From IMG/VR virus record IMGVR_UViG_3300007169_000025, positions 40,018-104,017 of that record: 64,000 bases of DNA; one strand, given 5' to 3'. Position 1 is the stretch's first letter. Each line of letters starts with the position of its first letter. This document shows, piece by piece, positions 1-64,000 of this stretch. Below the pieces are notes generated by a model. That model had not been told where the DNA came from and did not search any database. It saw only the letters and a program-made list of their open reading frames with translations. The stretch is from a virus. The position numbers and the translations under genes are program-made.

Positions 1-209
1 GCGACAGTAAAGGTAATCAATTTTTTAAAATTAAGAATAGCGCAGGTTATGATTTAAACAAAGAATATTCTTCTAGAGAATTGCGCTCATCGTGGGCAAA
101 GGTTTGTGTATTAGGTGTTGCACCTGTTTATAAAGGACAGCAAACCGGTAAGAATTGGGTTAAAATAAAAAGTTTAAATGATGAATTAGAATTATGGCTA
201 ATTCGTTAA
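1..209 (+). CDS. 3' end of a tail-fibre/spike-associated protein with a peptidase G2-like intramolecular-chaperone C-terminus (partial)
   Basis: Frame from nt 3 reads DSKGNQFF...EYSSRELRSSWAKVCVLGVAPVYKGQQTGKNWVKIKSLNDELELWLIR* (TAA 207-209), resembling the EY.PRE.R.EW..V.LLG...V.KGQ...W.K...W..R tail of IMC domains; not in ORF track because truncated. Confidence 0.6.
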   Translation, partial: DSKGNQFFKIKNSAGYDLNKEYSSRELRSSWAKVCVLGVAPVYKGQQTGKNWVKIKSLNDELELWLIR

Positions 210-213
210 AAAT

Positions 214-221
214 GATAAATA
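214..221 (+). promoter_or_regulatory. T4-type late promoter GATAAATA
   Basis: Variant of TATAAATA box recurring upstream of structural genes throughout the window. Confidence 0.7.
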
Positions 222-248
222 TAAACATATAATTTAGGGGTTTTTGAG

Positions 249-3200
249 ATGGCAACAGCAATTCAGAGACGTGGTGGTACTACTGCTGAACACGCAAACT
301 TTACAGGTTTAGCAAGGGAAATCACGATTGATACAGATAAGAATACAGTTGTGGTTCATGACGGTACTACTGCTGGCGGACATCCTTTGGCTACCGCAGC
401 AGACCTTGCTAACATTTCAGGTACAGTAGGCAACATTGTAGCTGACATTACTAGTGTTATAGCAGGTAATGGTTTATCAGGTGGTGCAAACTCCGGCGAC
501 GCTAACTTAAACGTTGGCGCAGGTGATGGTATTACTGTAAACGCAGATAATGTTGCTGTAAATGTTGCGTTTGTTAGGAATCAGTTTAGTGCATCTTCAC
601 CCCTATCATATGATGCTGTAACCGGCGCTTTTAGCATTACTGAAGTTGGCGATATTAGTGCAGTAACAGCAGGCAATGGTTTAACAGGTGGCGGCTCATC
701 AGGAGCAGTCACACTAGATATTGGTTCGGGTTACGGTATTACTGTTTCTTCAGATGCAGTTGCAGTTAGTAACGTTGATGTTCGAGCATTGTTTAGTGCA
801 GCAGGCGACCTAAGTTATAACGCCTCAACAGGTGTGTTTAGTTTTACAAATGATGCAGGTGATATCGAATCAGTTACCGCAGGTGACGGTCTAAGTGGCG
901 GCGGAGCAAGCGGCGCAGTAACAATCAATGTTGTTGCTGGTCCCGGTATCGATGTTGGTGCTGATAACGTTGCAGTTAATACAGCCTTTATCAAAGGTAT
1001 GTTTAGCGCAACTGACACGGGCGGTGATGGCAGCTTCAGCTACAGCAACGGCGTATTTACATATACCGGCCCAAGTCAAGCAGAAGCTAACGCTAGAATG
1101 GATGCATATCTAGTAGGTGGCGGCGGCCTAACATATACTAGCGGCACTTTTGCAGTTGGCGCAGGTACAGGTATTACTGTTAATGCTGATGATGTAGCAG
1201 TTAATGCATCATATATTAAGAGCTTGTTTAGCGCAACTGATTCAGGCGGCGACGGGTCGTTCTCATATAACGACGGCGTATTTACATACACTGGTCCAAG
1301 TCAAGCAGAAGCAAACTCACGTATTGATGCACGTCTAAGTGGCGGCACAGGTGTTTCTTATACATCAGGTGTTATTGCAATTGGTCAAGCAGTTGCTACA
1401 ACTAGCAACGTTACATTTAATAATATTAATGCATCAGGTACAGTAACCATTGATGGTAACCTAGTTGTAAATGGCAATACTACAACAATTAGCGCAACTA
1501 ACTTAGCAATTGATGATAACCTAATTTACTTAAATTCTAATAGTACAATTACAAATCCAGATCTGGGCTTTGTTGGTAACTATAACGACGGCACATATGC
1601 ACACACTGGTGTGTTCCGTGATGCTACCGACGGCCGCTGGAAATTCTTTAAAGGATATGTTCCAGAGCCTGGTCAAACAATTGATACTTCAAATAATACT
1701 TTCCAGTATGCTGATGTACAAGCCAACGTATTCTACGGCACATTCGTAGGTAATATTACAGGTAATATTAGCACACTTGGTAACTTTACTACTACAGATT
1801 TAGCAGAAGGTACAAATTTATATTTTACCGCAGCAAGAGCCCGCGGCAACATCAGTGTTACTGATTCAGGCGGTGATGGTTCACTCAGTTACGATAACAG
1901 TACTGGTGTAATCACATATACTGGCCCAAGTCAAGCAGAAGCAAACTCACGCATTGATGCACGTTTAAGTGGCACAAATGGTGTTAGCTACAGTAGTGGT
2001 GTAATCAGTCTAGCTAGCTCAACAGCAGGTTCAGGTTTAACATTTGCATCAGGTGTATTAGCAGTTGGTGCAGGTACAGGTATTACTGTAAATGCTGACG
2101 ATGTTGCACTAAGTGCATCAGGCGTAGCAGCAGGAACATATGGTAATGCTACAGCAGTAAGCCAAGTAGTAGTTGATACTTATGGTCGCGTTACTAGCGC
2201 AAGTAACATTGCTATTACTCCAGCAGTAGGCTCTATTACTGGTTTAGGTACAGGTGTTGCAACATTCTTAGCAACACCTTCAAGTGCTAACCTAGCAGGT
2301 GCAGTTACAGACGAAACAGGCTCGGGTGCATTAGTATTTGCTAACAGCCCATCCCTAACAACACCAACATTGGGTGTGGCAAGTGCTACAAGCATTAACA
2401 AGGTTGCATTTACTGCTCCAGCAACTGGTGCAACACTAACACTAGCTGATGGTAGCACACTAGCAACCAACGGTGCGTTTGCACTAACATTGACAACTAC
2501 AGGTGCAAGTAATGTTACACTACCAACTAGTGGAACATTAGCAACACTAGCTGGTACTGAAACACTAACCAACAAAACAATTAACGGTGCAAACAACACA
2601 CTAACTGTTCGCATTGCTAACGATGTAAGTGGGTTAGGCACAGGTGTTGCAACTGCACTAGCAGTTAACACCGGCACAGCAGGTGCATTTGTTGTTAATG
2701 GCGGCGCATTAGGCACACCAAGCAGCGGTACATTAACTAACTGCACCGGCTTACCACTAGGGTCTGTCACAGGCCTAGGCACAGGCGTAGCAACATTCTT
2801 AGCAACACCTTCAAGTGCTAACCTAGCAAGTGCGGTTACAGATGAAACTGGCTCCGGCGCATTAGTATTTGGCACAAGTCCAACCTTTACTACACAAATC
2901 AGTGTTCCTGTGATTGTTAAGACTGGTACTGACGGTGTTGGTGATATCGGACAGAGTGCTAATAAGTTTGCTACTGTTTATGCAACTACATTTAGCGGTA
3001 CATCCACAACAGCAAAATACGCTGACTTGGCAGAAAAGTATTCAGCAGACGCAGATTACGAACCAGGTACAGTTCTACACTTTGGTGGTGAAGCAGAAGT
3101 TACACTATGCGACTCAGATATGTGCCGCAAGGTAGCAGGCGTTGTAACAACAGCACCAGCTCACTTGATGAACAGTGAACTAGAAGGCACAGCGGCAGCT

Positions 3201-3389
3201 ATTGCGCTACAAGGTCGCGTACCTTGTAAGGTAGTAGGTCCAGTTGCTAAGGGTGACATGATGGTATCCGCAGGCAACGGTCGTGCTCGCGCAGAAGCAA
3301 ACCCAGTAATGGGCTCTGTAATTGGTAAGTCACTAGAAAACTTTGATGGCGGCGAAGGCGTTATCGAAGTAGCAGTTGGTAGACTATAA
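249..3389 (+). CDS. Long tail fibre protein (Mtd-like N-terminal domain, Gly/Thr-rich repeats, C-terminal intramolecular chaperone-like domain)
   Basis: N-term IQRRGGTTAEHANFTG...ITIDTDKNTVVVHDG; repeated AGxGL/FTYTGPSQAEA and GLGTGVATFLATPSSANL units; C-term ADLAEKY...YEPGTV...GRVPCKV. Confidence 0.85.
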   Translation: MATAIQRRGGTTAEHANFTGLAREITIDTDKNTVVVHDGTTAGGHPLATAADLANISGTVGNIVADITSVIAGNGLSGGANSGDANLNVGAGDGITVNADNVAVNVAFVRNQFSASSPLSYDAVTGAFSITEVGDISAVTAGNGLTGGGSSGAVTLDIGSGYGITVSSDAVAVSNVDVRALFSAAGDLSYNASTGVFSFTNDAGDIESVTAGDGLSGGGASGAVTINVVAGPGIDVGADNVAVNTAFIKGMFSATDTGGDGSFSYSNGVFTYTGPSQAEANARMDAYLVGGGGLTYTSGTFAVGAGTGITVNADDVAVNASYIKSLFSATDSGGDGSFSYNDGVFTYTGPSQAEANSRIDARLSGGTGVSYTSGVIAIGQAVATTSNVTFNNINASGTVTIDGNLVVNGNTTTISATNLAIDDNLIYLNSNSTITNPDLGFVGNYNDGTYAHTGVFRDATDGRWKFFKGYVPEPGQTIDTSNNTFQYADVQANVFYGTFVGNITGNISTLGNFTTTDLAEGTNLYFTAARARGNISVTDSGGDGSLSYDNSTGVITYTGPSQAEANSRIDARLSGTNGVSYSSGVISLASSTAGSGLTFASGVLAVGAGTGITVNADDVALSASGVAAGTYGNATAVSQVVVDTYGRVTSASNIAITPAVGSITGLGTGVATFLATPSSANLAGAVTDETGSGALVFANSPSLTTPTLGVASATSINKVAFTAPATGATLTLADGSTLATNGAFALTLTTTGASNVTLPTSGTLATLAGTETLTNKTINGANNTLTVRIANDVSGLGTGVATALAVNTGTAGAFVVNGGALGTPSSGTLTNCTGLPLGSVTGLGTGVATFLATPSSANLASAVTDETGSGALVFGTSPTFTTQISVPVIVKTGTDGVGDIGQSANKFATVYATTFSGTSTTAKYADLAEKYSADADYEPGTVLHFGGEAEVTLCDSDMCRKVAGVVTTAPAHLMNSELEGTAAAIALQGRVPCKVVGPVAKGDMMVSAGNGRARAEANPVMGSVIGKSLENFDGGEGVIEVAVGRL
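1066..1973 (+). repeat. Three intragenic copies of the TGPSQAEANxRxDAxL coding unit (about 1066, 1291, 1921)
   Basis: Near-identical ccaagtcaagcagaagc...gatgca DNA at three positions. Confidence 0.85.
2241..2871 (+). repeat. ~100-bp intragenic direct repeat (about 2241-2340 and 2772-2871) encoding GLGTGVATFLATPSSANLAxAVTDETGSGALVF
   Basis: Shared gcaacattcttagcaacaccttcaagtgctaacctagca core; partial third copy near 2631. Confidence 0.85.
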
Positions 3390-3410
3390 TTTAATTTAAA
3401 ATTAAACATT

Positions 3411-3437
3411 AAAAGGCTAGGTAACTAGCCTTTTTTT
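3411..3437 (+). terminator. Intrinsic terminator
   Basis: aaaaggctag-gtaa-ctagcctttt followed by T run. Confidence 0.85.
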
Positions 3438-3481
3438 GTGGCTTTTGTTTGTATAGTAATATAATGATTATTAGTCTTAAG

Positions 3482-3489
3482 TATAAATA
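3482..3489 (+). promoter_or_regulatory. Late promoter TATAAATA heading the curli/cyclase operon
   Basis: Exact T4 late consensus downstream of the terminator and upstream of ORF 3558. Confidence 0.65.
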
Positions 3490-3557
3490 ATAGCGTAAGT
3501 ACACATACAATTAACACACACCTTAAAAACAAATACTAACACAAAGGTGGTGTCCCC

Positions 3558-3839
3558 ATGGAACAGATTTTTCAGCTTATCGGTGAGGTAGGGTTCCCTA
3601 TTGCCGGATCGTTGATTGCTGGCTATTTTATCTTTCTTAGCGTTAGTTACATTTTACAAGGTGTGACTAAACAGGTATTGGGTTTAAAAGGTATTATTAC
3701 TGCATTAGATAATCGTGTCAAAACTATGAATAATGACATTATTCGCGTTGATATGACTATAAGCAATGTTATAGGACTTAAACCTGATATTGACCGTATT
3801 GCGAGAGCAGACGGTAAGGTAGACGCAAGGAGAGATTAA
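3558..3839 (+). CDS. Small membrane/coiled-coil protein (YvrJ-like GFPI motif)
   Basis: IGEVGFPIAG + one TM helix + ALDNRVKTMNNDIIR; paralogue of 4004-4309. Confidence 0.7.
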   Translation: MEQIFQLIGEVGFPIAGSLIAGYFIFLSVSYILQGVTKQVLGLKGIITALDNRVKTMNNDIIRVDMTISNVIGLKPDIDRIARADGKVDARRD

Positions 3840-3840
3840 A

Positions 3841-4017
3841 ATGTTGTTTGTAGATTATGTGTTTTCATTAGTTGGCGATAATATTTTAATGGATGCTGAG
3901 TTAACACCTCAGCACATTAAAGTAAAAGACGGCGACAAGTTTGAAGTAGTGATTAATAATAATCAAATTCTATTTAGAAAGATAATCCAAGAGGTATCTT
4001 TAAATGGACGCGATTAA
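3841..4017 (+). CDS. 58-aa hypothetical protein, AbrB/SpoVT-like C-terminal pattern
   Basis: Read manually: MLFVDYVFSLVGDNILMDAELTPQHIKVKDGDKFEVVINNNQILFRKIIQEVSLNGRD*; SD aggag upstream; fills the gap between the paralogues. Confidence 0.6.
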   Translation: MLFVDYVFSLVGDNILMDAELTPQHIKVKDGDKFEVVINNNQILFRKIIQEVSLNGRD

Positions 4018-4309
4018 TTTAACACAGCTATCGGAAGTTATAAGCAAATATGGTTTCCCTATAGTATCTAGTGTACTTTTGTTATATCTGGTATACTATA
4101 TTTGGAAATACATTACAGAAAATATCACACCCACATTAATAGAAAGCAATGTGACTTTAGTTGCACTTATTGATAGAATTCGTATGCTGGATAACGATAT
4201 TATTCGTTTACAGCAAAAACTTGATACTGTTATTGTGTTGAGAGATATTGAAGAAATAAGGGAATCAGCACATGGGAAGCCGACTAACAAAACTGAGAAA
4301 AATATTTGA
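4004..4309 (+). CDS. Small membrane/coiled-coil protein (YvrJ-like GFPI motif), paralogue of 3558-3839
   Basis: ISKYGFPIVSS + TM + LIDRIRMLDNDIIR. Confidence 0.7.
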   Translation: MDAINLTQLSEVISKYGFPIVSSVLLLYLVYYIWKYITENITPTLIESNVTLVALIDRIRMLDNDIIRLQQKLDTVIVLRDIEEIRESAHGKPTNKTEKNI

Positions 4310-4493
4310 TTTTTCAAAGCTGAAAAAAATATTTAATCTGGGGAACAGACACATGAACATGAAATTAAAGATGGAAGTCTTAAAAGTATTTTTACTAGAG
4401 TTTGAATTATCTAGTGAAAAGAAACACAATGAGGAAGAAAAAAATGAGAGTAAAGAAGATCCTGCTCCTAAGCATCCTGGCGGCATTCAGTAG
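4272..4493 (+). CDS. Hypothetical protein (start uncertain)
   Basis: ORF bridging 4309 and the csgF start, overlapping both. Confidence 0.4.
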   Translation: MGSRLTKLRKIFDFSKLKKIFNLGNRHMNMKLKMEVLKVFLLEFELSSEKKHNEEEKNESKEDPAPKHPGGIQ

Positions 4494-4911
4494 TGCGGCT
4501 TCGGCTTCCGAAATAGTTCATCAATTTAACAGCCCTGCTTTTAGTGGTATTGGATTCACACAACATGTGTTGAGCATCTATAATCAAGAACAGGCAGCAA
4601 AACAAAAAATTAAAGATGAAAAAGCTCAAGCAGAGGCAAAAGCAGAATTAAAATTAATGCAAGATCCAATCTATCGTTTCAAGCAAGCTCTTGAAAGTAG
4701 AATGTATCAAGAACTTGCAAAACAGATTACTGATAATTTGTTTGGCGAAGGTGGAGTAACCGAAGGGTTAATTAACTTCCCAACAGGCGGCAGTGTTGCA
4801 TATAAAAAATTAGGCAATGAAATTGAACTTACAATTACAGATGCAAATGGTACTGTTACAGTTATTAAAGTTCCTGTAGCAACAGTAATTAATGCATCAG
4901 GTGGTGGCTAA
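4444..4911 (+). CDS. csgF: Curli assembly protein CsgF-like
   Basis: Signal peptide ending ASA, then SEIVHQFNSPAFSG (CsgF N-term FxNPxFGG-like) and LAKQITDNLFG...ITDANGTVTVIKVP; directly upstream of csgG; start moved to ATG 4444 after gagg. Confidence 0.8.
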   Translation: MRVKKILLLSILAAFSSAASASEIVHQFNSPAFSGIGFTQHVLSIYNQEQAAKQKIKDEKAQAEAKAELKLMQDPIYRFKQALESRMYQELAKQITDNLFGEGGVTEGLINFPTGGSVAYKKLGNEIELTITDANGTVTVIKVPVATVINASGGG

Positions 4912-4912
4912 T

Positions 4913-5830
4913 ATGAAAAAAATATCAATAGCATTACTAGCAAGTGTAAGTCTTGTATTGAGTGGATGTGCAAGTTATTCACAAATGGATAAGTTGTTTA
5001 CTAAAACGCAATTTCAAGATGCAAAAATTGAACCCACAACGCTAGACCGTCCAGAGTTTGTGTTACCAAAGCCAGCTAACGGTCCTGTTGTGGTTGCAGT
5101 TTACAATTTCCTAGATAGGACCGGTCAGCGTAAGCCAAGTCCAATGGTTGCACAGTTAAGCAGCGCAGTTACACAAGGAGCTGAAACGTACTTAATGAAA
5201 GCACTTCAAGATGTGGGCGGCGGAGGCTGGTTTAAGGTTGTTGAACGTGTGGGCTTAGACAACTTAATGAAGGAACGTCAGATGATTCGTCAGATGAGAG
5301 AAATCTATGACGGGCAAAATGCAAAACCATTACCACCAATGTTGTTTGCAGGTATCTTAGTAGAAGGTGGTATCGTAGGTTATGATAGTAATATCATAAC
5401 AGGCGGTAGCGGTATGCGTATACTAGGCATCGGACCACAAACACAGTATCAAGCAGACATGATTACAGTTAGTCTAAGAGTAGTAAGTGTTACAACTGGC
5501 GAAGTTTTAGTTAGTATCACAACTACAAAGACTGTATACAGTTACATGGATAAGTTAGGTGTACTACGATTTGTAGAAGCCGGTACTAAATCTATTGAAG
5601 CTGAAGTAGGTATGGGTGTAAATGAAAGCGCAAACAGAGCAACTAATATGGCTATTCAAGCCGCAGTAGTTGAAATGATTCGCGAAGGGCAGAGAAAAGG
5701 CTTCTGGGAGTATGATCCAAAATCTGTAGAGGAAATTGAACAAGCTCAAGCAGCTAAAAAGAAAGAAAAGAAAGTTGAGAAAAATCTCAAAGTAGATAAT
5801 GTTTTTGAAAAAGGAGAGCTAAATGACTAA
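4913..5830 (+). CDS. csgG: Curli secretion channel CsgG-like outer-membrane lipoprotein
   Basis: Lipobox LVLSGC; AVYNFLDRTGQRK, SSAVTQG, WFKVVERVGLDNLMKERQMIR, EGGIVGYD motifs typical of CsgG. Confidence 0.9.
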   Translation: MKKISIALLASVSLVLSGCASYSQMDKLFTKTQFQDAKIEPTTLDRPEFVLPKPANGPVVVAVYNFLDRTGQRKPSPMVAQLSSAVTQGAETYLMKALQDVGGGGWFKVVERVGLDNLMKERQMIRQMREIYDGQNAKPLPPMLFAGILVEGGIVGYDSNIITGGSGMRILGIGPQTQYQADMITVSLRVVSVTTGEVLVSITTTKTVYSYMDKLGVLRFVEAGTKSIEAEVGMGVNESANRATNMAIQAAVVEMIREGQRKGFWEYDPKSVEEIEQAQAAKKKEKKVEKNLKVDNVFEKGELND

Positions 5831-6515
5831 GACATTTATGGGCTTAATGTTAAGCCTCGCGATGGCGTTGGGCTCTACTGGTGCATATGCTCAAGCAACT
5901 AGCACAACCAATAAAGTTTTTATTGATCAAGTTGGTAGTAGCAACACAGTTACATTAACACAAACTGGTAGCGGCAATAACATTGGTGTAAGCGCCAGTG
6001 ATTATGCAACTATCACCGGCAATAGCAATTCAGTAACAATGACCCAAACTGGCGATAACAATAAAGCCAATTATAAAATAACAGGTAATGGTAATACATA
6101 TACTAGTGTAGTAACTGGTAATAGTAACGATATACTTGTAACTTGCGGTACTAGCAACGGTGCATGTACTGGTGTTACAATTGATCAAAACATTCAAGGT
6201 AATACAAACAAACTAGTAGAAACAATCTCAGGTAGTGCTATTAGCAGCAAGACCAAGATTGTTGGTGGTTTAAACGACCTAGCATACACATTAAGCAGCA
6301 GCAACGGTAAGTTAGATGTTGATATTGCTGGCGACAGCAACGTTATGCGTCATACACAAACTGGCGCCGCAGGTGTTAGCGGCCATGACCTAAAAGTAGT
6401 ATTAACTGGTTCATTAAACCAAGTAACAACTACACAGGCAGGTACTATTGATACCACTGTGAACATTAAAATTAATGGTGGTAGTAACATCATCAATGTT
6501 ACAACCAATAACTAA
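5823..6515 (+). CDS. Secreted curlin-like repeat protein
   Basis: Signal peptide (AYA); repeated IxQxGxxN/TQTGxxN beta-arc units. Confidence 0.75.
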   Translation: MTKTFMGLMLSLAMALGSTGAYAQATSTTNKVFIDQVGSSNTVTLTQTGSGNNIGVSASDYATITGNSNSVTMTQTGDNNKANYKITGNGNTYTSVVTGNSNDILVTCGTSNGACTGVTIDQNIQGNTNKLVETISGSAISSKTKIVGGLNDLAYTLSSSNGKLDVDIAGDSNVMRHTQTGAAGVSGHDLKVVLTGSLNQVTTTQAGTIDTTVNIKINGGSNIINVTTNN

Positions 6516-7591
6516 TGTTTCGTTGGTTTAACACACTAGTTTTTGCGTGTTTGATTAGTTCAGTGCCAGCTTGGGCTGAGATTGGTAAAATCTCAACTCA
6601 GGTTGGCCCTGACTCTTCTATTCAACGAGGCAAACAAATTATTGCTGGTAAACCTAATACAGGTATTGTGTCTAATGATACTGTTAGTACTCGTAAGGGT
6701 ACAACACTAAACATTAATTTTAAAGATAATACAAAAGTAAAAATTACCGAAAACAGTCGTTTAGTAATAGACGACTTTGTTTACGATCCAAAGAAAAGTG
6801 ACGCTGGTAGATTAGCAATGAAGGTATCAATGGGTACTGTTCGTTATGCCAGCGGTCAGATTGCAAAAGTAAATCCTCAGCGTATTAATATTAAAACGCC
6901 TAGTGCTGCAATTGCAGTTAGAGGTACAGATTTTCACATGACCGTCGACGAAGCAGGCAGAAGTCTAGTAGTACTAGTGCCTAGCTGCCGTGACGAGAAT
7001 GAAGTTATTCGCAGCGATGAAGAAAAATTAATTAATTGCCAAACCGGTAAAATTATAGTAGAAAATGCAGCAGGATCTGTAGAATTAACAGAACCATTCA
7101 GCGCCACATATGTGTCAAACTTTGATGCATCTCCGAGCGCAGCTATTATTTTAAAGCTAACAACAGTTGACCCTAGAATTAGTTTTGACAGTCAAGTTAC
7201 TAATGATTTAATTATTAGTCCTCCTGAGGCAGTTCAGGAGCAAATGGCTAAAACTACAAAAGAAAATAATTTTGAGGAAGATGAAGAAGAAACGGTAACT
7301 AGAACCGCTAATGCAGACGCAGCTAAAAGCAAAAAAGAAGATTCTAAGGTAGTTGCTGTGACCACGTCTACTAGTACAAGCAAAACTTGTTCTGAGAAGA
7401 TTATTTGCGTAGAAGTAAATCCATATGTAACTTTTTATAGAACTACTGATAGCGACCATTATGCTGAAGTAAGAGCAAGATTAAATTCTAATTTAACCTT
7501 AACTATAATTCATAACGGTGATGAGGGTAAGTTGGGTTGGGGACCTGCGCCTAACTCTGGTAATCAAGTAATTATTAGGCAGAGCAAATGA
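6515..7591 (+). CDS. FecR-domain periplasmic protein
   Basis: Signal peptide; FKDNTKVKITENSRLVIDDFVYDP, GTVRYASG, IKTPSAAIAVRGTDF. Confidence 0.85.
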   Translation: MFRWFNTLVFACLISSVPAWAEIGKISTQVGPDSSIQRGKQIIAGKPNTGIVSNDTVSTRKGTTLNINFKDNTKVKITENSRLVIDDFVYDPKKSDAGRLAMKVSMGTVRYASGQIAKVNPQRINIKTPSAAIAVRGTDFHMTVDEAGRSLVVLVPSCRDENEVIRSDEEKLINCQTGKIIVENAAGSVELTEPFSATYVSNFDASPSAAIILKLTTVDPRISFDSQVTNDLIISPPEAVQEQMAKTTKENNFEEDEEETVTRTANADAAKSKKEDSKVVAVTTSTSTSKTCSEKIICVEVNPYVTFYRTTDSDHYAEVRARLNSNLTLTIIHNGDEGKLGWGPAPNSGNQVIIRQSK

Positions 7592-8982
7592 GAAAGATTT
7601 TAGCAGCACTATTGTTTTTCATAAGTGTGCCAGTAGCAGCACAAGAAGCTAACTTTGGTTTTGAAAATGGCAACTACACTAACTGGACTGTTAGTAATGG
7701 CAGCACCACAGTAAAGACTGGTGGTTGGAGCAGTAACGGCTCAGGCGCACAAGTAACAACAGGTATGAGTAACTACTGCCCGGGCGGCGGCAAATGTTGG
7801 ACAGTTACCCCTTATGGCACATACATGATGTCTATCCAAGCTGGTGGTGGTTCTCCAACGTTTGATAGCTCAATGTCAACTCTTGGATTTACCAGTGCCG
7901 AAACAACATCAATTAAAAATACCATTTACCAGAATGGTAACATGTACCCAACAAACGCTTCTTATGCTAGACGCAGTGTAGTACTAGAAGCTGGCAAAAC
8001 ATATACCTATGCGTGGAACTACGTGAGTACAGACTATACTCCGTACAATGATGGGTCGATGGTGGTAGTTACTGGTCCTGCTGGTCCTGTTACAGTTAAT
8101 GGTCAACAAAAATACGCACTACTAGGTTTTACTAATCCAGGAACCGGTAACTATTCAACTGGCAGCTATGGCTCAACAGGTTGGCAACAGATTGTTATTA
8201 CAGTAAGTGTAACAGGCACTTACGACTTAGCATTTATATCTTTTAACTTAGGTGATACAGCACTAAGTCCAATTCTATTCATTGACGAAATTATAGGTGC
8301 TACCTTACTAAATGGCCAAACCTTTACATCAGTTCAACCAAACTCGGGAAGTACTGCCCCTCCACCACCTAGTGAACCAACCGTGCCAGAATATTGCTGC
8401 GGCGGCAGTGGTAGTTCGTTTAATGCCAGTACTGTTAATACAAATAAAGTTAACACATTCTCAAGTAGAACAGTAAAAGATTCTAAAGTTATTATTGAAC
8501 AGATTGGTTCTAGTAATAGTATTACTATAACACAAAGTGGTACAAGAGAAAACTATTTCAAGTATTACAGCAGCGGCAATAACAATACTACAACTGCTAC
8601 ACAAAGTGGCACAAATAATTCTGTAACTAATTACATGGACTTAACAGTTAACGGTAGCAGTAATAGTTTAACACTAAGTCAAACTGGCACAGGCGGCGCA
8701 AAAGGAATCTTTGCTAGTGTGTCAAATAATAATAATACGCTAAATATCCTGCAAAAAGATGGTGGTAATCATTATCTGGATCTAGCATTAACCGGTGGTA
8801 GCAAATCTGTTACTGTCGTTCAAGAAGGAAGTGCAGGCCATATGGCTAAGATTGACTTGTCAGGCAACCCAACAAGTCTTAGCCTAACACAAGTTGGCGC
8901 TACACAAAACTTCTATTCAATAACTCACAGTTGTGCTACAGCAGGCGGCTGCGGCACAATTACAGTAACACAAGGACAATAA
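7588..8982 (+). CDS. Secreted protein: N-terminal beta-sandwich-like domain, Pro linker, C-terminal curlin-like repeats
   Basis: Signal peptide; GFENGNYTNW domain start; PPPP linker; IEQIGSSN/QSG..N repeats; terminal Cys pair. Confidence 0.7.
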   Translation: MRKILAALLFFISVPVAAQEANFGFENGNYTNWTVSNGSTTVKTGGWSSNGSGAQVTTGMSNYCPGGGKCWTVTPYGTYMMSIQAGGGSPTFDSSMSTLGFTSAETTSIKNTIYQNGNMYPTNASYARRSVVLEAGKTYTYAWNYVSTDYTPYNDGSMVVVTGPAGPVTVNGQQKYALLGFTNPGTGNYSTGSYGSTGWQQIVITVSVTGTYDLAFISFNLGDTALSPILFIDEIIGATLLNGQTFTSVQPNSGSTAPPPPSEPTVPEYCCGGSGSSFNASTVNTNKVNTFSSRTVKDSKVIIEQIGSSNSITITQSGTRENYFKYYSSGNNNTTTATQSGTNNSVTNYMDLTVNGSSNSLTLSQTGTGGAKGIFASVSNNNNTLNILQKDGGNHYLDLALTGGSKSVTVVQEGSAGHMAKIDLSGNPTSLSLTQVGATQNFYSITHSCATAGGCGTITVTQGQ

Positions 8983-8983
8983 C

Positions 8984-18131: not shown

Positions 18132-20018
18132 ATGAATGTTGCATTTGTGCAACCAAACTTCCAAACTGGCCCACGGCATCTAAATGCATTTTATTTGCCC
18201 TACACCGTGGGTATCCTTTGGTCATATGCTAGTCAGTATTCTCACATTAGCGAAAACTTTTCTGTAAAACATTGGATATTTAGAAGAGATCCAGTTGATC
18301 AGGTTGTTGCTCAATTATCAGAGTGCGAGATTGTATTTTTTAGTCTGTATGTTTGGAACAGAGAATATTGTTTCAAAATAGCTAAAAAACTAAAAGAACT
18401 AAATCCTAAAGTTTATACTGTATTTGGCGGCCCTGATTTGCCTCATCGTAATAAGAATCTCTTTGACGAATTTCCTTTTATTGACGTTGCTGTTATTGGC
18501 GAAGGCGAACACATGGTCTATGAAATATTAGATCAATATTTGCAAGGTAAAAAGCCTGTTAGACACAGAGCCCATGCACCAAGAATTCGTGACCTAGAAA
18601 TACCAAGCCCATACTTGACTGGTATATTTGATGAACTAATCGCTGCTCATCCAGACATCGAGTGGATGCCTACACTAGAGACTGACCGCGGTTGCCCGTA
18701 TAAGTGTACGTTCTGCGATTGGGGCAGTCTAACATCTAGTAAAGTAGTTAAATTTGGATTAGAACGTGTATTTGCTGAATTGGAGTGGTTTAGCAAAATG
18801 AAAATGCCATTTCTTACAATGACTAATGCTAACTTTGGTATTTTTAAAGAGCGCGATATTCTAATAACTGATAAGATAGTTGAACTTTCTAGAGAAACAG
18901 GATACCCTAGCGGTCTCGGCGTAAGCTATGCTAAGAACAGTAATAAAGATGTCTTTGACATCGTTAGAAAGTTTCAAGAAGTTAACATACAAACTGGATT
19001 TATTTTAAGTCTACAAACTACTACTGATGAAGTCCTAGAAAATGTTAAGCGTACTAACATGAATATCAATGATGTTTCGGAAATAGCAAATTATGGCAGA
19101 TCTTTGCAATTGCCAATCTTTACTGAAATCATTATGGGACTACCTGGCGAAACTTTAGAAAGCTGGAAACAGAATATTGAAAATATATTAGATGCTGGAC
19201 TGCACAACGGCATTGATGCGTTTCTACTAAACATGATAGAAAACGCACCTATGGTAGATGATATTGAAAAGTATGATTTAAAAACGTTTGCTGCATACGA
19301 TATGTTTTACGAAACATCAGATAGTTTAGAAGAATCTGATAGAGTTAATGAAACGATACAAGTTATCAAAAGTACTAGTACATTAACTGTAGAGGATTTG
19401 CTGGAAACAATCATCTACACATGGTTCGTTATTGGTTTTCATATACATGGTATATCTGATATTATTGCAATCTATTTAAGACGAGCAAAAAATGTATCCT
19501 ATAAAGAATTTTATGATAAGTTAATTGATCAAGTACGAAAAGATCAAAACATAATTGAATGGGAAAATAAAATTCGGCATGCATATTTAGATTGGCATAA
19601 TACTGGTATCTTTAAGTTAGACTTAATTGGTTTAAAGTTATCTAGTTGGCAAGTACCAAATTCTATGAGTTTAATCATGCATCAAACTGATACAGTTGAT
19701 CACTATATTGATACAGTGAAAGAATTTGTAATCGAGAATTATGATATTGACCCGGACATTATTAGCGATTATGAGGTATTATCAAAAAACAGAATTAAGC
19801 AGTGGGGTCGTTATAATATAACACCTAAGCAGATTTGTACAAAAACAACACTATTTGACTACACTCAAAACCTGTGTTATAATGTTACAAATGAACAACA
19901 ACAGTATTTGATTGCAGATAGGTATAACCAATTCCCTACAGAGCTGTCGCAACATATTGATTATGTTATATACGGCCGCCGAAAAATGTGGGTTTTAAAT
20001 GTGGTTGACAAACTCTAA
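18132..20018 (+). CDS. Cobalamin-binding radical SAM enzyme
   Basis: B12-binding N-domain (FSLYVWN, GGP, GEGE); RGCPYKCTFCDW CxxxCxxC; GLPGET. Confidence 0.9.
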   Translation: MNVAFVQPNFQTGPRHLNAFYLPYTVGILWSYASQYSHISENFSVKHWIFRRDPVDQVVAQLSECEIVFFSLYVWNREYCFKIAKKLKELNPKVYTVFGGPDLPHRNKNLFDEFPFIDVAVIGEGEHMVYEILDQYLQGKKPVRHRAHAPRIRDLEIPSPYLTGIFDELIAAHPDIEWMPTLETDRGCPYKCTFCDWGSLTSSKVVKFGLERVFAELEWFSKMKMPFLTMTNANFGIFKERDILITDKIVELSRETGYPSGLGVSYAKNSNKDVFDIVRKFQEVNIQTGFILSLQTTTDEVLENVKRTNMNINDVSEIANYGRSLQLPIFTEIIMGLPGETLESWKQNIENILDAGLHNGIDAFLLNMIENAPMVDDIEKYDLKTFAAYDMFYETSDSLEESDRVNETIQVIKSTSTLTVEDLLETIIYTWFVIGFHIHGISDIIAIYLRRAKNVSYKEFYDKLIDQVRKDQNIIEWENKIRHAYLDWHNTGIFKLDLIGLKLSSWQVPNSMSLIMHQTDTVDHYIDTVKEFVIENYDIDPDIISDYEVLSKNRIKQWGRYNITPKQICTKTTLFDYTQNLCYNVTNEQQQYLIADRYNQFPTELSQHIDYVIYGRRKMWVLNVVDKL

Positions 20019-20032
20019 ATTCCTGCTATACT
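20005..20032 (+). promoter_or_regulatory. Sigma70-type early promoter
   Basis: TTGACA-N16-TATACT with TGC extended -10. Confidence 0.75.
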
Positions 20033-20062
20033 GTATTTGTATTTGAAATTCAGGAGTAACTT

Positions 20063-21223
20063 GTGGCTAGAGCTAAAGCACCTAGAAAGTTATCTGTTAA
20101 CGGGTTTTCGGAACCCGAATGGCGTTTGGTCCAGCTGGACATGAAGCCCATTAGGATTAACGGAATCGAAAAAGATTATAATCGTTTGCTGTGGGAGGCT
20201 GACTCCTATGTGCATTCAGAGGTAGATGATAAAAAGAAGGCAGCATCTTTTATCAAATATTGTGAAAAGAATTTTGATAAAAAAAGTGCAGCCGCACTGA
20301 AGCGCCTACCTGAGTATAACTTTATTACAGTTGGTAAGATGGCTTACTTGCTGGAAAAAGGTGTAGCACTACCTGAACAGCGTATTGCTAAACTTAAAGA
20401 GTGCTATGAAGGCTTTCTAGTACAGGCTGCTAATTTAGAAAAGAAGAAAGCAGATGTTGAGGCTGTTAAGCCCAAGGCAGTTATTACTGTTAGTATTCAG
20501 CAGCGTATGAGGGAACAGGTTAGCGATCTATGCGCTCACTGGGATTATTTGTTAGACGAACTTTGTCGTAAGCGTCTCGATATTTCTACATTTGATCCTT
20601 ATAGCCAGATGCAAAGTTATAAGGATAATATGATTAAGGCAGCACATGCTAAGATCATTAAGGAAATGTACGAAGCACAACATTCTGAGGCAAGAGAAGT
20701 TGTAGCATGGAAAGACGAGCAGATCAAGGAAGGCTATGCCTATATGACTCCTAAGATGCGTAAGGAGTTCCTTGAATTTTACGAAAAGATTGCTATTGCC
20801 TGCGACACCTTTATCAATACAGGTAAGGCTGTACGCAAGACTAGAAAGAAAAAGCCTGTTAGCAAGGAAAAGGCAATTGGCAAGCTCAAATATAAGCAGA
20901 GTGAGCCAAGTTTGGGATTAGCTAGTATCAATCCAATGAACATTCTAGATGCTCAGGTACTTTGGGTATATAACACAAAGAACCGTAAATTGGGTGTATA
21001 TGTTGCTGAAGAACATCATAACCTTCAAGTTAAGGGTACAACAATCTTAGGCTTTAACGCAAAGCAGAGTGTACAAAAAACGCTACGCAAACCCGAATTG
21101 CTTAAGGGCGCCGATAAGCTGGCTCGAACTAAGTTTCAAAAGCTCTTTGAGGGGCTGAATGCGGTTGAAACCGAGATGAATGGGCGAATTAACGAGCATA
21201 CCCTGCTAATTAAGGTGTTCTAA
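20063..21223 (+). CDS. Phage hypothetical protein (early)
   Basis: 386-aa ORF, GTG start after aggag; C-term LWVYNTKNRKL...KTLRKP pattern. Confidence 0.75.
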   Translation: MARAKAPRKLSVNGFSEPEWRLVQLDMKPIRINGIEKDYNRLLWEADSYVHSEVDDKKKAASFIKYCEKNFDKKSAAALKRLPEYNFITVGKMAYLLEKGVALPEQRIAKLKECYEGFLVQAANLEKKKADVEAVKPKAVITVSIQQRMREQVSDLCAHWDYLLDELCRKRLDISTFDPYSQMQSYKDNMIKAAHAKIIKEMYEAQHSEAREVVAWKDEQIKEGYAYMTPKMRKEFLEFYEKIAIACDTFINTGKAVRKTRKKKPVSKEKAIGKLKYKQSEPSLGLASINPMNILDAQVLWVYNTKNRKLGVYVAEEHHNLQVKGTTILGFNAKQSVQKTLRKPELLKGADKLARTKFQKLFEGLNAVETEMNGRINEHTLLIKVF

Positions 21224-21224
21224 A

Positions 21225-21232
21225 GATAAATA
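21225..21232 (+). promoter_or_regulatory. Late promoter GATAAATA (leaderless, 5 nt before ATG 21238)
   Basis: gataaata-gtagt-atg. Confidence 0.75.
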
Positions 21233-21237
21233 GTAGT

Positions 21238-21996
21238 ATGGCAAATACTATCGGATACAGTAGCAGGGAAGACCTAATTAAGAGCTTGAAAAATCGCTTA
21301 GGCGATGGTATGGTTGATGTTGAGCTTGATCGCGAACATTACGATACTGCTATCGATATAGCTCTAGGCAAGTATAGACAACTAAGCAGCGGCTCAGTTG
21401 AAGAAAGCGTTATCTTTATTCAAACTCAGGGCGGCATAACAGAATATACTCTTCCCGATGAAGTTATTGAAGTGCGTCGACTGTATCGTAGAGGTATCGG
21501 TACAAACAGTGGCGGCGGCACAAACTTTGATCCTTTTGACGTAGCATTTAACAACATGTATATGCTACAAGCAGGTCAGATTGGTGGACTTGCTGTGTTT
21601 GATGCGTTTGCTCAGTACAAAGAAACAATTGGTCGTGTGTTTGGTAGCGAGTATAACTTCCTTTGGAATCGTAACACAAAGGTTCTAAAAATTCTTCGTA
21701 ATGTTAATCACGAAGAAGAAGTTGCAATCGGTGTTTATAACTTTATTCCTGAAACTATTTTGCTCGGCGACATTTATGCTAGCCAGTGGTTAGCATCTTA
21801 CTCTCTAGCACATTGTAAATTAATGTTAGGCGAGGCTCGCAGCAAGTATGCTAGCGGCTTACCGGGCGCCGGCGGTGCTATTCAGCTCAACGGTGCTGAC
21901 CTCAAAGCAGAAGGCAAAGCAGAAATTGATGAGTTGTTGGTAGCTCTTCATAATATGGAAGAAGGTAATAGTCCTTTGGGCTTTATTATAGGTTAA
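21238..21996 (+). CDS. Neck protein, T4 gp13-like
   Basis: LG...VDVEL, LGEARSKY..LPG..G...LNG..LK.EG, PLGFIIG C-terminus. Confidence 0.8.
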   Translation: MANTIGYSSREDLIKSLKNRLGDGMVDVELDREHYDTAIDIALGKYRQLSSGSVEESVIFIQTQGGITEYTLPDEVIEVRRLYRRGIGTNSGGGTNFDPFDVAFNNMYMLQAGQIGGLAVFDAFAQYKETIGRVFGSEYNFLWNRNTKVLKILRNVNHEEEVAIGVYNFIPETILLGDIYASQWLASYSLAHCKLMLGEARSKYASGLPGAGGAIQLNGADLKAEGKAEIDELLVALHNMEEGNSPLGFIIG

Positions 21997-21998
21997 TA

Positions 21999-22652
21999 AT
22001 GATTATTGGATTAGTTGGTTTCATTGGCAGTGGTAAGGATACTGTTGCTAGTAGGTTTATTTCGTACGGCTGTGTTAAAGATAGTTTTGCAGCACCACTT
22101 AAAGATGCGTGTGCAGCTATTTTTGGCTGGCGCCGCGAGCTACTTGAAGGCGATACAGTAGAAAGCAGAGAGTTTCGGGAAACACCAGATATGTTCTGGG
22201 CTCGCAAACTAGGTATTGATAATTTTACTCCACGTCTTGCACTTCAACTAGTTGGCACAGACGTTCTTCGTAATCACTTTCATCAAGACATTTGGCTATC
22301 AAGTTTAGAGTATAGATTTAGGATCAAAAATAACGACCAAAATGTTGTTATCAGCGATGCTAGATTTAGAAATGAACTTGAGCTTATTAAGAGCTTAAAC
22401 GGAATCATCGTTTGGGTTCAACGCGGTGAATTGCCACAATGGTTTGATGACGCTGTTAAGGCTAACGAAGGCAATGCTATTGCTCGCAAAATAATGCAAA
22501 CTCGTTGGCGCGATGTTCACGAAAGTGAATGGAATTGGGCAGGCTTTCCGGTTGATTATGTAATTAATAATAACGGTAGCATGGAAGATCTAGACAAACT
22601 TGTAAATGATCTTCAACGTAATTTGTTTAAGACTCACCTTAGCGTGATCTGA
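21999..22652 (+). CDS. Deoxynucleoside monophosphate kinase (T4 gp1-like)
   Basis: GFIGSGKDT, SFAAPLKD, PRLALQLVGTD, SDARFRNE. Confidence 0.9.
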   Translation: MIIGLVGFIGSGKDTVASRFISYGCVKDSFAAPLKDACAAIFGWRRELLEGDTVESREFRETPDMFWARKLGIDNFTPRLALQLVGTDVLRNHFHQDIWLSSLEYRFRIKNNDQNVVISDARFRNELELIKSLNGIIVWVQRGELPQWFDDAVKANEGNAIARKIMQTRWRDVHESEWNWAGFPVDYVINNNGSMEDLDKLVNDLQRNLFKTHLSVI

Positions 22653-22765
22653 GGCTATTTAGCTTTTTTTGTTATTTTTAAATCTTGCTTCTCCTAATAA
22701 TACCGGTTTAGGTGTGTTTTGCATAAATATATGCATCAAAACCAACCTTTTATGGGAGAACAAGA

Positions 22766-25555
22766 ATGGCAAGAACATTAGTATCACCAGGCGTAAGTGT
22801 AAGCGTAACTGACGAAAGTTTCTACGCTCCAGCTGGTACTGGTACAGTTCCGCTAATAGTCATCGCAACAGCTCAAGACAAGAGCTCACCTGATGGCAGC
22901 GGAACAGCAGCATACACTACAGCCGCAGAAGCAGCTAACGTCAAGTTGATTACAAGTCAGCGTGACCTATTAACAAATTACGGCAACCCAATTTTCAAAT
23001 CTTCGGGCGGCACAGCACTACATGGTCATGAATTAAACGAATATGGCCTACTAGCGGCATACAGTTTCCTAGGTATTGCAAATCGTGCATATATCCTTCG
23101 CGCAGATATTGATCTAGATCAGTTAGCCGCAAGCTCAGTTGCACCATCAGGCGATCCAGCAGACGGCACTTATTGGTTAGACTCATCTTCAACAATTTGG
23201 GGTCTAAAGCGTTGGAGTGGTACTGCATGGGTACGCCAGACAGTTAAAATACCAGCAGTTGCAGATTTAGCAGCAGGTAACGTTCCTAAAACAGCATATG
23301 GTGTTAACGGTGATTATGCTGTAGTTTACTTTACAACAACAGGCGCAACTGCACCAACAATTAAATTCTATCATAAGATTGGCGGTCAGTGGTATCACAT
23401 TGGTTCAACTGCATGGGACTCAGCATCAAGCGCCGATTTCCAAGAAGCTAGTTATTTAGATCTTCCAGGAACTCGCAGCGGCGGCGGCAGTTTGGTTGCC
23501 GGCGACCTAATGCTACAAAAAGAACCACAAAATAATGGTACAACATTAAGCGTTAAAGTATATGATTCAGCTTCCGGACAATTTACTGCTGAAGACGTTG
23601 TAATTAGAGACCTTTCATATCAGGCTCTAACCGCTTACAACATGAATCCACCTACAGGTGCTTTATGGGCAGATACCGTAACAGGTGAAGCAACATTAAG
23701 ATTGAAGCGTTGGAACGGCGAAGGTACTGTTACCGCTACACCAACTTCAGCAGCCGCTGCTAATGCGGTTGTACTAGCTAACCATGCTAACAAGATATCA
23801 CTAGCATTTACATTTGGTGATGGTACACCAGTTAATGTTACATTTACAAGCGGTAACGTTAATGCTACAGTTGACGATATGGTTACTGATATCAATAATG
23901 CTATTAGCGGTGCTAATGCTACACTTTCAAGAACCAGTACTGCAATTGCAGCTAATGTTAGCGGTTTACTAACAATTACTAATACTAGCGGTTTTGATAT
24001 CGTACTCAGCGCAGGTAACGTTGCAGGTTTTGATCCAACAGATCTAAACTTCCTCACCGACTTGCCATATTCAAACTGGGAATCGTTAAGCTATGAAGTT
24101 AGTGCATCTGAATTAACAGGTGATACTGCTAACGGAACTTTATGGTACGACGACAATATTACTCCTGAAAACATCGACTTATTATATAATAATGCCGGTA
24201 CTTGGACAACATTTAATGTTGACATTCAGGTAACACCAACAGAACCAACTACACGATCAAACGGAGTATCTGCATTGACCGGTGATGAAGTTTGGATTGA
24301 CAGTAGCGACTTAGAAAACTTCCCAAAGATTTATATTTGGGATGGCGGCGCCGATGAATGGGTCCTTGTTGACAACACTGATCAGGTAACTGATATGGGT
24401 GTAGTTTTTGCTGATTTCCGTGCAGATGCAAACAGTCCAATTGACGCAGATGCTCCATCAGCAGCTGAATATCCAAATCTAATTTTAGGTTGGAATACTC
24501 GTGCTAGTGGCGGTAACGTCAAGCAGTGGGTAGTTGGCCATACACATGAAGGTGTATTGGTTGGCGACCGTTGGGTAAATTACAGTGGCAATAAGAGCAA
24601 CGGTGCTCCTCATATGCTACGCAAAGCACAACGTCGCGCAGTTGTAAAACAAATGCAGGCTGCTATTACTAGCAACACTGACATTCGTAACGAAGTAAAT
24701 CGTTTCAATCTAATTGCAGCACCTGGATATCCAGAGCTACTAGATGAAATGATTAGCTTGAATGTGGATCGTAAGGAAACAGCATTTATTGTTGCTGATG
24801 CTCCTCTACGTTTAGCAGCAAGTTCAACAGCAACTCAAGCATGGGCAACTAACTCAAATAATGCAGAAGAAAATGGTGAAGACGGTCTAGTAAGCAGCAA
24901 TGCTTATGCGGCAGTATATTATCCACATGGCTTAACAACAAACCTAGACGGTACAAACGTTGTTGTTCCAGCAAGTCACATTGCACTACGCACACTTGCT
25001 TATAACGATAATGTTGCTTTCCCATGGTTCGCACCAGCTGGCTTCCAGCGCGGTATTGTAACTAATGCAACAGGCTTAGGTTACATTAATTCTGCAACAG
25101 CAGAGTTTGTGAGCGTTGCACTAAGCGAAGGTCAAAGAGATAGCTTGTATATCAACAAGCTCAACCCAATCAGCAACTTCCCAGGAAGAGGTATTGCTGT
25201 GTTTGGTCAGAAGACTCTAAACCCAAGCGCAAGTGCATTGGATCGTATTAACGTAGCACGTCTAGTTGTTTACATTCGTGAACGCTTAGACGATATCGTT
25301 AAGCCATTCTTGTTTGAACCAAACGATGAAGTTACACGTCAGAACGCTAAGGTTGTAGTTGACCGTTTCCTAGGTCAGCTAGTAACACAGCGTGGCTTGT
25401 TTGACTTCCTAACAGTTTGTGATACAACAAACAACACACCTGCAAGAATTGACCGCAATGAACTACACATTGATGTTGCCATTCAGCCAATTAAGGCAGT
25501 TGAGTTTATCTATATTCCAATTCGTATCCAGAACACACTTGGTACAACTGGTTAA
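22766..25555 (+). CDS. Tail sheath protein (gp18-like) with inserted domains
   Basis: LVSPGVSVSVTDES N-term; WFAPAG..RG, GQKTL, RINVARL, FEPND, EFIYIP C-term; CATAAATA promoter 22722-22729 and ggaga SD. Confidence 0.95.
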   Translation: MARTLVSPGVSVSVTDESFYAPAGTGTVPLIVIATAQDKSSPDGSGTAAYTTAAEAANVKLITSQRDLLTNYGNPIFKSSGGTALHGHELNEYGLLAAYSFLGIANRAYILRADIDLDQLAASSVAPSGDPADGTYWLDSSSTIWGLKRWSGTAWVRQTVKIPAVADLAAGNVPKTAYGVNGDYAVVYFTTTGATAPTIKFYHKIGGQWYHIGSTAWDSASSADFQEASYLDLPGTRSGGGSLVAGDLMLQKEPQNNGTTLSVKVYDSASGQFTAEDVVIRDLSYQALTAYNMNPPTGALWADTVTGEATLRLKRWNGEGTVTATPTSAAAANAVVLANHANKISLAFTFGDGTPVNVTFTSGNVNATVDDMVTDINNAISGANATLSRTSTAIAANVSGLLTITNTSGFDIVLSAGNVAGFDPTDLNFLTDLPYSNWESLSYEVSASELTGDTANGTLWYDDNITPENIDLLYNNAGTWTTFNVDIQVTPTEPTTRSNGVSALTGDEVWIDSSDLENFPKIYIWDGGADEWVLVDNTDQVTDMGVVFADFRADANSPIDADAPSAAEYPNLILGWNTRASGGNVKQWVVGHTHEGVLVGDRWVNYSGNKSNGAPHMLRKAQRRAVVKQMQAAITSNTDIRNEVNRFNLIAAPGYPELLDEMISLNVDRKETAFIVADAPLRLAASSTATQAWATNSNNAEENGEDGLVSSNAYAAVYYPHGLTTNLDGTNVVVPASHIALRTLAYNDNVAFPWFAPAGFQRGIVTNATGLGYINSATAEFVSVALSEGQRDSLYINKLNPISNFPGRGIAVFGQKTLNPSASALDRINVARLVVYIRERLDDIVKPFLFEPNDEVTRQNAKVVVDRFLGQLVTQRGLFDFLTVCDTTNNTPARIDRNELHIDVAIQPIKAVEFIYIPIRIQNTLGTTG

Positions 25556-25578
25556 TAGATTTCACAATAGTGAAACAG

Positions 25579-25608
25579 GAAAAGGGGCAGAAATGCCCCT
25601 TTTCTTTT
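25579..25608 (+). terminator. Intrinsic terminator
   Basis: gaaaaggggca-gaaa-tgccccttttc + tttt. Confidence 0.85.
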
Positions 25609-25709
25609 GGAATTAAAACAAGAGTTTATGATTTTTGAAATAATATGATAAATATCTACATACAAAACTTATTTAAGTTTTAACTTTTTACAGTTCGTAG
25701 GAGAACAAG

Positions 25710-26348
25710 ATGGCAAATATCAACACATCGGAAACCAAGAGTAAGTTTGGTGTTCCAATTACCGGTACAAGTGGTTCAGGCATTTTGATGCCTAAGCTAA
25801 AGTATCGTTTCCGTGTTAGCTTTTTAGGTGGTTTCGGTGGTGAAGCTGAATCAAGAGTTTTAACACAAAACGTTCAGAACGTTACCCGTCCTAAGATTAC
25901 ATATGAAGAAGTAACACTTGATAGTTACAACTCAAAGGCATATGTACAAGGCAAGCACTCATGGGAACAGGTAACTGTTGTGCTACGTGATGATATCAGC
26001 AACAGCGTAACAAAGATGGTAGGTTCTCAAGTACAGCGTCAGGTAAATCACTTCCAGCAAACAACCGCTGCCGCAGGTTCAGACTATAAGTTTGACATGC
26101 AGATTGAAGTGCTTGACGGTGTTAACGCTGGCGCAAGTGAAGTTTGGTTCTTAGAAGGTTGCTTCTTAACAAACGTTGACTATAGCGATGCTGATTACAG
26201 CGCAAACGATCCTGTACAGATTACTCTACAGGTTCGCTTTGATAACGCAACACACTATCAGGGTGATAATGATGTTAACGGTCGTGTAACAGCAGGTAAT
26301 CCATTCCCTGAAGCAGTAGCATTTAACGAACCTGGTACAGGCGTTTAA
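25710..26348 (+). CDS. Tail tube protein (gp19-like)
   Basis: PKLKYRFRV, VTRP, GKHSW, W.LEGCF...DY...I.LQVRFDNA; follows sheath; GATAAATA 25647-25654 and aggag SD. Confidence 0.85.
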   Translation: MANINTSETKSKFGVPITGTSGSGILMPKLKYRFRVSFLGGFGGEAESRVLTQNVQNVTRPKITYEEVTLDSYNSKAYVQGKHSWEQVTVVLRDDISNSVTKMVGSQVQRQVNHFQQTTAAAGSDYKFDMQIEVLDGVNAGASEVWFLEGCFLTNVDYSDADYSANDPVQITLQVRFDNATHYQGDNDVNGRVTAGNPFPEAVAFNEPGTGV

Positions 26349-26382
26349 TAGGTTAGAGGAAAAAGTATAGCGGAGTCTCGTC

Positions 26383-27786
26383 ATGGGTTTATTTGATAAA
26401 CTAGGCATAGGATCAGGACGATCATTTTATGCCCGAGACTTCCGCAATGCCTATCACCTAAGACCTGATAATAATCCTCCTCGACAAAAGTTTCAAGGCT
26501 ATGTAAACTTTGTTCTTAATAGATCATTGTTTGCTAGCCTTTTTGGATCAGTTGATAATAATGTTTTTAGAACACAAATTAGTAGTTTAGTTCGCAAGGC
26601 ATCTTTGCCAGACATTACATTTAAAACTGAAACTAAAAATTCATATAATCGTAAAAAAATAATTCAAACAGGCGTCGACTATTCTCCTGTCTCGCTTACT
26701 GTTATGGATACAGTGGGTAATGAGTGGCTATCATTGATAATGAAATATTATGCATACCACTTTATGAATGTCAGAAATAAGACATTAAGAAATGATAGAG
26801 ACCCAGTAAAACCTGCAAGTACTAGCACACTAATATCTAACTCAGCATTTGGTGGCTTTGCCGGCGCAATGAAGCAAGCAACCGGCGAACCAAATTTTGA
26901 TCAAGAAACTACATTTGACAGTAATGCCTATGGTTATAACGTTAACCAAGATCCAAACTTCTTTGAAAGAGTTGATTTTATATTATACCATGCAAACAAA
27001 GGTGTTCAGTATAGTATTATAAATCCTACACTAAAGTCAATAAAAATGGGTGACATTGACTACTCATCTAGTGATATATTTGAATATGAATTAGAATTTG
27101 ATTATGAGAATTTTGTACCTTATAGTGTAACTAACTTTGTTTTAAACGATGCCGATGTGCAACGATTTGAGCAAGCGTATAAATTTATTGGCCCAGCATT
27201 CGAAGAAGGCCGCAAACCAATTGCAATTGGAACCACTGCTTCACCGTCCAATAAAGACGGCAGCGTCAGTACATTAGACTTTTTAGGTATACCAAATGGC
27301 GCAGCAACAGGAACGGCACAACCTCGAGCAGGTCAGCCTAAACCAGTTCAACCGGCACAGGCCGGAAGCCCACCACCCGCAGGCCAGCAGCCACAATCTG
27401 CACCACAATCGCAACCTGCCGCTAAAGATGCAGCAGGCGCAGCAGGCAAAGATGCATCCGCAACAGCCGCCGCAACAGTACCTGGTCTCATTCAAGGCGA
27501 GAAGAAAGCCAAGTTGCCTGATGTATACGGTGATTCAGCTAAGTTTGCATCTGCAATAGGTAAAACTAAGAAAGCAAGTTTCTTAGAAAATCTAGTAGGC
27601 AATGCAGCAGGAGCAGCATTAGGCGCAGCAATAAGCGGCAAAAACATTAAAAATGCTGTAGTTGGGTCAGTGATAGGTACTGGTGTTAGTGCAATCTCAA
27701 ATAATGCAAACAATAGATCTAGGCCGGCAGCAAATAGAGGACAAACACCTCCGCCCGCTACTGAAAAGCCTAATCAGACACCATAA
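26383..27786 (+). CDS. Tail-tube-like baseplate/tube initiator (gp48/gp54-like) with low-complexity C-terminus
   Basis: LP...F..E..N.YN.K, DYSPVSLT..D, DIDYS...LEFDYE tube-fold pattern; follows tube gene. Confidence 0.6.
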   Translation: MGLFDKLGIGSGRSFYARDFRNAYHLRPDNNPPRQKFQGYVNFVLNRSLFASLFGSVDNNVFRTQISSLVRKASLPDITFKTETKNSYNRKKIIQTGVDYSPVSLTVMDTVGNEWLSLIMKYYAYHFMNVRNKTLRNDRDPVKPASTSTLISNSAFGGFAGAMKQATGEPNFDQETTFDSNAYGYNVNQDPNFFERVDFILYHANKGVQYSIINPTLKSIKMGDIDYSSSDIFEYELEFDYENFVPYSVTNFVLNDADVQRFEQAYKFIGPAFEEGRKPIAIGTTASPSNKDGSVSTLDFLGIPNGAATGTAQPRAGQPKPVQPAQAGSPPPAGQQPQSAPQSQPAAKDAAGAAGKDASATAAATVPGLIQGEKKAKLPDVYGDSAKFASAIGKTKKASFLENLVGNAAGAALGAAISGKNIKNAVVGSVIGTGVSAISNNANNRSRPAANRGQTPPPATEKPNQTP

Positions 27787-27795
27787 GGATAGGAT

Positions 27796-28260
27796 ATGGC
27801 TATTACTAGTAGTTCACAAAATATTAATGGCTCATCCTCAATGTTTGAGACCTTTGGTAATGAAAACAAGCAAACTATATCTAGATCTACACTAGTTCAG
27901 TACTTGGAAAATTCTACTGTTAGTTTTCCTTTACCTGAAGCTAGTACAAGTATTCTAGCAACACTTCGTACTGATGAAAAAGAAGTAATTGACCCAATGT
28001 TGCTGGATCAAGTAATTCGTCATTTGATTATTGCAGGTTTTGAAGAAGCTAATGCTAAAGCTATGGCTGACATTTTAATGCAAACTGCAAAGAAACAGGG
28101 TGTCAATCCTTTAACTTATTTTGAAATGAACGATTATACATTACAGTTAACAAACGATACATATAAAGTTCTTAATGCTCTGATGCCACCAGGTAATAGA
28201 ATTGGCCTCGTAGCGCCTAAGGTTAACAGTAACGTCAAGCAAGTATATACAGCGAAGTAA
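27796..28260 (+). CDS. Hypothetical protein (structural region)
   Basis: 154-aa ORF with SD. Confidence 0.7.
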   Translation: MAITSSSQNINGSSSMFETFGNENKQTISRSTLVQYLENSTVSFPLPEASTSILATLRTDEKEVIDPMLLDQVIRHLIIAGFEEANAKAMADILMQTAKKQGVNPLTYFEMNDYTLQLTNDTYKVLNALMPPGNRIGLVAPKVNSNVKQVYTAK

Positions 28261-28261
28261 T

Positions 28262-28732
28262 ATGTCGGCATTCGCACAAGGTGTTTATACTGTGCAGAAC
28301 CCTGCAAAATATGTAGGAAGTAAAGCACCTTATTTTCGTAGCAGTTGGGAATTAACATTCATGCGTATGTGTGACATGCATCCTAACATTGTAAAATGGG
28401 CAAACGAAAGTATAGCTATTCCTTATCGTAATCCGTTCACTGGAAAACATGCAAATTATATTCCAGACTTTATGATTCAATATGTGGATAAAGATGGCCG
28501 GGAGCATGTTGAACTTATTGAAATCAAACCAGCATCACAGACCACATTAGAAGCAGCTAGAAGCAAGCAGCAACAGGCTCAAGCTACATTAAATGCTGCC
28601 AAATGGACCGCTGCACAAGAATGGTGCGCTAGAAAAGGCATACGATTTAAGGTTCTCAATGAAGATCAAATCTTTCAAACTAAAAAGAAAAGAAATCCTA
28701 GAAGCCGTATTGCTAAGAAGAAAAAGCAATAA
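28262..28732 (+). CDS. Head completion nuclease, T4 gp4-like (TnsA-like PD-(D/E)XK)
   Basis: NP.KY.G, RSSWE, YIPDF, IEIKP, AKW.AA..WC. Confidence 0.88.
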   Translation: MSAFAQGVYTVQNPAKYVGSKAPYFRSSWELTFMRMCDMHPNIVKWANESIAIPYRNPFTGKHANYIPDFMIQYVDKDGREHVELIEIKPASQTTLEAARSKQQQAQATLNAAKWTAAQEWCARKGIRFKVLNEDQIFQTKKKRNPRSRIAKKKKQ

Positions 28733-28740
28733 GTAGTGTT

Positions 28741-29211
28741 ATGACTAAAAAGCTAGAAGAAGAATTTAATTTGCCTTCATTGGATGAAGCCCTCAGCGCC
28801 GCCCAACCATCTCAGACTGATAGCCCTATAGCAACTATACAAACAGTTGAAGATGCTATTACTATAAGTGAAAAAATTAATATGGCATTGAGTGAAGTTC
28901 GTGGTATGGAAGCTCATGATAGCGAAATGGATGATATTGCTAGACAAGCTATAGATAGCTATACTCAGCTTATGGCACTAGGTATGAATATGACTGATAT
29001 GGCTGCTGGTCCCGTTTTCGCTAATGCTGCCAATATGCTTAAAATTGCGCTAGAAGCTAAAGACAGCAAAGTTACTCGTAAGCTCAAACAAGTTGATTTA
29101 ATGCTTAAAAAAGCTAGATTAGATAAAGCTAACGGGGTATCACAGGAAGAAGCAGGCAGTCAATTTGACCGCAATGAATTACTTAAAATTATTAACCAAA
29201 AAGATAAATAA
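28741..29211 (+). CDS. Hypothetical protein, possible terminase small subunit
   Basis: Helical 156 aa ending DRNELLK, gp16-like size and pattern; late leaderless start; terminase large subunit nearby. Confidence 0.45.
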   Translation: MTKKLEEEFNLPSLDEALSAAQPSQTDSPIATIQTVEDAITISEKINMALSEVRGMEAHDSEMDDIARQAIDSYTQLMALGMNMTDMAAGPVFANAANMLKIALEAKDSKVTRKLKQVDLMLKKARLDKANGVSQEEAGSQFDRNELLKIINQKDK

Positions 29212-29261
29212 TTGCATGGCTTGACATAATTAATCAAGCAATAAACTTTTAGGAGAAACAA

Positions 29262-29606
29262 ATGCCACAGGTAAAAGGTAATGGTAAGGGTGTTGCAGAA
29301 TTTGCAACAGGTACACTAATCAGCAGACATAATCTTAAGCTAATCATGGTTGATACTGGTGCTAGCTTAACAGCTGAAGATGATGCTACACGTGAAGCTG
29401 TAGAACGTGCTTTGCAGGTAATTCAACCTCTAGCATACTTCCTACCATCAAACACTAGCGGTCAGATTCACTGCATTGTTGATGGTTCACAATTTGACGA
29501 AGTTGCACTAGAAACACAACTACAGGCTATTGGCACAGACAACGTTAACGGCTACGACTTCTCAAGCGCCGCTGTAACAGTAGGTACAAGTCTCGTAGTT
29601 TCTTAA
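29262..29606 (+). CDS. Small late (probably virion) protein, paralogue family with 55807 and 56249
   Basis: Own late promoter 29203-29210, ttttaggagaa SD and terminator. Confidence 0.7.
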   Translation: MPQVKGNGKGVAEFATGTLISRHNLKLIMVDTGASLTAEDDATREAVERALQVIQPLAYFLPSNTSGQIHCIVDGSQFDEVALETQLQAIGTDNVNGYDFSSAAVTVGTSLVVS

Positions 29607-29658
29607 TAATTATAAGTAGGGCATTTGAATTGCCCGACGAGTAGAACAACGCAATATG

Positions 29659-29686
29659 AGGAAGGGGCCTAGGCCCCTTCCTTTTT
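29659..29686 (+). terminator. Intrinsic terminator (24-bp perfect palindrome)
   Basis: aggaaggggcctaggccccttcct + tttt. Confidence 0.85.
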
Positions 29687-29725
29687 GACTAAGATGATAA
29701 ATAGTTGTAACAGGAGTTCATAACT

Positions 29726-30418
29726 ATGCAACTAAAAGAATTCATCGCCGAAAGCTTCAAAAAAGAATACGCATATAGAGTCAAGTTTGCTGCTAACTGC
29801 GGCGCAGAGCAAATGACTCAGCTTGAAAATGCACTACAAAAATATGGTCTTATCAGTGCCGCTGCTTGGAAGCGCAGACCAATTGAAGAAAATCCAATGG
29901 AATTTGTTCGTGCTAAAGGTGTTAAGTTTGTATCAGAAGTGTGTGCAACAGACGTAGTTCTCAAGTATCCTGTTAATGAAAGAATTTTAGAAGTATGGTT
30001 GGCAGTTAATCTTGGATTACCACACGAGCGTGTTCTTGTTTACGGTGTAAAAGAACCCCGTAGATTGGAAAGTGAAAATGCAGAAGAGCGTACTGAGTTT
30101 AACAAAGACAGAGACGCCAAACAAGAAGAAAGTGTTCTAGCTAATGAAGATCAAGAGCACTATGGTATGCAAAATCCAGACCTGTACAAAGACGGTCCTT
30201 TCTTTGGCGAAGAGTTCAACAAAAAGTTTTTAGACGAGCTAGCAAAGATCAAAGCTGAAAAGGGTGCAGATTATTTCCGTAACTATCCAAGTAAGGACGA
30301 GTTAATGGGCGAGGATCTAAAGCCACTTTGGGACACAATGAACAATACCGCCAATATGGGTAAGGGTATTGAAAATAAAGAAGTTGATGTAATCAGCCAA
30401 AGCGCCAGAAGGAACTAA
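29726..30418 (+). CDS. Putative internal head protein with capsid-targeting-like N-terminus
   Basis: Starts MQLKEFIAE (compare T4 internal-protein CTS MKTYQEFIAE); late promoter 29696-29703. Confidence 0.6.
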   Translation: MQLKEFIAESFKKEYAYRVKFAANCGAEQMTQLENALQKYGLISAAAWKRRPIEENPMEFVRAKGVKFVSEVCATDVVLKYPVNERILEVWLAVNLGLPHERVLVYGVKEPRRLESENAEERTEFNKDRDAKQEESVLANEDQEHYGMQNPDLYKDGPFFGEEFNKKFLDELAKIKAEKGADYFRNYPSKDELMGEDLKPLWDTMNNTANMGKGIENKEVDVISQSARRN

Positions 30419-30420
30419 AA

Positions 30421-32355
30421 ATGAAACTGTTTGAGTTTAATGGACCATCACCCTCCGCTGCACAACCTCAGCCTGCACCAACTGCTCCGGCGCAAGACCC
30501 AAAAGCAAAGGCTGGTGCCGCAGCAGTATCTCGTGCTTTAGGCGGAAAAGTTGATGCAAAGTTTGCTCAAGCAATTGATAAAGCTGAACAGGGTAAAGCA
30601 TTAAATCCAGCATTACTAAAATCCATAGCACCATTTGCTGGTGCGCTTGAAAAGATTTTCGCTGATCCTGCTATGAGAACAAAGTTCTTAGCAATGGTAA
30701 AATCAGTACAAGCTGAAGAAAGTATTAATGAAGATCAAGACAGCGTTGATGCAGTTGCAGGTGCAATTACTCGTCGCATTATGAGCCAGCATGTTGACCT
30801 ACTCAGCAAGTATGGTCCAGTTAAAGTTATGGCAGCTATCGACAACGTAGCAGACTTTGCAGGCAGCGATGGCTTAGACGAAATCGGTTCAAGTGATGTA
30901 AGCATCTGGACCAAGCAAGTAATTCAAGATTTAGAAAGTGGTCACTTTGATCACATGGAAAGTGTACAAGAAGCAGAAGGCGATAAGCCTTATATCTGCT
31001 TGTATGTTAAAAAAGATAAAGTATTACGACACGAATGCTATGCACCAACATCATACGAAGCAGCTAAAAAAGCAGCACAGCACTGGGGACTAAAAAGCAC
31101 AGCAGGTGTTAGTGCTCACTTAGCAGATGATTCAGATGATGTAAAAGAAGACGAGCAGTTAGACGAGTTTCTACCGGCACTGGGCGCAGCCGTTGGCCGT
31201 GCAGCCGTCGGCGCAGAAGCAGGCGCAGTCACTCGAGGCATTGCGGGAGGCATTGGCCGCGCAGTAGGAACTATGGCATCCGATGCGCTTGATGATAATG
31301 ATGAAGATCCAACTGATGCTGATAGCAAAGGTGATGAAGTTGACACAGTAACATTAGACGTTCCGTTATTACTTCGTATAATGGAATATGCTCGTGAAGA
31401 TGCACAAGAAGACATGGATCTGCACGGTGTAGCAGAGCGTATGATCGCAATGGCAAAAGATGGCCCATTAAGTATGGACGACTACGATAGTATCGTAGGT
31501 GATGTAGAAGCACTTCCAGCACCAGATAGCATTAAAGAAGAGTATGGTATGTGGAAGGTAGAGTTTCCTGCACAGCACGCCGGTAAAAAAATTGAAGCCG
31601 GTTCAGTTCATGTAAAAGCACAAAACACCGCTCACGCACATAAAGTTGCTGCCAAGAGAGTTGGTGTTGACCACAAGGTATTCAAGACGAATGTAACTAA
31701 GTCCTCAATCCTTCCAGAAGATCAGTTAGATGAGTTATCACCTCAAACACTAGGTAGTTATATTTCAAAGTCTGTTGCAGACGAAAAAGAACGTCGTGCT
31801 AAAGGCATTAGAATGCGCGATGAACTAAGAGCAGCTACTGGCAAGATGTTTACAGCGCCAATGGATCGTAAACTACACAGTCCAACCGCTAGCCGTAAAG
31901 CAGGCCAAAAGCGTGCCATTGATAAACTAACAGGCGCATCAAAAGTACCTGCTAAAGAAAGTTATTATACACCCGGACCAGAAACAATGCCTGGTGCAGT
32001 AGGACCACAAGAAAATACTACTATTAGTTTTAATCAAAGCAAGACTGTGGGTGATGCTACATTAAATATCAGTGCGTCAGCTAAGGACATGGAAGAACTA
32101 CATCGTATTCTAAAGCTAGCAGGTATTGATTATAATGCAGCAGGCGAGAAAGAAGAGCCAAACATGAAAGATGTAGCAGTGGCTCTTGCACCACATATGC
32201 CAGAAGAACCAGCAGAAGAGCCATGTGGTTGCGATAATGCTGATGTTGCTATCCCAATGGTAGCCGGTCCAAAGCCATTAGACTACAAATATACTACTGA
32301 CAAAACAGCATTAATCAATGCTATTAAAGATAAACTAGCAAAGCGTTTATCATAA
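30421..32355 (+). CDS. Putative internal head polyprotein with multiple (L/I/V)xE sites
   Basis: MKLFE start; short modules separated by SINE, SVQE, QLDE, SIKE, QLDE; LDELSPQTLGSY module. Confidence 0.6.
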   Translation: MKLFEFNGPSPSAAQPQPAPTAPAQDPKAKAGAAAVSRALGGKVDAKFAQAIDKAEQGKALNPALLKSIAPFAGALEKIFADPAMRTKFLAMVKSVQAEESINEDQDSVDAVAGAITRRIMSQHVDLLSKYGPVKVMAAIDNVADFAGSDGLDEIGSSDVSIWTKQVIQDLESGHFDHMESVQEAEGDKPYICLYVKKDKVLRHECYAPTSYEAAKKAAQHWGLKSTAGVSAHLADDSDDVKEDEQLDEFLPALGAAVGRAAVGAEAGAVTRGIAGGIGRAVGTMASDALDDNDEDPTDADSKGDEVDTVTLDVPLLLRIMEYAREDAQEDMDLHGVAERMIAMAKDGPLSMDDYDSIVGDVEALPAPDSIKEEYGMWKVEFPAQHAGKKIEAGSVHVKAQNTAHAHKVAAKRVGVDHKVFKTNVTKSSILPEDQLDELSPQTLGSYISKSVADEKERRAKGIRMRDELRAATGKMFTAPMDRKLHSPTASRKAGQKRAIDKLTGASKVPAKESYYTPGPETMPGAVGPQENTTISFNQSKTVGDATLNISASAKDMEELHRILKLAGIDYNAAGEKEEPNMKDVAVALAPHMPEEPAEEPCGCDNADVAIPMVAGPKPLDYKYTTDKTALINAIKDKLAKRLS

Positions 32356-32379
32356 TATCAGTAAAACTGTTTGTTTTAG

Positions 32380-33975
<1,596 letters not shown>

Positions 33976-34002
33976 TAAATAGTATTAGAGGATAATACTA
34001 TT

Positions 34003-35265
34003 ATGGCAATTGATACTAATGTGCTAGCGGAAAAAATCTTTAATATTTTAAAGGGTTTTGGATACGCTGTAAAAAATTATGATAAGGAAGGAAAGCTGGT
34101 TGTAAATCCACAAGAAGCAACTAGATTTTCTGTATCTGATCCTAATCTTTTAGTACGTCTAGATCTCAATTACGATCTTATTAGTCTAGCAACCAGTGAA
34201 GATTTAAGCGAACACCCTATTAGAAAAATGCTTCAGAAGCTTGCAAGAAGTAACCCACCGTTTACTTTTGATTATAAAGTGTTTGACAAGAAGATCAAGC
34301 CAAAGGGTGAACAAATCAATATTGCACAAAATTCGGAGAAAGACATGGCAGACGTTATGGAAGGATTTGGTGTGATGACAGGGTCAACAAAAACCAGTTA
34401 TCAACCCCTAGACAACATTAAAATTGTTGTTCGTCATAAGAAGGCTGTTAATGAAGAAGTTCGCGGCTCTCGCAGTCGTAACATTCACAGCATTTATATT
34501 CAGCGCGGCGAAGAGCGTTTCAGAATGCAGGAGAACAGTTTAAAGGCTGCTCGTGCAATGGCTCGCCACTTATATGCCGGCGGCGAAATGCATGATACTG
34601 TAGGCGAATCAATTACTCAACTAGCAGCAGAATATCGTAAACTTCAAGAATTTGTGCGTTATGTTCGCAAAGCAAATTTAGTAAATGAATCAAATGAAGA
34701 ATATGTAACACTAGCATTAGAACAAATTAACAGCATTAGAAATACTTTTGAAAAACTCAGTGGTGTTAAGACATATGCTAATGCTGTAGAAAGTTTAGAT
34801 GATTATCAGAATCTAAGTATTATTGAAGAAGATACAACTGAAATTGAACAAAAGTTCGTTGAAACACATTTTGATAATCGTGTTTCAGATGCTATGAACG
34901 GCATCAAGCGAGCAATGGCAAAACAACAAGCATATGAGAGTAGAATTAGAAGTGCAATTCAGGAAGAAACTTTTGAGGGATTAAAAGAATCATTACGTGA
35001 AAGTGATGTGATTGATTTTGAATCACCACATGCACGATTAGGGCATCAAGTAGCACAACTAGGATACGCTGCTCAAAATCCAGTACTAAGCAATCATCTT
35101 CATGGCATTAGTAAAAAATTAAATGCAGGCGGCACACTCAATCAATTTGAGTATGGTACAGTTAAGAGCTGTTTACTCAGTGCTTCCGAAGCTAAAACAA
35201 AAACAATACCGGGCATATCAGAATCGGAACAATACGAAAAATATTTAGAAACATTCGTAATTTAA
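34003..35265 (+). CDS. Late hypothetical protein (possible head/core protein)
   Basis: 420-aa ORF after GATAAATA 33974-33981; several (L/I/V)xE sites; internal SD+ATG at 34345. Confidence 0.7.
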   Translation: MAIDTNVLAEKIFNILKGFGYAVKNYDKEGKLVVNPQEATRFSVSDPNLLVRLDLNYDLISLATSEDLSEHPIRKMLQKLARSNPPFTFDYKVFDKKIKPKGEQINIAQNSEKDMADVMEGFGVMTGSTKTSYQPLDNIKIVVRHKKAVNEEVRGSRSRNIHSIYIQRGEERFRMQENSLKAARAMARHLYAGGEMHDTVGESITQLAAEYRKLQEFVRYVRKANLVNESNEEYVTLALEQINSIRNTFEKLSGVKTYANAVESLDDYQNLSIIEEDTTEIEQKFVETHFDNRVSDAMNGIKRAMAKQQAYESRIRSAIQEETFEGLKESLRESDVIDFESPHARLGHQVAQLGYAAQNPVLSNHLHGISKKLNAGGTLNQFEYGTVKSCLLSASEAKTKTIPGISESEQYEKYLETFVI

Positions 35266-35290
35266 TCAGAAAGTAGCGTATCTTTTCTTG

Positions 35291-35324
35291 GTCCTGCATA
35301 ACTAACATTATGCAGGACTTTTTT
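35291..35324 (+). terminator. Intrinsic terminator
   Basis: gtcctgcataa-ctaaca-ttatgcaggac + tttttt. Confidence 0.85.
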
Positions 35325-35454
35325 ATGGTTTGGCATAAATAAAATTGTAGAAAGTCATTGACTTTATTACAACATGGCAATATACTAAGGCATAGTAGCA
35401 TATCGATGATATGTTACAAAACAAGGCAACAAGGCAACTTAAGGAGAAAACATT

Positions 35455-36471
35455 ATGGCCTCATTAGCTGATATCCGTGCAAAACTTGCACAAATGGAAA
35501 ATAAGCCCGGTTCTAAAGATTCAAACAAGACCGCAGGCGACAACGCAATTTACCCGTTTTGGAACATTGAAGAAGGACAGAGTGCAACGCTCCGTTTCCT
35601 CCCAGACGGTGATCCTAATAACACATTCTTTTGGGTAGAGCGACAGATGATTCGCTTGACCTTCCCGGGTGTTGTTGGTGGCGAAAATAAGCCTGTAACT
35701 GTACAGGTACCATGCGGTGAAATGTATGGTGATAACTGCCCAATTCTAACTGAAGTTCGTCCATGGTTTAAGGATCCTTCACTTGAAGAAATGGGTCGTA
35801 AGTATTGGAAGAAGAAGTCATATATCTTCCAGGGCTTTGTAGCAGAGAATCCGCTAAATGAGGAATCTCCAGAAAATCCAATTCGTCGTTTCGTAATTGG
35901 TCCTCAAATTTTCAATATCATTAAGGGTGCGCTTATGGACCCTGATATGGAAAATATCCCAACTGACTATGTCAATGGTACAGACTTCCGTCTTTCAAAG
36001 ACAACTAAGGGTCAGTATGCAGACTATAGCACTTCTAAGTGGGCTCGTAAGGAGCGTAGTTTAGATGAAACAGAACTTGCTGCAATCGATGAGCATGGGC
36101 TGTATGATCTAAAGGATTTCCTACCAGCTCGTCCAACTGCTGAACACTATAAGGCAATTGCTGAAATGTTTGAAGCAAGTGTTAATGGTGAACTATATGA
36201 TGCTGCTCGTTGGGGTAATTACTACAAGCCATATGGTGTTGAAGTTCCGGCTGGTGCCTCAAGTCCAACAACTCAAAAGGCTAGTGCTCCAGTAGCACCT
36301 AAGGCTGCTCCAGCAGCGCCTGTTGATGACAGTGACGACGATGAAGCACCATTTGATACAACCCCAGCAAAGGTAACGCCTCCTGCAACTCCTGCTCCAG
36401 CAGCGAGCGACGGTGCAAAGAAGTCAGCTGATGACATCCTTGCAATGATTCGTAATCGTAAGCAAGCCTAA
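35455..36471 (+). CDS. Single-stranded DNA-binding protein (gp32-like)
   Basis: LRFLPD, CPI, YWKKKSY, GTDFRLSKT.KG.YADYSTS.W; acidic/Pro-rich tail. Confidence 0.9.
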   Translation: MASLADIRAKLAQMENKPGSKDSNKTAGDNAIYPFWNIEEGQSATLRFLPDGDPNNTFFWVERQMIRLTFPGVVGGENKPVTVQVPCGEMYGDNCPILTEVRPWFKDPSLEEMGRKYWKKKSYIFQGFVAENPLNEESPENPIRRFVIGPQIFNIIKGALMDPDMENIPTDYVNGTDFRLSKTTKGQYADYSTSKWARKERSLDETELAAIDEHGLYDLKDFLPARPTAEHYKAIAEMFEASVNGELYDAARWGNYYKPYGVEVPAGASSPTTQKASAPVAPKAAPAAPVDDSDDDEAPFDTTPAKVTPPATPAPAASDGAKKSADDILAMIRNRKQA

Positions 36472-36484
36472 TTAGGAGCAGTAT

Positions 36485-37591
36485 ATGCAGAAACCTTTTG
36501 ATCTGACCAAGTTTCGTACTGGTCTAACTAAAAACATTACAGGTATTAGTGCAGGCTTCCACGATCCAGTGGATTGGGTCAGCACTGGCAACCTTACTCT
36601 AAACTATCTTATCAGCGGAGACTTTAACAAGGGTATTCCATTAGGTAAGGTATGCGTGTTTGCAGGCGAATCGGGCTCCGGTAAGAGTTTTATTTGCTCC
36701 GGCAATATTGTGAAGAACGCCCAAAAGATGGGTTGTCAAGTTGTTCTTTTTGACTCCGAGAACGCACTTGACGAAGAATGGTTGAAGGCACTAGATGTTG
36801 ATACTAGTCCCGAAAAACTATTGCGTATTTCAGTTAGCATGATTGACGATGTAGCCAAAGCCATCTCAGACTTTATGAAAGACTACAAAGCCAATTATGG
36901 TGCGCTGAAGTATGAGGAAATGCCAAAGTTATTGTTTGTAATCGACAGCCTCGGCATGTTGCTTACACCAACTGACGTTGATCAGTTCCAGAAGGGTGAT
37001 ATGAAGGGCGATATGGGTAGAAAGCCTAAAGCTCTTACTGCCCTGGTTCGCAATACTGTAAACATGATTGCGCCTTTCCCAATTGGGCTAGTTGCAACAA
37101 ATCACACTTATGCGTCACAGGACATGTTTGATCCGGACGATAAGATCAGTGGTGGTCAGGGCTTCGTTTATGCGTCCTCAATTGTTGTTGCTATGCGTAA
37201 GCTCAAGCTCAAGGAAGATGAGGACGGTAACAAGATTTCTGAAGTGCGCGGTATTCGTAGTGCATGTAAGGTAATGAAATCACGTTATGCTAAACCTTTT
37301 GAAAGCGTTCAGATTAAGATTCCTTATGAATCAGGCATGAATCCATATAGTGGCCTATTGGACCTGTTTGAAGCAAAGGGCATCTTGGCCAAGGAAGGTA
37401 ACAAACTTGCATACACTTCTCCAGTGACTGGCGAAGTTATCAAGGAGTTCAGAAAAGGCTGGACAGATGATAAACTACAGGTAATTATTGACGAGTGGGG
37501 TCAAAATCCAATCGCTAGTGCTACATCTGTAGTTGATGCTGATCCTGCTGACTTTGAACCAACAACTGAGGAGTATGCAGATGAGTCCTGA
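36485..37591 (+). CDS. uvsX: RecA-like recombinase UvsX
   Basis: STGN..LN...SG....G.P.G, AGESGSGKS, DSENA, VIDSLG, NHTY, SGG.G. Confidence 0.92.
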   Translation: MQKPFDLTKFRTGLTKNITGISAGFHDPVDWVSTGNLTLNYLISGDFNKGIPLGKVCVFAGESGSGKSFICSGNIVKNAQKMGCQVVLFDSENALDEEWLKALDVDTSPEKLLRISVSMIDDVAKAISDFMKDYKANYGALKYEEMPKLLFVIDSLGMLLTPTDVDQFQKGDMKGDMGRKPKALTALVRNTVNMIAPFPIGLVATNHTYASQDMFDPDDKISGGQGFVYASSIVVAMRKLKLKEDEDGNKISEVRGIRSACKVMKSRYAKPFESVQIKIPYESGMNPYSGLLDLFEAKGILAKEGNKLAYTSPVTGEVIKEFRKGWTDDKLQVIIDEWGQNPIASATSVVDADPADFEPTTEEYADES

Positions 37592-37817
37592 AGTAGTACT
37601 TCTAGGAGAAGTTTGGGATTCAGTTAAATCTTTTATCCCAAGGAAAGAACGACTACAGGCTGCTGAAACACTAGTTAGACTCTTTGATGACAATGTTGAC
37701 ATCAGCGATGTTGAATCTTTTGTCAATGAGTATGATAGTGTTCTAAAAACAGCAGTAGTAAGTCATTTTGATCTTTTGTTAGAAGAAGATGAAGATGAAG
37801 ATGACTGGGAATGTTAA
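37581..37817 (+). CDS. Hypothetical protein with acidic C-terminus
   Basis: gaggag SD before ATG 37581; between uvsX and uvsY. Confidence 0.7.
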   Translation: MSPEVVLLGEVWDSVKSFIPRKERLQAAETLVRLFDDNVDISDVESFVNEYDSVLKTAVVSHFDLLLEEDEDEDDWEC

Positions 37818-37820
37818 CGC

Positions 37821-38282
37821 ATGAGCACCTGGTATAATAAGATCGTAGAAGATCTTAGTGTTATTGTTGATTGCATTGAGTACTTCGAAAACGAGCTTGA
37901 CGAAGCCAGGTACGAGTGTGGGATCAAGGGCAGTCTGGAAAAAGCCAGTGCTGCCCTCCCAGGCATAACTGAAAAGCGATTTAATCAACTTCAAGAAATT
38001 GAAGCAATTTTAGAACATTTAAATATTGAATTACGCAAAGAGCGTAGTAAGGTATTTAGAAAATATCTAGAAAGTTATAATCGTCAGTTAAGCAGCAGAG
38101 ATGCTGAAAAGTTTGTGGACGGTGAGGAGAGTGTAATAACTCTCACTCACCTGACCAACCAGTTCAGTTTATTGCGTAATAAGTTTTTAGGAATTATGAA
38201 AGGCTTGGATACCAAGCAGTGGCAGATTGGTCATATTACTAGATTGCGTACAGCAGGTATGGAAGATATTGTAATTGGCTAA
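37821..38282 (+). CDS. uvsY: Recombination mediator UvsY-like
   Basis: Helical protein, LSSRDAEKFVDGE, KGLD.K.WQ; position after uvsX. Confidence 0.75.
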   Translation: MSTWYNKIVEDLSVIVDCIEYFENELDEARYECGIKGSLEKASAALPGITEKRFNQLQEIEAILEHLNIELRKERSKVFRKYLESYNRQLSSRDAEKFVDGEESVITLTHLTNQFSLLRNKFLGIMKGLDTKQWQIGHITRLRTAGMEDIVIG

Positions 38283-38302
38283 ATATTGTTAGGAGAATAC
38301 AC

Positions 38303-38548
38303 ATGCCACACTTTAAAAAGAAGCCGGTAGTCATTGAAGCTGTTCAGTTTACTGGTACCCTTGACAATTTTGTTGAACTAGCTGCTTTTATGGGTAGCGA
38401 AACATTTATCAATGATGGAAAGATTGAGATTGATACTCTCGAGGGTGTAATGACAGCATCTAAGGGTGATTGGATTATTAAAGGTGTGCAAGGCGAGTTC
38501 TATCCTTGCAAGCCAGATATTTTTGAACAAACTTATGACCCTGTATAA
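38303..38548 (+). CDS. Conserved small phage protein (KKPVVIEAVQ...TLEG...GDWII.GV.GEFYPCKPDIF family)
   Basis: Widely recurring phage motif set. Confidence 0.85.
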   Translation: MPHFKKKPVVIEAVQFTGTLDNFVELAAFMGSETFINDGKIEIDTLEGVMTASKGDWIIKGVQGEFYPCKPDIFEQTYDPV

Positions 38549-38564
38549 GACAGAGGAGAATAAT

Positions 38565-38891
38565 ATGAAAAAGATTATTTCATTAGTTGCTATTTCAATG
38601 CTACTTGCAACACCGGCGGTTGCTGGTCCTAGACATCATGATTATTATAGATCACATAATCATCATAATCACAAAGGCAGTGGCAAATGGGTAGCACCCT
38701 TAATTGGTGGTGTTGTACTTGGTGCAATTATTGCCGATGCAAATGCAAAACAGAAAGAGCGTGAAAATACTCGCAGAGTTATTGTAGTTAGAGAACCACA
38801 ACAGCGTTGCGAAGAAGTTACTATTGTTGTTCAGAATCGCTGGGGTGATGTACTAGAGCGTCGAACAGAGTATCGCTGTACTGAATACTAA
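38565..38891 (+). CDS. Secreted/membrane His-rich glycine-zipper-like protein
   Basis: gaggag SD; signal peptide MKKIISLVAISMLLATPAVA; His-rich stretch; WVAPLIGGVVLGAIIA. Confidence 0.7.
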   Translation: MKKIISLVAISMLLATPAVAGPRHHDYYRSHNHHNHKGSGKWVAPLIGGVVLGAIIADANAKQKERENTRRVIVVREPQQRCEEVTIVVQNRWGDVLERRTEYRCTEY

Positions 38892-38893
38892 GG

Positions 38894-38922
38894 TTGACAA
38901 GTTCCTAATTGGGTGCTAGTAT
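38894..38922 (+). promoter_or_regulatory. Sigma70-type early promoter
   Basis: TTGACA-N17-TAGTAT, TGC extended -10. Confidence 0.65.
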
Positions 38923-38947
38923 CTAGTATACTTTAAGGACTTGTGCT

Positions 38948-39091
38948 ATGGCTAAAAAACCTAAAAAACCCAAGGTTTCTAAACGTAATCCTGTGGCAAA
39001 AAACGCACATGTTTTTAACAGGGCTAAGGTATTTAAAGACCGCAAAAAAGAAGCTAAAAATAACAATTATGATGATGACGTAAGTCATTGA
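38948..39091 (+). CDS. 47-aa basic peptide (RNPVAK...FN...VFKDRKK)
   Basis: Read manually: MAKKPKKPKVSKRNPVAKNAHVFNRAKVFKDRKKEAKNNNYDDDVSH*; aagga SD and own promoter. Confidence 0.65.
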   Translation: MAKKPKKPKVSKRNPVAKNAHVFNRAKVFKDRKKEAKNNNYDDDVSH

Positions 39092-39119
39092 TTTTAATAG
39101 GCCTGCTAAGTCATTGATT
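39081..39119 (-). promoter_or_regulatory. Two tandem IHF-consensus boxes (AATCAAtgacTTA)
   Basis: taagtcattgatt at 39081-39093 and 39107-39119; reverse complement matches WATCAANNNNTTR. Confidence 0.55.
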
Positions 39120-39132
39120 TAGCAGGCTTTTT
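39101..39132 (+). terminator. Intrinsic terminator
   Basis: gcctgctaa-N9-ttagcaggc + ttttt. Confidence 0.75.
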
Positions 39133-39149
39133 AATCAGCTAAAAAAAGG

Positions 39150-39177
39150 TTGACACTCTCCCTAAAGATGTTATTAT
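39150..39177 (+). promoter_or_regulatory. Sigma70-type early promoter
   Basis: A-tract, then TTGACA-N16-TATTAT. Confidence 0.75.
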
Positions 39178-39202
39178 GTATATGTAGGGTAAGGAATAAG
39201 CA

Positions 39203-39361
39203 ATGTTTTCAGCAGTATTAATTCTCGGTGGGGCCTGGGTAGTGTTGAGCAATTTGCTTGACATTCTTGCTGGGCTTACGGGTTTTAAGGGGCTTGATGC
39301 ATTCTTGGGCTATTGGGGCGCAATACTTGCCCTTATTGTTATGCTAAAAATTCTTGCCTAA
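39203..39361 (+). CDS. 52-aa two-TM membrane peptide (early)
   Basis: Read manually: MFSAVLILGGAWVVLSNLLDILAGLTGFKGLDAFLGYWGAILALIVMLKILA*; aagga SD; own promoter. Confidence 0.65.
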   Translation: MFSAVLILGGAWVVLSNLLDILAGLTGFKGLDAFLGYWGAILALIVMLKILA

Positions 39362-39366
39362 AATGG

Positions 39367-39394
39367 TTGACAGCATCCTAAAAGATGCTATTAT
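39367..39394 (+). promoter_or_regulatory. Sigma70-type early promoter
   Basis: TTGACA-N16-TATTAT; near-duplicate of the 39150 promoter (cctaaa.gatg.tattat). Confidence 0.75.
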
Positions 39395-39429
39395 TAATAT
39401 GTAAGTTAAATGTTGTGGGAGACATTGAA

Positions 39430-40479
39430 ATGCAAAAGTTAGTTAAGATTAAGCAGGGCAGTTATCGTAATGCTCCAATTTACGATACTGTTTTTCCGCT
39501 CGTTAAGCCTATGAAGGTAGGCAAGAAGGGCATGTTCGTTACTGTTGATGCTTCAAACATCTTCGGTGCAGATAAGGCAGCAATCCGCGTGTTGATTGAA
39601 AATATTGAAGACGTTGAATACGTCGGCACTGACACTCCTGTGAGTGTTGCACCTGTGGTACCTGTTGCAGCATTGGTTACTAAGCCCGCTGCTCCTGTAG
39701 AGACCCCAGAAGAGGCTATGGATCGTATCCGTAAGCGTTTCGCAATTCTCGACCAAATGACTGACGCTGTTGCTAACGGTGTTGTGCGTGGTCTTATTGT
39801 TAGCGGCCCTCCGGGTGTTGGTAAGAGCTTTGGTGTTGAGCGTATTCTTGATGAGTACGAAGCGATGCATAAGCTCGCAGGCGGTAAGGATGCTCGTACT
39901 GAAATTGTTAAGGGTGCAATGACCCCAATTGGTTTGTTCCAGACGCTGTTTAATAACAGTCGAGAAGGTGACATCCTAGTGTTTGACGACTGTGACAGCA
40001 TCTTGTTTGACGAAGTTTGCTTGAACATGCTTAAGGCTGTGCTTGACTCGGGCAAGAAGCGTACCATTACTTGGAAGGCAGAATCCAACGCCCTGCGCCG
40101 CGAAGGTATTCCAGATCGTTTTGACTTCAAGGGCGGCTGTATCTTTATTACCAACGTTAACTTTGAGAATGTTCGTAGTAAGAAGATTCAAGATCACTTG
40201 CAGGCGCTGATGTCACGCTGTCACTACATTGACTTGGGTATGGATAGTGTGAGCGATCGCTTTCTGCGAATTAACCAGATCGTTAACGACGGCATGCTTG
40301 CTGAATACGATTTTGGTGATGAGGGTGAGCAGGAGGTCGTAGACTTTATGATCGAGAAGTCAAGTCTACTCCGGGAGATTAGTTTGCGTATGGTGCTCAA
40401 GGTAGCCGACCTTAAGAAGATGGCTCCTGAGAACTGGAAGGATCTTGCAGAGAGCACCTGTATGAAGCGGTTTGCCTAA
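39430..40479 (+). CDS. Early AAA+ ATPase
   Basis: Walker A GPPGVGKS, Walker B LVFDD, sensor ITN, ALMSR Arg finger; start at ATG 39430 after gggag. Confidence 0.88.
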   Translation: MQKLVKIKQGSYRNAPIYDTVFPLVKPMKVGKKGMFVTVDASNIFGADKAAIRVLIENIEDVEYVGTDTPVSVAPVVPVAALVTKPAAPVETPEEAMDRIRKRFAILDQMTDAVANGVVRGLIVSGPPGVGKSFGVERILDEYEAMHKLAGGKDARTEIVKGAMTPIGLFQTLFNNSREGDILVFDDCDSILFDEVCLNMLKAVLDSGKKRTITWKAESNALRREGIPDRFDFKGGCIFITNVNFENVRSKKIQDHLQALMSRCHYIDLGMDSVSDRFLRINQIVNDGMLAEYDFGDEGEQEVVDFMIEKSSLLREISLRMVLKVADLKKMAPENWKDLAESTCMKRFA

Positions 40480-40504
40480 ACGTTATTCTCCCACAGCGTT
40501 AGGC

Positions 40505-40538
40505 ACTACCCCCCGAGGAAACTTGGGGGGTAGTTTTT
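40505..40538 (+). terminator. Intrinsic terminator
   Basis: actaccccccgag-gaaa-cttggggggtagt + tttt. Confidence 0.85.
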
Positions 40539-40590
40539 ATCTATTTTAAAGGCTTGACAAATTCATTGAACGAGTATAAATTAGTATAGT

Positions 40591-42048
40591 ATGCAGAAGG
40601 TTACATTAGAAATCCGCGATGAAGTTAATGTTAGGTTCGTTGGGCTTGATCCTAGAACCCGACGTAAGATTTCGGATGCAGTAAAATACTTCTTGCCCTA
40701 TGCTAGGCATATGCCTGCTTTTAAATTAGGCAGGTGGGACGGCTGCATTAGATATTGTGATATTGGCGGCCGCACCTATTTCAATCTGTTAGATAAACTA
40801 TTGCCTCTAGTGGTTGAGGAAGGGTACGATATCGAACTCAACGATATGCGTACTAAATGGAACTTTGAGTTTAGTGCTGTAGGGCAACTGGACTATGAAC
40901 ACATTCCATGGCCTAAGAATCATCCAAATGCCGGTGAGCCGATTATACTCAGAGATTATCAAGTAGAGGTAATCAATCGCTTTCTTGATACCCCACAATG
41001 TTTGCAGCAGATTGCTACAGGCGCAGGCAAGACAATCATTACAGCGGTCCTAAGTCATCGCTGTGAACCATATGGGCGTACAATTGTAATTGTTCCTAAC
41101 AAAGACCTTGTTGTACAGACAGAGCGAGATTATATCAACTTGGGTCTCGATGTTGGTGTTTACTTTGGTGATAGAAAAGACTTTGGTAAAACCCATACTA
41201 TCTGTACATGGCAGAGCTTAGACATTTTAGAAAAAGCCACAAAAGCAGGCACTGCCAATGTCACAATTGATGAGTTCTTAGAAGGTGTAGTATGTGTAAT
41301 GGTTGACGAAGTGCATAAAGCAAAAGCTGATGTACTTCGTGATCAGTTGGGTGGCATGTTCCGTAATGTACCAATTCGTTGGGGTCTAACAGGTACTATT
41401 CCTAAAGATGAATACGAAGCAGTTGGGTGTGTTTGTGCTATTGGGCCTGTGGTTGGTAACCTGAGTAGTAAAGAACTTCAGGACATGGGTGTATTAGCTG
41501 ACTTGGATATTAATATCCTGCAACTACAAGACGGCCAATTAGGTTTTAATAGTTACGCTCAAGAACTAAAATGGCTGCTCACAGATCCAACTAGAATTGA
41601 CCATATCAGTGAAATAGTCAACGGACTAAGTACTGGTGGCAATACACTTGTCCTGATTGATAGAATTAAAACAGGCGAAATGTTATTAGAGCGTAATCCA
41701 GATTGGGTTTTCATTAGCGGTGAAATGAAAACCACCGATCGGCAAAGGGAATATGCTGAAGTAAGCGAAATGAATAATAAGGTTATTGTTGCTACCTATG
41801 GTGTTGCTGCCGTAGGTATTAACATTCCTCGCATCTTTAATCTTGTTATGATTGAGCCAGGTAAGAGCTTTGTCCGTGTTATTCAGAGCATCGGCCGCGG
41901 CATTCGTAAAGCCGAAGATAAAGATTATGTTCAAGTTGTTGACCTTACTAGCAATTTAAAGTATAGTAAGAGACATTTGGCACATCGTAAAGCCTATTAC
42001 AAGGAGCAAAACTTTAGACATCAAACAACTAAGGTTGAATACAAATGA
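40591..42048 (+). CDS. uvsW: SF2 helicase UvsW-like
   Basis: WDG, RDYQ, ATGAGKT, DEVH, GLTGT, GINIP, QSIGRG. Confidence 0.9.
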   Translation: MQKVTLEIRDEVNVRFVGLDPRTRRKISDAVKYFLPYARHMPAFKLGRWDGCIRYCDIGGRTYFNLLDKLLPLVVEEGYDIELNDMRTKWNFEFSAVGQLDYEHIPWPKNHPNAGEPIILRDYQVEVINRFLDTPQCLQQIATGAGKTIITAVLSHRCEPYGRTIVIVPNKDLVVQTERDYINLGLDVGVYFGDRKDFGKTHTICTWQSLDILEKATKAGTANVTIDEFLEGVVCVMVDEVHKAKADVLRDQLGGMFRNVPIRWGLTGTIPKDEYEAVGCVCAIGPVVGNLSSKELQDMGVLADLDINILQLQDGQLGFNSYAQELKWLLTDPTRIDHISEIVNGLSTGGNTLVLIDRIKTGEMLLERNPDWVFISGEMKTTDRQREYAEVSEMNNKVIVATYGVAAVGINIPRIFNLVMIEPGKSFVRVIQSIGRGIRKAEDKDYVQVVDLTSNLKYSKRHLAHRKAYYKEQNFRHQTTKVEYK

Positions 42049-42329
42049 CACGAGACGAATATAGAAACCTCACAGATACTGACCGTGCGTTTTTAAAACT
42101 TGAGGGTCGCTGCATAGGATGTGGTTGCCAGCTAAAAAATCAGGTGTTTATTGTACATAGTGAATGGTGTAGTAACAGCCCAAAACTATCATTTGCTTAT
42201 AACTGGGACCGAGGTAGTAATAGGATTGTAGTAGATAAATCACGTCGGCAAGGTAAGAGCGTGATTGCTAATATGGTAAAAGAATTTAACAAACTATTTG
42301 GAAAACAAAATGAAAATATTAACAGTTGA
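42045..42329 (+). CDS. Hypothetical protein
   Basis: ATGA-coupled to uvsW; CIGCGC...H..WC and SRRQGKS. Confidence 0.55.
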   Translation: MTRDEYRNLTDTDRAFLKLEGRCIGCGCQLKNQVFIVHSEWCSNSPKLSFAYNWDRGSNRIVVDKSRRQGKSVIANMVKEFNKLFGKQNENINS

Positions 42330-42810
42330 TAACAACCCCTATGATTTAGATACTGTACCAGACGAAATTGAAGATGTTCGCTATTGTGTACTTGATGCTA
42401 GTGATCCTACTTACATCGACTATTATTTCTTACCCCTGATCTTTTTGGAGAGCTTCCATGCTCCTGCTATTTGTTTGCAGATAGGTAAACATAGTTTGCA
42501 AATGCCAATGGATTGGAGTATCGTAATCTGCGACGAGGATTATACTGCGGTTGAAGTTATCCCCTTAGCAAGTCTAAATAACAGAGGCTTTCGTTGTCTA
42601 GCACTTAATCCAATGGTAAGTAACTCACTTACCAGCTATGAAATTTCCATTACAAATATCTTCCAAGATGTAAAATGGTATTTCCCAAAGCTAAAGAACG
42701 GACATGTATTAGCTGTACCGTTAGAGAACAAAGGTAAACCTTTGTGTGCGTTCTTTGTTAAAGAGCTAAACAAAGTTTGTGATTTACAAGTTGGAGATCT
42801 AGTTGGATGA
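42298..42810 (+). CDS. Phage hypothetical protein
   Basis: 170-aa ORF (likely start MKILT); WYFPKLKNG. Confidence 0.7.
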   Translation: MENKMKILTVDNNPYDLDTVPDEIEDVRYCVLDASDPTYIDYYFLPLIFLESFHAPAICLQIGKHSLQMPMDWSIVICDEDYTAVEVIPLASLNNRGFRCLALNPMVSNSLTSYEISITNIFQDVKWYFPKLKNGHVLAVPLENKGKPLCAFFVKELNKVCDLQVGDLVG

Positions 42811-43283
42811 CAAAGATCAAGAAAGAGCCTGCTATCCCGTTAAAGGATATTATGGCAGCTCTTGATCGTAAGGATCGGGGGTTCTATGATAGATTGTCTG
42901 ACGAGCAGAAGAAAGCATTTGTGCCCTGGATGATGATGCGCTATGCTAGCAGCGCACAAGGCCGTAATGCTGCTCATTACTTGTTTATGGTTAATGAACT
43001 TGTTAACAAAAACTTCAGTGACGTTAGCAAGCATCCTGAACTACAGTGGCTACTAATGACCGCAGCAGGTTCTGGTAAGGTAGAATTTCATCCTTATATC
43101 AAGCCGCCAAATAGTAAGAAAAAGAAAGATAAGCTCAGCGAGTTTGTTTATAGCATATATCCTAATTTTAAAAGGGATGACTTAGAACTATTCATAGCAT
43201 TAAATAGTAAGGATGAATTGAAAGAATTAGCAAAAGCGCATGGATATGACGACAAGACTATTGCAGACATCTTTGGAAAGTGA
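42807..43283 (+). CDS. Probable clamp-loader small subunit (gp62-like)
   Basis: F.PWMMMRY.S, VNELVN, KHPELQW, YIK pattern; replication context. Confidence 0.5.
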   Translation: MTKIKKEPAIPLKDIMAALDRKDRGFYDRLSDEQKKAFVPWMMMRYASSAQGRNAAHYLFMVNELVNKNFSDVSKHPELQWLLMTAAGSGKVEFHPYIKPPNSKKKKDKLSEFVYSIYPNFKRDDLELFIALNSKDELKELAKAHGYDDKTIADIFGK

Positions 43284-43953
43284 CACTACATGTAAGTGGT
43301 GTGAGAAAGAGTTTCGTAACGAGCGAACTCTATCAGCTCACATGTGCCCAAAGAAGCGCCGCTGGGCAGATAGAGAAATGACGCATGTACGATTGGGCTT
43401 CCGTGTATTTCAAATGTTTTATGAATTGAGTACTACAGCAAGTAAACCTAAAACCATAGAGGACTTTATTCGCAGTCAGTACTACGAAGCATTTGTAAAG
43501 TTTGGTCGTAGCTGTGTACGCAATGAATATCTAGAACCAGAAAAATTCGCAGAATGGTTAATTAAGAATGGTAAGAAGCTAGCCGATTGGAGTAAGGATA
43601 GTTTGTATGACGAATTCTTACTTGAGTATGTAAAGAAAGAAACAGGCATCAGGGCACTGGAACGAAGCATATTGTATCTTGCTGAATGGTCGGAAGATAA
43701 CAGTTGCGATTGGCAAGATTATTTTAAGGTAGTTAGCACCCCTCGAGCAGTACATGATATTAGGGCAGCAAAGATATCGCCCTGGTTATTGTATCTGAGT
43801 GACACTGGTAGAGAACTACTCACTAGATTTAACGATGAACAAGTTAAAATGATAAATCATATTATTGATGCTAAGTTCTGGTTCAAGGTCTTTGCAAAAA
43901 ATACCGAAGAAGTAGAAGAAGTCAAAACAGCATGTGAGACTGCAGGAATCTAG
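43240..43953 (+). CDS. Zinc-finger protein (start uncertain)
   Basis: CKWCEKEF...LSAHMC; ISPWLL C-terminal motif. Confidence 0.65.
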   Translation: MDMTTRLLQTSLESDTTCKWCEKEFRNERTLSAHMCPKKRRWADREMTHVRLGFRVFQMFYELSTTASKPKTIEDFIRSQYYEAFVKFGRSCVRNEYLEPEKFAEWLIKNGKKLADWSKDSLYDEFLLEYVKKETGIRALERSILYLAEWSEDNSCDWQDYFKVVSTPRAVHDIRAAKISPWLLYLSDTGRELLTRFNDEQVKMINHIIDAKFWFKVFAKNTEEVEEVKTACETAGI

Positions 43954-44910
43954 TTGAGAGAATCTATGAAATTATCAATAAAAGAAGTAGTTTCTATTGC
44001 TGGATCTAGAGTAGACAATCCTCATAGAGGTTTTCCTGAGCGAAATTCGTCTCGATATATCGAGCAGTATTTTAAACCTTATTTTGAACCAAAGTTTAAA
44101 ATAGACTTTGACACAACTAAGCCGATATATACTATTGGATCTTGCTTTGCTCGTGAAATTGAGGATTGTCTACACGAGCTAGGATATAATGTTCCTACAA
44201 AAAGATACAAGGCTCCAGAAGAAATTGCACAAGGTGGCCGACCAAATTTTGGACTCAATCAATTTAACCCCGGCTGTATAGGACAAACTATCCTAGCAGC
44301 ATTAAGTGATAAAACAATACAACCTTGTATATATCGTACCAAACAGGGTGAATTGATAGATCTCTTATTGGTTGGTTCACCCGCAGTATCAGCTAATAGA
44401 ATATTTCAGCGCCATACAGAAATCTCTAAGTTATATGAGGGCTTAAAGACTGCAGAATGTCTTGTTTTAACATTGGGACTCACTGAGTGTTGGTATGATA
44501 CTGAAAATAATGTATGGTTAAATCGTGCCCCGCCCCTAGATGAACAGACTCTAAACAGTGATAGATTTGAATTTAGGATACTAGATTATAACGAGTGTAT
44601 TGAGGCGTTGGAACCAGCACTTTCTATACTTGATGATTTAAAAATTAAAACAGTAATAACAGTATCTCCAGTACCGTTGCAAACTACTTTTACAAACAGT
44701 GATTGTGTTGTTGCAAATGAGTTTGGCAAGTCAACTTTGAGAGCAGTAGCAGGACATTTTACTAATAAATATAACTATATGGACTATTTCCCCGCATATG
44801 AAATGATCAGACATTTAGGAACAAATGCATATAGGGAAGATAATATTCATGTTAGTTTAGAATTAGTAAAAATCATAACAGATTTTATGATTAACAGTTA
44901 TAGTAAGTAG
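43954..44910 (+). CDS. GSCFA-family SGNH hydrolase-like protein
   Basis: TIGSCFA, TLGLTE.W, TVSPVPL..TF, KS.LRA, YFPAYE, D..HV. Confidence 0.85.
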   Translation: MRESMKLSIKEVVSIAGSRVDNPHRGFPERNSSRYIEQYFKPYFEPKFKIDFDTTKPIYTIGSCFAREIEDCLHELGYNVPTKRYKAPEEIAQGGRPNFGLNQFNPGCIGQTILAALSDKTIQPCIYRTKQGELIDLLLVGSPAVSANRIFQRHTEISKLYEGLKTAECLVLTLGLTECWYDTENNVWLNRAPPLDEQTLNSDRFEFRILDYNECIEALEPALSILDDLKIKTVITVSPVPLQTTFTNSDCVVANEFGKSTLRAVAGHFTNKYNYMDYFPAYEMIRHLGTNAYREDNIHVSLELVKIITDFMINSYSK

Positions 44911-44920
44911 AGATAATTTT

Positions 44921-45700
44921 ATGAAAGACAATTTAACAATTAAAGATATAGGACTTGAAGTAATCAAGTGGCCTATTACAAAAGTTAGAGTTGGTAAAGT
45001 TGACGACCGCTGGCTAGTTGAATATCGTAGAAAAGCAAAATGGGTACTTGACCGTTGGTGGTGGTTTGATGATGGTAAGTATATTGACTATCGTGAAGCA
45101 GTCGCCCGGGCGCAGGCTATAGCCGCCGCAGGATATATAACAACTATTAGAAACGCCACACCAACTTTTGATGTAACACCATATGATCCGGATGAACCGT
45201 TGGTTGCGTCAGTACCAGCACCGCCAGCACCTCAGGTAGTAAAGCGTGTTGTTACAAAGCAAGCCGCAGCCGCAGCCGCCGCCCCGGGGTTTGCTGCATG
45301 GAAGGCGACTCAAGGGGTTGACTTAGACGGTGACGGGGATATTGACGAGGATGACTTTAAGTTGTATAATGCAGGTGATCGTTGGGATGCAGCCTCATCT
45401 GGATGGGACAATCCTCAAGATTTAGACGGCGATGGCGACATTGATGAAGATGATTATCGTCTATATGAAGCAGCAAAGCGATGGGAAGATAAGGGTTGGG
45501 AAAATCCTGAGGACTTAGACGGCGATGGCGACATTGATGAAGATGACTATAAGCTGTATGAATCCGCAAAGCGTTGGGAAGAACTTGGGTGGGATAATCC
45601 TGAGGATTTGAACAACGACGGTATCATTGACATTGAGGATTATAAGTTATATGTTCAGGGCGACCGTTGGGACAACGAAAAGGATAAAGGTAATGAATAA
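44921..45700 (+). CDS. Protein with four EF-hand/dockerin-like Ca-binding repeats
   Basis: DLDGDGDIDEDD x3 + DLNNDGIIDIED. Confidence 0.75.
   Translation: MKDNLTIKDIGLEVIKWPITKVRVGKVDDRWLVEYRRKAKWVLDRWWWFDDGKYIDYREAVARAQAIAAAGYITTIRNATPTFDVTPYDPDEPLVASVPAPPAPQVVKRVVTKQAAAAAAAPGFAAWKATQGVDLDGDGDIDEDDFKLYNAGDRWDAASSGWDNPQDLDGDGDIDEDDYRLYEAAKRWEDKGWENPEDLDGDGDIDEDDYKLYESAKRWEELGWDNPEDLNNDGIIDIEDYKLYVQGDRWDNEKDKGNE
45320..45670 (+). repeat. Four tandem ~93-99-bp coding repeats
   Basis: ttagacggcgatggcgacattgatgaagatga identical in copies 2 and 3. Confidence 0.85.
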
Positions 45701-45851
45701 CGACAAACCGAGAGCAATTTTTAGTATTGAAGATCTAGACATCATTAAAGAAGCATTATTATTTTATGTGCAGGTTGCCGATGACCTAGAACCTACATTA
45801 CAAAGAAAGATTGTTAATCTAACACACAGACTAAACCGAGGTAAAAAGTGA
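45693..45851 (+). CDS. Small hypothetical protein
   Basis: MNNDKPRAIFS... part of ORF 45627-45851; GTGA-coupled to thyX. Confidence 0.55.
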   Translation: MNNDKPRAIFSIEDLDIIKEALLFYVQVADDLEPTLQRKIVNLTHRLNRGKK

Positions 45852-46513
45852 GCGAAGTAAATTTAATTGGCGTAACCAAGCCTAGTGCTATTACAGATTG
45901 TCATACTCCTGGTGATCTAGTTGCATATGCAGCACGAGTTAGCAATCCGGCTAACCAAAGCAACACACAAACTGCACCAAAGCTGCTAAAGTATCTCATC
46001 AAGCACAAGCACTGGAGTCCATTTGAGATGGTGCATATCACAATGGAAATTAAGACCACACGTGATATTGCTCGTCAGATTCTACGCCATCGTAGTTTTG
46101 CTTTCCAAGAATTCAGTCAGCGTTATGCTGTAGCAGAGAATGTAGGCTGTAAGCGCGAAGCACGTCTACAAGACGAAAAGAACCGCCAGAACTCGGTTGA
46201 GGTTAATGATCCAGAGCTACAAGAAAGCTGGAACATGGAACAGGCTAAGGTTCGTAATGCTGCCATGAACGCATATAAGTGGGCACTGGATAAAGGTATT
46301 GCCAAGGAGCAAGCTCGTGCAGTACTGCCAGAGGGCTTAACTGAAAGCACACTTTACATGGCCGGCAGTTTGCGTTCTTGGATTCATTATATCGATCTTC
46401 GTGCAGCAAATGGCACACAAAAAGAACACATGATCATTGCAGAGCAATGCAAGAAGATTGTGCTAGAACATTTTCCAATGCTAGACGAGTACTGGGCTGA
46501 TGCTGAAGGTTAA
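45848..46513 (+). CDS. thyX: Flavin-dependent thymidylate synthase
   Basis: ARVS, HWSPFE, RHRSFAFQEFSQRY, EQARAVLP, Q.EH. Confidence 0.95.
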   Translation: MSEVNLIGVTKPSAITDCHTPGDLVAYAARVSNPANQSNTQTAPKLLKYLIKHKHWSPFEMVHITMEIKTTRDIARQILRHRSFAFQEFSQRYAVAENVGCKREARLQDEKNRQNSVEVNDPELQESWNMEQAKVRNAAMNAYKWALDKGIAKEQARAVLPEGLTESTLYMAGSLRSWIHYIDLRAANGTQKEHMIIAEQCKKIVLEHFPMLDEYWADAEG

Positions 46514-46667
46514 TACACCAGACGAAGCCGTCATTAGACTTCATGATATTGCTCGGCTAATTGAGCGATCATACTCTGATCCTGTTGGAGTTAACCTTGC
46601 AAAAGAAATTCGCTCTGTAGCAGACGAGCTAAATGAACTGATTAAAGATCGTGACAGCAAAAATTGA
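46500..46667 (+). CDS. 55-aa hypothetical protein
   Basis: Read manually: MLKVNTPDEAVIRLHDIARLIERSYSDPVGVNLAKEIRSVADELNELIKDRDSKN*; fills the thyX-polymerase gap. Confidence 0.55.
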   Translation: MLKVNTPDEAVIRLHDIARLIERSYSDPVGVNLAKEIRSVADELNELIKDRDSKN

Positions 46668-47238
46668 TTTTGACGTAGATATTGATATGGCTAACCGTGA
46701 GGACTTCTTGCGGTTAGTTAATCACATACCTGCTAGCATTAAAGCAGATGACGGCACTTATTCAAAACATAACACCGGAGTCTACTTTCAAACTATTCCT
46801 ACTTTTCCGTTAGAGGGATTCAGCAGCATTGATTATGAAACTGCCGAAGAAGATGGTTGGTTTAAAGTAGACATCCTAAACAATGGCATTTATAAAGATG
46901 TGAGGGACGAAGCACATCTTACACAACTAATGGAAGTAGAGCCCTTATGGGAACTGCTTGAGCATGAAGAATTTGTTGAAAAATTATTTCATATTAGTAA
47001 CTATTCAAATATTCTAGCGCAGTACAAGCCTACTAGTGTCGAACAGTTAGCTATGATTTTAGCAATTATTCGCCCGGGTAAAAAGCATCTAATTGGTAAG
47101 AGTTGGGAAGATATTGCCAAACAGGTATGGGTGAAACCCACTGATGGCAGTTACTATTTTAAGCACAGTCACGCTATAGCATATGCTGTTGCTATTGTTG
47201 TGCAAATGAATTTAATTTGTGAATCGGCTTACGCTTAA
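46651..47238 (+). CDS. Minimal DnaE (Pol III alpha)-like catalytic core
   Basis: DFDVDID, KHNTGV, FKVDIL, LAIIRPG, FKHSHAIAYA in DnaE order. Confidence 0.8.
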   Translation: MTAKIDFDVDIDMANREDFLRLVNHIPASIKADDGTYSKHNTGVYFQTIPTFPLEGFSSIDYETAEEDGWFKVDILNNGIYKDVRDEAHLTQLMEVEPLWELLEHEEFVEKLFHISNYSNILAQYKPTSVEQLAMILAIIRPGKKHLIGKSWEDIAKQVWVKPTDGSYYFKHSHAIAYAVAIVVQMNLICESAYA

Positions 47239-47612
47239 CTAGTCTTGCGTATTAGTTGAATACTACGCCGTTTGATTCGCTTCTTTAATAGATTCTGTAG
47301 GCTTGTAACTGGCCCAAATAGTATTTCAACGTCTTTAAAAGTAAACGTTTTTAAATAAGGATGAAACGGTCGCATTTCGTAATGTAGAAATACATCTATA
47401 GGTATTTGCCTATTACTTTCCCACCACCAAACTTCACCTAACTCAAGAAACTCTTTTTTAACTTGTAATGTGGGCATTGCATCTACGTCGTAGAATGTAA
47501 TAATGCTGTTATCGTGGTTTACAACAATGCCTAAATATTCTTGTCCGCAGTATGAAATTCCTGTTAGAAATTCTAGCTCGTTATAATTACTAATATTAGT
47601 TTTATCAATCAT
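47235..47612 (-). CDS. Phage hypothetical protein
   Basis: FLELGEVWWWESNRQIPI; GGTAAATA box 6 nt upstream. Confidence 0.7.
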   Translation of the reverse strand: MIDKTNISNYNELEFLTGISYCGQEYLGIVVNHDNSIITFYDVDAMPTLQVKKEFLELGEVWWWESNRQIPIDVFLHYEMRPFHPYLKTFTFKDVEILFGPVTSLQNLLKKRIKRRSIQLIRKTS

Positions 47613-47686
47613 TAAAATTATTTACCAAAAATGCTCTGTTAACTTCTACAGATTTTGAATCGCTGTCAAATGTGATAAATACTGTT

Positions 47687-48496
47687 ATGAGCAGCTACGG
47701 TGACCAAAAACTATACCTTTACGATGATGTAATAGAGCTTGTTGTCACTGTGGATAATATTTATGTGGACAACAGACCTATGAACCTAAGAAAGCTGGTA
47801 GCCCATAAGGGTTTAACAAATACAATTTTGTTTAATATAAGGGATCGCGATCGCAGATTACAAAATGTATTTTCTGATACGTTGCGTATCTATATGGTAC
47901 ATCCTACTACTAAACGAAGAATTTTTACCAAGCCCTTAGTTAATACTTCAGATGTAGGTAAAGTAAAGCTAGTACTTGAAGAAGCTGATTTAGCAAATAT
48001 TGAATCAGGCTTATATACACTTTATGTTACCCGCAGTACACAAGAAAATGAGAATTTGCCAGTTTACAACGATCAAAATAACAACATTAAATTTGATATT
48101 GAGATCACAGACCAAACTGGAGAAGAACCTGTTCCTACCCAAGCGGAACTTACTTTTACACAAACAGCAAATACAATGTTAGGCGATACATCCAATGTTA
48201 TTGTTAGTAGCGCACTTTACGGTAATTTGGATCGTAATTTCCCTAACGCCCAACATAGTATTGCATTTTACACCACACAGTATACAGGGAATATAACAAT
48301 ACAAGCAAGTTGTTTGCTTGGTGTTCCGGACCTAGATGATGCTAGTAGCGATTGGTTCAACGTTGAAACAATTGCGCTCAGTAACAGTAGTGTTGTTAAG
48401 CACCATACATTTAATGTTAACTGCAATTGGATTCGTGTTAAACACACACCAGACGACACAAATGGAACACTAGATAAAATCCTACTAAGAAATTAA
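47687..48496 (+). CDS. Late structural-type protein (baseplate-upper-like beta domains)
   Basis: GATAAATA 47674-47681 5 nt before ATG; KG.TN.I.F...D.D, G.Y.L, W.RV.. Confidence 0.55.
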   Translation: MSSYGDQKLYLYDDVIELVVTVDNIYVDNRPMNLRKLVAHKGLTNTILFNIRDRDRRLQNVFSDTLRIYMVHPTTKRRIFTKPLVNTSDVGKVKLVLEEADLANIESGLYTLYVTRSTQENENLPVYNDQNNNIKFDIEITDQTGEEPVPTQAELTFTQTANTMLGDTSNVIVSSALYGNLDRNFPNAQHSIAFYTTQYTGNITIQASCLLGVPDLDDASSDWFNVETIALSNSSVVKHHTFNVNCNWIRVKHTPDDTNGTLDKILLRN

Positions 48497-48508
48497 AGGC
48501 GGTGTCAC

Positions 48509-48838
48509 ATGGATAAAATTGAATTAGAAAGAGCTAGACTGATTAATTGGATTCTTAGAATTGTAATCACAATCCTAAGCACAATCCTGGTAGCAGTAGT
48601 ATTGGTGCTATTAATTGGTATCTTTATGCCAAATGAACAAATTGATAACAAGGATATTCTTGCAATTATCAATCCTGCGTTCAATACTATTATTGGTGCG
48701 TTTGTTGGCTTACTAGCAGGCTTAACTGTTAGCAAAGGCGAAGCAGCAAAGGAACCTACAGTATTCCCTCCCCAACCTATTTCACAATCACAGAACGTGG
48801 TTCATGAAGTGGTTGAAGAAGTAAAAGAAGAATTCTAA
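48509..48838 (+). CDS. Two-TM membrane protein
   Basis: Two hydrophobic helices; PAFNTIIGAFVGLL. Confidence 0.7.
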   Translation: MDKIELERARLINWILRIVITILSTILVAVVLVLLIGIFMPNEQIDNKDILAIINPAFNTIIGAFVGLLAGLTVSKGEAAKEPTVFPPQPISQSQNVVHEVVEEVKEEF

Positions 48839-48857
48839 TTTTTAGATCTTCTAGATT

Positions 48858-48883
48858 AAGTGCCGGTAACCCCGGCACTTTTT
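48858..48883 (+). terminator. Intrinsic terminator
   Basis: aagtgccgg-taacc-ccggcactt + ttt. Confidence 0.85.
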
Positions 48884-48884
48884 C

Positions 48885-48912
48885 TTGACTTTTTCTTACA
48901 CGATGCTATAAT
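48885..48912 (+). promoter_or_regulatory. Sigma70-type early promoter
   Basis: TTGACT-N16-TATAAT, TGC extended -10. Confidence 0.75.
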
Positions 48913-48941
48913 GTACTATAAAGCCTTAATAGGACATCAGC

Positions 48942-49418
48942 ATGGATATAAGTGTTTACGGTACTAAGAATAAGAAGCTAATCAGAGACCTCTCTGACGC
49001 AGCGGAATTTTATGCGAACATCTTGCTTGATCCTAGAATGGCAAGGTCCATCGAATTAGATATTGAGATAGAAAAATCGCTAGAAGTTGAAGGCATGATG
49101 ATCAGCGAGGAAGATAAAAAGAATCCTCGATTTTTTACTATTCAACTTAGGAACAAAAAAACAGATGATGATATCTTTAAAACCTTAGCACATGAGATGG
49201 TGCATCTAAAACAATATGCTAAGAATCAACTTTATAAAAAGTTTGTAACTGCAAAAAATAAAAAGGGTGAAACCTTACAGACTTCCTGGGAAGGAAATAT
49301 TTGGAAACCTAAGCGTAATGAGCATAAGTACTTTGACAGTCCGTGGGAAGTAGAAGCATACGGTAGAGAAGTTGGTCTGTACCAGCGATGGGTAGAATAT
49401 AAAAATTATGTCGATTGA
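48942..49418 (+). CDS. Zn metallopeptidase-like protein (HExxH)
   Basis: LAHEMVHLKQ ... PWEVEAY. Confidence 0.8.
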   Translation: MDISVYGTKNKKLIRDLSDAAEFYANILLDPRMARSIELDIEIEKSLEVEGMMISEEDKKNPRFFTIQLRNKKTDDDIFKTLAHEMVHLKQYAKNQLYKKFVTAKNKKGETLQTSWEGNIWKPKRNEHKYFDSPWEVEAYGREVGLYQRWVEYKNYVD

Positions 49419-50388
49419 TACGGTAGTAGAAAAAGTACATAGACTACTATTAGATAATTTGCCTATTAGGACCACTCGTACTCCTAGTGGGTGGATGACT
49501 TTTGACTGCCCAATGTGTAACGATAAACGTAAGCGAGCCGGTATTATAACCAGCGGCGCAAAAATTTCTTATAACTGTTTTAATTGTAAGTATACTACGG
49601 GTTGGAGTCCTACTCCTGGTATTGGTAAGCGTTACAGAGATTTAGCAATTAGATTAGGTGCAGATCAAAAGCAAATACATGATGCTCAGATGGATCTGCT
49701 AAAGTACAGTGAAGAGCTTGAAAACGAAGAAATTGAAAATTATGTTTACAGTCTTAATAAGTTTAAGGTAATCGATCTTCCTGAACATGCAGTGATGATA
49801 GAAGATTTACCTGACGACCACGAAGTAAAAGTCTATGCTAAACAGCGTGGCTTATATGGATTGTATCCACTACTTTGGTTTGGCGCTGACCCATTGTATG
49901 CTAAACGATTAGTTGTACCATTTACATATAATGGTGAACTAGTTGGTTGGACTGCTAGACACATTAGTCCGCCTGATAAAAAAACACCTAAATATTTGCA
50001 TAAAATGAGCAGTGGATATGTCTTCAATGTAGATAGATTTGTTGATACTAAGCGCGAACTAGTAATTGTTGTTGAGGGTGTAGCTGATGCTATCATGATT
50101 GATGGTGTAGCAGTATTGGGCAATCATGTTACACCGGAGCAAGCTCATTTGATAAGCAAACTGGGTAATAGGATTATTTTATGTCCTGATCGCGATGACC
50201 CGGGCAAAGAGCTAATTGACGAAGCACTTGCGTTGGGTTGGGAGGTAAGTTTTCCTCCTTGGGAAGATGACATAAAAGATGCAAACGATGCTGCAAACAA
50301 ATATGGTCGTTTGCTAACGGTAGCTAGTATTATTAAGCACGCCACAGATAATAAAATCAAAGCACAAGTTAAAGCAAAGATGTTATGA
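49408..50388 (+). CDS. DNA primase (gp61-like)
   Basis: Zn finger CPMC...CFNC; TOPRIM VEG..DA, PDRD, KDAND. Confidence 0.9.
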   Translation: MSIDTVVEKVHRLLLDNLPIRTTRTPSGWMTFDCPMCNDKRKRAGIITSGAKISYNCFNCKYTTGWSPTPGIGKRYRDLAIRLGADQKQIHDAQMDLLKYSEELENEEIENYVYSLNKFKVIDLPEHAVMIEDLPDDHEVKVYAKQRGLYGLYPLLWFGADPLYAKRLVVPFTYNGELVGWTARHISPPDKKTPKYLHKMSSGYVFNVDRFVDTKRELVIVVEGVADAIMIDGVAVLGNHVTPEQAHLISKLGNRIILCPDRDDPGKELIDEALALGWEVSFPPWEDDIKDANDAANKYGRLLTVASIIKHATDNKIKAQVKAKML

Positions 50389-51149
50389 GAAATAAATTAT
50401 ACACAACCGGTTGTAGTTTTACATACGGGCACATTCCAGATTCGTTAGCAAACGACCCGCAGGCTATTCAAAACTATACCAAGGAACCTTGTCCATGGAC
50501 TTGGGCAGGACATATGAAGTCCCATTTTGACGAGTGTGTAAATGAAGCATGGGGTGGGGGCAGTAATCATAGAATGATACGCCGCTGTCATGAGTTTTTT
50601 AGTAATATAAACGATCCAGAGAATTGGGTAGCAGTAATTCAGTTAACTGATCCTTATAGATTTGAATACTTTGATAATGTTATACAGAACCATGTGGGTG
50701 TATTTCATTCAAACGAACATGTACTGTTAGACGATAAAACATCCAGATCAAAGACTATTGATTTAGACGATACGGTTCGTAGGTCCAAAACACCGGTAGC
50801 ATATAGGATGCTGTTTTTAAATTATGATTTAATTGCAATAGAACTTTTTGAAAAATTGATTGCATTAACAAGATTTTTAGAAAGTAAAAATATTGAATAT
50901 TTTGTTACCGCCATGTCAAACAAATGTGCGCCTGAAATAATCGCTAACGATTGTTCAAGCAATCACGCCAAGGATCTATTTAAGTTGTTGGATTTTGATA
51001 AAGTTGTTAGGTTACGGCCATTAAGCCATCAATTAGAAAACGAAGATGACTTTGAATCACCCACTGATCGGCATCCAAGTAAGCACGGGCATGAAAAGAT
51101 TTACAGATACATATATAACCACCTGAAGAGTCGAGGACTAGTAGCATGA
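50385..51149 (+). CDS. SGNH hydrolase-like protein
   Basis: TGCSFTYG, N.A.GG.SN, DRHPS..GH. Confidence 0.7.
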   Translation: MRNKLYTTGCSFTYGHIPDSLANDPQAIQNYTKEPCPWTWAGHMKSHFDECVNEAWGGGSNHRMIRRCHEFFSNINDPENWVAVIQLTDPYRFEYFDNVIQNHVGVFHSNEHVLLDDKTSRSKTIDLDDTVRRSKTPVAYRMLFLNYDLIAIELFEKLIALTRFLESKNIEYFVTAMSNKCAPEIIANDCSSNHAKDLFKLLDFDKVVRLRPLSHQLENEDDFESPTDRHPSKHGHEKIYRYIYNHLKSRGLVA

Positions 51150-52525
51150 GCGAAATAAAAGAATATACAGATGATGTGCAGGAACTGTTTGTAAAGTTTC
51201 TAATCAGTGACGCTGACTTATTTGCTCGTTGTCAAAACATTATTAAACCAGAATTTTTTAATCGTAAGTTTAAAACTACAGTTGAACTTTTAAAGGGACA
51301 CAGCGAGAAATATAACAGTATCCCTACATTAGAGCAGATTAATGCTATTGGTGGCCTAGACTTAGAAGTTATTCAAAACGTAACACCTGACCATCAAAAC
51401 TGGTTTATGGATGAGTTTGAGACTTTCTGTAGACATAAGGCATTAGAAAAAGCTATTATTGAAAGCACAGATTTGCTTGAAAAGCAAAACTATGGTGAAG
51501 TAGAAAACAAGATCAAAGCCGCAGTACAAACTGGGCTTGTAAAAGATTTAGGCTTAGACTATTTTGAAAATCCCAAGGAGCGACTTGAGTGGATCAAGAA
51601 GCAAGCAGGTGCAATAAGCACTGGTTGGAAGGGCATTGATCAGAAACTGTATGGCGGCCTAAATCGAGGTGAAATCACTGTATTCGCTGGCGGATCTGGT
51701 GCAGGTAAGAGTCTGTTCTTACAGAACTTTGGCGTCAACTGGAGTCTTGCAGGGCTAAACGTTGTTTACATAAGTTTAGAACTTAGTGAGCAACTTATTA
51801 GTATGCGATTAGACAGTATGGTCAGTGGACATGCTGCTCGTGAAATCATGCGTAATATCGAAGACGTTGATCTTAAAGTTCGTATGAAAGGCAAAGGCAA
51901 GGGTAAATTTAGAATTAAACAGATGCCCAGCGGTATCAATGCTAATGATATCCGTGCGTTTTTGCGTGAATATGAAATCCAAAGCGGTACCAAAGTGGAT
52001 GCATTGCTAGTTGACTACTTAGATCTAATGATGCCTATTGCTGCAAAGATTAGTGCAGAAAACTTGTTCGTTAAGGACAAGTATGTATCAGAGGAATTGC
52101 GTAATCTAGCAGTAGAGCGTAACTTACTTCTAGTAACAGCATCGCAGCTAAATCGTGCAGCGGTAGAAGAAATTGAGTTTGACCACAGTCATATTGCTGG
52201 CGGCATCAGTAAAATTAACACATCTGATAATGTTATCGGTATCTTTACAAGTAATGCTATGCGTGAGCGTGGACGCTATCAAATTCAGTTTATGAAAACA
52301 AGAAGCAGTAGTGGTGTAGGCAGTAAAGTAGACCTAAAATTTAACCCCGATACACTTCGTATTGAAGATTTAGAAGAAGGCGAAGAGGATGCAAGCACAG
52401 TTACAACTAAGGGGCTTGTTGAGCAGTTAAAGCGTAGTGGTGCTATTAAGGCTGAAGAACCACAAGCACAGGAAACAGTCAATTCCAGCCTTGCGTTGAT
52501 GGACTTCATTAAAGGTAAAAAGTGA
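51146..52525 (+). CDS. Replicative DnaB-like helicase (gp41-like)
   Basis: STGW..ID..LYGG, GGSGAGKS, SLELSE, VDYLD, TASQLNR, KTR. Confidence 0.93.
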   Translation: MSEIKEYTDDVQELFVKFLISDADLFARCQNIIKPEFFNRKFKTTVELLKGHSEKYNSIPTLEQINAIGGLDLEVIQNVTPDHQNWFMDEFETFCRHKALEKAIIESTDLLEKQNYGEVENKIKAAVQTGLVKDLGLDYFENPKERLEWIKKQAGAISTGWKGIDQKLYGGLNRGEITVFAGGSGAGKSLFLQNFGVNWSLAGLNVVYISLELSEQLISMRLDSMVSGHAAREIMRNIEDVDLKVRMKGKGKGKFRIKQMPSGINANDIRAFLREYEIQSGTKVDALLVDYLDLMMPIAAKISAENLFVKDKYVSEELRNLAVERNLLLVTASQLNRAAVEEIEFDHSHIAGGISKINTSDNVIGIFTSNAMRERGRYQIQFMKTRSSSGVGSKVDLKFNPDTLRIEDLEEGEEDASTVTTKGLVEQLKRSGAIKAEEPQAQETVNSSLALMDFIKGKK

Positions 52526-52547
52526 TAAATATACTTAATACTAAAAC

Positions 52548-52832
52548 TTGGAGACCGTTGTGAGACGCAGTCGCAGTATTCTAGAAGAGCTTAATCAAAT
52601 ATCAATTGACAGGGACCGTAACCATGTAGTGGAAAATCGCGGTGAACATGTTATCAGAAGCGCAATTAATCTCTTAGAACAAATTGACAGATACTACGAT
52701 GATGAAACTGCTAAAGATCTAACCAATAGATTAATTAACAGTATTAAAGGTCGCGACAGCACAAAATTCTCCAGGGGCATTAAGAAAGTTATTCGAGAAA
52801 GCCAATCCGGAGAAGACGATGCGACTACATGA
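52548..52832 (+). CDS. Hypothetical protein
   Basis: After GATAAATA 52524-52531; RSILEEL. Confidence 0.7.
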   Translation: METVVRRSRSILEELNQISIDRDRNHVVENRGEHVIRSAINLLEQIDRYYDDETAKDLTNRLINSIKGRDSTKFSRGIKKVIRESQSGEDDATT

Positions 52833-53691
52833 AATTGAAAACATCAACGAAGCACCATTAGATGTATTCAGACGCGGCGCAGCCGCTGCTAAAGCATTTA
52901 TGCAAAAGCCACAGGGCACTGCCCCGGCCCCAACGCAGAGTGATGCACCAAAGGCAGCGCCGGGCCGTTTAAAGGATGGTACTAAAGATTCAGGATATAC
53001 CTACGACGCCAAAACAAGAACATGGACACATCCAACTAAGGGCAAAGCAAGAGGCATGTTAAACCGTCAGCTTATGAATAAGTACGGTGCGAACGACAGT
53101 GGTGAGCCTTTAACTCCATCAGTAGGTCAAAAGATTAGCCAAAAATTGGGAGGGCCGTTTGCACAAGGATTAGATCCTAAAGCCGGCATCGCACAAAAAA
53201 TTGGTGCAAAAATTGGTTCAGCCCTTGGTCGTGGTGTGGCTGCATTAGTTCGTCCTAAAGATACAGATGGCGATGGTCAACCTGACACTGATCAAGATGC
53301 AGCACCTGCCGCAGCACCTGCTGCACAGCAACCGGCACCGTTAGCAAACTTTAAATTTGGTGATACCAGACCAGGTGTAGGCAGTTCAACTGATCAAGCA
53401 CTGGGTAAGATAATAAAACAAATGAGAACATTCAAACCTGCACAAGGTGCTAAACCATTGCCAGGACATATGATCTCTAGTATTGAAGATGATTTATCAA
53501 AAATGCGCGGCAATAAAGATTATGCTATTCGTGCTGGCGACGCAATTTTAAAATTTGCAGGAAAAGGATACGATGTATCAGCATTACAGCAAAAATGGTC
53601 ACAGGAAGCAGCTATTGCTAAAAAGCAAAGAATCATGCAGAGCAAGTTTAATGAAGAATTAAACATTTTAAGAAAATTAGCAGGTATCTAA
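52819..53691 (+). CDS. Putative internal head protein
   Basis: MRLHEIENINE start; low-complexity; ends EELNILRKLAGI. Confidence 0.6.
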   Translation: MRLHEIENINEAPLDVFRRGAAAAKAFMQKPQGTAPAPTQSDAPKAAPGRLKDGTKDSGYTYDAKTRTWTHPTKGKARGMLNRQLMNKYGANDSGEPLTPSVGQKISQKLGGPFAQGLDPKAGIAQKIGAKIGSALGRGVAALVRPKDTDGDGQPDTDQDAAPAAAPAAQQPAPLANFKFGDTRPGVGSSTDQALGKIIKQMRTFKPAQGAKPLPGHMISSIEDDLSKMRGNKDYAIRAGDAILKFAGKGYDVSALQQKWSQEAAIAKKQRIMQSKFNEELNILRKLAGI

Positions 53692-53692
53692 G

Positions 53693-54967
53693 ATGCGTTT
53701 TATTGAAATCTCAAAGCCCCTGATCACAGAGATTATTAGTGAAAGTCTAATCGCTGAAGCTGAAGGTAAGAACACTCACCTTGAGCATCTAGAGGATAAC
53801 ATCTTTAACAAGGGCTTTGCGGGCGCCAAGGAAGCGATTGATTATCTTTACAGCCTTCATGAAATGTTAGAAGGACACAGCAAAGGTGCAGTAAGCATGA
53901 CCACTAAGTGGGACGGTGCACCAGCAGTAGTTGCCGGCCGTGATCCTGCCACTGGTAAGTTCTTTGTAGGCACTAAGGGTGTGTTTGCAAAAAGTCCAAA
54001 ACTAAATTTTACTGTTGCTGACATTAAGGCAAACCATCCTGCAGAAGGATTGCAAGAAAAGTTGATTGTAGCCCTAAAGAATCTTAGTAAGTTAAAATGG
54101 AATACTGTTGTACAAGGTGACATGCTGTTCACACGCAGCGACCTTAAAGAAACTACTATTGACGGTGTAGAATATATTACATTTCAACCAAACACAATCG
54201 TATATGCAGTACCAAAGGACAGCGATCTAGCTAGACAAATTATGAGTGCCGAAATGGGTATTGTATGGCACACTGAATATCCAGGTGGCCCAACACTAGC
54301 AGACACTACTGCAACCTTTGGATTTGACAGTAGTCAGTTAGGCAGTACTCCTAGTGTATGGCATCGCGATGCTCGCATTCAAGATCTTAGCGGTACAGTT
54401 ACATTAACTGCCGCCGAAAGTGCAAATGTAATGGAAGCTATTAGCGAAGCTGATCATTATCTCAAAGGAATTCCTGCTGCTACATTTAGTTGGTTAGAGA
54501 AAGGCAATGAAATAATTGGTCCTGACTTTATACAGCAATTGAAAGCACACGTCAATAACAATATTCGAGCAGGCGCATTTGATGCACCTGAAAAGTTTGC
54601 ACAAGGTTTTGTACAGAAGTATATAGACTTCATGCAAAAGAAAATTGATGGCTACAAGACCGCAGAAAAGCAAGCAGCCGCCACTGAACAACTAACACAA
54701 GGCGTGCAATTTATTAGACAGCATGTAGCTGATATTGTTGCTGTATATGATTTGTATCTTAAGATCATTGAAGCAAAAATTCGACTAATCCGTAAGTTGG
54801 AACAGATCCGTCAGATACCTACATTTAAACAAGAGGGCGATGCATTCGTAGCAACCAACGAAGAAGGCTTTGTTGCTGTTGACCGCATTGGTAATGCGCT
54901 TAAACTTGTTGACCGTTTAGAATTTAGTAGATTAAATTTTGGTAGTGGTAAGCCTGGGAGCAAGTAA
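53693..54967 (+). CDS. Covalent nucleotidyltransferase/RNA-ligase-like protein (DUF6267-like)
   Basis: HLEHLED; motif I TKWDG; QGD; motif IV EEGFVA; motif V LKLVDR. Confidence 0.6.
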   Translation: MRFIEISKPLITEIISESLIAEAEGKNTHLEHLEDNIFNKGFAGAKEAIDYLYSLHEMLEGHSKGAVSMTTKWDGAPAVVAGRDPATGKFFVGTKGVFAKSPKLNFTVADIKANHPAEGLQEKLIVALKNLSKLKWNTVVQGDMLFTRSDLKETTIDGVEYITFQPNTIVYAVPKDSDLARQIMSAEMGIVWHTEYPGGPTLADTTATFGFDSSQLGSTPSVWHRDARIQDLSGTVTLTAAESANVMEAISEADHYLKGIPAATFSWLEKGNEIIGPDFIQQLKAHVNNNIRAGAFDAPEKFAQGFVQKYIDFMQKKIDGYKTAEKQAAATEQLTQGVQFIRQHVADIVAVYDLYLKIIEAKIRLIRKLEQIRQIPTFKQEGDAFVATNEEGFVAVDRIGNALKLVDRLEFSRLNFGSGKPGSK

Positions 54968-55728
54968 TGGAATTTCTGTTACTTGATAAGGTATTAACCG
55001 AGTCTAGACTATACAGATATAGTAGAAATTTTGCTGATCTTGATGGTAAAGATGTTGCTAATCTTTTGTATCTAACTACATTAGTTACATACATGCTTAC
55101 GTTAGACGATGAAACTGAAGACTACGGTTTAACTTATGCTAAGAAAACTGTACAGTACGGTGGTTACTTATTATTTAGGACACACGCCACCGACTTGTAT
55201 CTATTAGCATATGCTGTAGCTAATCCTCAGAATAAGCAAGTCAACTTAAAAAATTCCAGTAGTAACGAATATCTAGGAAGATTAAAATTTCAACCAAAGC
55301 TGCATTGGCGATTCATTATGGATATGTCCAATGGATTGGTTACTAGTAACGATGCATATTCTAATCTCTATAGATTTGAAACACAACTAAAAATTACTGA
55401 TAGTAGATACAAGCGTTGGCGCCGATTGATTTTAGATTGGCGTAATCTAAAGAATATACAGAAGCAATTAGTTGTGGCTCAAGTAACACAAGAGTTTAGA
55501 AAAATTGCTCGAGGATCAGAATTATTAGTACCATTAACTGATATGTTAAAAGATCGAAACTATGTGAATTCAGATCTTGCTGCACCTGCTGCTGATATAT
55601 CCAGCGATGCTGTTGCAGCCGCAGCAACCGCAGCTCTTGCAAACAAACTGTCAACTCAAGTTGGTACACAAAATCTAGGCACAGGTATTGGCGCTTTAGC
55701 TGCATATTGGAATCGACGTCGAGCCTAA
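54967..55728 (+). CDS. Hypothetical protein
   Basis: 253-aa ORF, LTESRLYR near N-term. Confidence 0.7.
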   Translation: MEFLLLDKVLTESRLYRYSRNFADLDGKDVANLLYLTTLVTYMLTLDDETEDYGLTYAKKTVQYGGYLLFRTHATDLYLLAYAVANPQNKQVNLKNSSSNEYLGRLKFQPKLHWRFIMDMSNGLVTSNDAYSNLYRFETQLKITDSRYKRWRRLILDWRNLKNIQKQLVVAQVTQEFRKIARGSELLVPLTDMLKDRNYVNSDLAAPAADISSDAVAAAATAALANKLSTQVGTQNLGTGIGALAAYWNRRRA

Positions 55729-55806
55729 CTTAATTTAAATTTTCAAATTTTGATAAATAAACTTATACAAGCACGAAAGTGTGTATAATATTTTAGGAGA
55801 ATAACA

Positions 55807-56133
55807 ATGGCCCAGACAAGAGTAAATGGTGGTGCAGCATCAGGTCAGTTTCTAACAGGCGCACTAACATGGTTCAAGATTGACGAAGTTAACGGTGCAG
55901 CAAACATTGCAAACTTTGGCTTCACAGCCGGATCAGCAGATCCAGGTGAGAAGGTACTAAATGCTTTCGCAACTGTTGCTAACCCAGTAGTAGTTGAAAG
56001 TGCAAATGCTCGTATTATGTACGTTGCTACAGAAGTAAACGGCATTACAGCATCATCACTACAGACTGCAATCCGCGCAGCTGGTGGTCTAAGCAACCTA
56101 ACAGTTGTAGCTGGTACACTAACTGTAGTCTAA
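55807..56133 (+). CDS. Small late (probably virion) protein, paralogue family
   Basis: Late promoter 55752-55759, ttttaggagaa SD, terminator. Confidence 0.75.
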   Translation: MAQTRVNGGAASGQFLTGALTWFKIDEVNGAANIANFGFTAGSADPGEKVLNAFATVANPVVVESANARIMYVATEVNGITASSLQTAIRAAGGLSNLTVVAGTLTVV

Positions 56134-56151
56134 TAAGTTTTAAAACTTATG

Positions 56152-56183
56152 AAAAAGCCCTCGCTAGTCGGGGGCTTTTTTTT
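56152..56183 (+). terminator. Intrinsic terminator
   Basis: aaaaagccctcg-ctagt-cgggggcttttt + ttt. Confidence 0.85.
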
Positions 56184-56248
56184 GATTTAATTTTTTAACC
56201 TATTCAAATACCTAGATGTGATAAATATAAAATATTGGAGATACACAC

Positions 56249-56656
56249 ATGAGTTACACATCACGGTCCGGCGCAATGGGTAGTGCTGAAGTTGTTACAG
56301 GTAATATTGAATTTTACACTTTGTTTACTACATTAGACATTACAAGAACTGGCGATTATAATGATAATAGTCAAAAAGATTTTGAAAGTGTTGTTCAAGT
56401 TATCGGACTACGAGCTATGCCAATTATGATGAACGAGCCAGTTTATCTAAACGGCACTGGTAGTTTAGTACTAGAGAACTTTGGAGCACAGTCATTAACA
56501 GGCGCAGGTTGGATTTTTAAGTTTGCATTTGAACGAGCTGAAGTACACACTATACAGACATTAACCGACGAATTACACGGGATTGTGTTGTTTGATGGTA
56601 CAATTGATACTAAAAACACAATTAATATGGAATTTAGTAAACAGGATCTACTATAA
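56249..56656 (+). CDS. Small late protein, paralogue family
   Basis: Late promoter 56220-56227; FESVVQVIGLRAMP. Confidence 0.7.
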   Translation: MSYTSRSGAMGSAEVVTGNIEFYTLFTTLDITRTGDYNDNSQKDFESVVQVIGLRAMPIMMNEPVYLNGTGSLVLENFGAQSLTGAGWIFKFAFERAEVHTIQTLTDELHGIVLFDGTIDTKNTINMEFSKQDLL

Positions 56657-56901
56657 TGTCTGAAGCAGAAGCCAAGAAAGAGCAAAAACAGATGTACCTA
56701 GAAGGCGCACATTTGGAAGCACATATTATTGCTGACATGTTGCGTATTGAAAACATCACTACAGAATTGCGCGACTTTAAGCAAGGTACCGAAAAGCGTC
56801 TAGATAAGATGGAAAATTGGATCATCGGTATTGTTGCTCTTACAACTACTACTCTACTTGGTGTTGTAACTGCATTACTAATCAAGGCTTTGGGGGCATA
56901 A
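56656..56901 (+). CDS. Coiled-coil + C-terminal TM protein (XhlA-like architecture)
   Basis: RLDKMENWIIGIVAL... Confidence 0.6.
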   Translation: MSEAEAKKEQKQMYLEGAHLEAHIIADMLRIENITTELRDFKQGTEKRLDKMENWIIGIVALTTTTLLGVVTALLIKALGA

Positions 56902-57617
56902 TGAAAATTAGTGAACTAAAGGGAGTAATGGGTGCTATTGAGTTCCACAACGAACTTAATCCTTCTCTTTGGGACAACTATAATTTAAAACCAGAAGTAT
57001 CTGATCGACTTTCAAAGATCGCACAATTTTTTATAGATTTTTTAGATGTAGAAGATTTAAAAGTAACTGACATTACTATTTCCGGCAGCAATGCTGCATA
57101 TACATATACACCTAAGAGTGATATTGATTTACATATTGTGGTAGCAGTTGACGCGGATAAGCAAACTTTTATGCGTAATTTCTTTGACGCTAAGAAAACA
57201 GTTTTTAACAATCAACACGAAATAGTTATTAAAAAACAACCTGTAGAACTATATGTTCAGTTTAGCGATCAACCTCATGCTAGTGCAGGTATCTTTAGTT
57301 TAATGACACACAAGTGGCTGTCAAAACCAAAGAAGGTAGAAGCAAAAATTAACGATAGTGATGTGCAGTCAAAAGCTAAAACTTATGTAAATGCTATCAG
57401 TGATGCTATTCAAAAGCGCGACTTAGATGCAGCTAATAAAATTTGGGATAGGATCAAAGAAGATCGTAAGGAAGGACTCAGTAAGCATGGTGAGTTTGGT
57501 ACAGAAAATTTAGTTTTTAAAACACTTCGTAATGCTGGATTTCTAGAACTACTACAGAAGTTTAAGCAAGTGTATGTTGATCAACAATTGAGCTTGGAAC
57601 ACGCAAATGAAATTTAA
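56901..57617 (+). CDS. Pol-beta-superfamily nucleotidyltransferase
   Basis: SGSNA.Y.Y...SDIDLH and third acid PVELYVQ; ENLVFK.LR; start MKISEL. Confidence 0.8.
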   Translation: MKISELKGVMGAIEFHNELNPSLWDNYNLKPEVSDRLSKIAQFFIDFLDVEDLKVTDITISGSNAAYTYTPKSDIDLHIVVAVDADKQTFMRNFFDAKKTVFNNQHEIVIKKQPVELYVQFSDQPHASAGIFSLMTHKWLSKPKKVEAKINDSDVQSKAKTYVNAISDAIQKRDLDAANKIWDRIKEDRKEGLSKHGEFGTENLVFKTLRNAGFLELLQKFKQVYVDQQLSLEHANEI

Positions 57618-60471
57618 AAATATTAGAACATTGGAATCATTTTTAAAAGAATACGGTATGAGTGCAGGCCCTTCTACTCCGGTGTCTAGTCAGCAAACAG
57701 GCGCGATTACACCAAAGAGCTCGAGCCCAACTTCATCGGGATCTTCACCTAGTCCATCAACAGCTTCATCACCTTCACCTAGTAAAAAATCTACGCAGGC
57801 ACCTAAGCCCGATGATAACGACGATGAGTTGGTAATAATTCCAGCAACTAAAGCACCTATGGGTGCAGTAGTAACTAATCGCGACGGTGAAGATCAGGGT
57901 GTGGTAGTTTCTCCTGTAGGTAAGAAACCAAATGTTGATGCTGTTGTTATGCAAGACCCAAAGGGTGAATACACAATAGCTGATAAAAAAGATAAACTAA
58001 TTATTAGAAAACCAAAAGCTGCTGGCGCAGATGCAGCAGACAAGCAAGATAAAACAACCGTTGGCGGAATAGCTAAAGATATTAAAAACGCTGTAACAGG
58101 CAGTTTTGCAAAAGGCCAATCCGCTGCACAAGGCGTATGGAATTTTAATCCTATGAATAATTCAGTTGAGCCAAATCCAAGATTAAACAAATTAAACGAA
58201 TTTGAAAAACTGTCATTAGAAGAACAGTTAGAAATCCTGTCCACAGTCGATAAAGAAAAACTTGACGAGGCTTGGACTAAGAAATATAAAAAGTCAATTG
58301 ATTGTTCAAATCCTAAGGGATTTAGCCAGAAGGCTCACTGTGCAGGTCGCAAAGCTCGACAAGCAGGACAGGACACTTCAAGTTCTAGTGTATCAGAAGA
58401 TGATATGTTTGGTAGACATTTGCTGAGACGCGGCGCTTACAGAGCAGCATTAAAAGCATTAGCAGAAGTACTGGCAAGAAAAGAAGAACCACGCAAACAC
58501 GGCATTGAATATTATGCTGCCCGCATTGCAAAAAGTTACGAAGGTGTAGACGCTAAAGAGCTAGCAAACATGTATAATGATCTAGTTAATGAATCAGGGT
58601 CATTAGATGAAAATTTACGTCAGTGGTTTAAAGATAAATGGGTACGATTTGGACCCGACGGTAAGATTCGCGGCGATTGCGCCCGCGGTGATGACAGCGA
58701 AGGTAAGCCAAAATGCTTGCCACAAAGTCAAGCACATGCACTAGGCAAGAAAGGCCGCGCTAGTGCTGCTCGCCGTAAGCGTAGAGAGGATCCGAATCCA
58801 GAACGTAAAGGTGCAGCAAAGAACGTTGCTACGAAAAAAGAAAGCGTAGCAGAGTATACAGATATTCCATTCAACACTTGTCCTAGTTGCGGTGGCAGCA
58901 TTGTGCATGAGTCACAGTTGAACGAAAAGCAAGACGCTTGCTACCATAAAGTTAAGGCTCGCTACAAAGTATGGCCCAGTGCATACGCTAGTGGCGCACT
59001 GGTTCAGTGCCGTAAGAAAGGTGCTAAGAACTGGGGTAAGAGCAAAAAGGAAAGTGTAGGCGAAGGTTATGGTCGCTACTGGTGCAGCACTGATAAGAAG
59101 TGGAAGGAACGTCAGGGCCCTAAGCAGAAACGTAAAGTTTCAGAAGGAGTACTAAATGACAGCGTGCCAGATAATAGTGTTGTAACAGTTATCAATAAAT
59201 TATTAAGTAAGCCTTTCCCTGCTAGCGATATTAAAGGTCAGATGGATGCATTCTTTGCTATTCCTGATCCTAGAATGATTAAAGATTTCCGTCAAGTGAG
59301 AGCATCACAGGGAGATAAAGCCTGTTTAAGACCAGTACTTCGTAAGTATGTGAAGGACATGCATCCTTCAATACAGAAACAAATTAATTTACGAGAAAGC
59401 GTATTAAATGAATACGGAAGTCTTGATGCAGCCAAGCAGGAAATTATTCAAGCTGTTAACAGTATTGATACTGCTCCACAGGATGCAGAGATTGCTAAAA
59501 AGAACGCAGATCTTTTGGATAAGATTTATACAATTTTAAATAAAAATAATGTAACAGATCGCATCAGTGCAGTATTACCGGATGTTCTTAAAGGCGAGTA
59601 TGGTAAGGATTGGGTAGTAGATATTGCACAGGCTCTTTCAAATGCACCTATTACATATCAAGAGAAAGCAAAACTTGCCGATAATTTGGCCAACGACAAG
59701 GTAATTGACGCATCAATATTAATCAGCCCAGGTATCTATACTGTGGATCAGTTTACCTTTGGCGACCCGATCAATAGAAAAGTTCTAGATCACATGAAGT
59801 CATTTGGTGTAGGCAAGCTAATGAAAGGCCCACTAGAACATGCACTGGCAATTCTAAGCAAGGAAATTAGTATTGCAGGTAAAGGTGACGTTACTGTTGC
59901 TGGCGAACCAGTAGAAGTTAAAGCAGCTATTGGTGAGAAGGCAGGCAGCGGCGGCGGCCGCTTTGGCGAAACAGGGAGTTTACCCAGCAAGGAACAAATT
60001 TTAAAAATTATCAATAGCTACGAGCAATTGGCCCCACTGGTAGACAATTATCGAAAAACTGGCGGGAAAGGCGGAGGCGCACAAGACTCTGTGAATATCA
60101 GCGTATTTGTATCATTGGTCAATGCTGCAAACTTAGATCCACAGACCAGAGCAGAGCTGGGCAATAAACTATTTGGTACTATCTTTGGTGCTGAAGCAAA
60201 GCCTGTGATTGATGCATTCAATAAGCCAAATGCTGATCCAGATGAAGTACGCAAAGCATATATTGTGAGTAATTTCAACTGGTATAAGAACAGCGATATG
60301 GGCGGCGAATGGAAATATCTAGCTGCTATTAGCTTAGTTGACAACAGTATCGGTGTTGTTGGTACCGGTGAGGATTTATTGCGAATTAGTGCTTATAAGA
60401 AAAACCCAGCTATCATTACTACAAATAAACCGCAGGAAATGTTATATCAGTTTAATCCTAAAGCAATGTAA
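57607..60471 (+). CDS. Large mosaic putative head polyprotein: short Cys/Lys-rich modules and C-terminal PD-(D/E)XK nuclease-like domain
   Basis: Modules each begin after LDE/LNE/VxE; GPLEHAL...KGDVTVAGEPVEVKA. Confidence 0.6.
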   Translation: MKFKNIRTLESFLKEYGMSAGPSTPVSSQQTGAITPKSSSPTSSGSSPSPSTASSPSPSKKSTQAPKPDDNDDELVIIPATKAPMGAVVTNRDGEDQGVVVSPVGKKPNVDAVVMQDPKGEYTIADKKDKLIIRKPKAAGADAADKQDKTTVGGIAKDIKNAVTGSFAKGQSAAQGVWNFNPMNNSVEPNPRLNKLNEFEKLSLEEQLEILSTVDKEKLDEAWTKKYKKSIDCSNPKGFSQKAHCAGRKARQAGQDTSSSSVSEDDMFGRHLLRRGAYRAALKALAEVLARKEEPRKHGIEYYAARIAKSYEGVDAKELANMYNDLVNESGSLDENLRQWFKDKWVRFGPDGKIRGDCARGDDSEGKPKCLPQSQAHALGKKGRASAARRKRREDPNPERKGAAKNVATKKESVAEYTDIPFNTCPSCGGSIVHESQLNEKQDACYHKVKARYKVWPSAYASGALVQCRKKGAKNWGKSKKESVGEGYGRYWCSTDKKWKERQGPKQKRKVSEGVLNDSVPDNSVVTVINKLLSKPFPASDIKGQMDAFFAIPDPRMIKDFRQVRASQGDKACLRPVLRKYVKDMHPSIQKQINLRESVLNEYGSLDAAKQEIIQAVNSIDTAPQDAEIAKKNADLLDKIYTILNKNNVTDRISAVLPDVLKGEYGKDWVVDIAQALSNAPITYQEKAKLADNLANDKVIDASILISPGIYTVDQFTFGDPINRKVLDHMKSFGVGKLMKGPLEHALAILSKEISIAGKGDVTVAGEPVEVKAAIGEKAGSGGGRFGETGSLPSKEQILKIINSYEQLAPLVDNYRKTGGKGGGAQDSVNISVFVSLVNAANLDPQTRAELGNKLFGTIFGAEAKPVIDAFNKPNADPDEVRKAYIVSNFNWYKNSDMGGEWKYLAAISLVDNSIGVVGTGEDLLRISAYKKNPAIITTNKPQEMLYQFNPKAM

Positions 60472-60477
60472 TATGAT

Positions 60478-61383
60478 ATGGCTGAAAAATTCTATATAGA
60501 TGATATTGCTTACCACCCAACATTTAATTGCAACCTAAGTTGTAGAGGCTGTGTTAATTATTCAAATCATTTAGAAACTAGGCAAATCCCTGACGAATCT
60601 AACTGGGAACGCGATCTAGATATATTATTTGAAAGATTTGATGTCAGACATATTGAGATAGCAGGTGGGGAAACATTAATGTTCCCCCACTTACAGCAAG
60701 TATTAGCAAAATTAACTCCTGTAAAATCGTATACAGTCACAACTAACGGCCTATTGCTACATAAAAATATGTGGCTCAAAGATCTTCTTGATTCAGATAG
60801 CAGGCTTAGAATAATTATAAGTGTTCATGGCCATCCTATGCTAGAATCAATTTATATAAAAAATTTATGTGAGAGTGTGGGCAAATTTATAGGTATATCG
60901 CCAGATAAGTTTAAACGAAATCTGAGACAACACTTTGTAACTAATACAGGCCCAAACACTCTTAACTTATTTAAAATTTATAACGATCGTATTATAGTTA
61001 AAAATCAGCATAAGGGTTCATGGCATTATCCACTAATGGATGAAAACGAGTTACCGGTACAGTTTAATAATTCTAAAGAAGATGCATATAGCAAATGTAT
61101 TTGTCCCGGGATGCACATAAAAAATGGTAAGATATATAAATGCCCTATGACAGCAATGTTACCTAGCGTCCTCGATGTAAAGAACATATATGATAAAAAA
61201 TGGCAGTATATCAGGGACTATAAGCCTTATAATCTATTAGAAGAACATAATTCTTCAGATTGGGAACGACTACCACAGCCAGAAGATGTTTGTACTAAAT
61301 GCCCATATGCTGATCATGAATGGGATAGAAACAAAACAGATCTTCATAGTAAAATTGTGTTTGGTGATTCTGTGTTAAAGTGA
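60478..61383 (+). CDS. Radical SAM protein with C-terminal Cys cluster
   Basis: CNLSCRGC, AGGE, TTNG; C..G.IYKC ... C.KC. Confidence 0.88.
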   Translation: MAEKFYIDDIAYHPTFNCNLSCRGCVNYSNHLETRQIPDESNWERDLDILFERFDVRHIEIAGGETLMFPHLQQVLAKLTPVKSYTVTTNGLLLHKNMWLKDLLDSDSRLRIIISVHGHPMLESIYIKNLCESVGKFIGISPDKFKRNLRQHFVTNTGPNTLNLFKIYNDRIIVKNQHKGSWHYPLMDENELPVQFNNSKEDAYSKCICPGMHIKNGKIYKCPMTAMLPSVLDVKNIYDKKWQYIRDYKPYNLLEEHNSSDWERLPQPEDVCTKCPYADHEWDRNKTDLHSKIVFGDSVLK

Positions 61384-61418
61384 TAAATACTAAAAAGCTA
61401 ATTTAACACGAGATTACC

Positions 61419-63998
61419 ATGCGATTTTTAGATCTACAAGAAGGCCCTAACGACCCAGGTATTTTTAAAGCAATATTTCTTGCTGGAGGACCTGGTAGCG
61501 GTAAAAGCTATGTAGCTAGTCAATTAGGTTTAGTAAGCCGCGGCCTTAAGGTAGTTAACAGCGACGATGCCTTTGAATATCTAATGCGTAAGCGTAATTT
61601 AAGTTTTAAAATGCCGCCTGAAGAGCAACCAGAGCGCGATCTTGCTCGTCAGCGAGCCAAAGAACTTACTGGTAAGAAGCAAGATACATATTTAGATGGC
61701 CGTTTAGGGTTGATCATTGATGGTACAGCTAAAGATGTTACTAAAATGGCCAATCTTAAAACAGAGCTTGAAGCTATTGGCTATCAAACCATGATGGTAT
61801 TTGTTAATACTAATTTAAAAACTGCTCTTGCTCGTAATCTACAGCGTGATCGAAAAGTTCCTGCAGAAATAGTTGTAAAATCACACAAGCAGGTTCAGGA
61901 TAATAAGGATCTATTAGCTAGTGTATTTGATCCAAATTTTGTTGAAATTTATAATGATGATAACCCAAACTTTAATACTCCTCTAAAACGAGTTGATAAA
62001 TTCCTTGACGCACCTTTAACTCCTGCTGCACGAGATTGGGTAAGCAAGGCACAGTTACAAAAATCTGTTGCACAAGAGGATACTTCTAATAGTACTAAGG
62101 TCATTTATCGTTTAGACAAAGAAGCGCCAATGGACGACACAGAAGTGCTGGTATTAGGCGGTGCTGGCCGATATACACTTGCTGGTCTTAGAAATAAAGC
62201 CCGTAAGGAAGCAGAAGCATTAGCAAAAGATCTAGAAGTAGAGCATGGCGGTGCTTTCCGTAAGTCAGCATATAATGTTAAACAATTATCCAATACCCTG
62301 AATACAGTAGTAGCGGCCTACGATGAATTAAACAGTATTCGCAAAGGTGGTGGAAGTCGCAGCAAAGGCATACGCAATGAAGATGTAGAACATAAACCAA
62401 AAGTTTATGTAGACATGGACGGTGTGTTAGCCAACTTCTATGCAGGCGTTACCGCAGCCACAGGACATGCTGAACCACGAGAACTTGCGTTACAAGACAT
62501 GGAAGATACAATGGCATCATTTGCTGGTACAGACTTCTTCTATAAACTGCCCAAGTATGAACAAGCAGATCAACTTATTGCAATGGTCAACAAAATGACC
62601 AACGGTGATTGGTATATTTTAAGTTCGCCACTAAAGTATGATCGTGAGGGTAGTGCTAAGTGGAAAGCAGCCTGGGTAAAGAAGTATTTGAATATTCAAC
62701 CTAAAGGTATGCACTTCACAGGAGATAAGGCACAGTTTGCTACACAGCCAGATGGCACACCTAACATCTTAATTGATGATTATCCTAAGTATCTAAGCAG
62801 TTGGACTGAAAAAGGCGGCATTGGTGTAAAGTATAAAGGACATGTGGGTAACATTGAAGATGTTAAAGCAACATTGGACAAATATTTAGACACCGGAGTC
62901 AAAGAAGAAAATAAACCAAGAACAGCAAAAGCATTAATATATCAAACCGATATGTATGGTGCTAAAGGTTACTATGGCCAATGCAAAGAACCTGGTTGCG
63001 ACTATAAAACAAGAACATATGATAGAGCAGCACAAGCACAGAATGCTATCAAGAAACATCACCGAGACCATTTTAAAGATGTAGAGGAAACTATCCGCAA
63101 AGTCAAAGGCGGTTATAGATTAGTAAGCAAGAAGGGTAAAAATTTAGGCACATATCCTAGCAAAGCTGGCGCCGAGAAGCGTGAGCGTCAAGTTCAATAC
63201 TTTAAGCACATGGGCGAACAGGGTCGTTCAACCGCAGTTGAGCCTGACCCAAAAGGTTATCAACATTCACTGTTAACCGCTCCACAAAATACTCTAGTTG
63301 TAGACAAATCTGACGATATGGATTTTTATAAGCTAGGTCAGCACTATACAAGTTTAGCAAATTATGATCCGCATGAGTTGGGCGTTGGCCCCTCGGATAT
63401 GACTATCACATTTGCTTCACCTGAAGAAATGGAACGCATGAAAGCTGTGTTTGATAAGTTAGGTGTAAAGTACAAGGACATTTCCGGTAGTCATGAAGAG
63501 CCAGAAATTCATACAAAAGAAACAAAGAAGCCTGGCAGATTGTTTAGTGCATTGAGTGAGATAGCAGACAGTCCTTATGATTATGTACAAAATGTAAAGA
63601 CACCCGATAAGCGTGCTTATCGCTTTCAGACAGATGCAGGACAGTTGTACAGAGTACAAGTGTTCAATCGTAGAAAAGACGATGCTAACAAGTTAGAAAT
63701 ACATTTTGATTTAACTGACATGAAAACCGGCAAGCCAGAAACTGGCGTAACAGGAACCGGTGATGCAGTTCGTGTGTTTAGTACAGTGGCTAACATTCTA
63801 CAGAAAGAAGTAGCAAGTCAAGACCCCACAGGTGTAATTATCGCTAGTAAAGCAGATGATGAGAGTAGAGTGAAACTTTATAGAACACTAGCACGCCGCG
63901 CTACAAAGCTGATGCCGGACTACGAAATTGCCGGAGAAAACTCTGTTACAGGTGCCGACGGTAATCCATACCTAACCATAGAGTTAGCAAAGAAATGA
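61419..63998 (+). CDS. Multidomain putative head polyprotein: P-loop kinase + HAD 5'(3')-nucleotidase + Zn-finger + further modules
   Basis: FLAGGPGSGKS, VNSDD, IIDGT; VYVDMDGVL...LIDD; CKEPGC...H..H; late promoter 61382-61389; stop TGA 63996-63998 overlaps next ATG. Confidence 0.8.
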   Translation: MRFLDLQEGPNDPGIFKAIFLAGGPGSGKSYVASQLGLVSRGLKVVNSDDAFEYLMRKRNLSFKMPPEEQPERDLARQRAKELTGKKQDTYLDGRLGLIIDGTAKDVTKMANLKTELEAIGYQTMMVFVNTNLKTALARNLQRDRKVPAEIVVKSHKQVQDNKDLLASVFDPNFVEIYNDDNPNFNTPLKRVDKFLDAPLTPAARDWVSKAQLQKSVAQEDTSNSTKVIYRLDKEAPMDDTEVLVLGGAGRYTLAGLRNKARKEAEALAKDLEVEHGGAFRKSAYNVKQLSNTLNTVVAAYDELNSIRKGGGSRSKGIRNEDVEHKPKVYVDMDGVLANFYAGVTAATGHAEPRELALQDMEDTMASFAGTDFFYKLPKYEQADQLIAMVNKMTNGDWYILSSPLKYDREGSAKWKAAWVKKYLNIQPKGMHFTGDKAQFATQPDGTPNILIDDYPKYLSSWTEKGGIGVKYKGHVGNIEDVKATLDKYLDTGVKEENKPRTAKALIYQTDMYGAKGYYGQCKEPGCDYKTRTYDRAAQAQNAIKKHHRDHFKDVEETIRKVKGGYRLVSKKGKNLGTYPSKAGAEKRERQVQYFKHMGEQGRSTAVEPDPKGYQHSLLTAPQNTLVVDKSDDMDFYKLGQHYTSLANYDPHELGVGPSDMTITFASPEEMERMKAVFDKLGVKYKDISGSHEEPEIHTKETKKPGRLFSALSEIADSPYDYVQNVKTPDKRAYRFQTDAGQLYRVQVFNRRKDDANKLEIHFDLTDMKTGKPETGVTGTGDAVRVFSTVANILQKEVASQDPTGVIIASKADDESRVKLYRTLARRATKLMPDYEIAGENSVTGADGNPYLTIELAKK

Positions 63999-64000
63999 AA

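Follow-up and report, generated by a model that had tools for sequence, protein, structure and literature searches.

Late genes in a 64,000-nt stretch of DNA from an uncultured T4-core jumbo phage (genome roughly 350 kb) encode proteins that have similar N-termini in front of unrelated cores, and the question is whether these leaders, and the (L/I/V)xE motif with which they end, mark proteins for packaging into the head and for cleavage there. The stretch, referred to here as the window, belongs to a 104-kb contig, and all coordinates are window positions on the + strand. We consider it probable, on balance, that the leader-bearing proteins are head-internal ("ejection") cargo and that two of them are chains cut at S77-protease joints; targeting, cleavage in the window phage, retention, injection, and function are what we infer from the evidence below.

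The head module and the N-terminal leaders

A gp21-type prohead protease gene (Peptidase_S77, PF03420, E=1e-26) lies upstream of the window, flanked by Portal_T4 and Gp23 matches, in the T4 head gene order of portal, small ORF, coiled coil, protease, scaffold-position protein, and gp23. The MCP propeptide carries four sites within residues 1-43 (LFE6, LLE18, VLE32, and LSE43|AATAG), the last at the position equivalent to that of T4 gp23. The scaffold-position protein (369 aa) is full of (L/I/V)xE sites, and the S77 protease itself has them at its N- and C-terminal ends. All three module-carrying records with a completeness of 90% or more encode S77. A preliminary description of this DNA had proposed T4-type targeting and gp21 processing, and the S77 protease in its T4 head module, together with the motif in the MCP and the scaffold-position protein, upholds that setting.

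The seven leader N-termini quoted in that description were all found at their positions. The strict pattern ^M[KRQN][LIFVY].[DE], tested on the 100 genes called on the contig, matched seven, where between 0.5 (by the internal Met control) and 1.1 (by independent positions) would be expected, with P about 1e-6 to 1e-4 for a motif defined post hoc. One of the seven matches is outside the window, a 65-aa ORF (MRLNEF...) in the place of gp67, with portal on one side and protease on the other. The leader of the 57607 protein, MKFKN...FLKE|YG, falls outside the strict pattern, but about 20 homologs begin MKF(E/K/T)(N/D)(I/V)(R/K)T...(L/I)xE|YG. Because these homologs start upstream and have K, L, or R where the window has M18, the 937-aa database gene call (P0001) is truncated. 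With this homolog-confirmed case, there are at least eight leader-bearing late proteins. The leaders vary in length (5-22 aa) and in sequence, each ending at (L/I/V)xE immediately upstream of the conserved core, and orthologs have other leaders or none. Among the non-redundant N-termini of the retrieved families, [LIVM]xE occurs within residues 2-20 in 76/99, vs 19 in control segments (P=2e-16). The leader motif is conserved, with P2 variable (LQE, LHE, LIE, LNE, or LTE), in 34/34 homologs of the 859-aa protein, and (I/L)xE|YG is kept in 19/19 sequences of the 954-aa family. Sequence comparison supports a reading of the leaders as separable propeptides.

The cargo of the shorter genes is diverse. 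The 230-aa internal-protein-like product of 29726..30418 (phrog_14802, 'virion structural protein') has the leader MQLKEFIAE| (29726-29752), with ...EFIAE in common with the T4 capsid-targeting sequence (CTS). The 644-aa Ala/Pro/acidic protein (30421..32355) begins with the leader MKLFE|, contains 11 (L/I/V)xE sites, some of them in repeated QLDE| linkers, and has ...ILKLAGI as an internal motif; it has no family match in Pfam or PHROG searches, does not significantly resemble the structural protein that is syntenic with it in PA5oct, and is the least secure of the three polyprotein calls. The 290-aa protein (52819..53691) has the leader MRLHE|IENINE| and ends ...ILRKLAGI, the motif ...RKLAG(I/L) being common to this protein, the 30421 protein, and the C-terminus of the scaffold-position protein. 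The 424-aa DUF6267 protein (53693..54967) carries a 22-aa leader, MRFIEISKPLITE|IISE|SLIAE| (53693-53758), and its Pfam match begins at residue 27. Leaders of 8 to 22 aa ending in LxE| are found on DUF6267 proteins of the window, Melnitz ((M)INFSKYITE|), and HTVC008M (MYNDLLVE|), and the cyanophage S-CAM9 protein is leaderless, starting MAKNTHLEHLED. The window DUF6267 sequence contains a KWDG (KxDG) motif and gave no ligase match in Pfam (E<=5), a PDB sequence search, or the Atlas. The 238-aa Pol-beta-type nucleotidyltransferase (56901..57617; Pfam NTP_transf_2, phrog_36119) has the leader MKISE|, and its phrog_36119 match begins at residue 12. The 135-aa protein at 56249..56656 is leaderless.

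The octamer GATAAATA, by its sequence a putative late promoter, occurs at 29696..29703 (22 nt upstream of the 29726 gene), at 52524..52531 (upstream of operon 52548-55728), at 56220..56227 (upstream of operon 56249-61383), and at 61382..61389 (upstream of the 859-aa gene). Further copies lie upstream of the genes for the portal and for the 1352-aa tail protein, and upstream of 34003. The canonical T4 late promoter TATAAATA has a single occurrence on the contig.

Motif sites at the module junctions of two long chains

The 859-aa protein (61419..63998), which has Pfam and PHROG matches, consists of a leader (residues 1-8, DLQE|G), a Pnkp-like kinase with insert and HAD domain (9-496), a Zn module (497-557), unknown domains (558-714), and DUF6934 (715-859). 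Its (L/I/V)xE sites have P1 at 8, 496, 557, and 714, mildly different in number from the 9.3 expected by composition. All four are in pLDDT<50 linkers at domain edges (AlphaFold linkers 1-11, 492-557, and 692-717) and none is in folds, vs 4.8 expected (P=0.004), in models whose mean pLDDT is about 60 and whose alignments are shallow, "linker" meaning in part a region not modelled. Homolog breakpoints occur at 496 and 555-557, all 34 homologs have E8 and E557, and the junction sites are kept in 26-34 of 30-34 homologs. The presence or absence of the 61-aa Zn module is bounded exactly by two VxE sites.

Residues 9-496 have T4 Pnkp as top Foldseek match (2ia5, 1ltq; E about 1e-6, ~480 columns), and the Pfam matches are to Zeta_toxin/AAA_33 and NT5C. 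The linkers quoted in the preliminary description are present, with two corrections: 'GVKEE|' is really VKE|E, and 'IRNE|D', proposed as the joint before the HAD domain, is off motif. A kinase|HAD cut at IRNE|D was rejected as a canonical site since Arg occupies P3, and the two domains therefore probably stay joined as a T4 Pnkp-like unit.

The 954-aa protein (57607..60471) begins with a leader (1-15, FLKE|YG), followed by low-complexity sequence, a beta-barrel (73-136), module A (222-264), a helical module (265-335), the basic Cys module B (336-416), a Zn ribbon (417-440), module C (441-486), module D (487-513), a domain at 514-602, and a C-terminal domain (603-954). P1 residues are found at 15, 198, 206, 221, 264, 287, 329, 335, 416, 435, 440, 486, 513, 597, 602, and 777, and this total of 16 is again mildly different from the 9.6 given by composition. 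Ten sites are in linkers of a likewise low-confidence AlphaFold model, vs 2.75 expected from linker composition, a number reached by 0/3000 shuffles. At the junction sites P3 and P1 are fixed and P2 is variable; 18-20 of about 20 homologs retain these sites, and 0/15 retain site 287, which is inside a confident helix. Both this enrichment at AlphaFold domain boundaries and the shuffling of cassettes in relatives had been put forward in the preliminary description, and both were borne out.

Over 4500 metagenomic relatives carry shuffled versions of the modules, which move bounded by the motif. (L/I/V/M)xE precedes the modules in 115/120 non-redundant contexts (A, 46/48; B, 43/44; C, 26/28). The kinase module stands at the N-terminus of the window protein (DLQE|GPNDPGIFKA) and internal in Atu_ph07 gp53, where the junction reads EVTE|GVNDKHIFKA. 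In the complete relative G003, the leader family MRA.(E/D)F(I/V/L).E| is found on unrelated cargo (amidoligase, GH19), with 32 N-terminal matches between non-paralogs vs 3-4 in control segments; the strict leader regex is weakly enriched there (11 vs 6.7). In pelagiphages the gene cluster sits after the replication genes UvsX and primase-helicase, so that a cytoplasmic role is possible in those phages.

Virion proteins of relatives and competing explanations

Homologs of the 859-aa, 29726, and 56249 proteins have been detected in virions by published MS of Atu_ph07 and PA5oct. The Atu_ph07 data are those of Attai et al. 2018 (PMC6102473, Table S5), with gp numbers verified by molecular weight. 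The 87.08-kDa gp53 was represented by 31 peptides and 45.5% coverage, values for the whole protein and not per band, and its abundance peaks in band 9 alongside gp127, gp133, gp183, and gp701 (20.8-22.0 kDa); the 87.3-kDa gp197 runs in band 1 (PMC6102473). The preparation was PEG-purified only, many proteins were smeared across many bands (PMC6102473), and the data are for whole proteins, so that cutting of gp53 at the predicted sites is a prediction. Also virion proteins are gp54-59 and the adjacent gp60-65, gp113 (61.7% coverage), which is a homolog of the 29726 protein, and gp50 (7 peptides, 57% coverage, Table S5), to which the 135-aa leaderless protein is homologous (BLASTP E=1e-12) (PMC6102473). 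Leaders were read for gp54-59 of the gp54-65 set and have the form M(K/R)W(E/Q)QL(T/N)E|. The published account lists gp53 and gp54-gp65 merely as hypothetical virion proteins, leaving leaders, motifs, and the band anomaly unmentioned (PMC6102473). PA5oct EST35_0202, another homolog of the 29726 protein, is an MS-confirmed virion protein encoded syntenically upstream of TerL and starts MKSFRDYYDA, without LxE. The gp113 ORF extends upstream to MKTLQDYLTE|. Leaders are often clipped by gene callers or annotators, as in gp113 and the window's 954-aa protein.

The leaders and the joints at the head-protease motif suggest that the 859-aa and 954-aa chains are probably packed, cut, and delivered with the DNA. 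The cargo genes would be transcribed late, and the cargo would carry a propeptide of T4 CTS type (M, basic/polar, hydrophobic, x, acidic, hydrophobic, ..., (L/I/V)xE) that would dock it on the scaffolding core during prohead assembly, the gp21-type S77 protease then cutting after the Glu of (L/I/V)xE. Because sites recur in disordered inter-module linkers, one leader could load a chain that is later cut into pieces, a prediction that covers the 954-aa and 859-aa proteins and, with less certainty, the 644-aa protein. The released pieces would include a T4 Pnkp-like kinase-phosphatase, Zn-ribbon and basic Cys mini-proteins, DUF6934, and a large C-terminal domain; they would remain in the DNA-filled head and presumably exit with the DNA, and in evolution modules may have been swapped along with the flanking site. 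Purely by analogy, the pieces might be injected and might have an anti-defence or takeover role.

It is unlikely, in our judgment, that the proteins are packaged with true leaders and undergo N-terminal (perhaps few other) cuts, the chains otherwise staying 'polyvalent' and the motif being a structural N-cap. Such a reading would fit the motif's constant distance of 0-1 residue from the first conserved residue of modules A, B, and C, where it could be integral to these small domains and not a cut site, and the near full-size gel positions of Atu_ph07 gp54 (56 kDa) and gp55-65 (~30 kDa) (PMC6102473). However, gp53 and the site-rich gp44 and gp108 run far below their own size, P2 and P1' vary freely at module junctions where P3 and P1 are fixed, and the motif is depleted in the folded domains of the 859-aa protein. 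The same motif also recurs at unrelated junctions, as in P0084, where the linker (Q)GVAE|G is repeated about nine times, and at 597 and 602 before the C-terminal domain of the 954-aa protein.

Quite improbable is a role of the chains as assembly or DNA-condensation material like T4 gp22, gp67, gp68, and internal peptides, and not as effectors; they would build the core, be cut, and be mostly expelled or provide the packaged DNA with counter-ions, and the enzyme domains would be incidental passengers or act inside the head. Modules A to D are indeed extremely basic, Lys/Arg-rich mini-proteins, the 52819 and 30421 proteins share ...RKLAG(I/L) with the C-terminus of the scaffold, and the 644-aa protein is low-complexity, acidic, and scaffold-like, but the catalytic signatures of the 859-aa protein are intact (P-loop GPGSGKS; HAD motif DMDGV), the cargo in relatives is enzymatically diverse (ParB, deaminase, GNAT, PARP, amidoligase, GH19), and homologs are kept in mature virions at high coverage. 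Detection of homologs in virions by MS, linker enrichment that survives the composition control, leaders conserved across unrelated cargo, and upstream late-promoter-like octamers make it very improbable that these are ordinary cytoplasmic late enzymes (end repair, nucleotide metabolism) whose N-terminal pattern reflects initiation or helix preference and whose linker xE reflects composition, even though the pelagiphage cluster follows UvsX and primase-helicase, overall motif counts are near expectation, and T4's own Pnkp and ligases are cytoplasmic.

A wider reading that joins a 'plug-in' grammar, an end-repair kit acting before expression, and a large injected counter-defence repertoire is possible but doubtful. 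Any module behind a leader and with protease-site flanks would then be loaded, released, and injected in aquatic and soil T4-related jumbo phages. The kit (Pnkp-like kinase-phosphatase, Pol-beta nucleotidyltransferase, and KxDG DUF6267), packaged along with DNA-coating basic mini-proteins, would act before phage gene expression, e.g., by reversing host anticodon-nuclease or DNA-end damage, and the thousands of shuffled variants (>4500 relatives) would be an unexplored injected counter-defence pool.

If confirmed, head-internal cargo cut at S77-protease joints would widen the T4 CTS/gp21 paradigm from single small internal proteins to shuffled enzyme chains, tie it, at the level of mechanism, to the idea of 'polyvalent proteins', and explain the many giant-phage virion proteins that run far below predicted size. 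For annotation, the combination of a leader with conserved (L/I/V)xE joints would be a simple sequence rule pointing to head cargo and its mature products in uncultured T4-like and jumbo phages, and to a very large candidate pool of first-minute effectors (>4500 relatives of one module set). For engineering, it suggests a natural design in which one tag loads several proteins into a capsid.

Comparison with known processed and packaged proteins

The novelty that the preliminary description implied has to be reduced: the CTS of T4, its internal proteins and Alt, processing of the phiKZ type, and the 'polyvalent proteins' are concepts already established. The T4 CTS is the first 10 aa of IPIII, processing needs residues 8 and 10, and Alt is cut at ITE-6 and LTE-619 (PMC9026906, PMC5694885). 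T4 IPI, IPII, IPIII, and Alt resemble the window proteins in having a ~10-aa leader on otherwise unrelated cargo, with P3 hydrophobic and P1 Glu, and the S77 protease family and head gene order are also found in the window phage. Alt, which is an enzyme, is cleaved at each end and injected, and gp22, gp67, and gp68, which belong to the core, are cleaved into fragments. T4 cargo consists of single units, whereas the window phage has one leader with 4-10 modules and conserved internal sites; the window leaders are more varied in length and sequence, and a Pnkp-like enzyme, a nucleotidyltransferase, and DUF6267 are among the cargo, Pnkp in T4 being a cytoplasmic early protein. The modelled fold and order of the 859-aa protein, P-loop kinase then HAD phosphatase, appear to be those of T4 Pnkp (PDB 1ltq/2ia5). 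However, sequence identity is not detectable beyond motifs, the kinase and HAD domains have between them an insert of ~100 aa (213-324), disordered or helical, the HAD half resembles 5'(3')-deoxyribonucleotidases (NT5C) more closely, and kinase and HAD are separate genes in relatives.

Closer to the window phage is Atu_ph07, in which gp53 is a true homolog with the kinase module and two DUF6934-like modules, each after (V/L)(T/N)E|, but with another module order and an extra N-terminal domain; gp53-59 have M(K/R)W..L(T/N)E| leaders, and the gp21 homolog is gp204. The giant phages phiKZ, 201phi2-1, and SPN3US have dozens of head proteins, many cut after Glu, sometimes multiply, with propeptides thought to target and ejection proteins that enter the cell, and in SPN3US-type phages homologous ejection proteins sometimes stay uncut (PMC5694885). 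Their cleavage is at (S/A/G)-x-E or A-x-E by an S80 protease, in contrast to L/I/V/M at P3 and S77 in the window phage, and their processed proteins are mostly a propeptide plus one mature part and not shuffled multi-enzyme chains. Membership of the phiKZ-type S80-processed class is ruled out by the conserved P3 L/I/V/M and the S77 protease.

Polyvalent proteins (Iyer, Burroughs, Anand, de Souza, Aravind 2017) are long, shuffled multi-domain chains predicted to be packaged and injected, with processing proposed via in-chain zincin-like metallopeptidases (or assemblin-like, LonC) and MuF-type anchoring (PMC5512222). The 859-aa and 954-aa proteins have the two to 15 disparate domains per chain by which that class is defined and share its domain shuffling, packaging and injection being only predicted in both cases. 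Pfam and PHROG searches found no in-chain peptidase or MuF domain in the seven leader proteins. The window proteins differ from the polyvalent class in that their targeting would be by a T4-type leader and their joints fit a separate prohead protease.

Predicted protease sites at the domain boundaries of the large proteins

The 859-aa protein (window 61419-63998) contains only four (L/I/V)xE sites, at residues 8, 496, 557, and 714; predicted cuts by an S77/gp21-type prohead protease are written here with a slash. In its AlphaFold model, built from a 35-sequence alignment with a mean pLDDT of 60, the segments with pLDDT <50 are residues 1-11, 492-557, and 692-717. All four sites are found in linkers, a few residues from a folded edge, as the preliminary description had proposed for domain boundaries, and none falls in the folded parts, where 4.8 would be expected (P=0.004). 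Alignments of homologs break repeatedly at 496 and 555-557, and a 61-aa Zn module behaves as a cassette whose presence or absence in homologs is delimited exactly by two VxE sites. E557 is invariant in the homologs; L6 and E8 are invariant in 34 of them, with Q, H, I, N, or T at P2.

An additional cut had been proposed between the kinase and HAD domains, at IRNE/D, which was not borne out: Arg at P3 is off motif. Because the kinase-HAD interval contains no canonical site, and Foldseek matches the model best to T4 polynucleotide kinase/phosphatase and to the Pnkp1/Rnl/Hen1 complex (~480 columns), residues 9-496 are best read, on the modeled structure, as one Pnkp-like unit. For the DUF6934 module (window 63561-63995), Foldseek lists the GNAT-fold acetyltransferase SpeG (3tth, ~135 columns), a hint of a GNAT-like fold in DUF6934.

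The 954-aa protein (window 57607-60471) follows the same boundary prediction, with 10 of its 16 sites in linkers; linker composition predicts 2.75, and no shuffle out of 3000 gave as many as 10. Of the homologs that align at each of the junction sites 15, 206, 221, 335, 416, 440, 597, and 602 (18-20 per site), 18-20 retain the motif, and P2 is free, the site at 602 being variously IKE, INE, LKE, LME, LNE, MME, VME, or VNE. The site at 287, inside a confident helix, is kept in 0 of 15. Whole-protein motif counts were not decisive (16 vs 9.6, P=0.02, and 4 vs 9.3, P=0.03; not significant for other proteins); the signal is carried by the placement of sites, not by their number. The AlphaFold models are weak, and Foldseek returned nothing at E<=0.001 for the 954-aa model. 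Residues 73-136 (window 57823-58014) form a small beta-barrel with a weak Foldseek match (E ~0.2, probability high) to the SH3/KOW-like barrels of ribosomal L2 and the eIF5A N-terminal domain.

A search with the module region of the 954-aa protein retrieved >4500 proteins, 524-1670 aa long. In these, ParB, deaminase, GNAT, PARP, and other domains occur in varied combinations with the same small basic Cys-containing modules, in line with the cassette shuffling originally suggested. [LIVM]xE precedes module A (residues 222-264) in 46 of 48 non-redundant contexts, module B (336-416) in 43 of 44, and module C (441-486) in 26 of 28. The (L/I/V)xE motif may be intrinsic to the small modules rather than a joint between them. 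Across the 120 non-redundant upstream contexts, P1 is Glu in 118 whereas P2 and P1' vary, and no further conservation was detected upstream of the site. A 1566-aa relative repeats the linker (Q)GVAE/G approximately nine times.

Leaders on the contig and in related phages

The seven N-termini quoted in the preliminary description are all present in the sequence. The strict leader pattern ^M[KRQN][LIFVY].[DE], which was defined post hoc, matches 7 of the 100 called genes on the contig, with 0.5-1.1 expected. One match is a 65-aa ORF between the portal and protease genes, which occupies the T4 gp67 position. The 954-aa protein (MKFKN...FLKE/YG) falls outside the pattern. Approximately 20 of its homologs begin MKF(E/K/T)(N/D)(I/V)(R/K)T...(L/I)xE/YG and have K, L, or R at the window's M18; the long start is therefore judged by homology to be right, and the public 937-aa call, starting at M18, to be clipped. 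Among the families retrieved, 76 of 99 non-redundant N-termini contain [LIVM]xE in residues 2-20, whereas each of two control segments yielded 19 (Fisher P=2e-16). The leaders behave as separable add-ons ending at the (L/I/V)xE motif.

The kinase module is preceded by xE/G in every context compared: DLQE/GPNDPGIFKA in the window, ELQE/GVYDPNIFKA in pelagiphage Melnitz, ILKE/GLYDPGIFKA in pelagiphage HTVC008M, MLKE/GVYDP... in metagenomic relatives, and EVTE/GVNDKHIFKA in gp53 of the Agrobacterium jumbo phage Atu_ph07, where the module is internal. DUF6267 (window 53693-54967) begins MRFIEISKPLITEIISESLIAE/AEGKNTHLEHLED in the window, (M)INFSKYITE/DKGGKNLHLEHIED in Melnitz, and MYNDLLVE/DKNTHLEHLED in HTVC008M; in cyanophage S-CAM9 it begins MAKNTHLEHLED, without a leader. 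DUF6267 carries a KWDG motif, the only lead to a ligase assignment, which found no support in a PDB sequence search, in Pfam at E<=5, or in the Atlas. Directly after the primase-helicase, HTVC008M (103.7-111.7 kb) and Melnitz (12.2-16.9 kb) encode a conserved cluster of a 350-aa protein, DUF6267, a basic 130-170-aa protein, a kinase, a cytidylyltransferase-like protein, and a HAD protein. Most of these genes have their own short LxE-ended leader, and the cluster is syntenic with window 51146-54967.

In G003, a complete 352-kb relative, the strict leader regex gave 11 matches vs 6.7 expected. It was replaced by a motif-free test of N-terminal similarity (at least 5 of 9 residues in common), which found 32 non-paralogous pairs vs 3-4 in control segments. 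Signal peptides and Rossmann starts aside, the largest recurring group is the leader family MRA.(E/D)F(I/V/L).E/, which is encoded in a contiguous gene array with an amidoligase and a GH19 hydrolase among the cargo.

Head module, protease, and late-type gene context

The window covers bases 40018-104017 of a 104-kb IMG/VR viral contig, which is rated 28% complete and therefore implies a phage of ~350 kb. The large terminase of the contig shares 57% identity with that of the Pseudomonas jumbo phage PA5oct and ~53% with that of Atu_ph07; a megablast search with the two gene blocks gave no nucleotide match among 50,697 phage records, and relatives are detectable at the protein level only. Upstream of the window, the contig contains a T4-type head module in T4 gene order: portal (Portal_T4), the 65-aa ORF, an acidic coiled-coil protein, Peptidase_S77 (PF03420, E=1e-26; contig 28738-29361) as prohead protease, a 369-aa scaffold-position protein, and a gp23-type major capsid protein. 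The phage's own canonical substrates serve as an internal control for motif use. In the capsid protein, four (L/I/V)xE sites fall within the first 43 residues and only two among the other 336; the last N-terminal site is YLSE/AATAG..., and the stretch after it presumably aligns with the mature N-terminus of T4 gp23. L.E sites saturate the scaffold-position protein, as would be predicted for a degraded core protein, and the protease has sites close to its N- and C-terminal ends. S77 is encoded by all three near-complete module-carrying viral records and by one 55% complete record; every module-carrying record without it is a fragment, 31-37% complete.

A six-frame search of the contig finds the motif (I/L)(R/L)KLAG(I/L) only three times: at the scaffold-position C-terminus (...IRKLAGLSK, contig 30457-30486, upstream of the window), as the end of the protein encoded at 52819 (...ILRKLAGI, window 53665-53691), and in the interior of the 644-aa protein (window 30421-32355; motif at 32107-32130). 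The G003 scaffold-position protein ends ...IKRLAGL. The motif may be a shell- or core-anchoring element.

The local late-promoter-like octamer is GATAAATA, in place of the canonical T4 late promoter TATAAATA, which occurs once on the contig. Octamers of this type are found at window 29696, 33974, 52524, 55752, 56220, and 61382 and elsewhere; GATAAATA lies upstream of all candidate genes and also before the portal gene, a tail gene, and the gene at 34003. Of the 20 plus-strand occurrences of ATAAATA on the contig, approximately 15 precede a gene start by 20-120 nt, in most cases that of a structural gene. Because the candidate genes lie downstream of an octamer common to the portal and a tail gene, they are plausibly late genes. 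Three neighbors have no leader: a 135-aa protein (window 56249-56656) homologous to gp50, a virion protein of Atu_ph07 (E=1e-12), a small late 108-aa protein (window 55807-56133) with a similar Gly/Ala-rich start, and a radical-SAM protein (window 60478-61383; PF04055, CxxxCxxC at residues 18-25), which is encoded between both polyprotein genes in the same late operon.

Virion proteins of relatives and comparison with known systems

The virion proteome of Atu_ph07, whose gp21 homolog is gp204, has been published (PMC6102473); we assigned accessions to gp numbers by molecular weight. Gp53 (778 aa, 87.07 kDa) consists of the leader MKWNDLNE/, an N-terminal domain, ...VTE/kinase, NLTE/DUF6934-like module, and NLNE/second DUF6934-like module; its predicted cut sites follow E8, E239, E252, E458, E582, and E715. 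It was detected in virions with 31 unique peptides and 45.5% coverage, and its abundance peaks in gel band 9 together with the 20.8-22.0 kDa gp127, gp133, gp183, and gp701, whereas the 87.3-kDa gp197 peaks in band 1 (PMC6102473). Two other large, site-rich proteins, gp44 (86 kDa) and gp108 (98 kDa), are in bands 10 and 13, also far below their size. The Atu_ph07 particles were PEG-purified only, and the band data are coarse. Gp108 contains three ~75-aa repeat modules, each after (V/I)FE/, and peaks in the lowest gel band. Gp54-59, paralogs adjoining gp53, and gp60-65 are virion proteins (PMC6102473); the N-termini of gp54-59 read M(K/R)W(E/Q)QL(T/N)E/. Assignment of the ~30-kDa array as Alt-like ADP-ribosyltransferases was dropped, having no Pfam support.

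The protein encoded at 29726 has two homologs detected in virions by mass spectrometry, PA5oct EST35_0202 (syntenic, just upstream of TerL) and Atu_ph07 gp113 (61.7% coverage). The gp113 ORF extends upstream of the annotated start to MKTLQDYLTE/SKK, and gene calls thus clip leaders both here (locus L009, 3489-3578) and at window 57607-57657. EST35_0203, the structural protein in the syntenic position of PA5oct, is not significantly similar to the 644-aa protein.

The best explanation, which we favor with moderate confidence, is that these genes encode head-targeted cargo proteins together with protease-jointed polyproteins. The initial observation is confirmed and its interpretation partly supported, the kinase/HAD cut being off motif; cleavage, packaging, and injection in this phage are what we infer. 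The Pnkp-like enzyme, Pol-beta nucleotidyltransferase, and DUF6267 suggest a putative role in nucleic-acid end repair, and the very basic modules, by analogy with T4 internal proteins, suggest putative DNA binding. An anti-defence payload is one hypothesis for the cargo.

Full-text literature searches on prohead-protease polyproteins and on cyanophage capsid targeting turned up no account of the arrangement. The general definition of polyvalent proteins (PMC5512222) covers it, but the in-chain peptidases and MuF anchors proposed there are absent here, and that paper explicitly leaves T4-type packaged proteins out of the class and does not mention cyanophages. PhiKZ-type processing uses another motif and another protease family. 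In T4, residues 1-10 of IPIII constitute the capsid-targeting sequence, and processing depends on residues 8 and 10; Alt is cleaved at ITE-6 and LTE-619, and gp22, gp67, and gp68 are cut to fragments (PMC9026906, PMC5694885, PMC3012670). The system described here resembles the T4 capsid-targeting sequence, internal proteins, and Alt in its working and its protease family, but, unlike the T4 system, strings many modules behind one leader.
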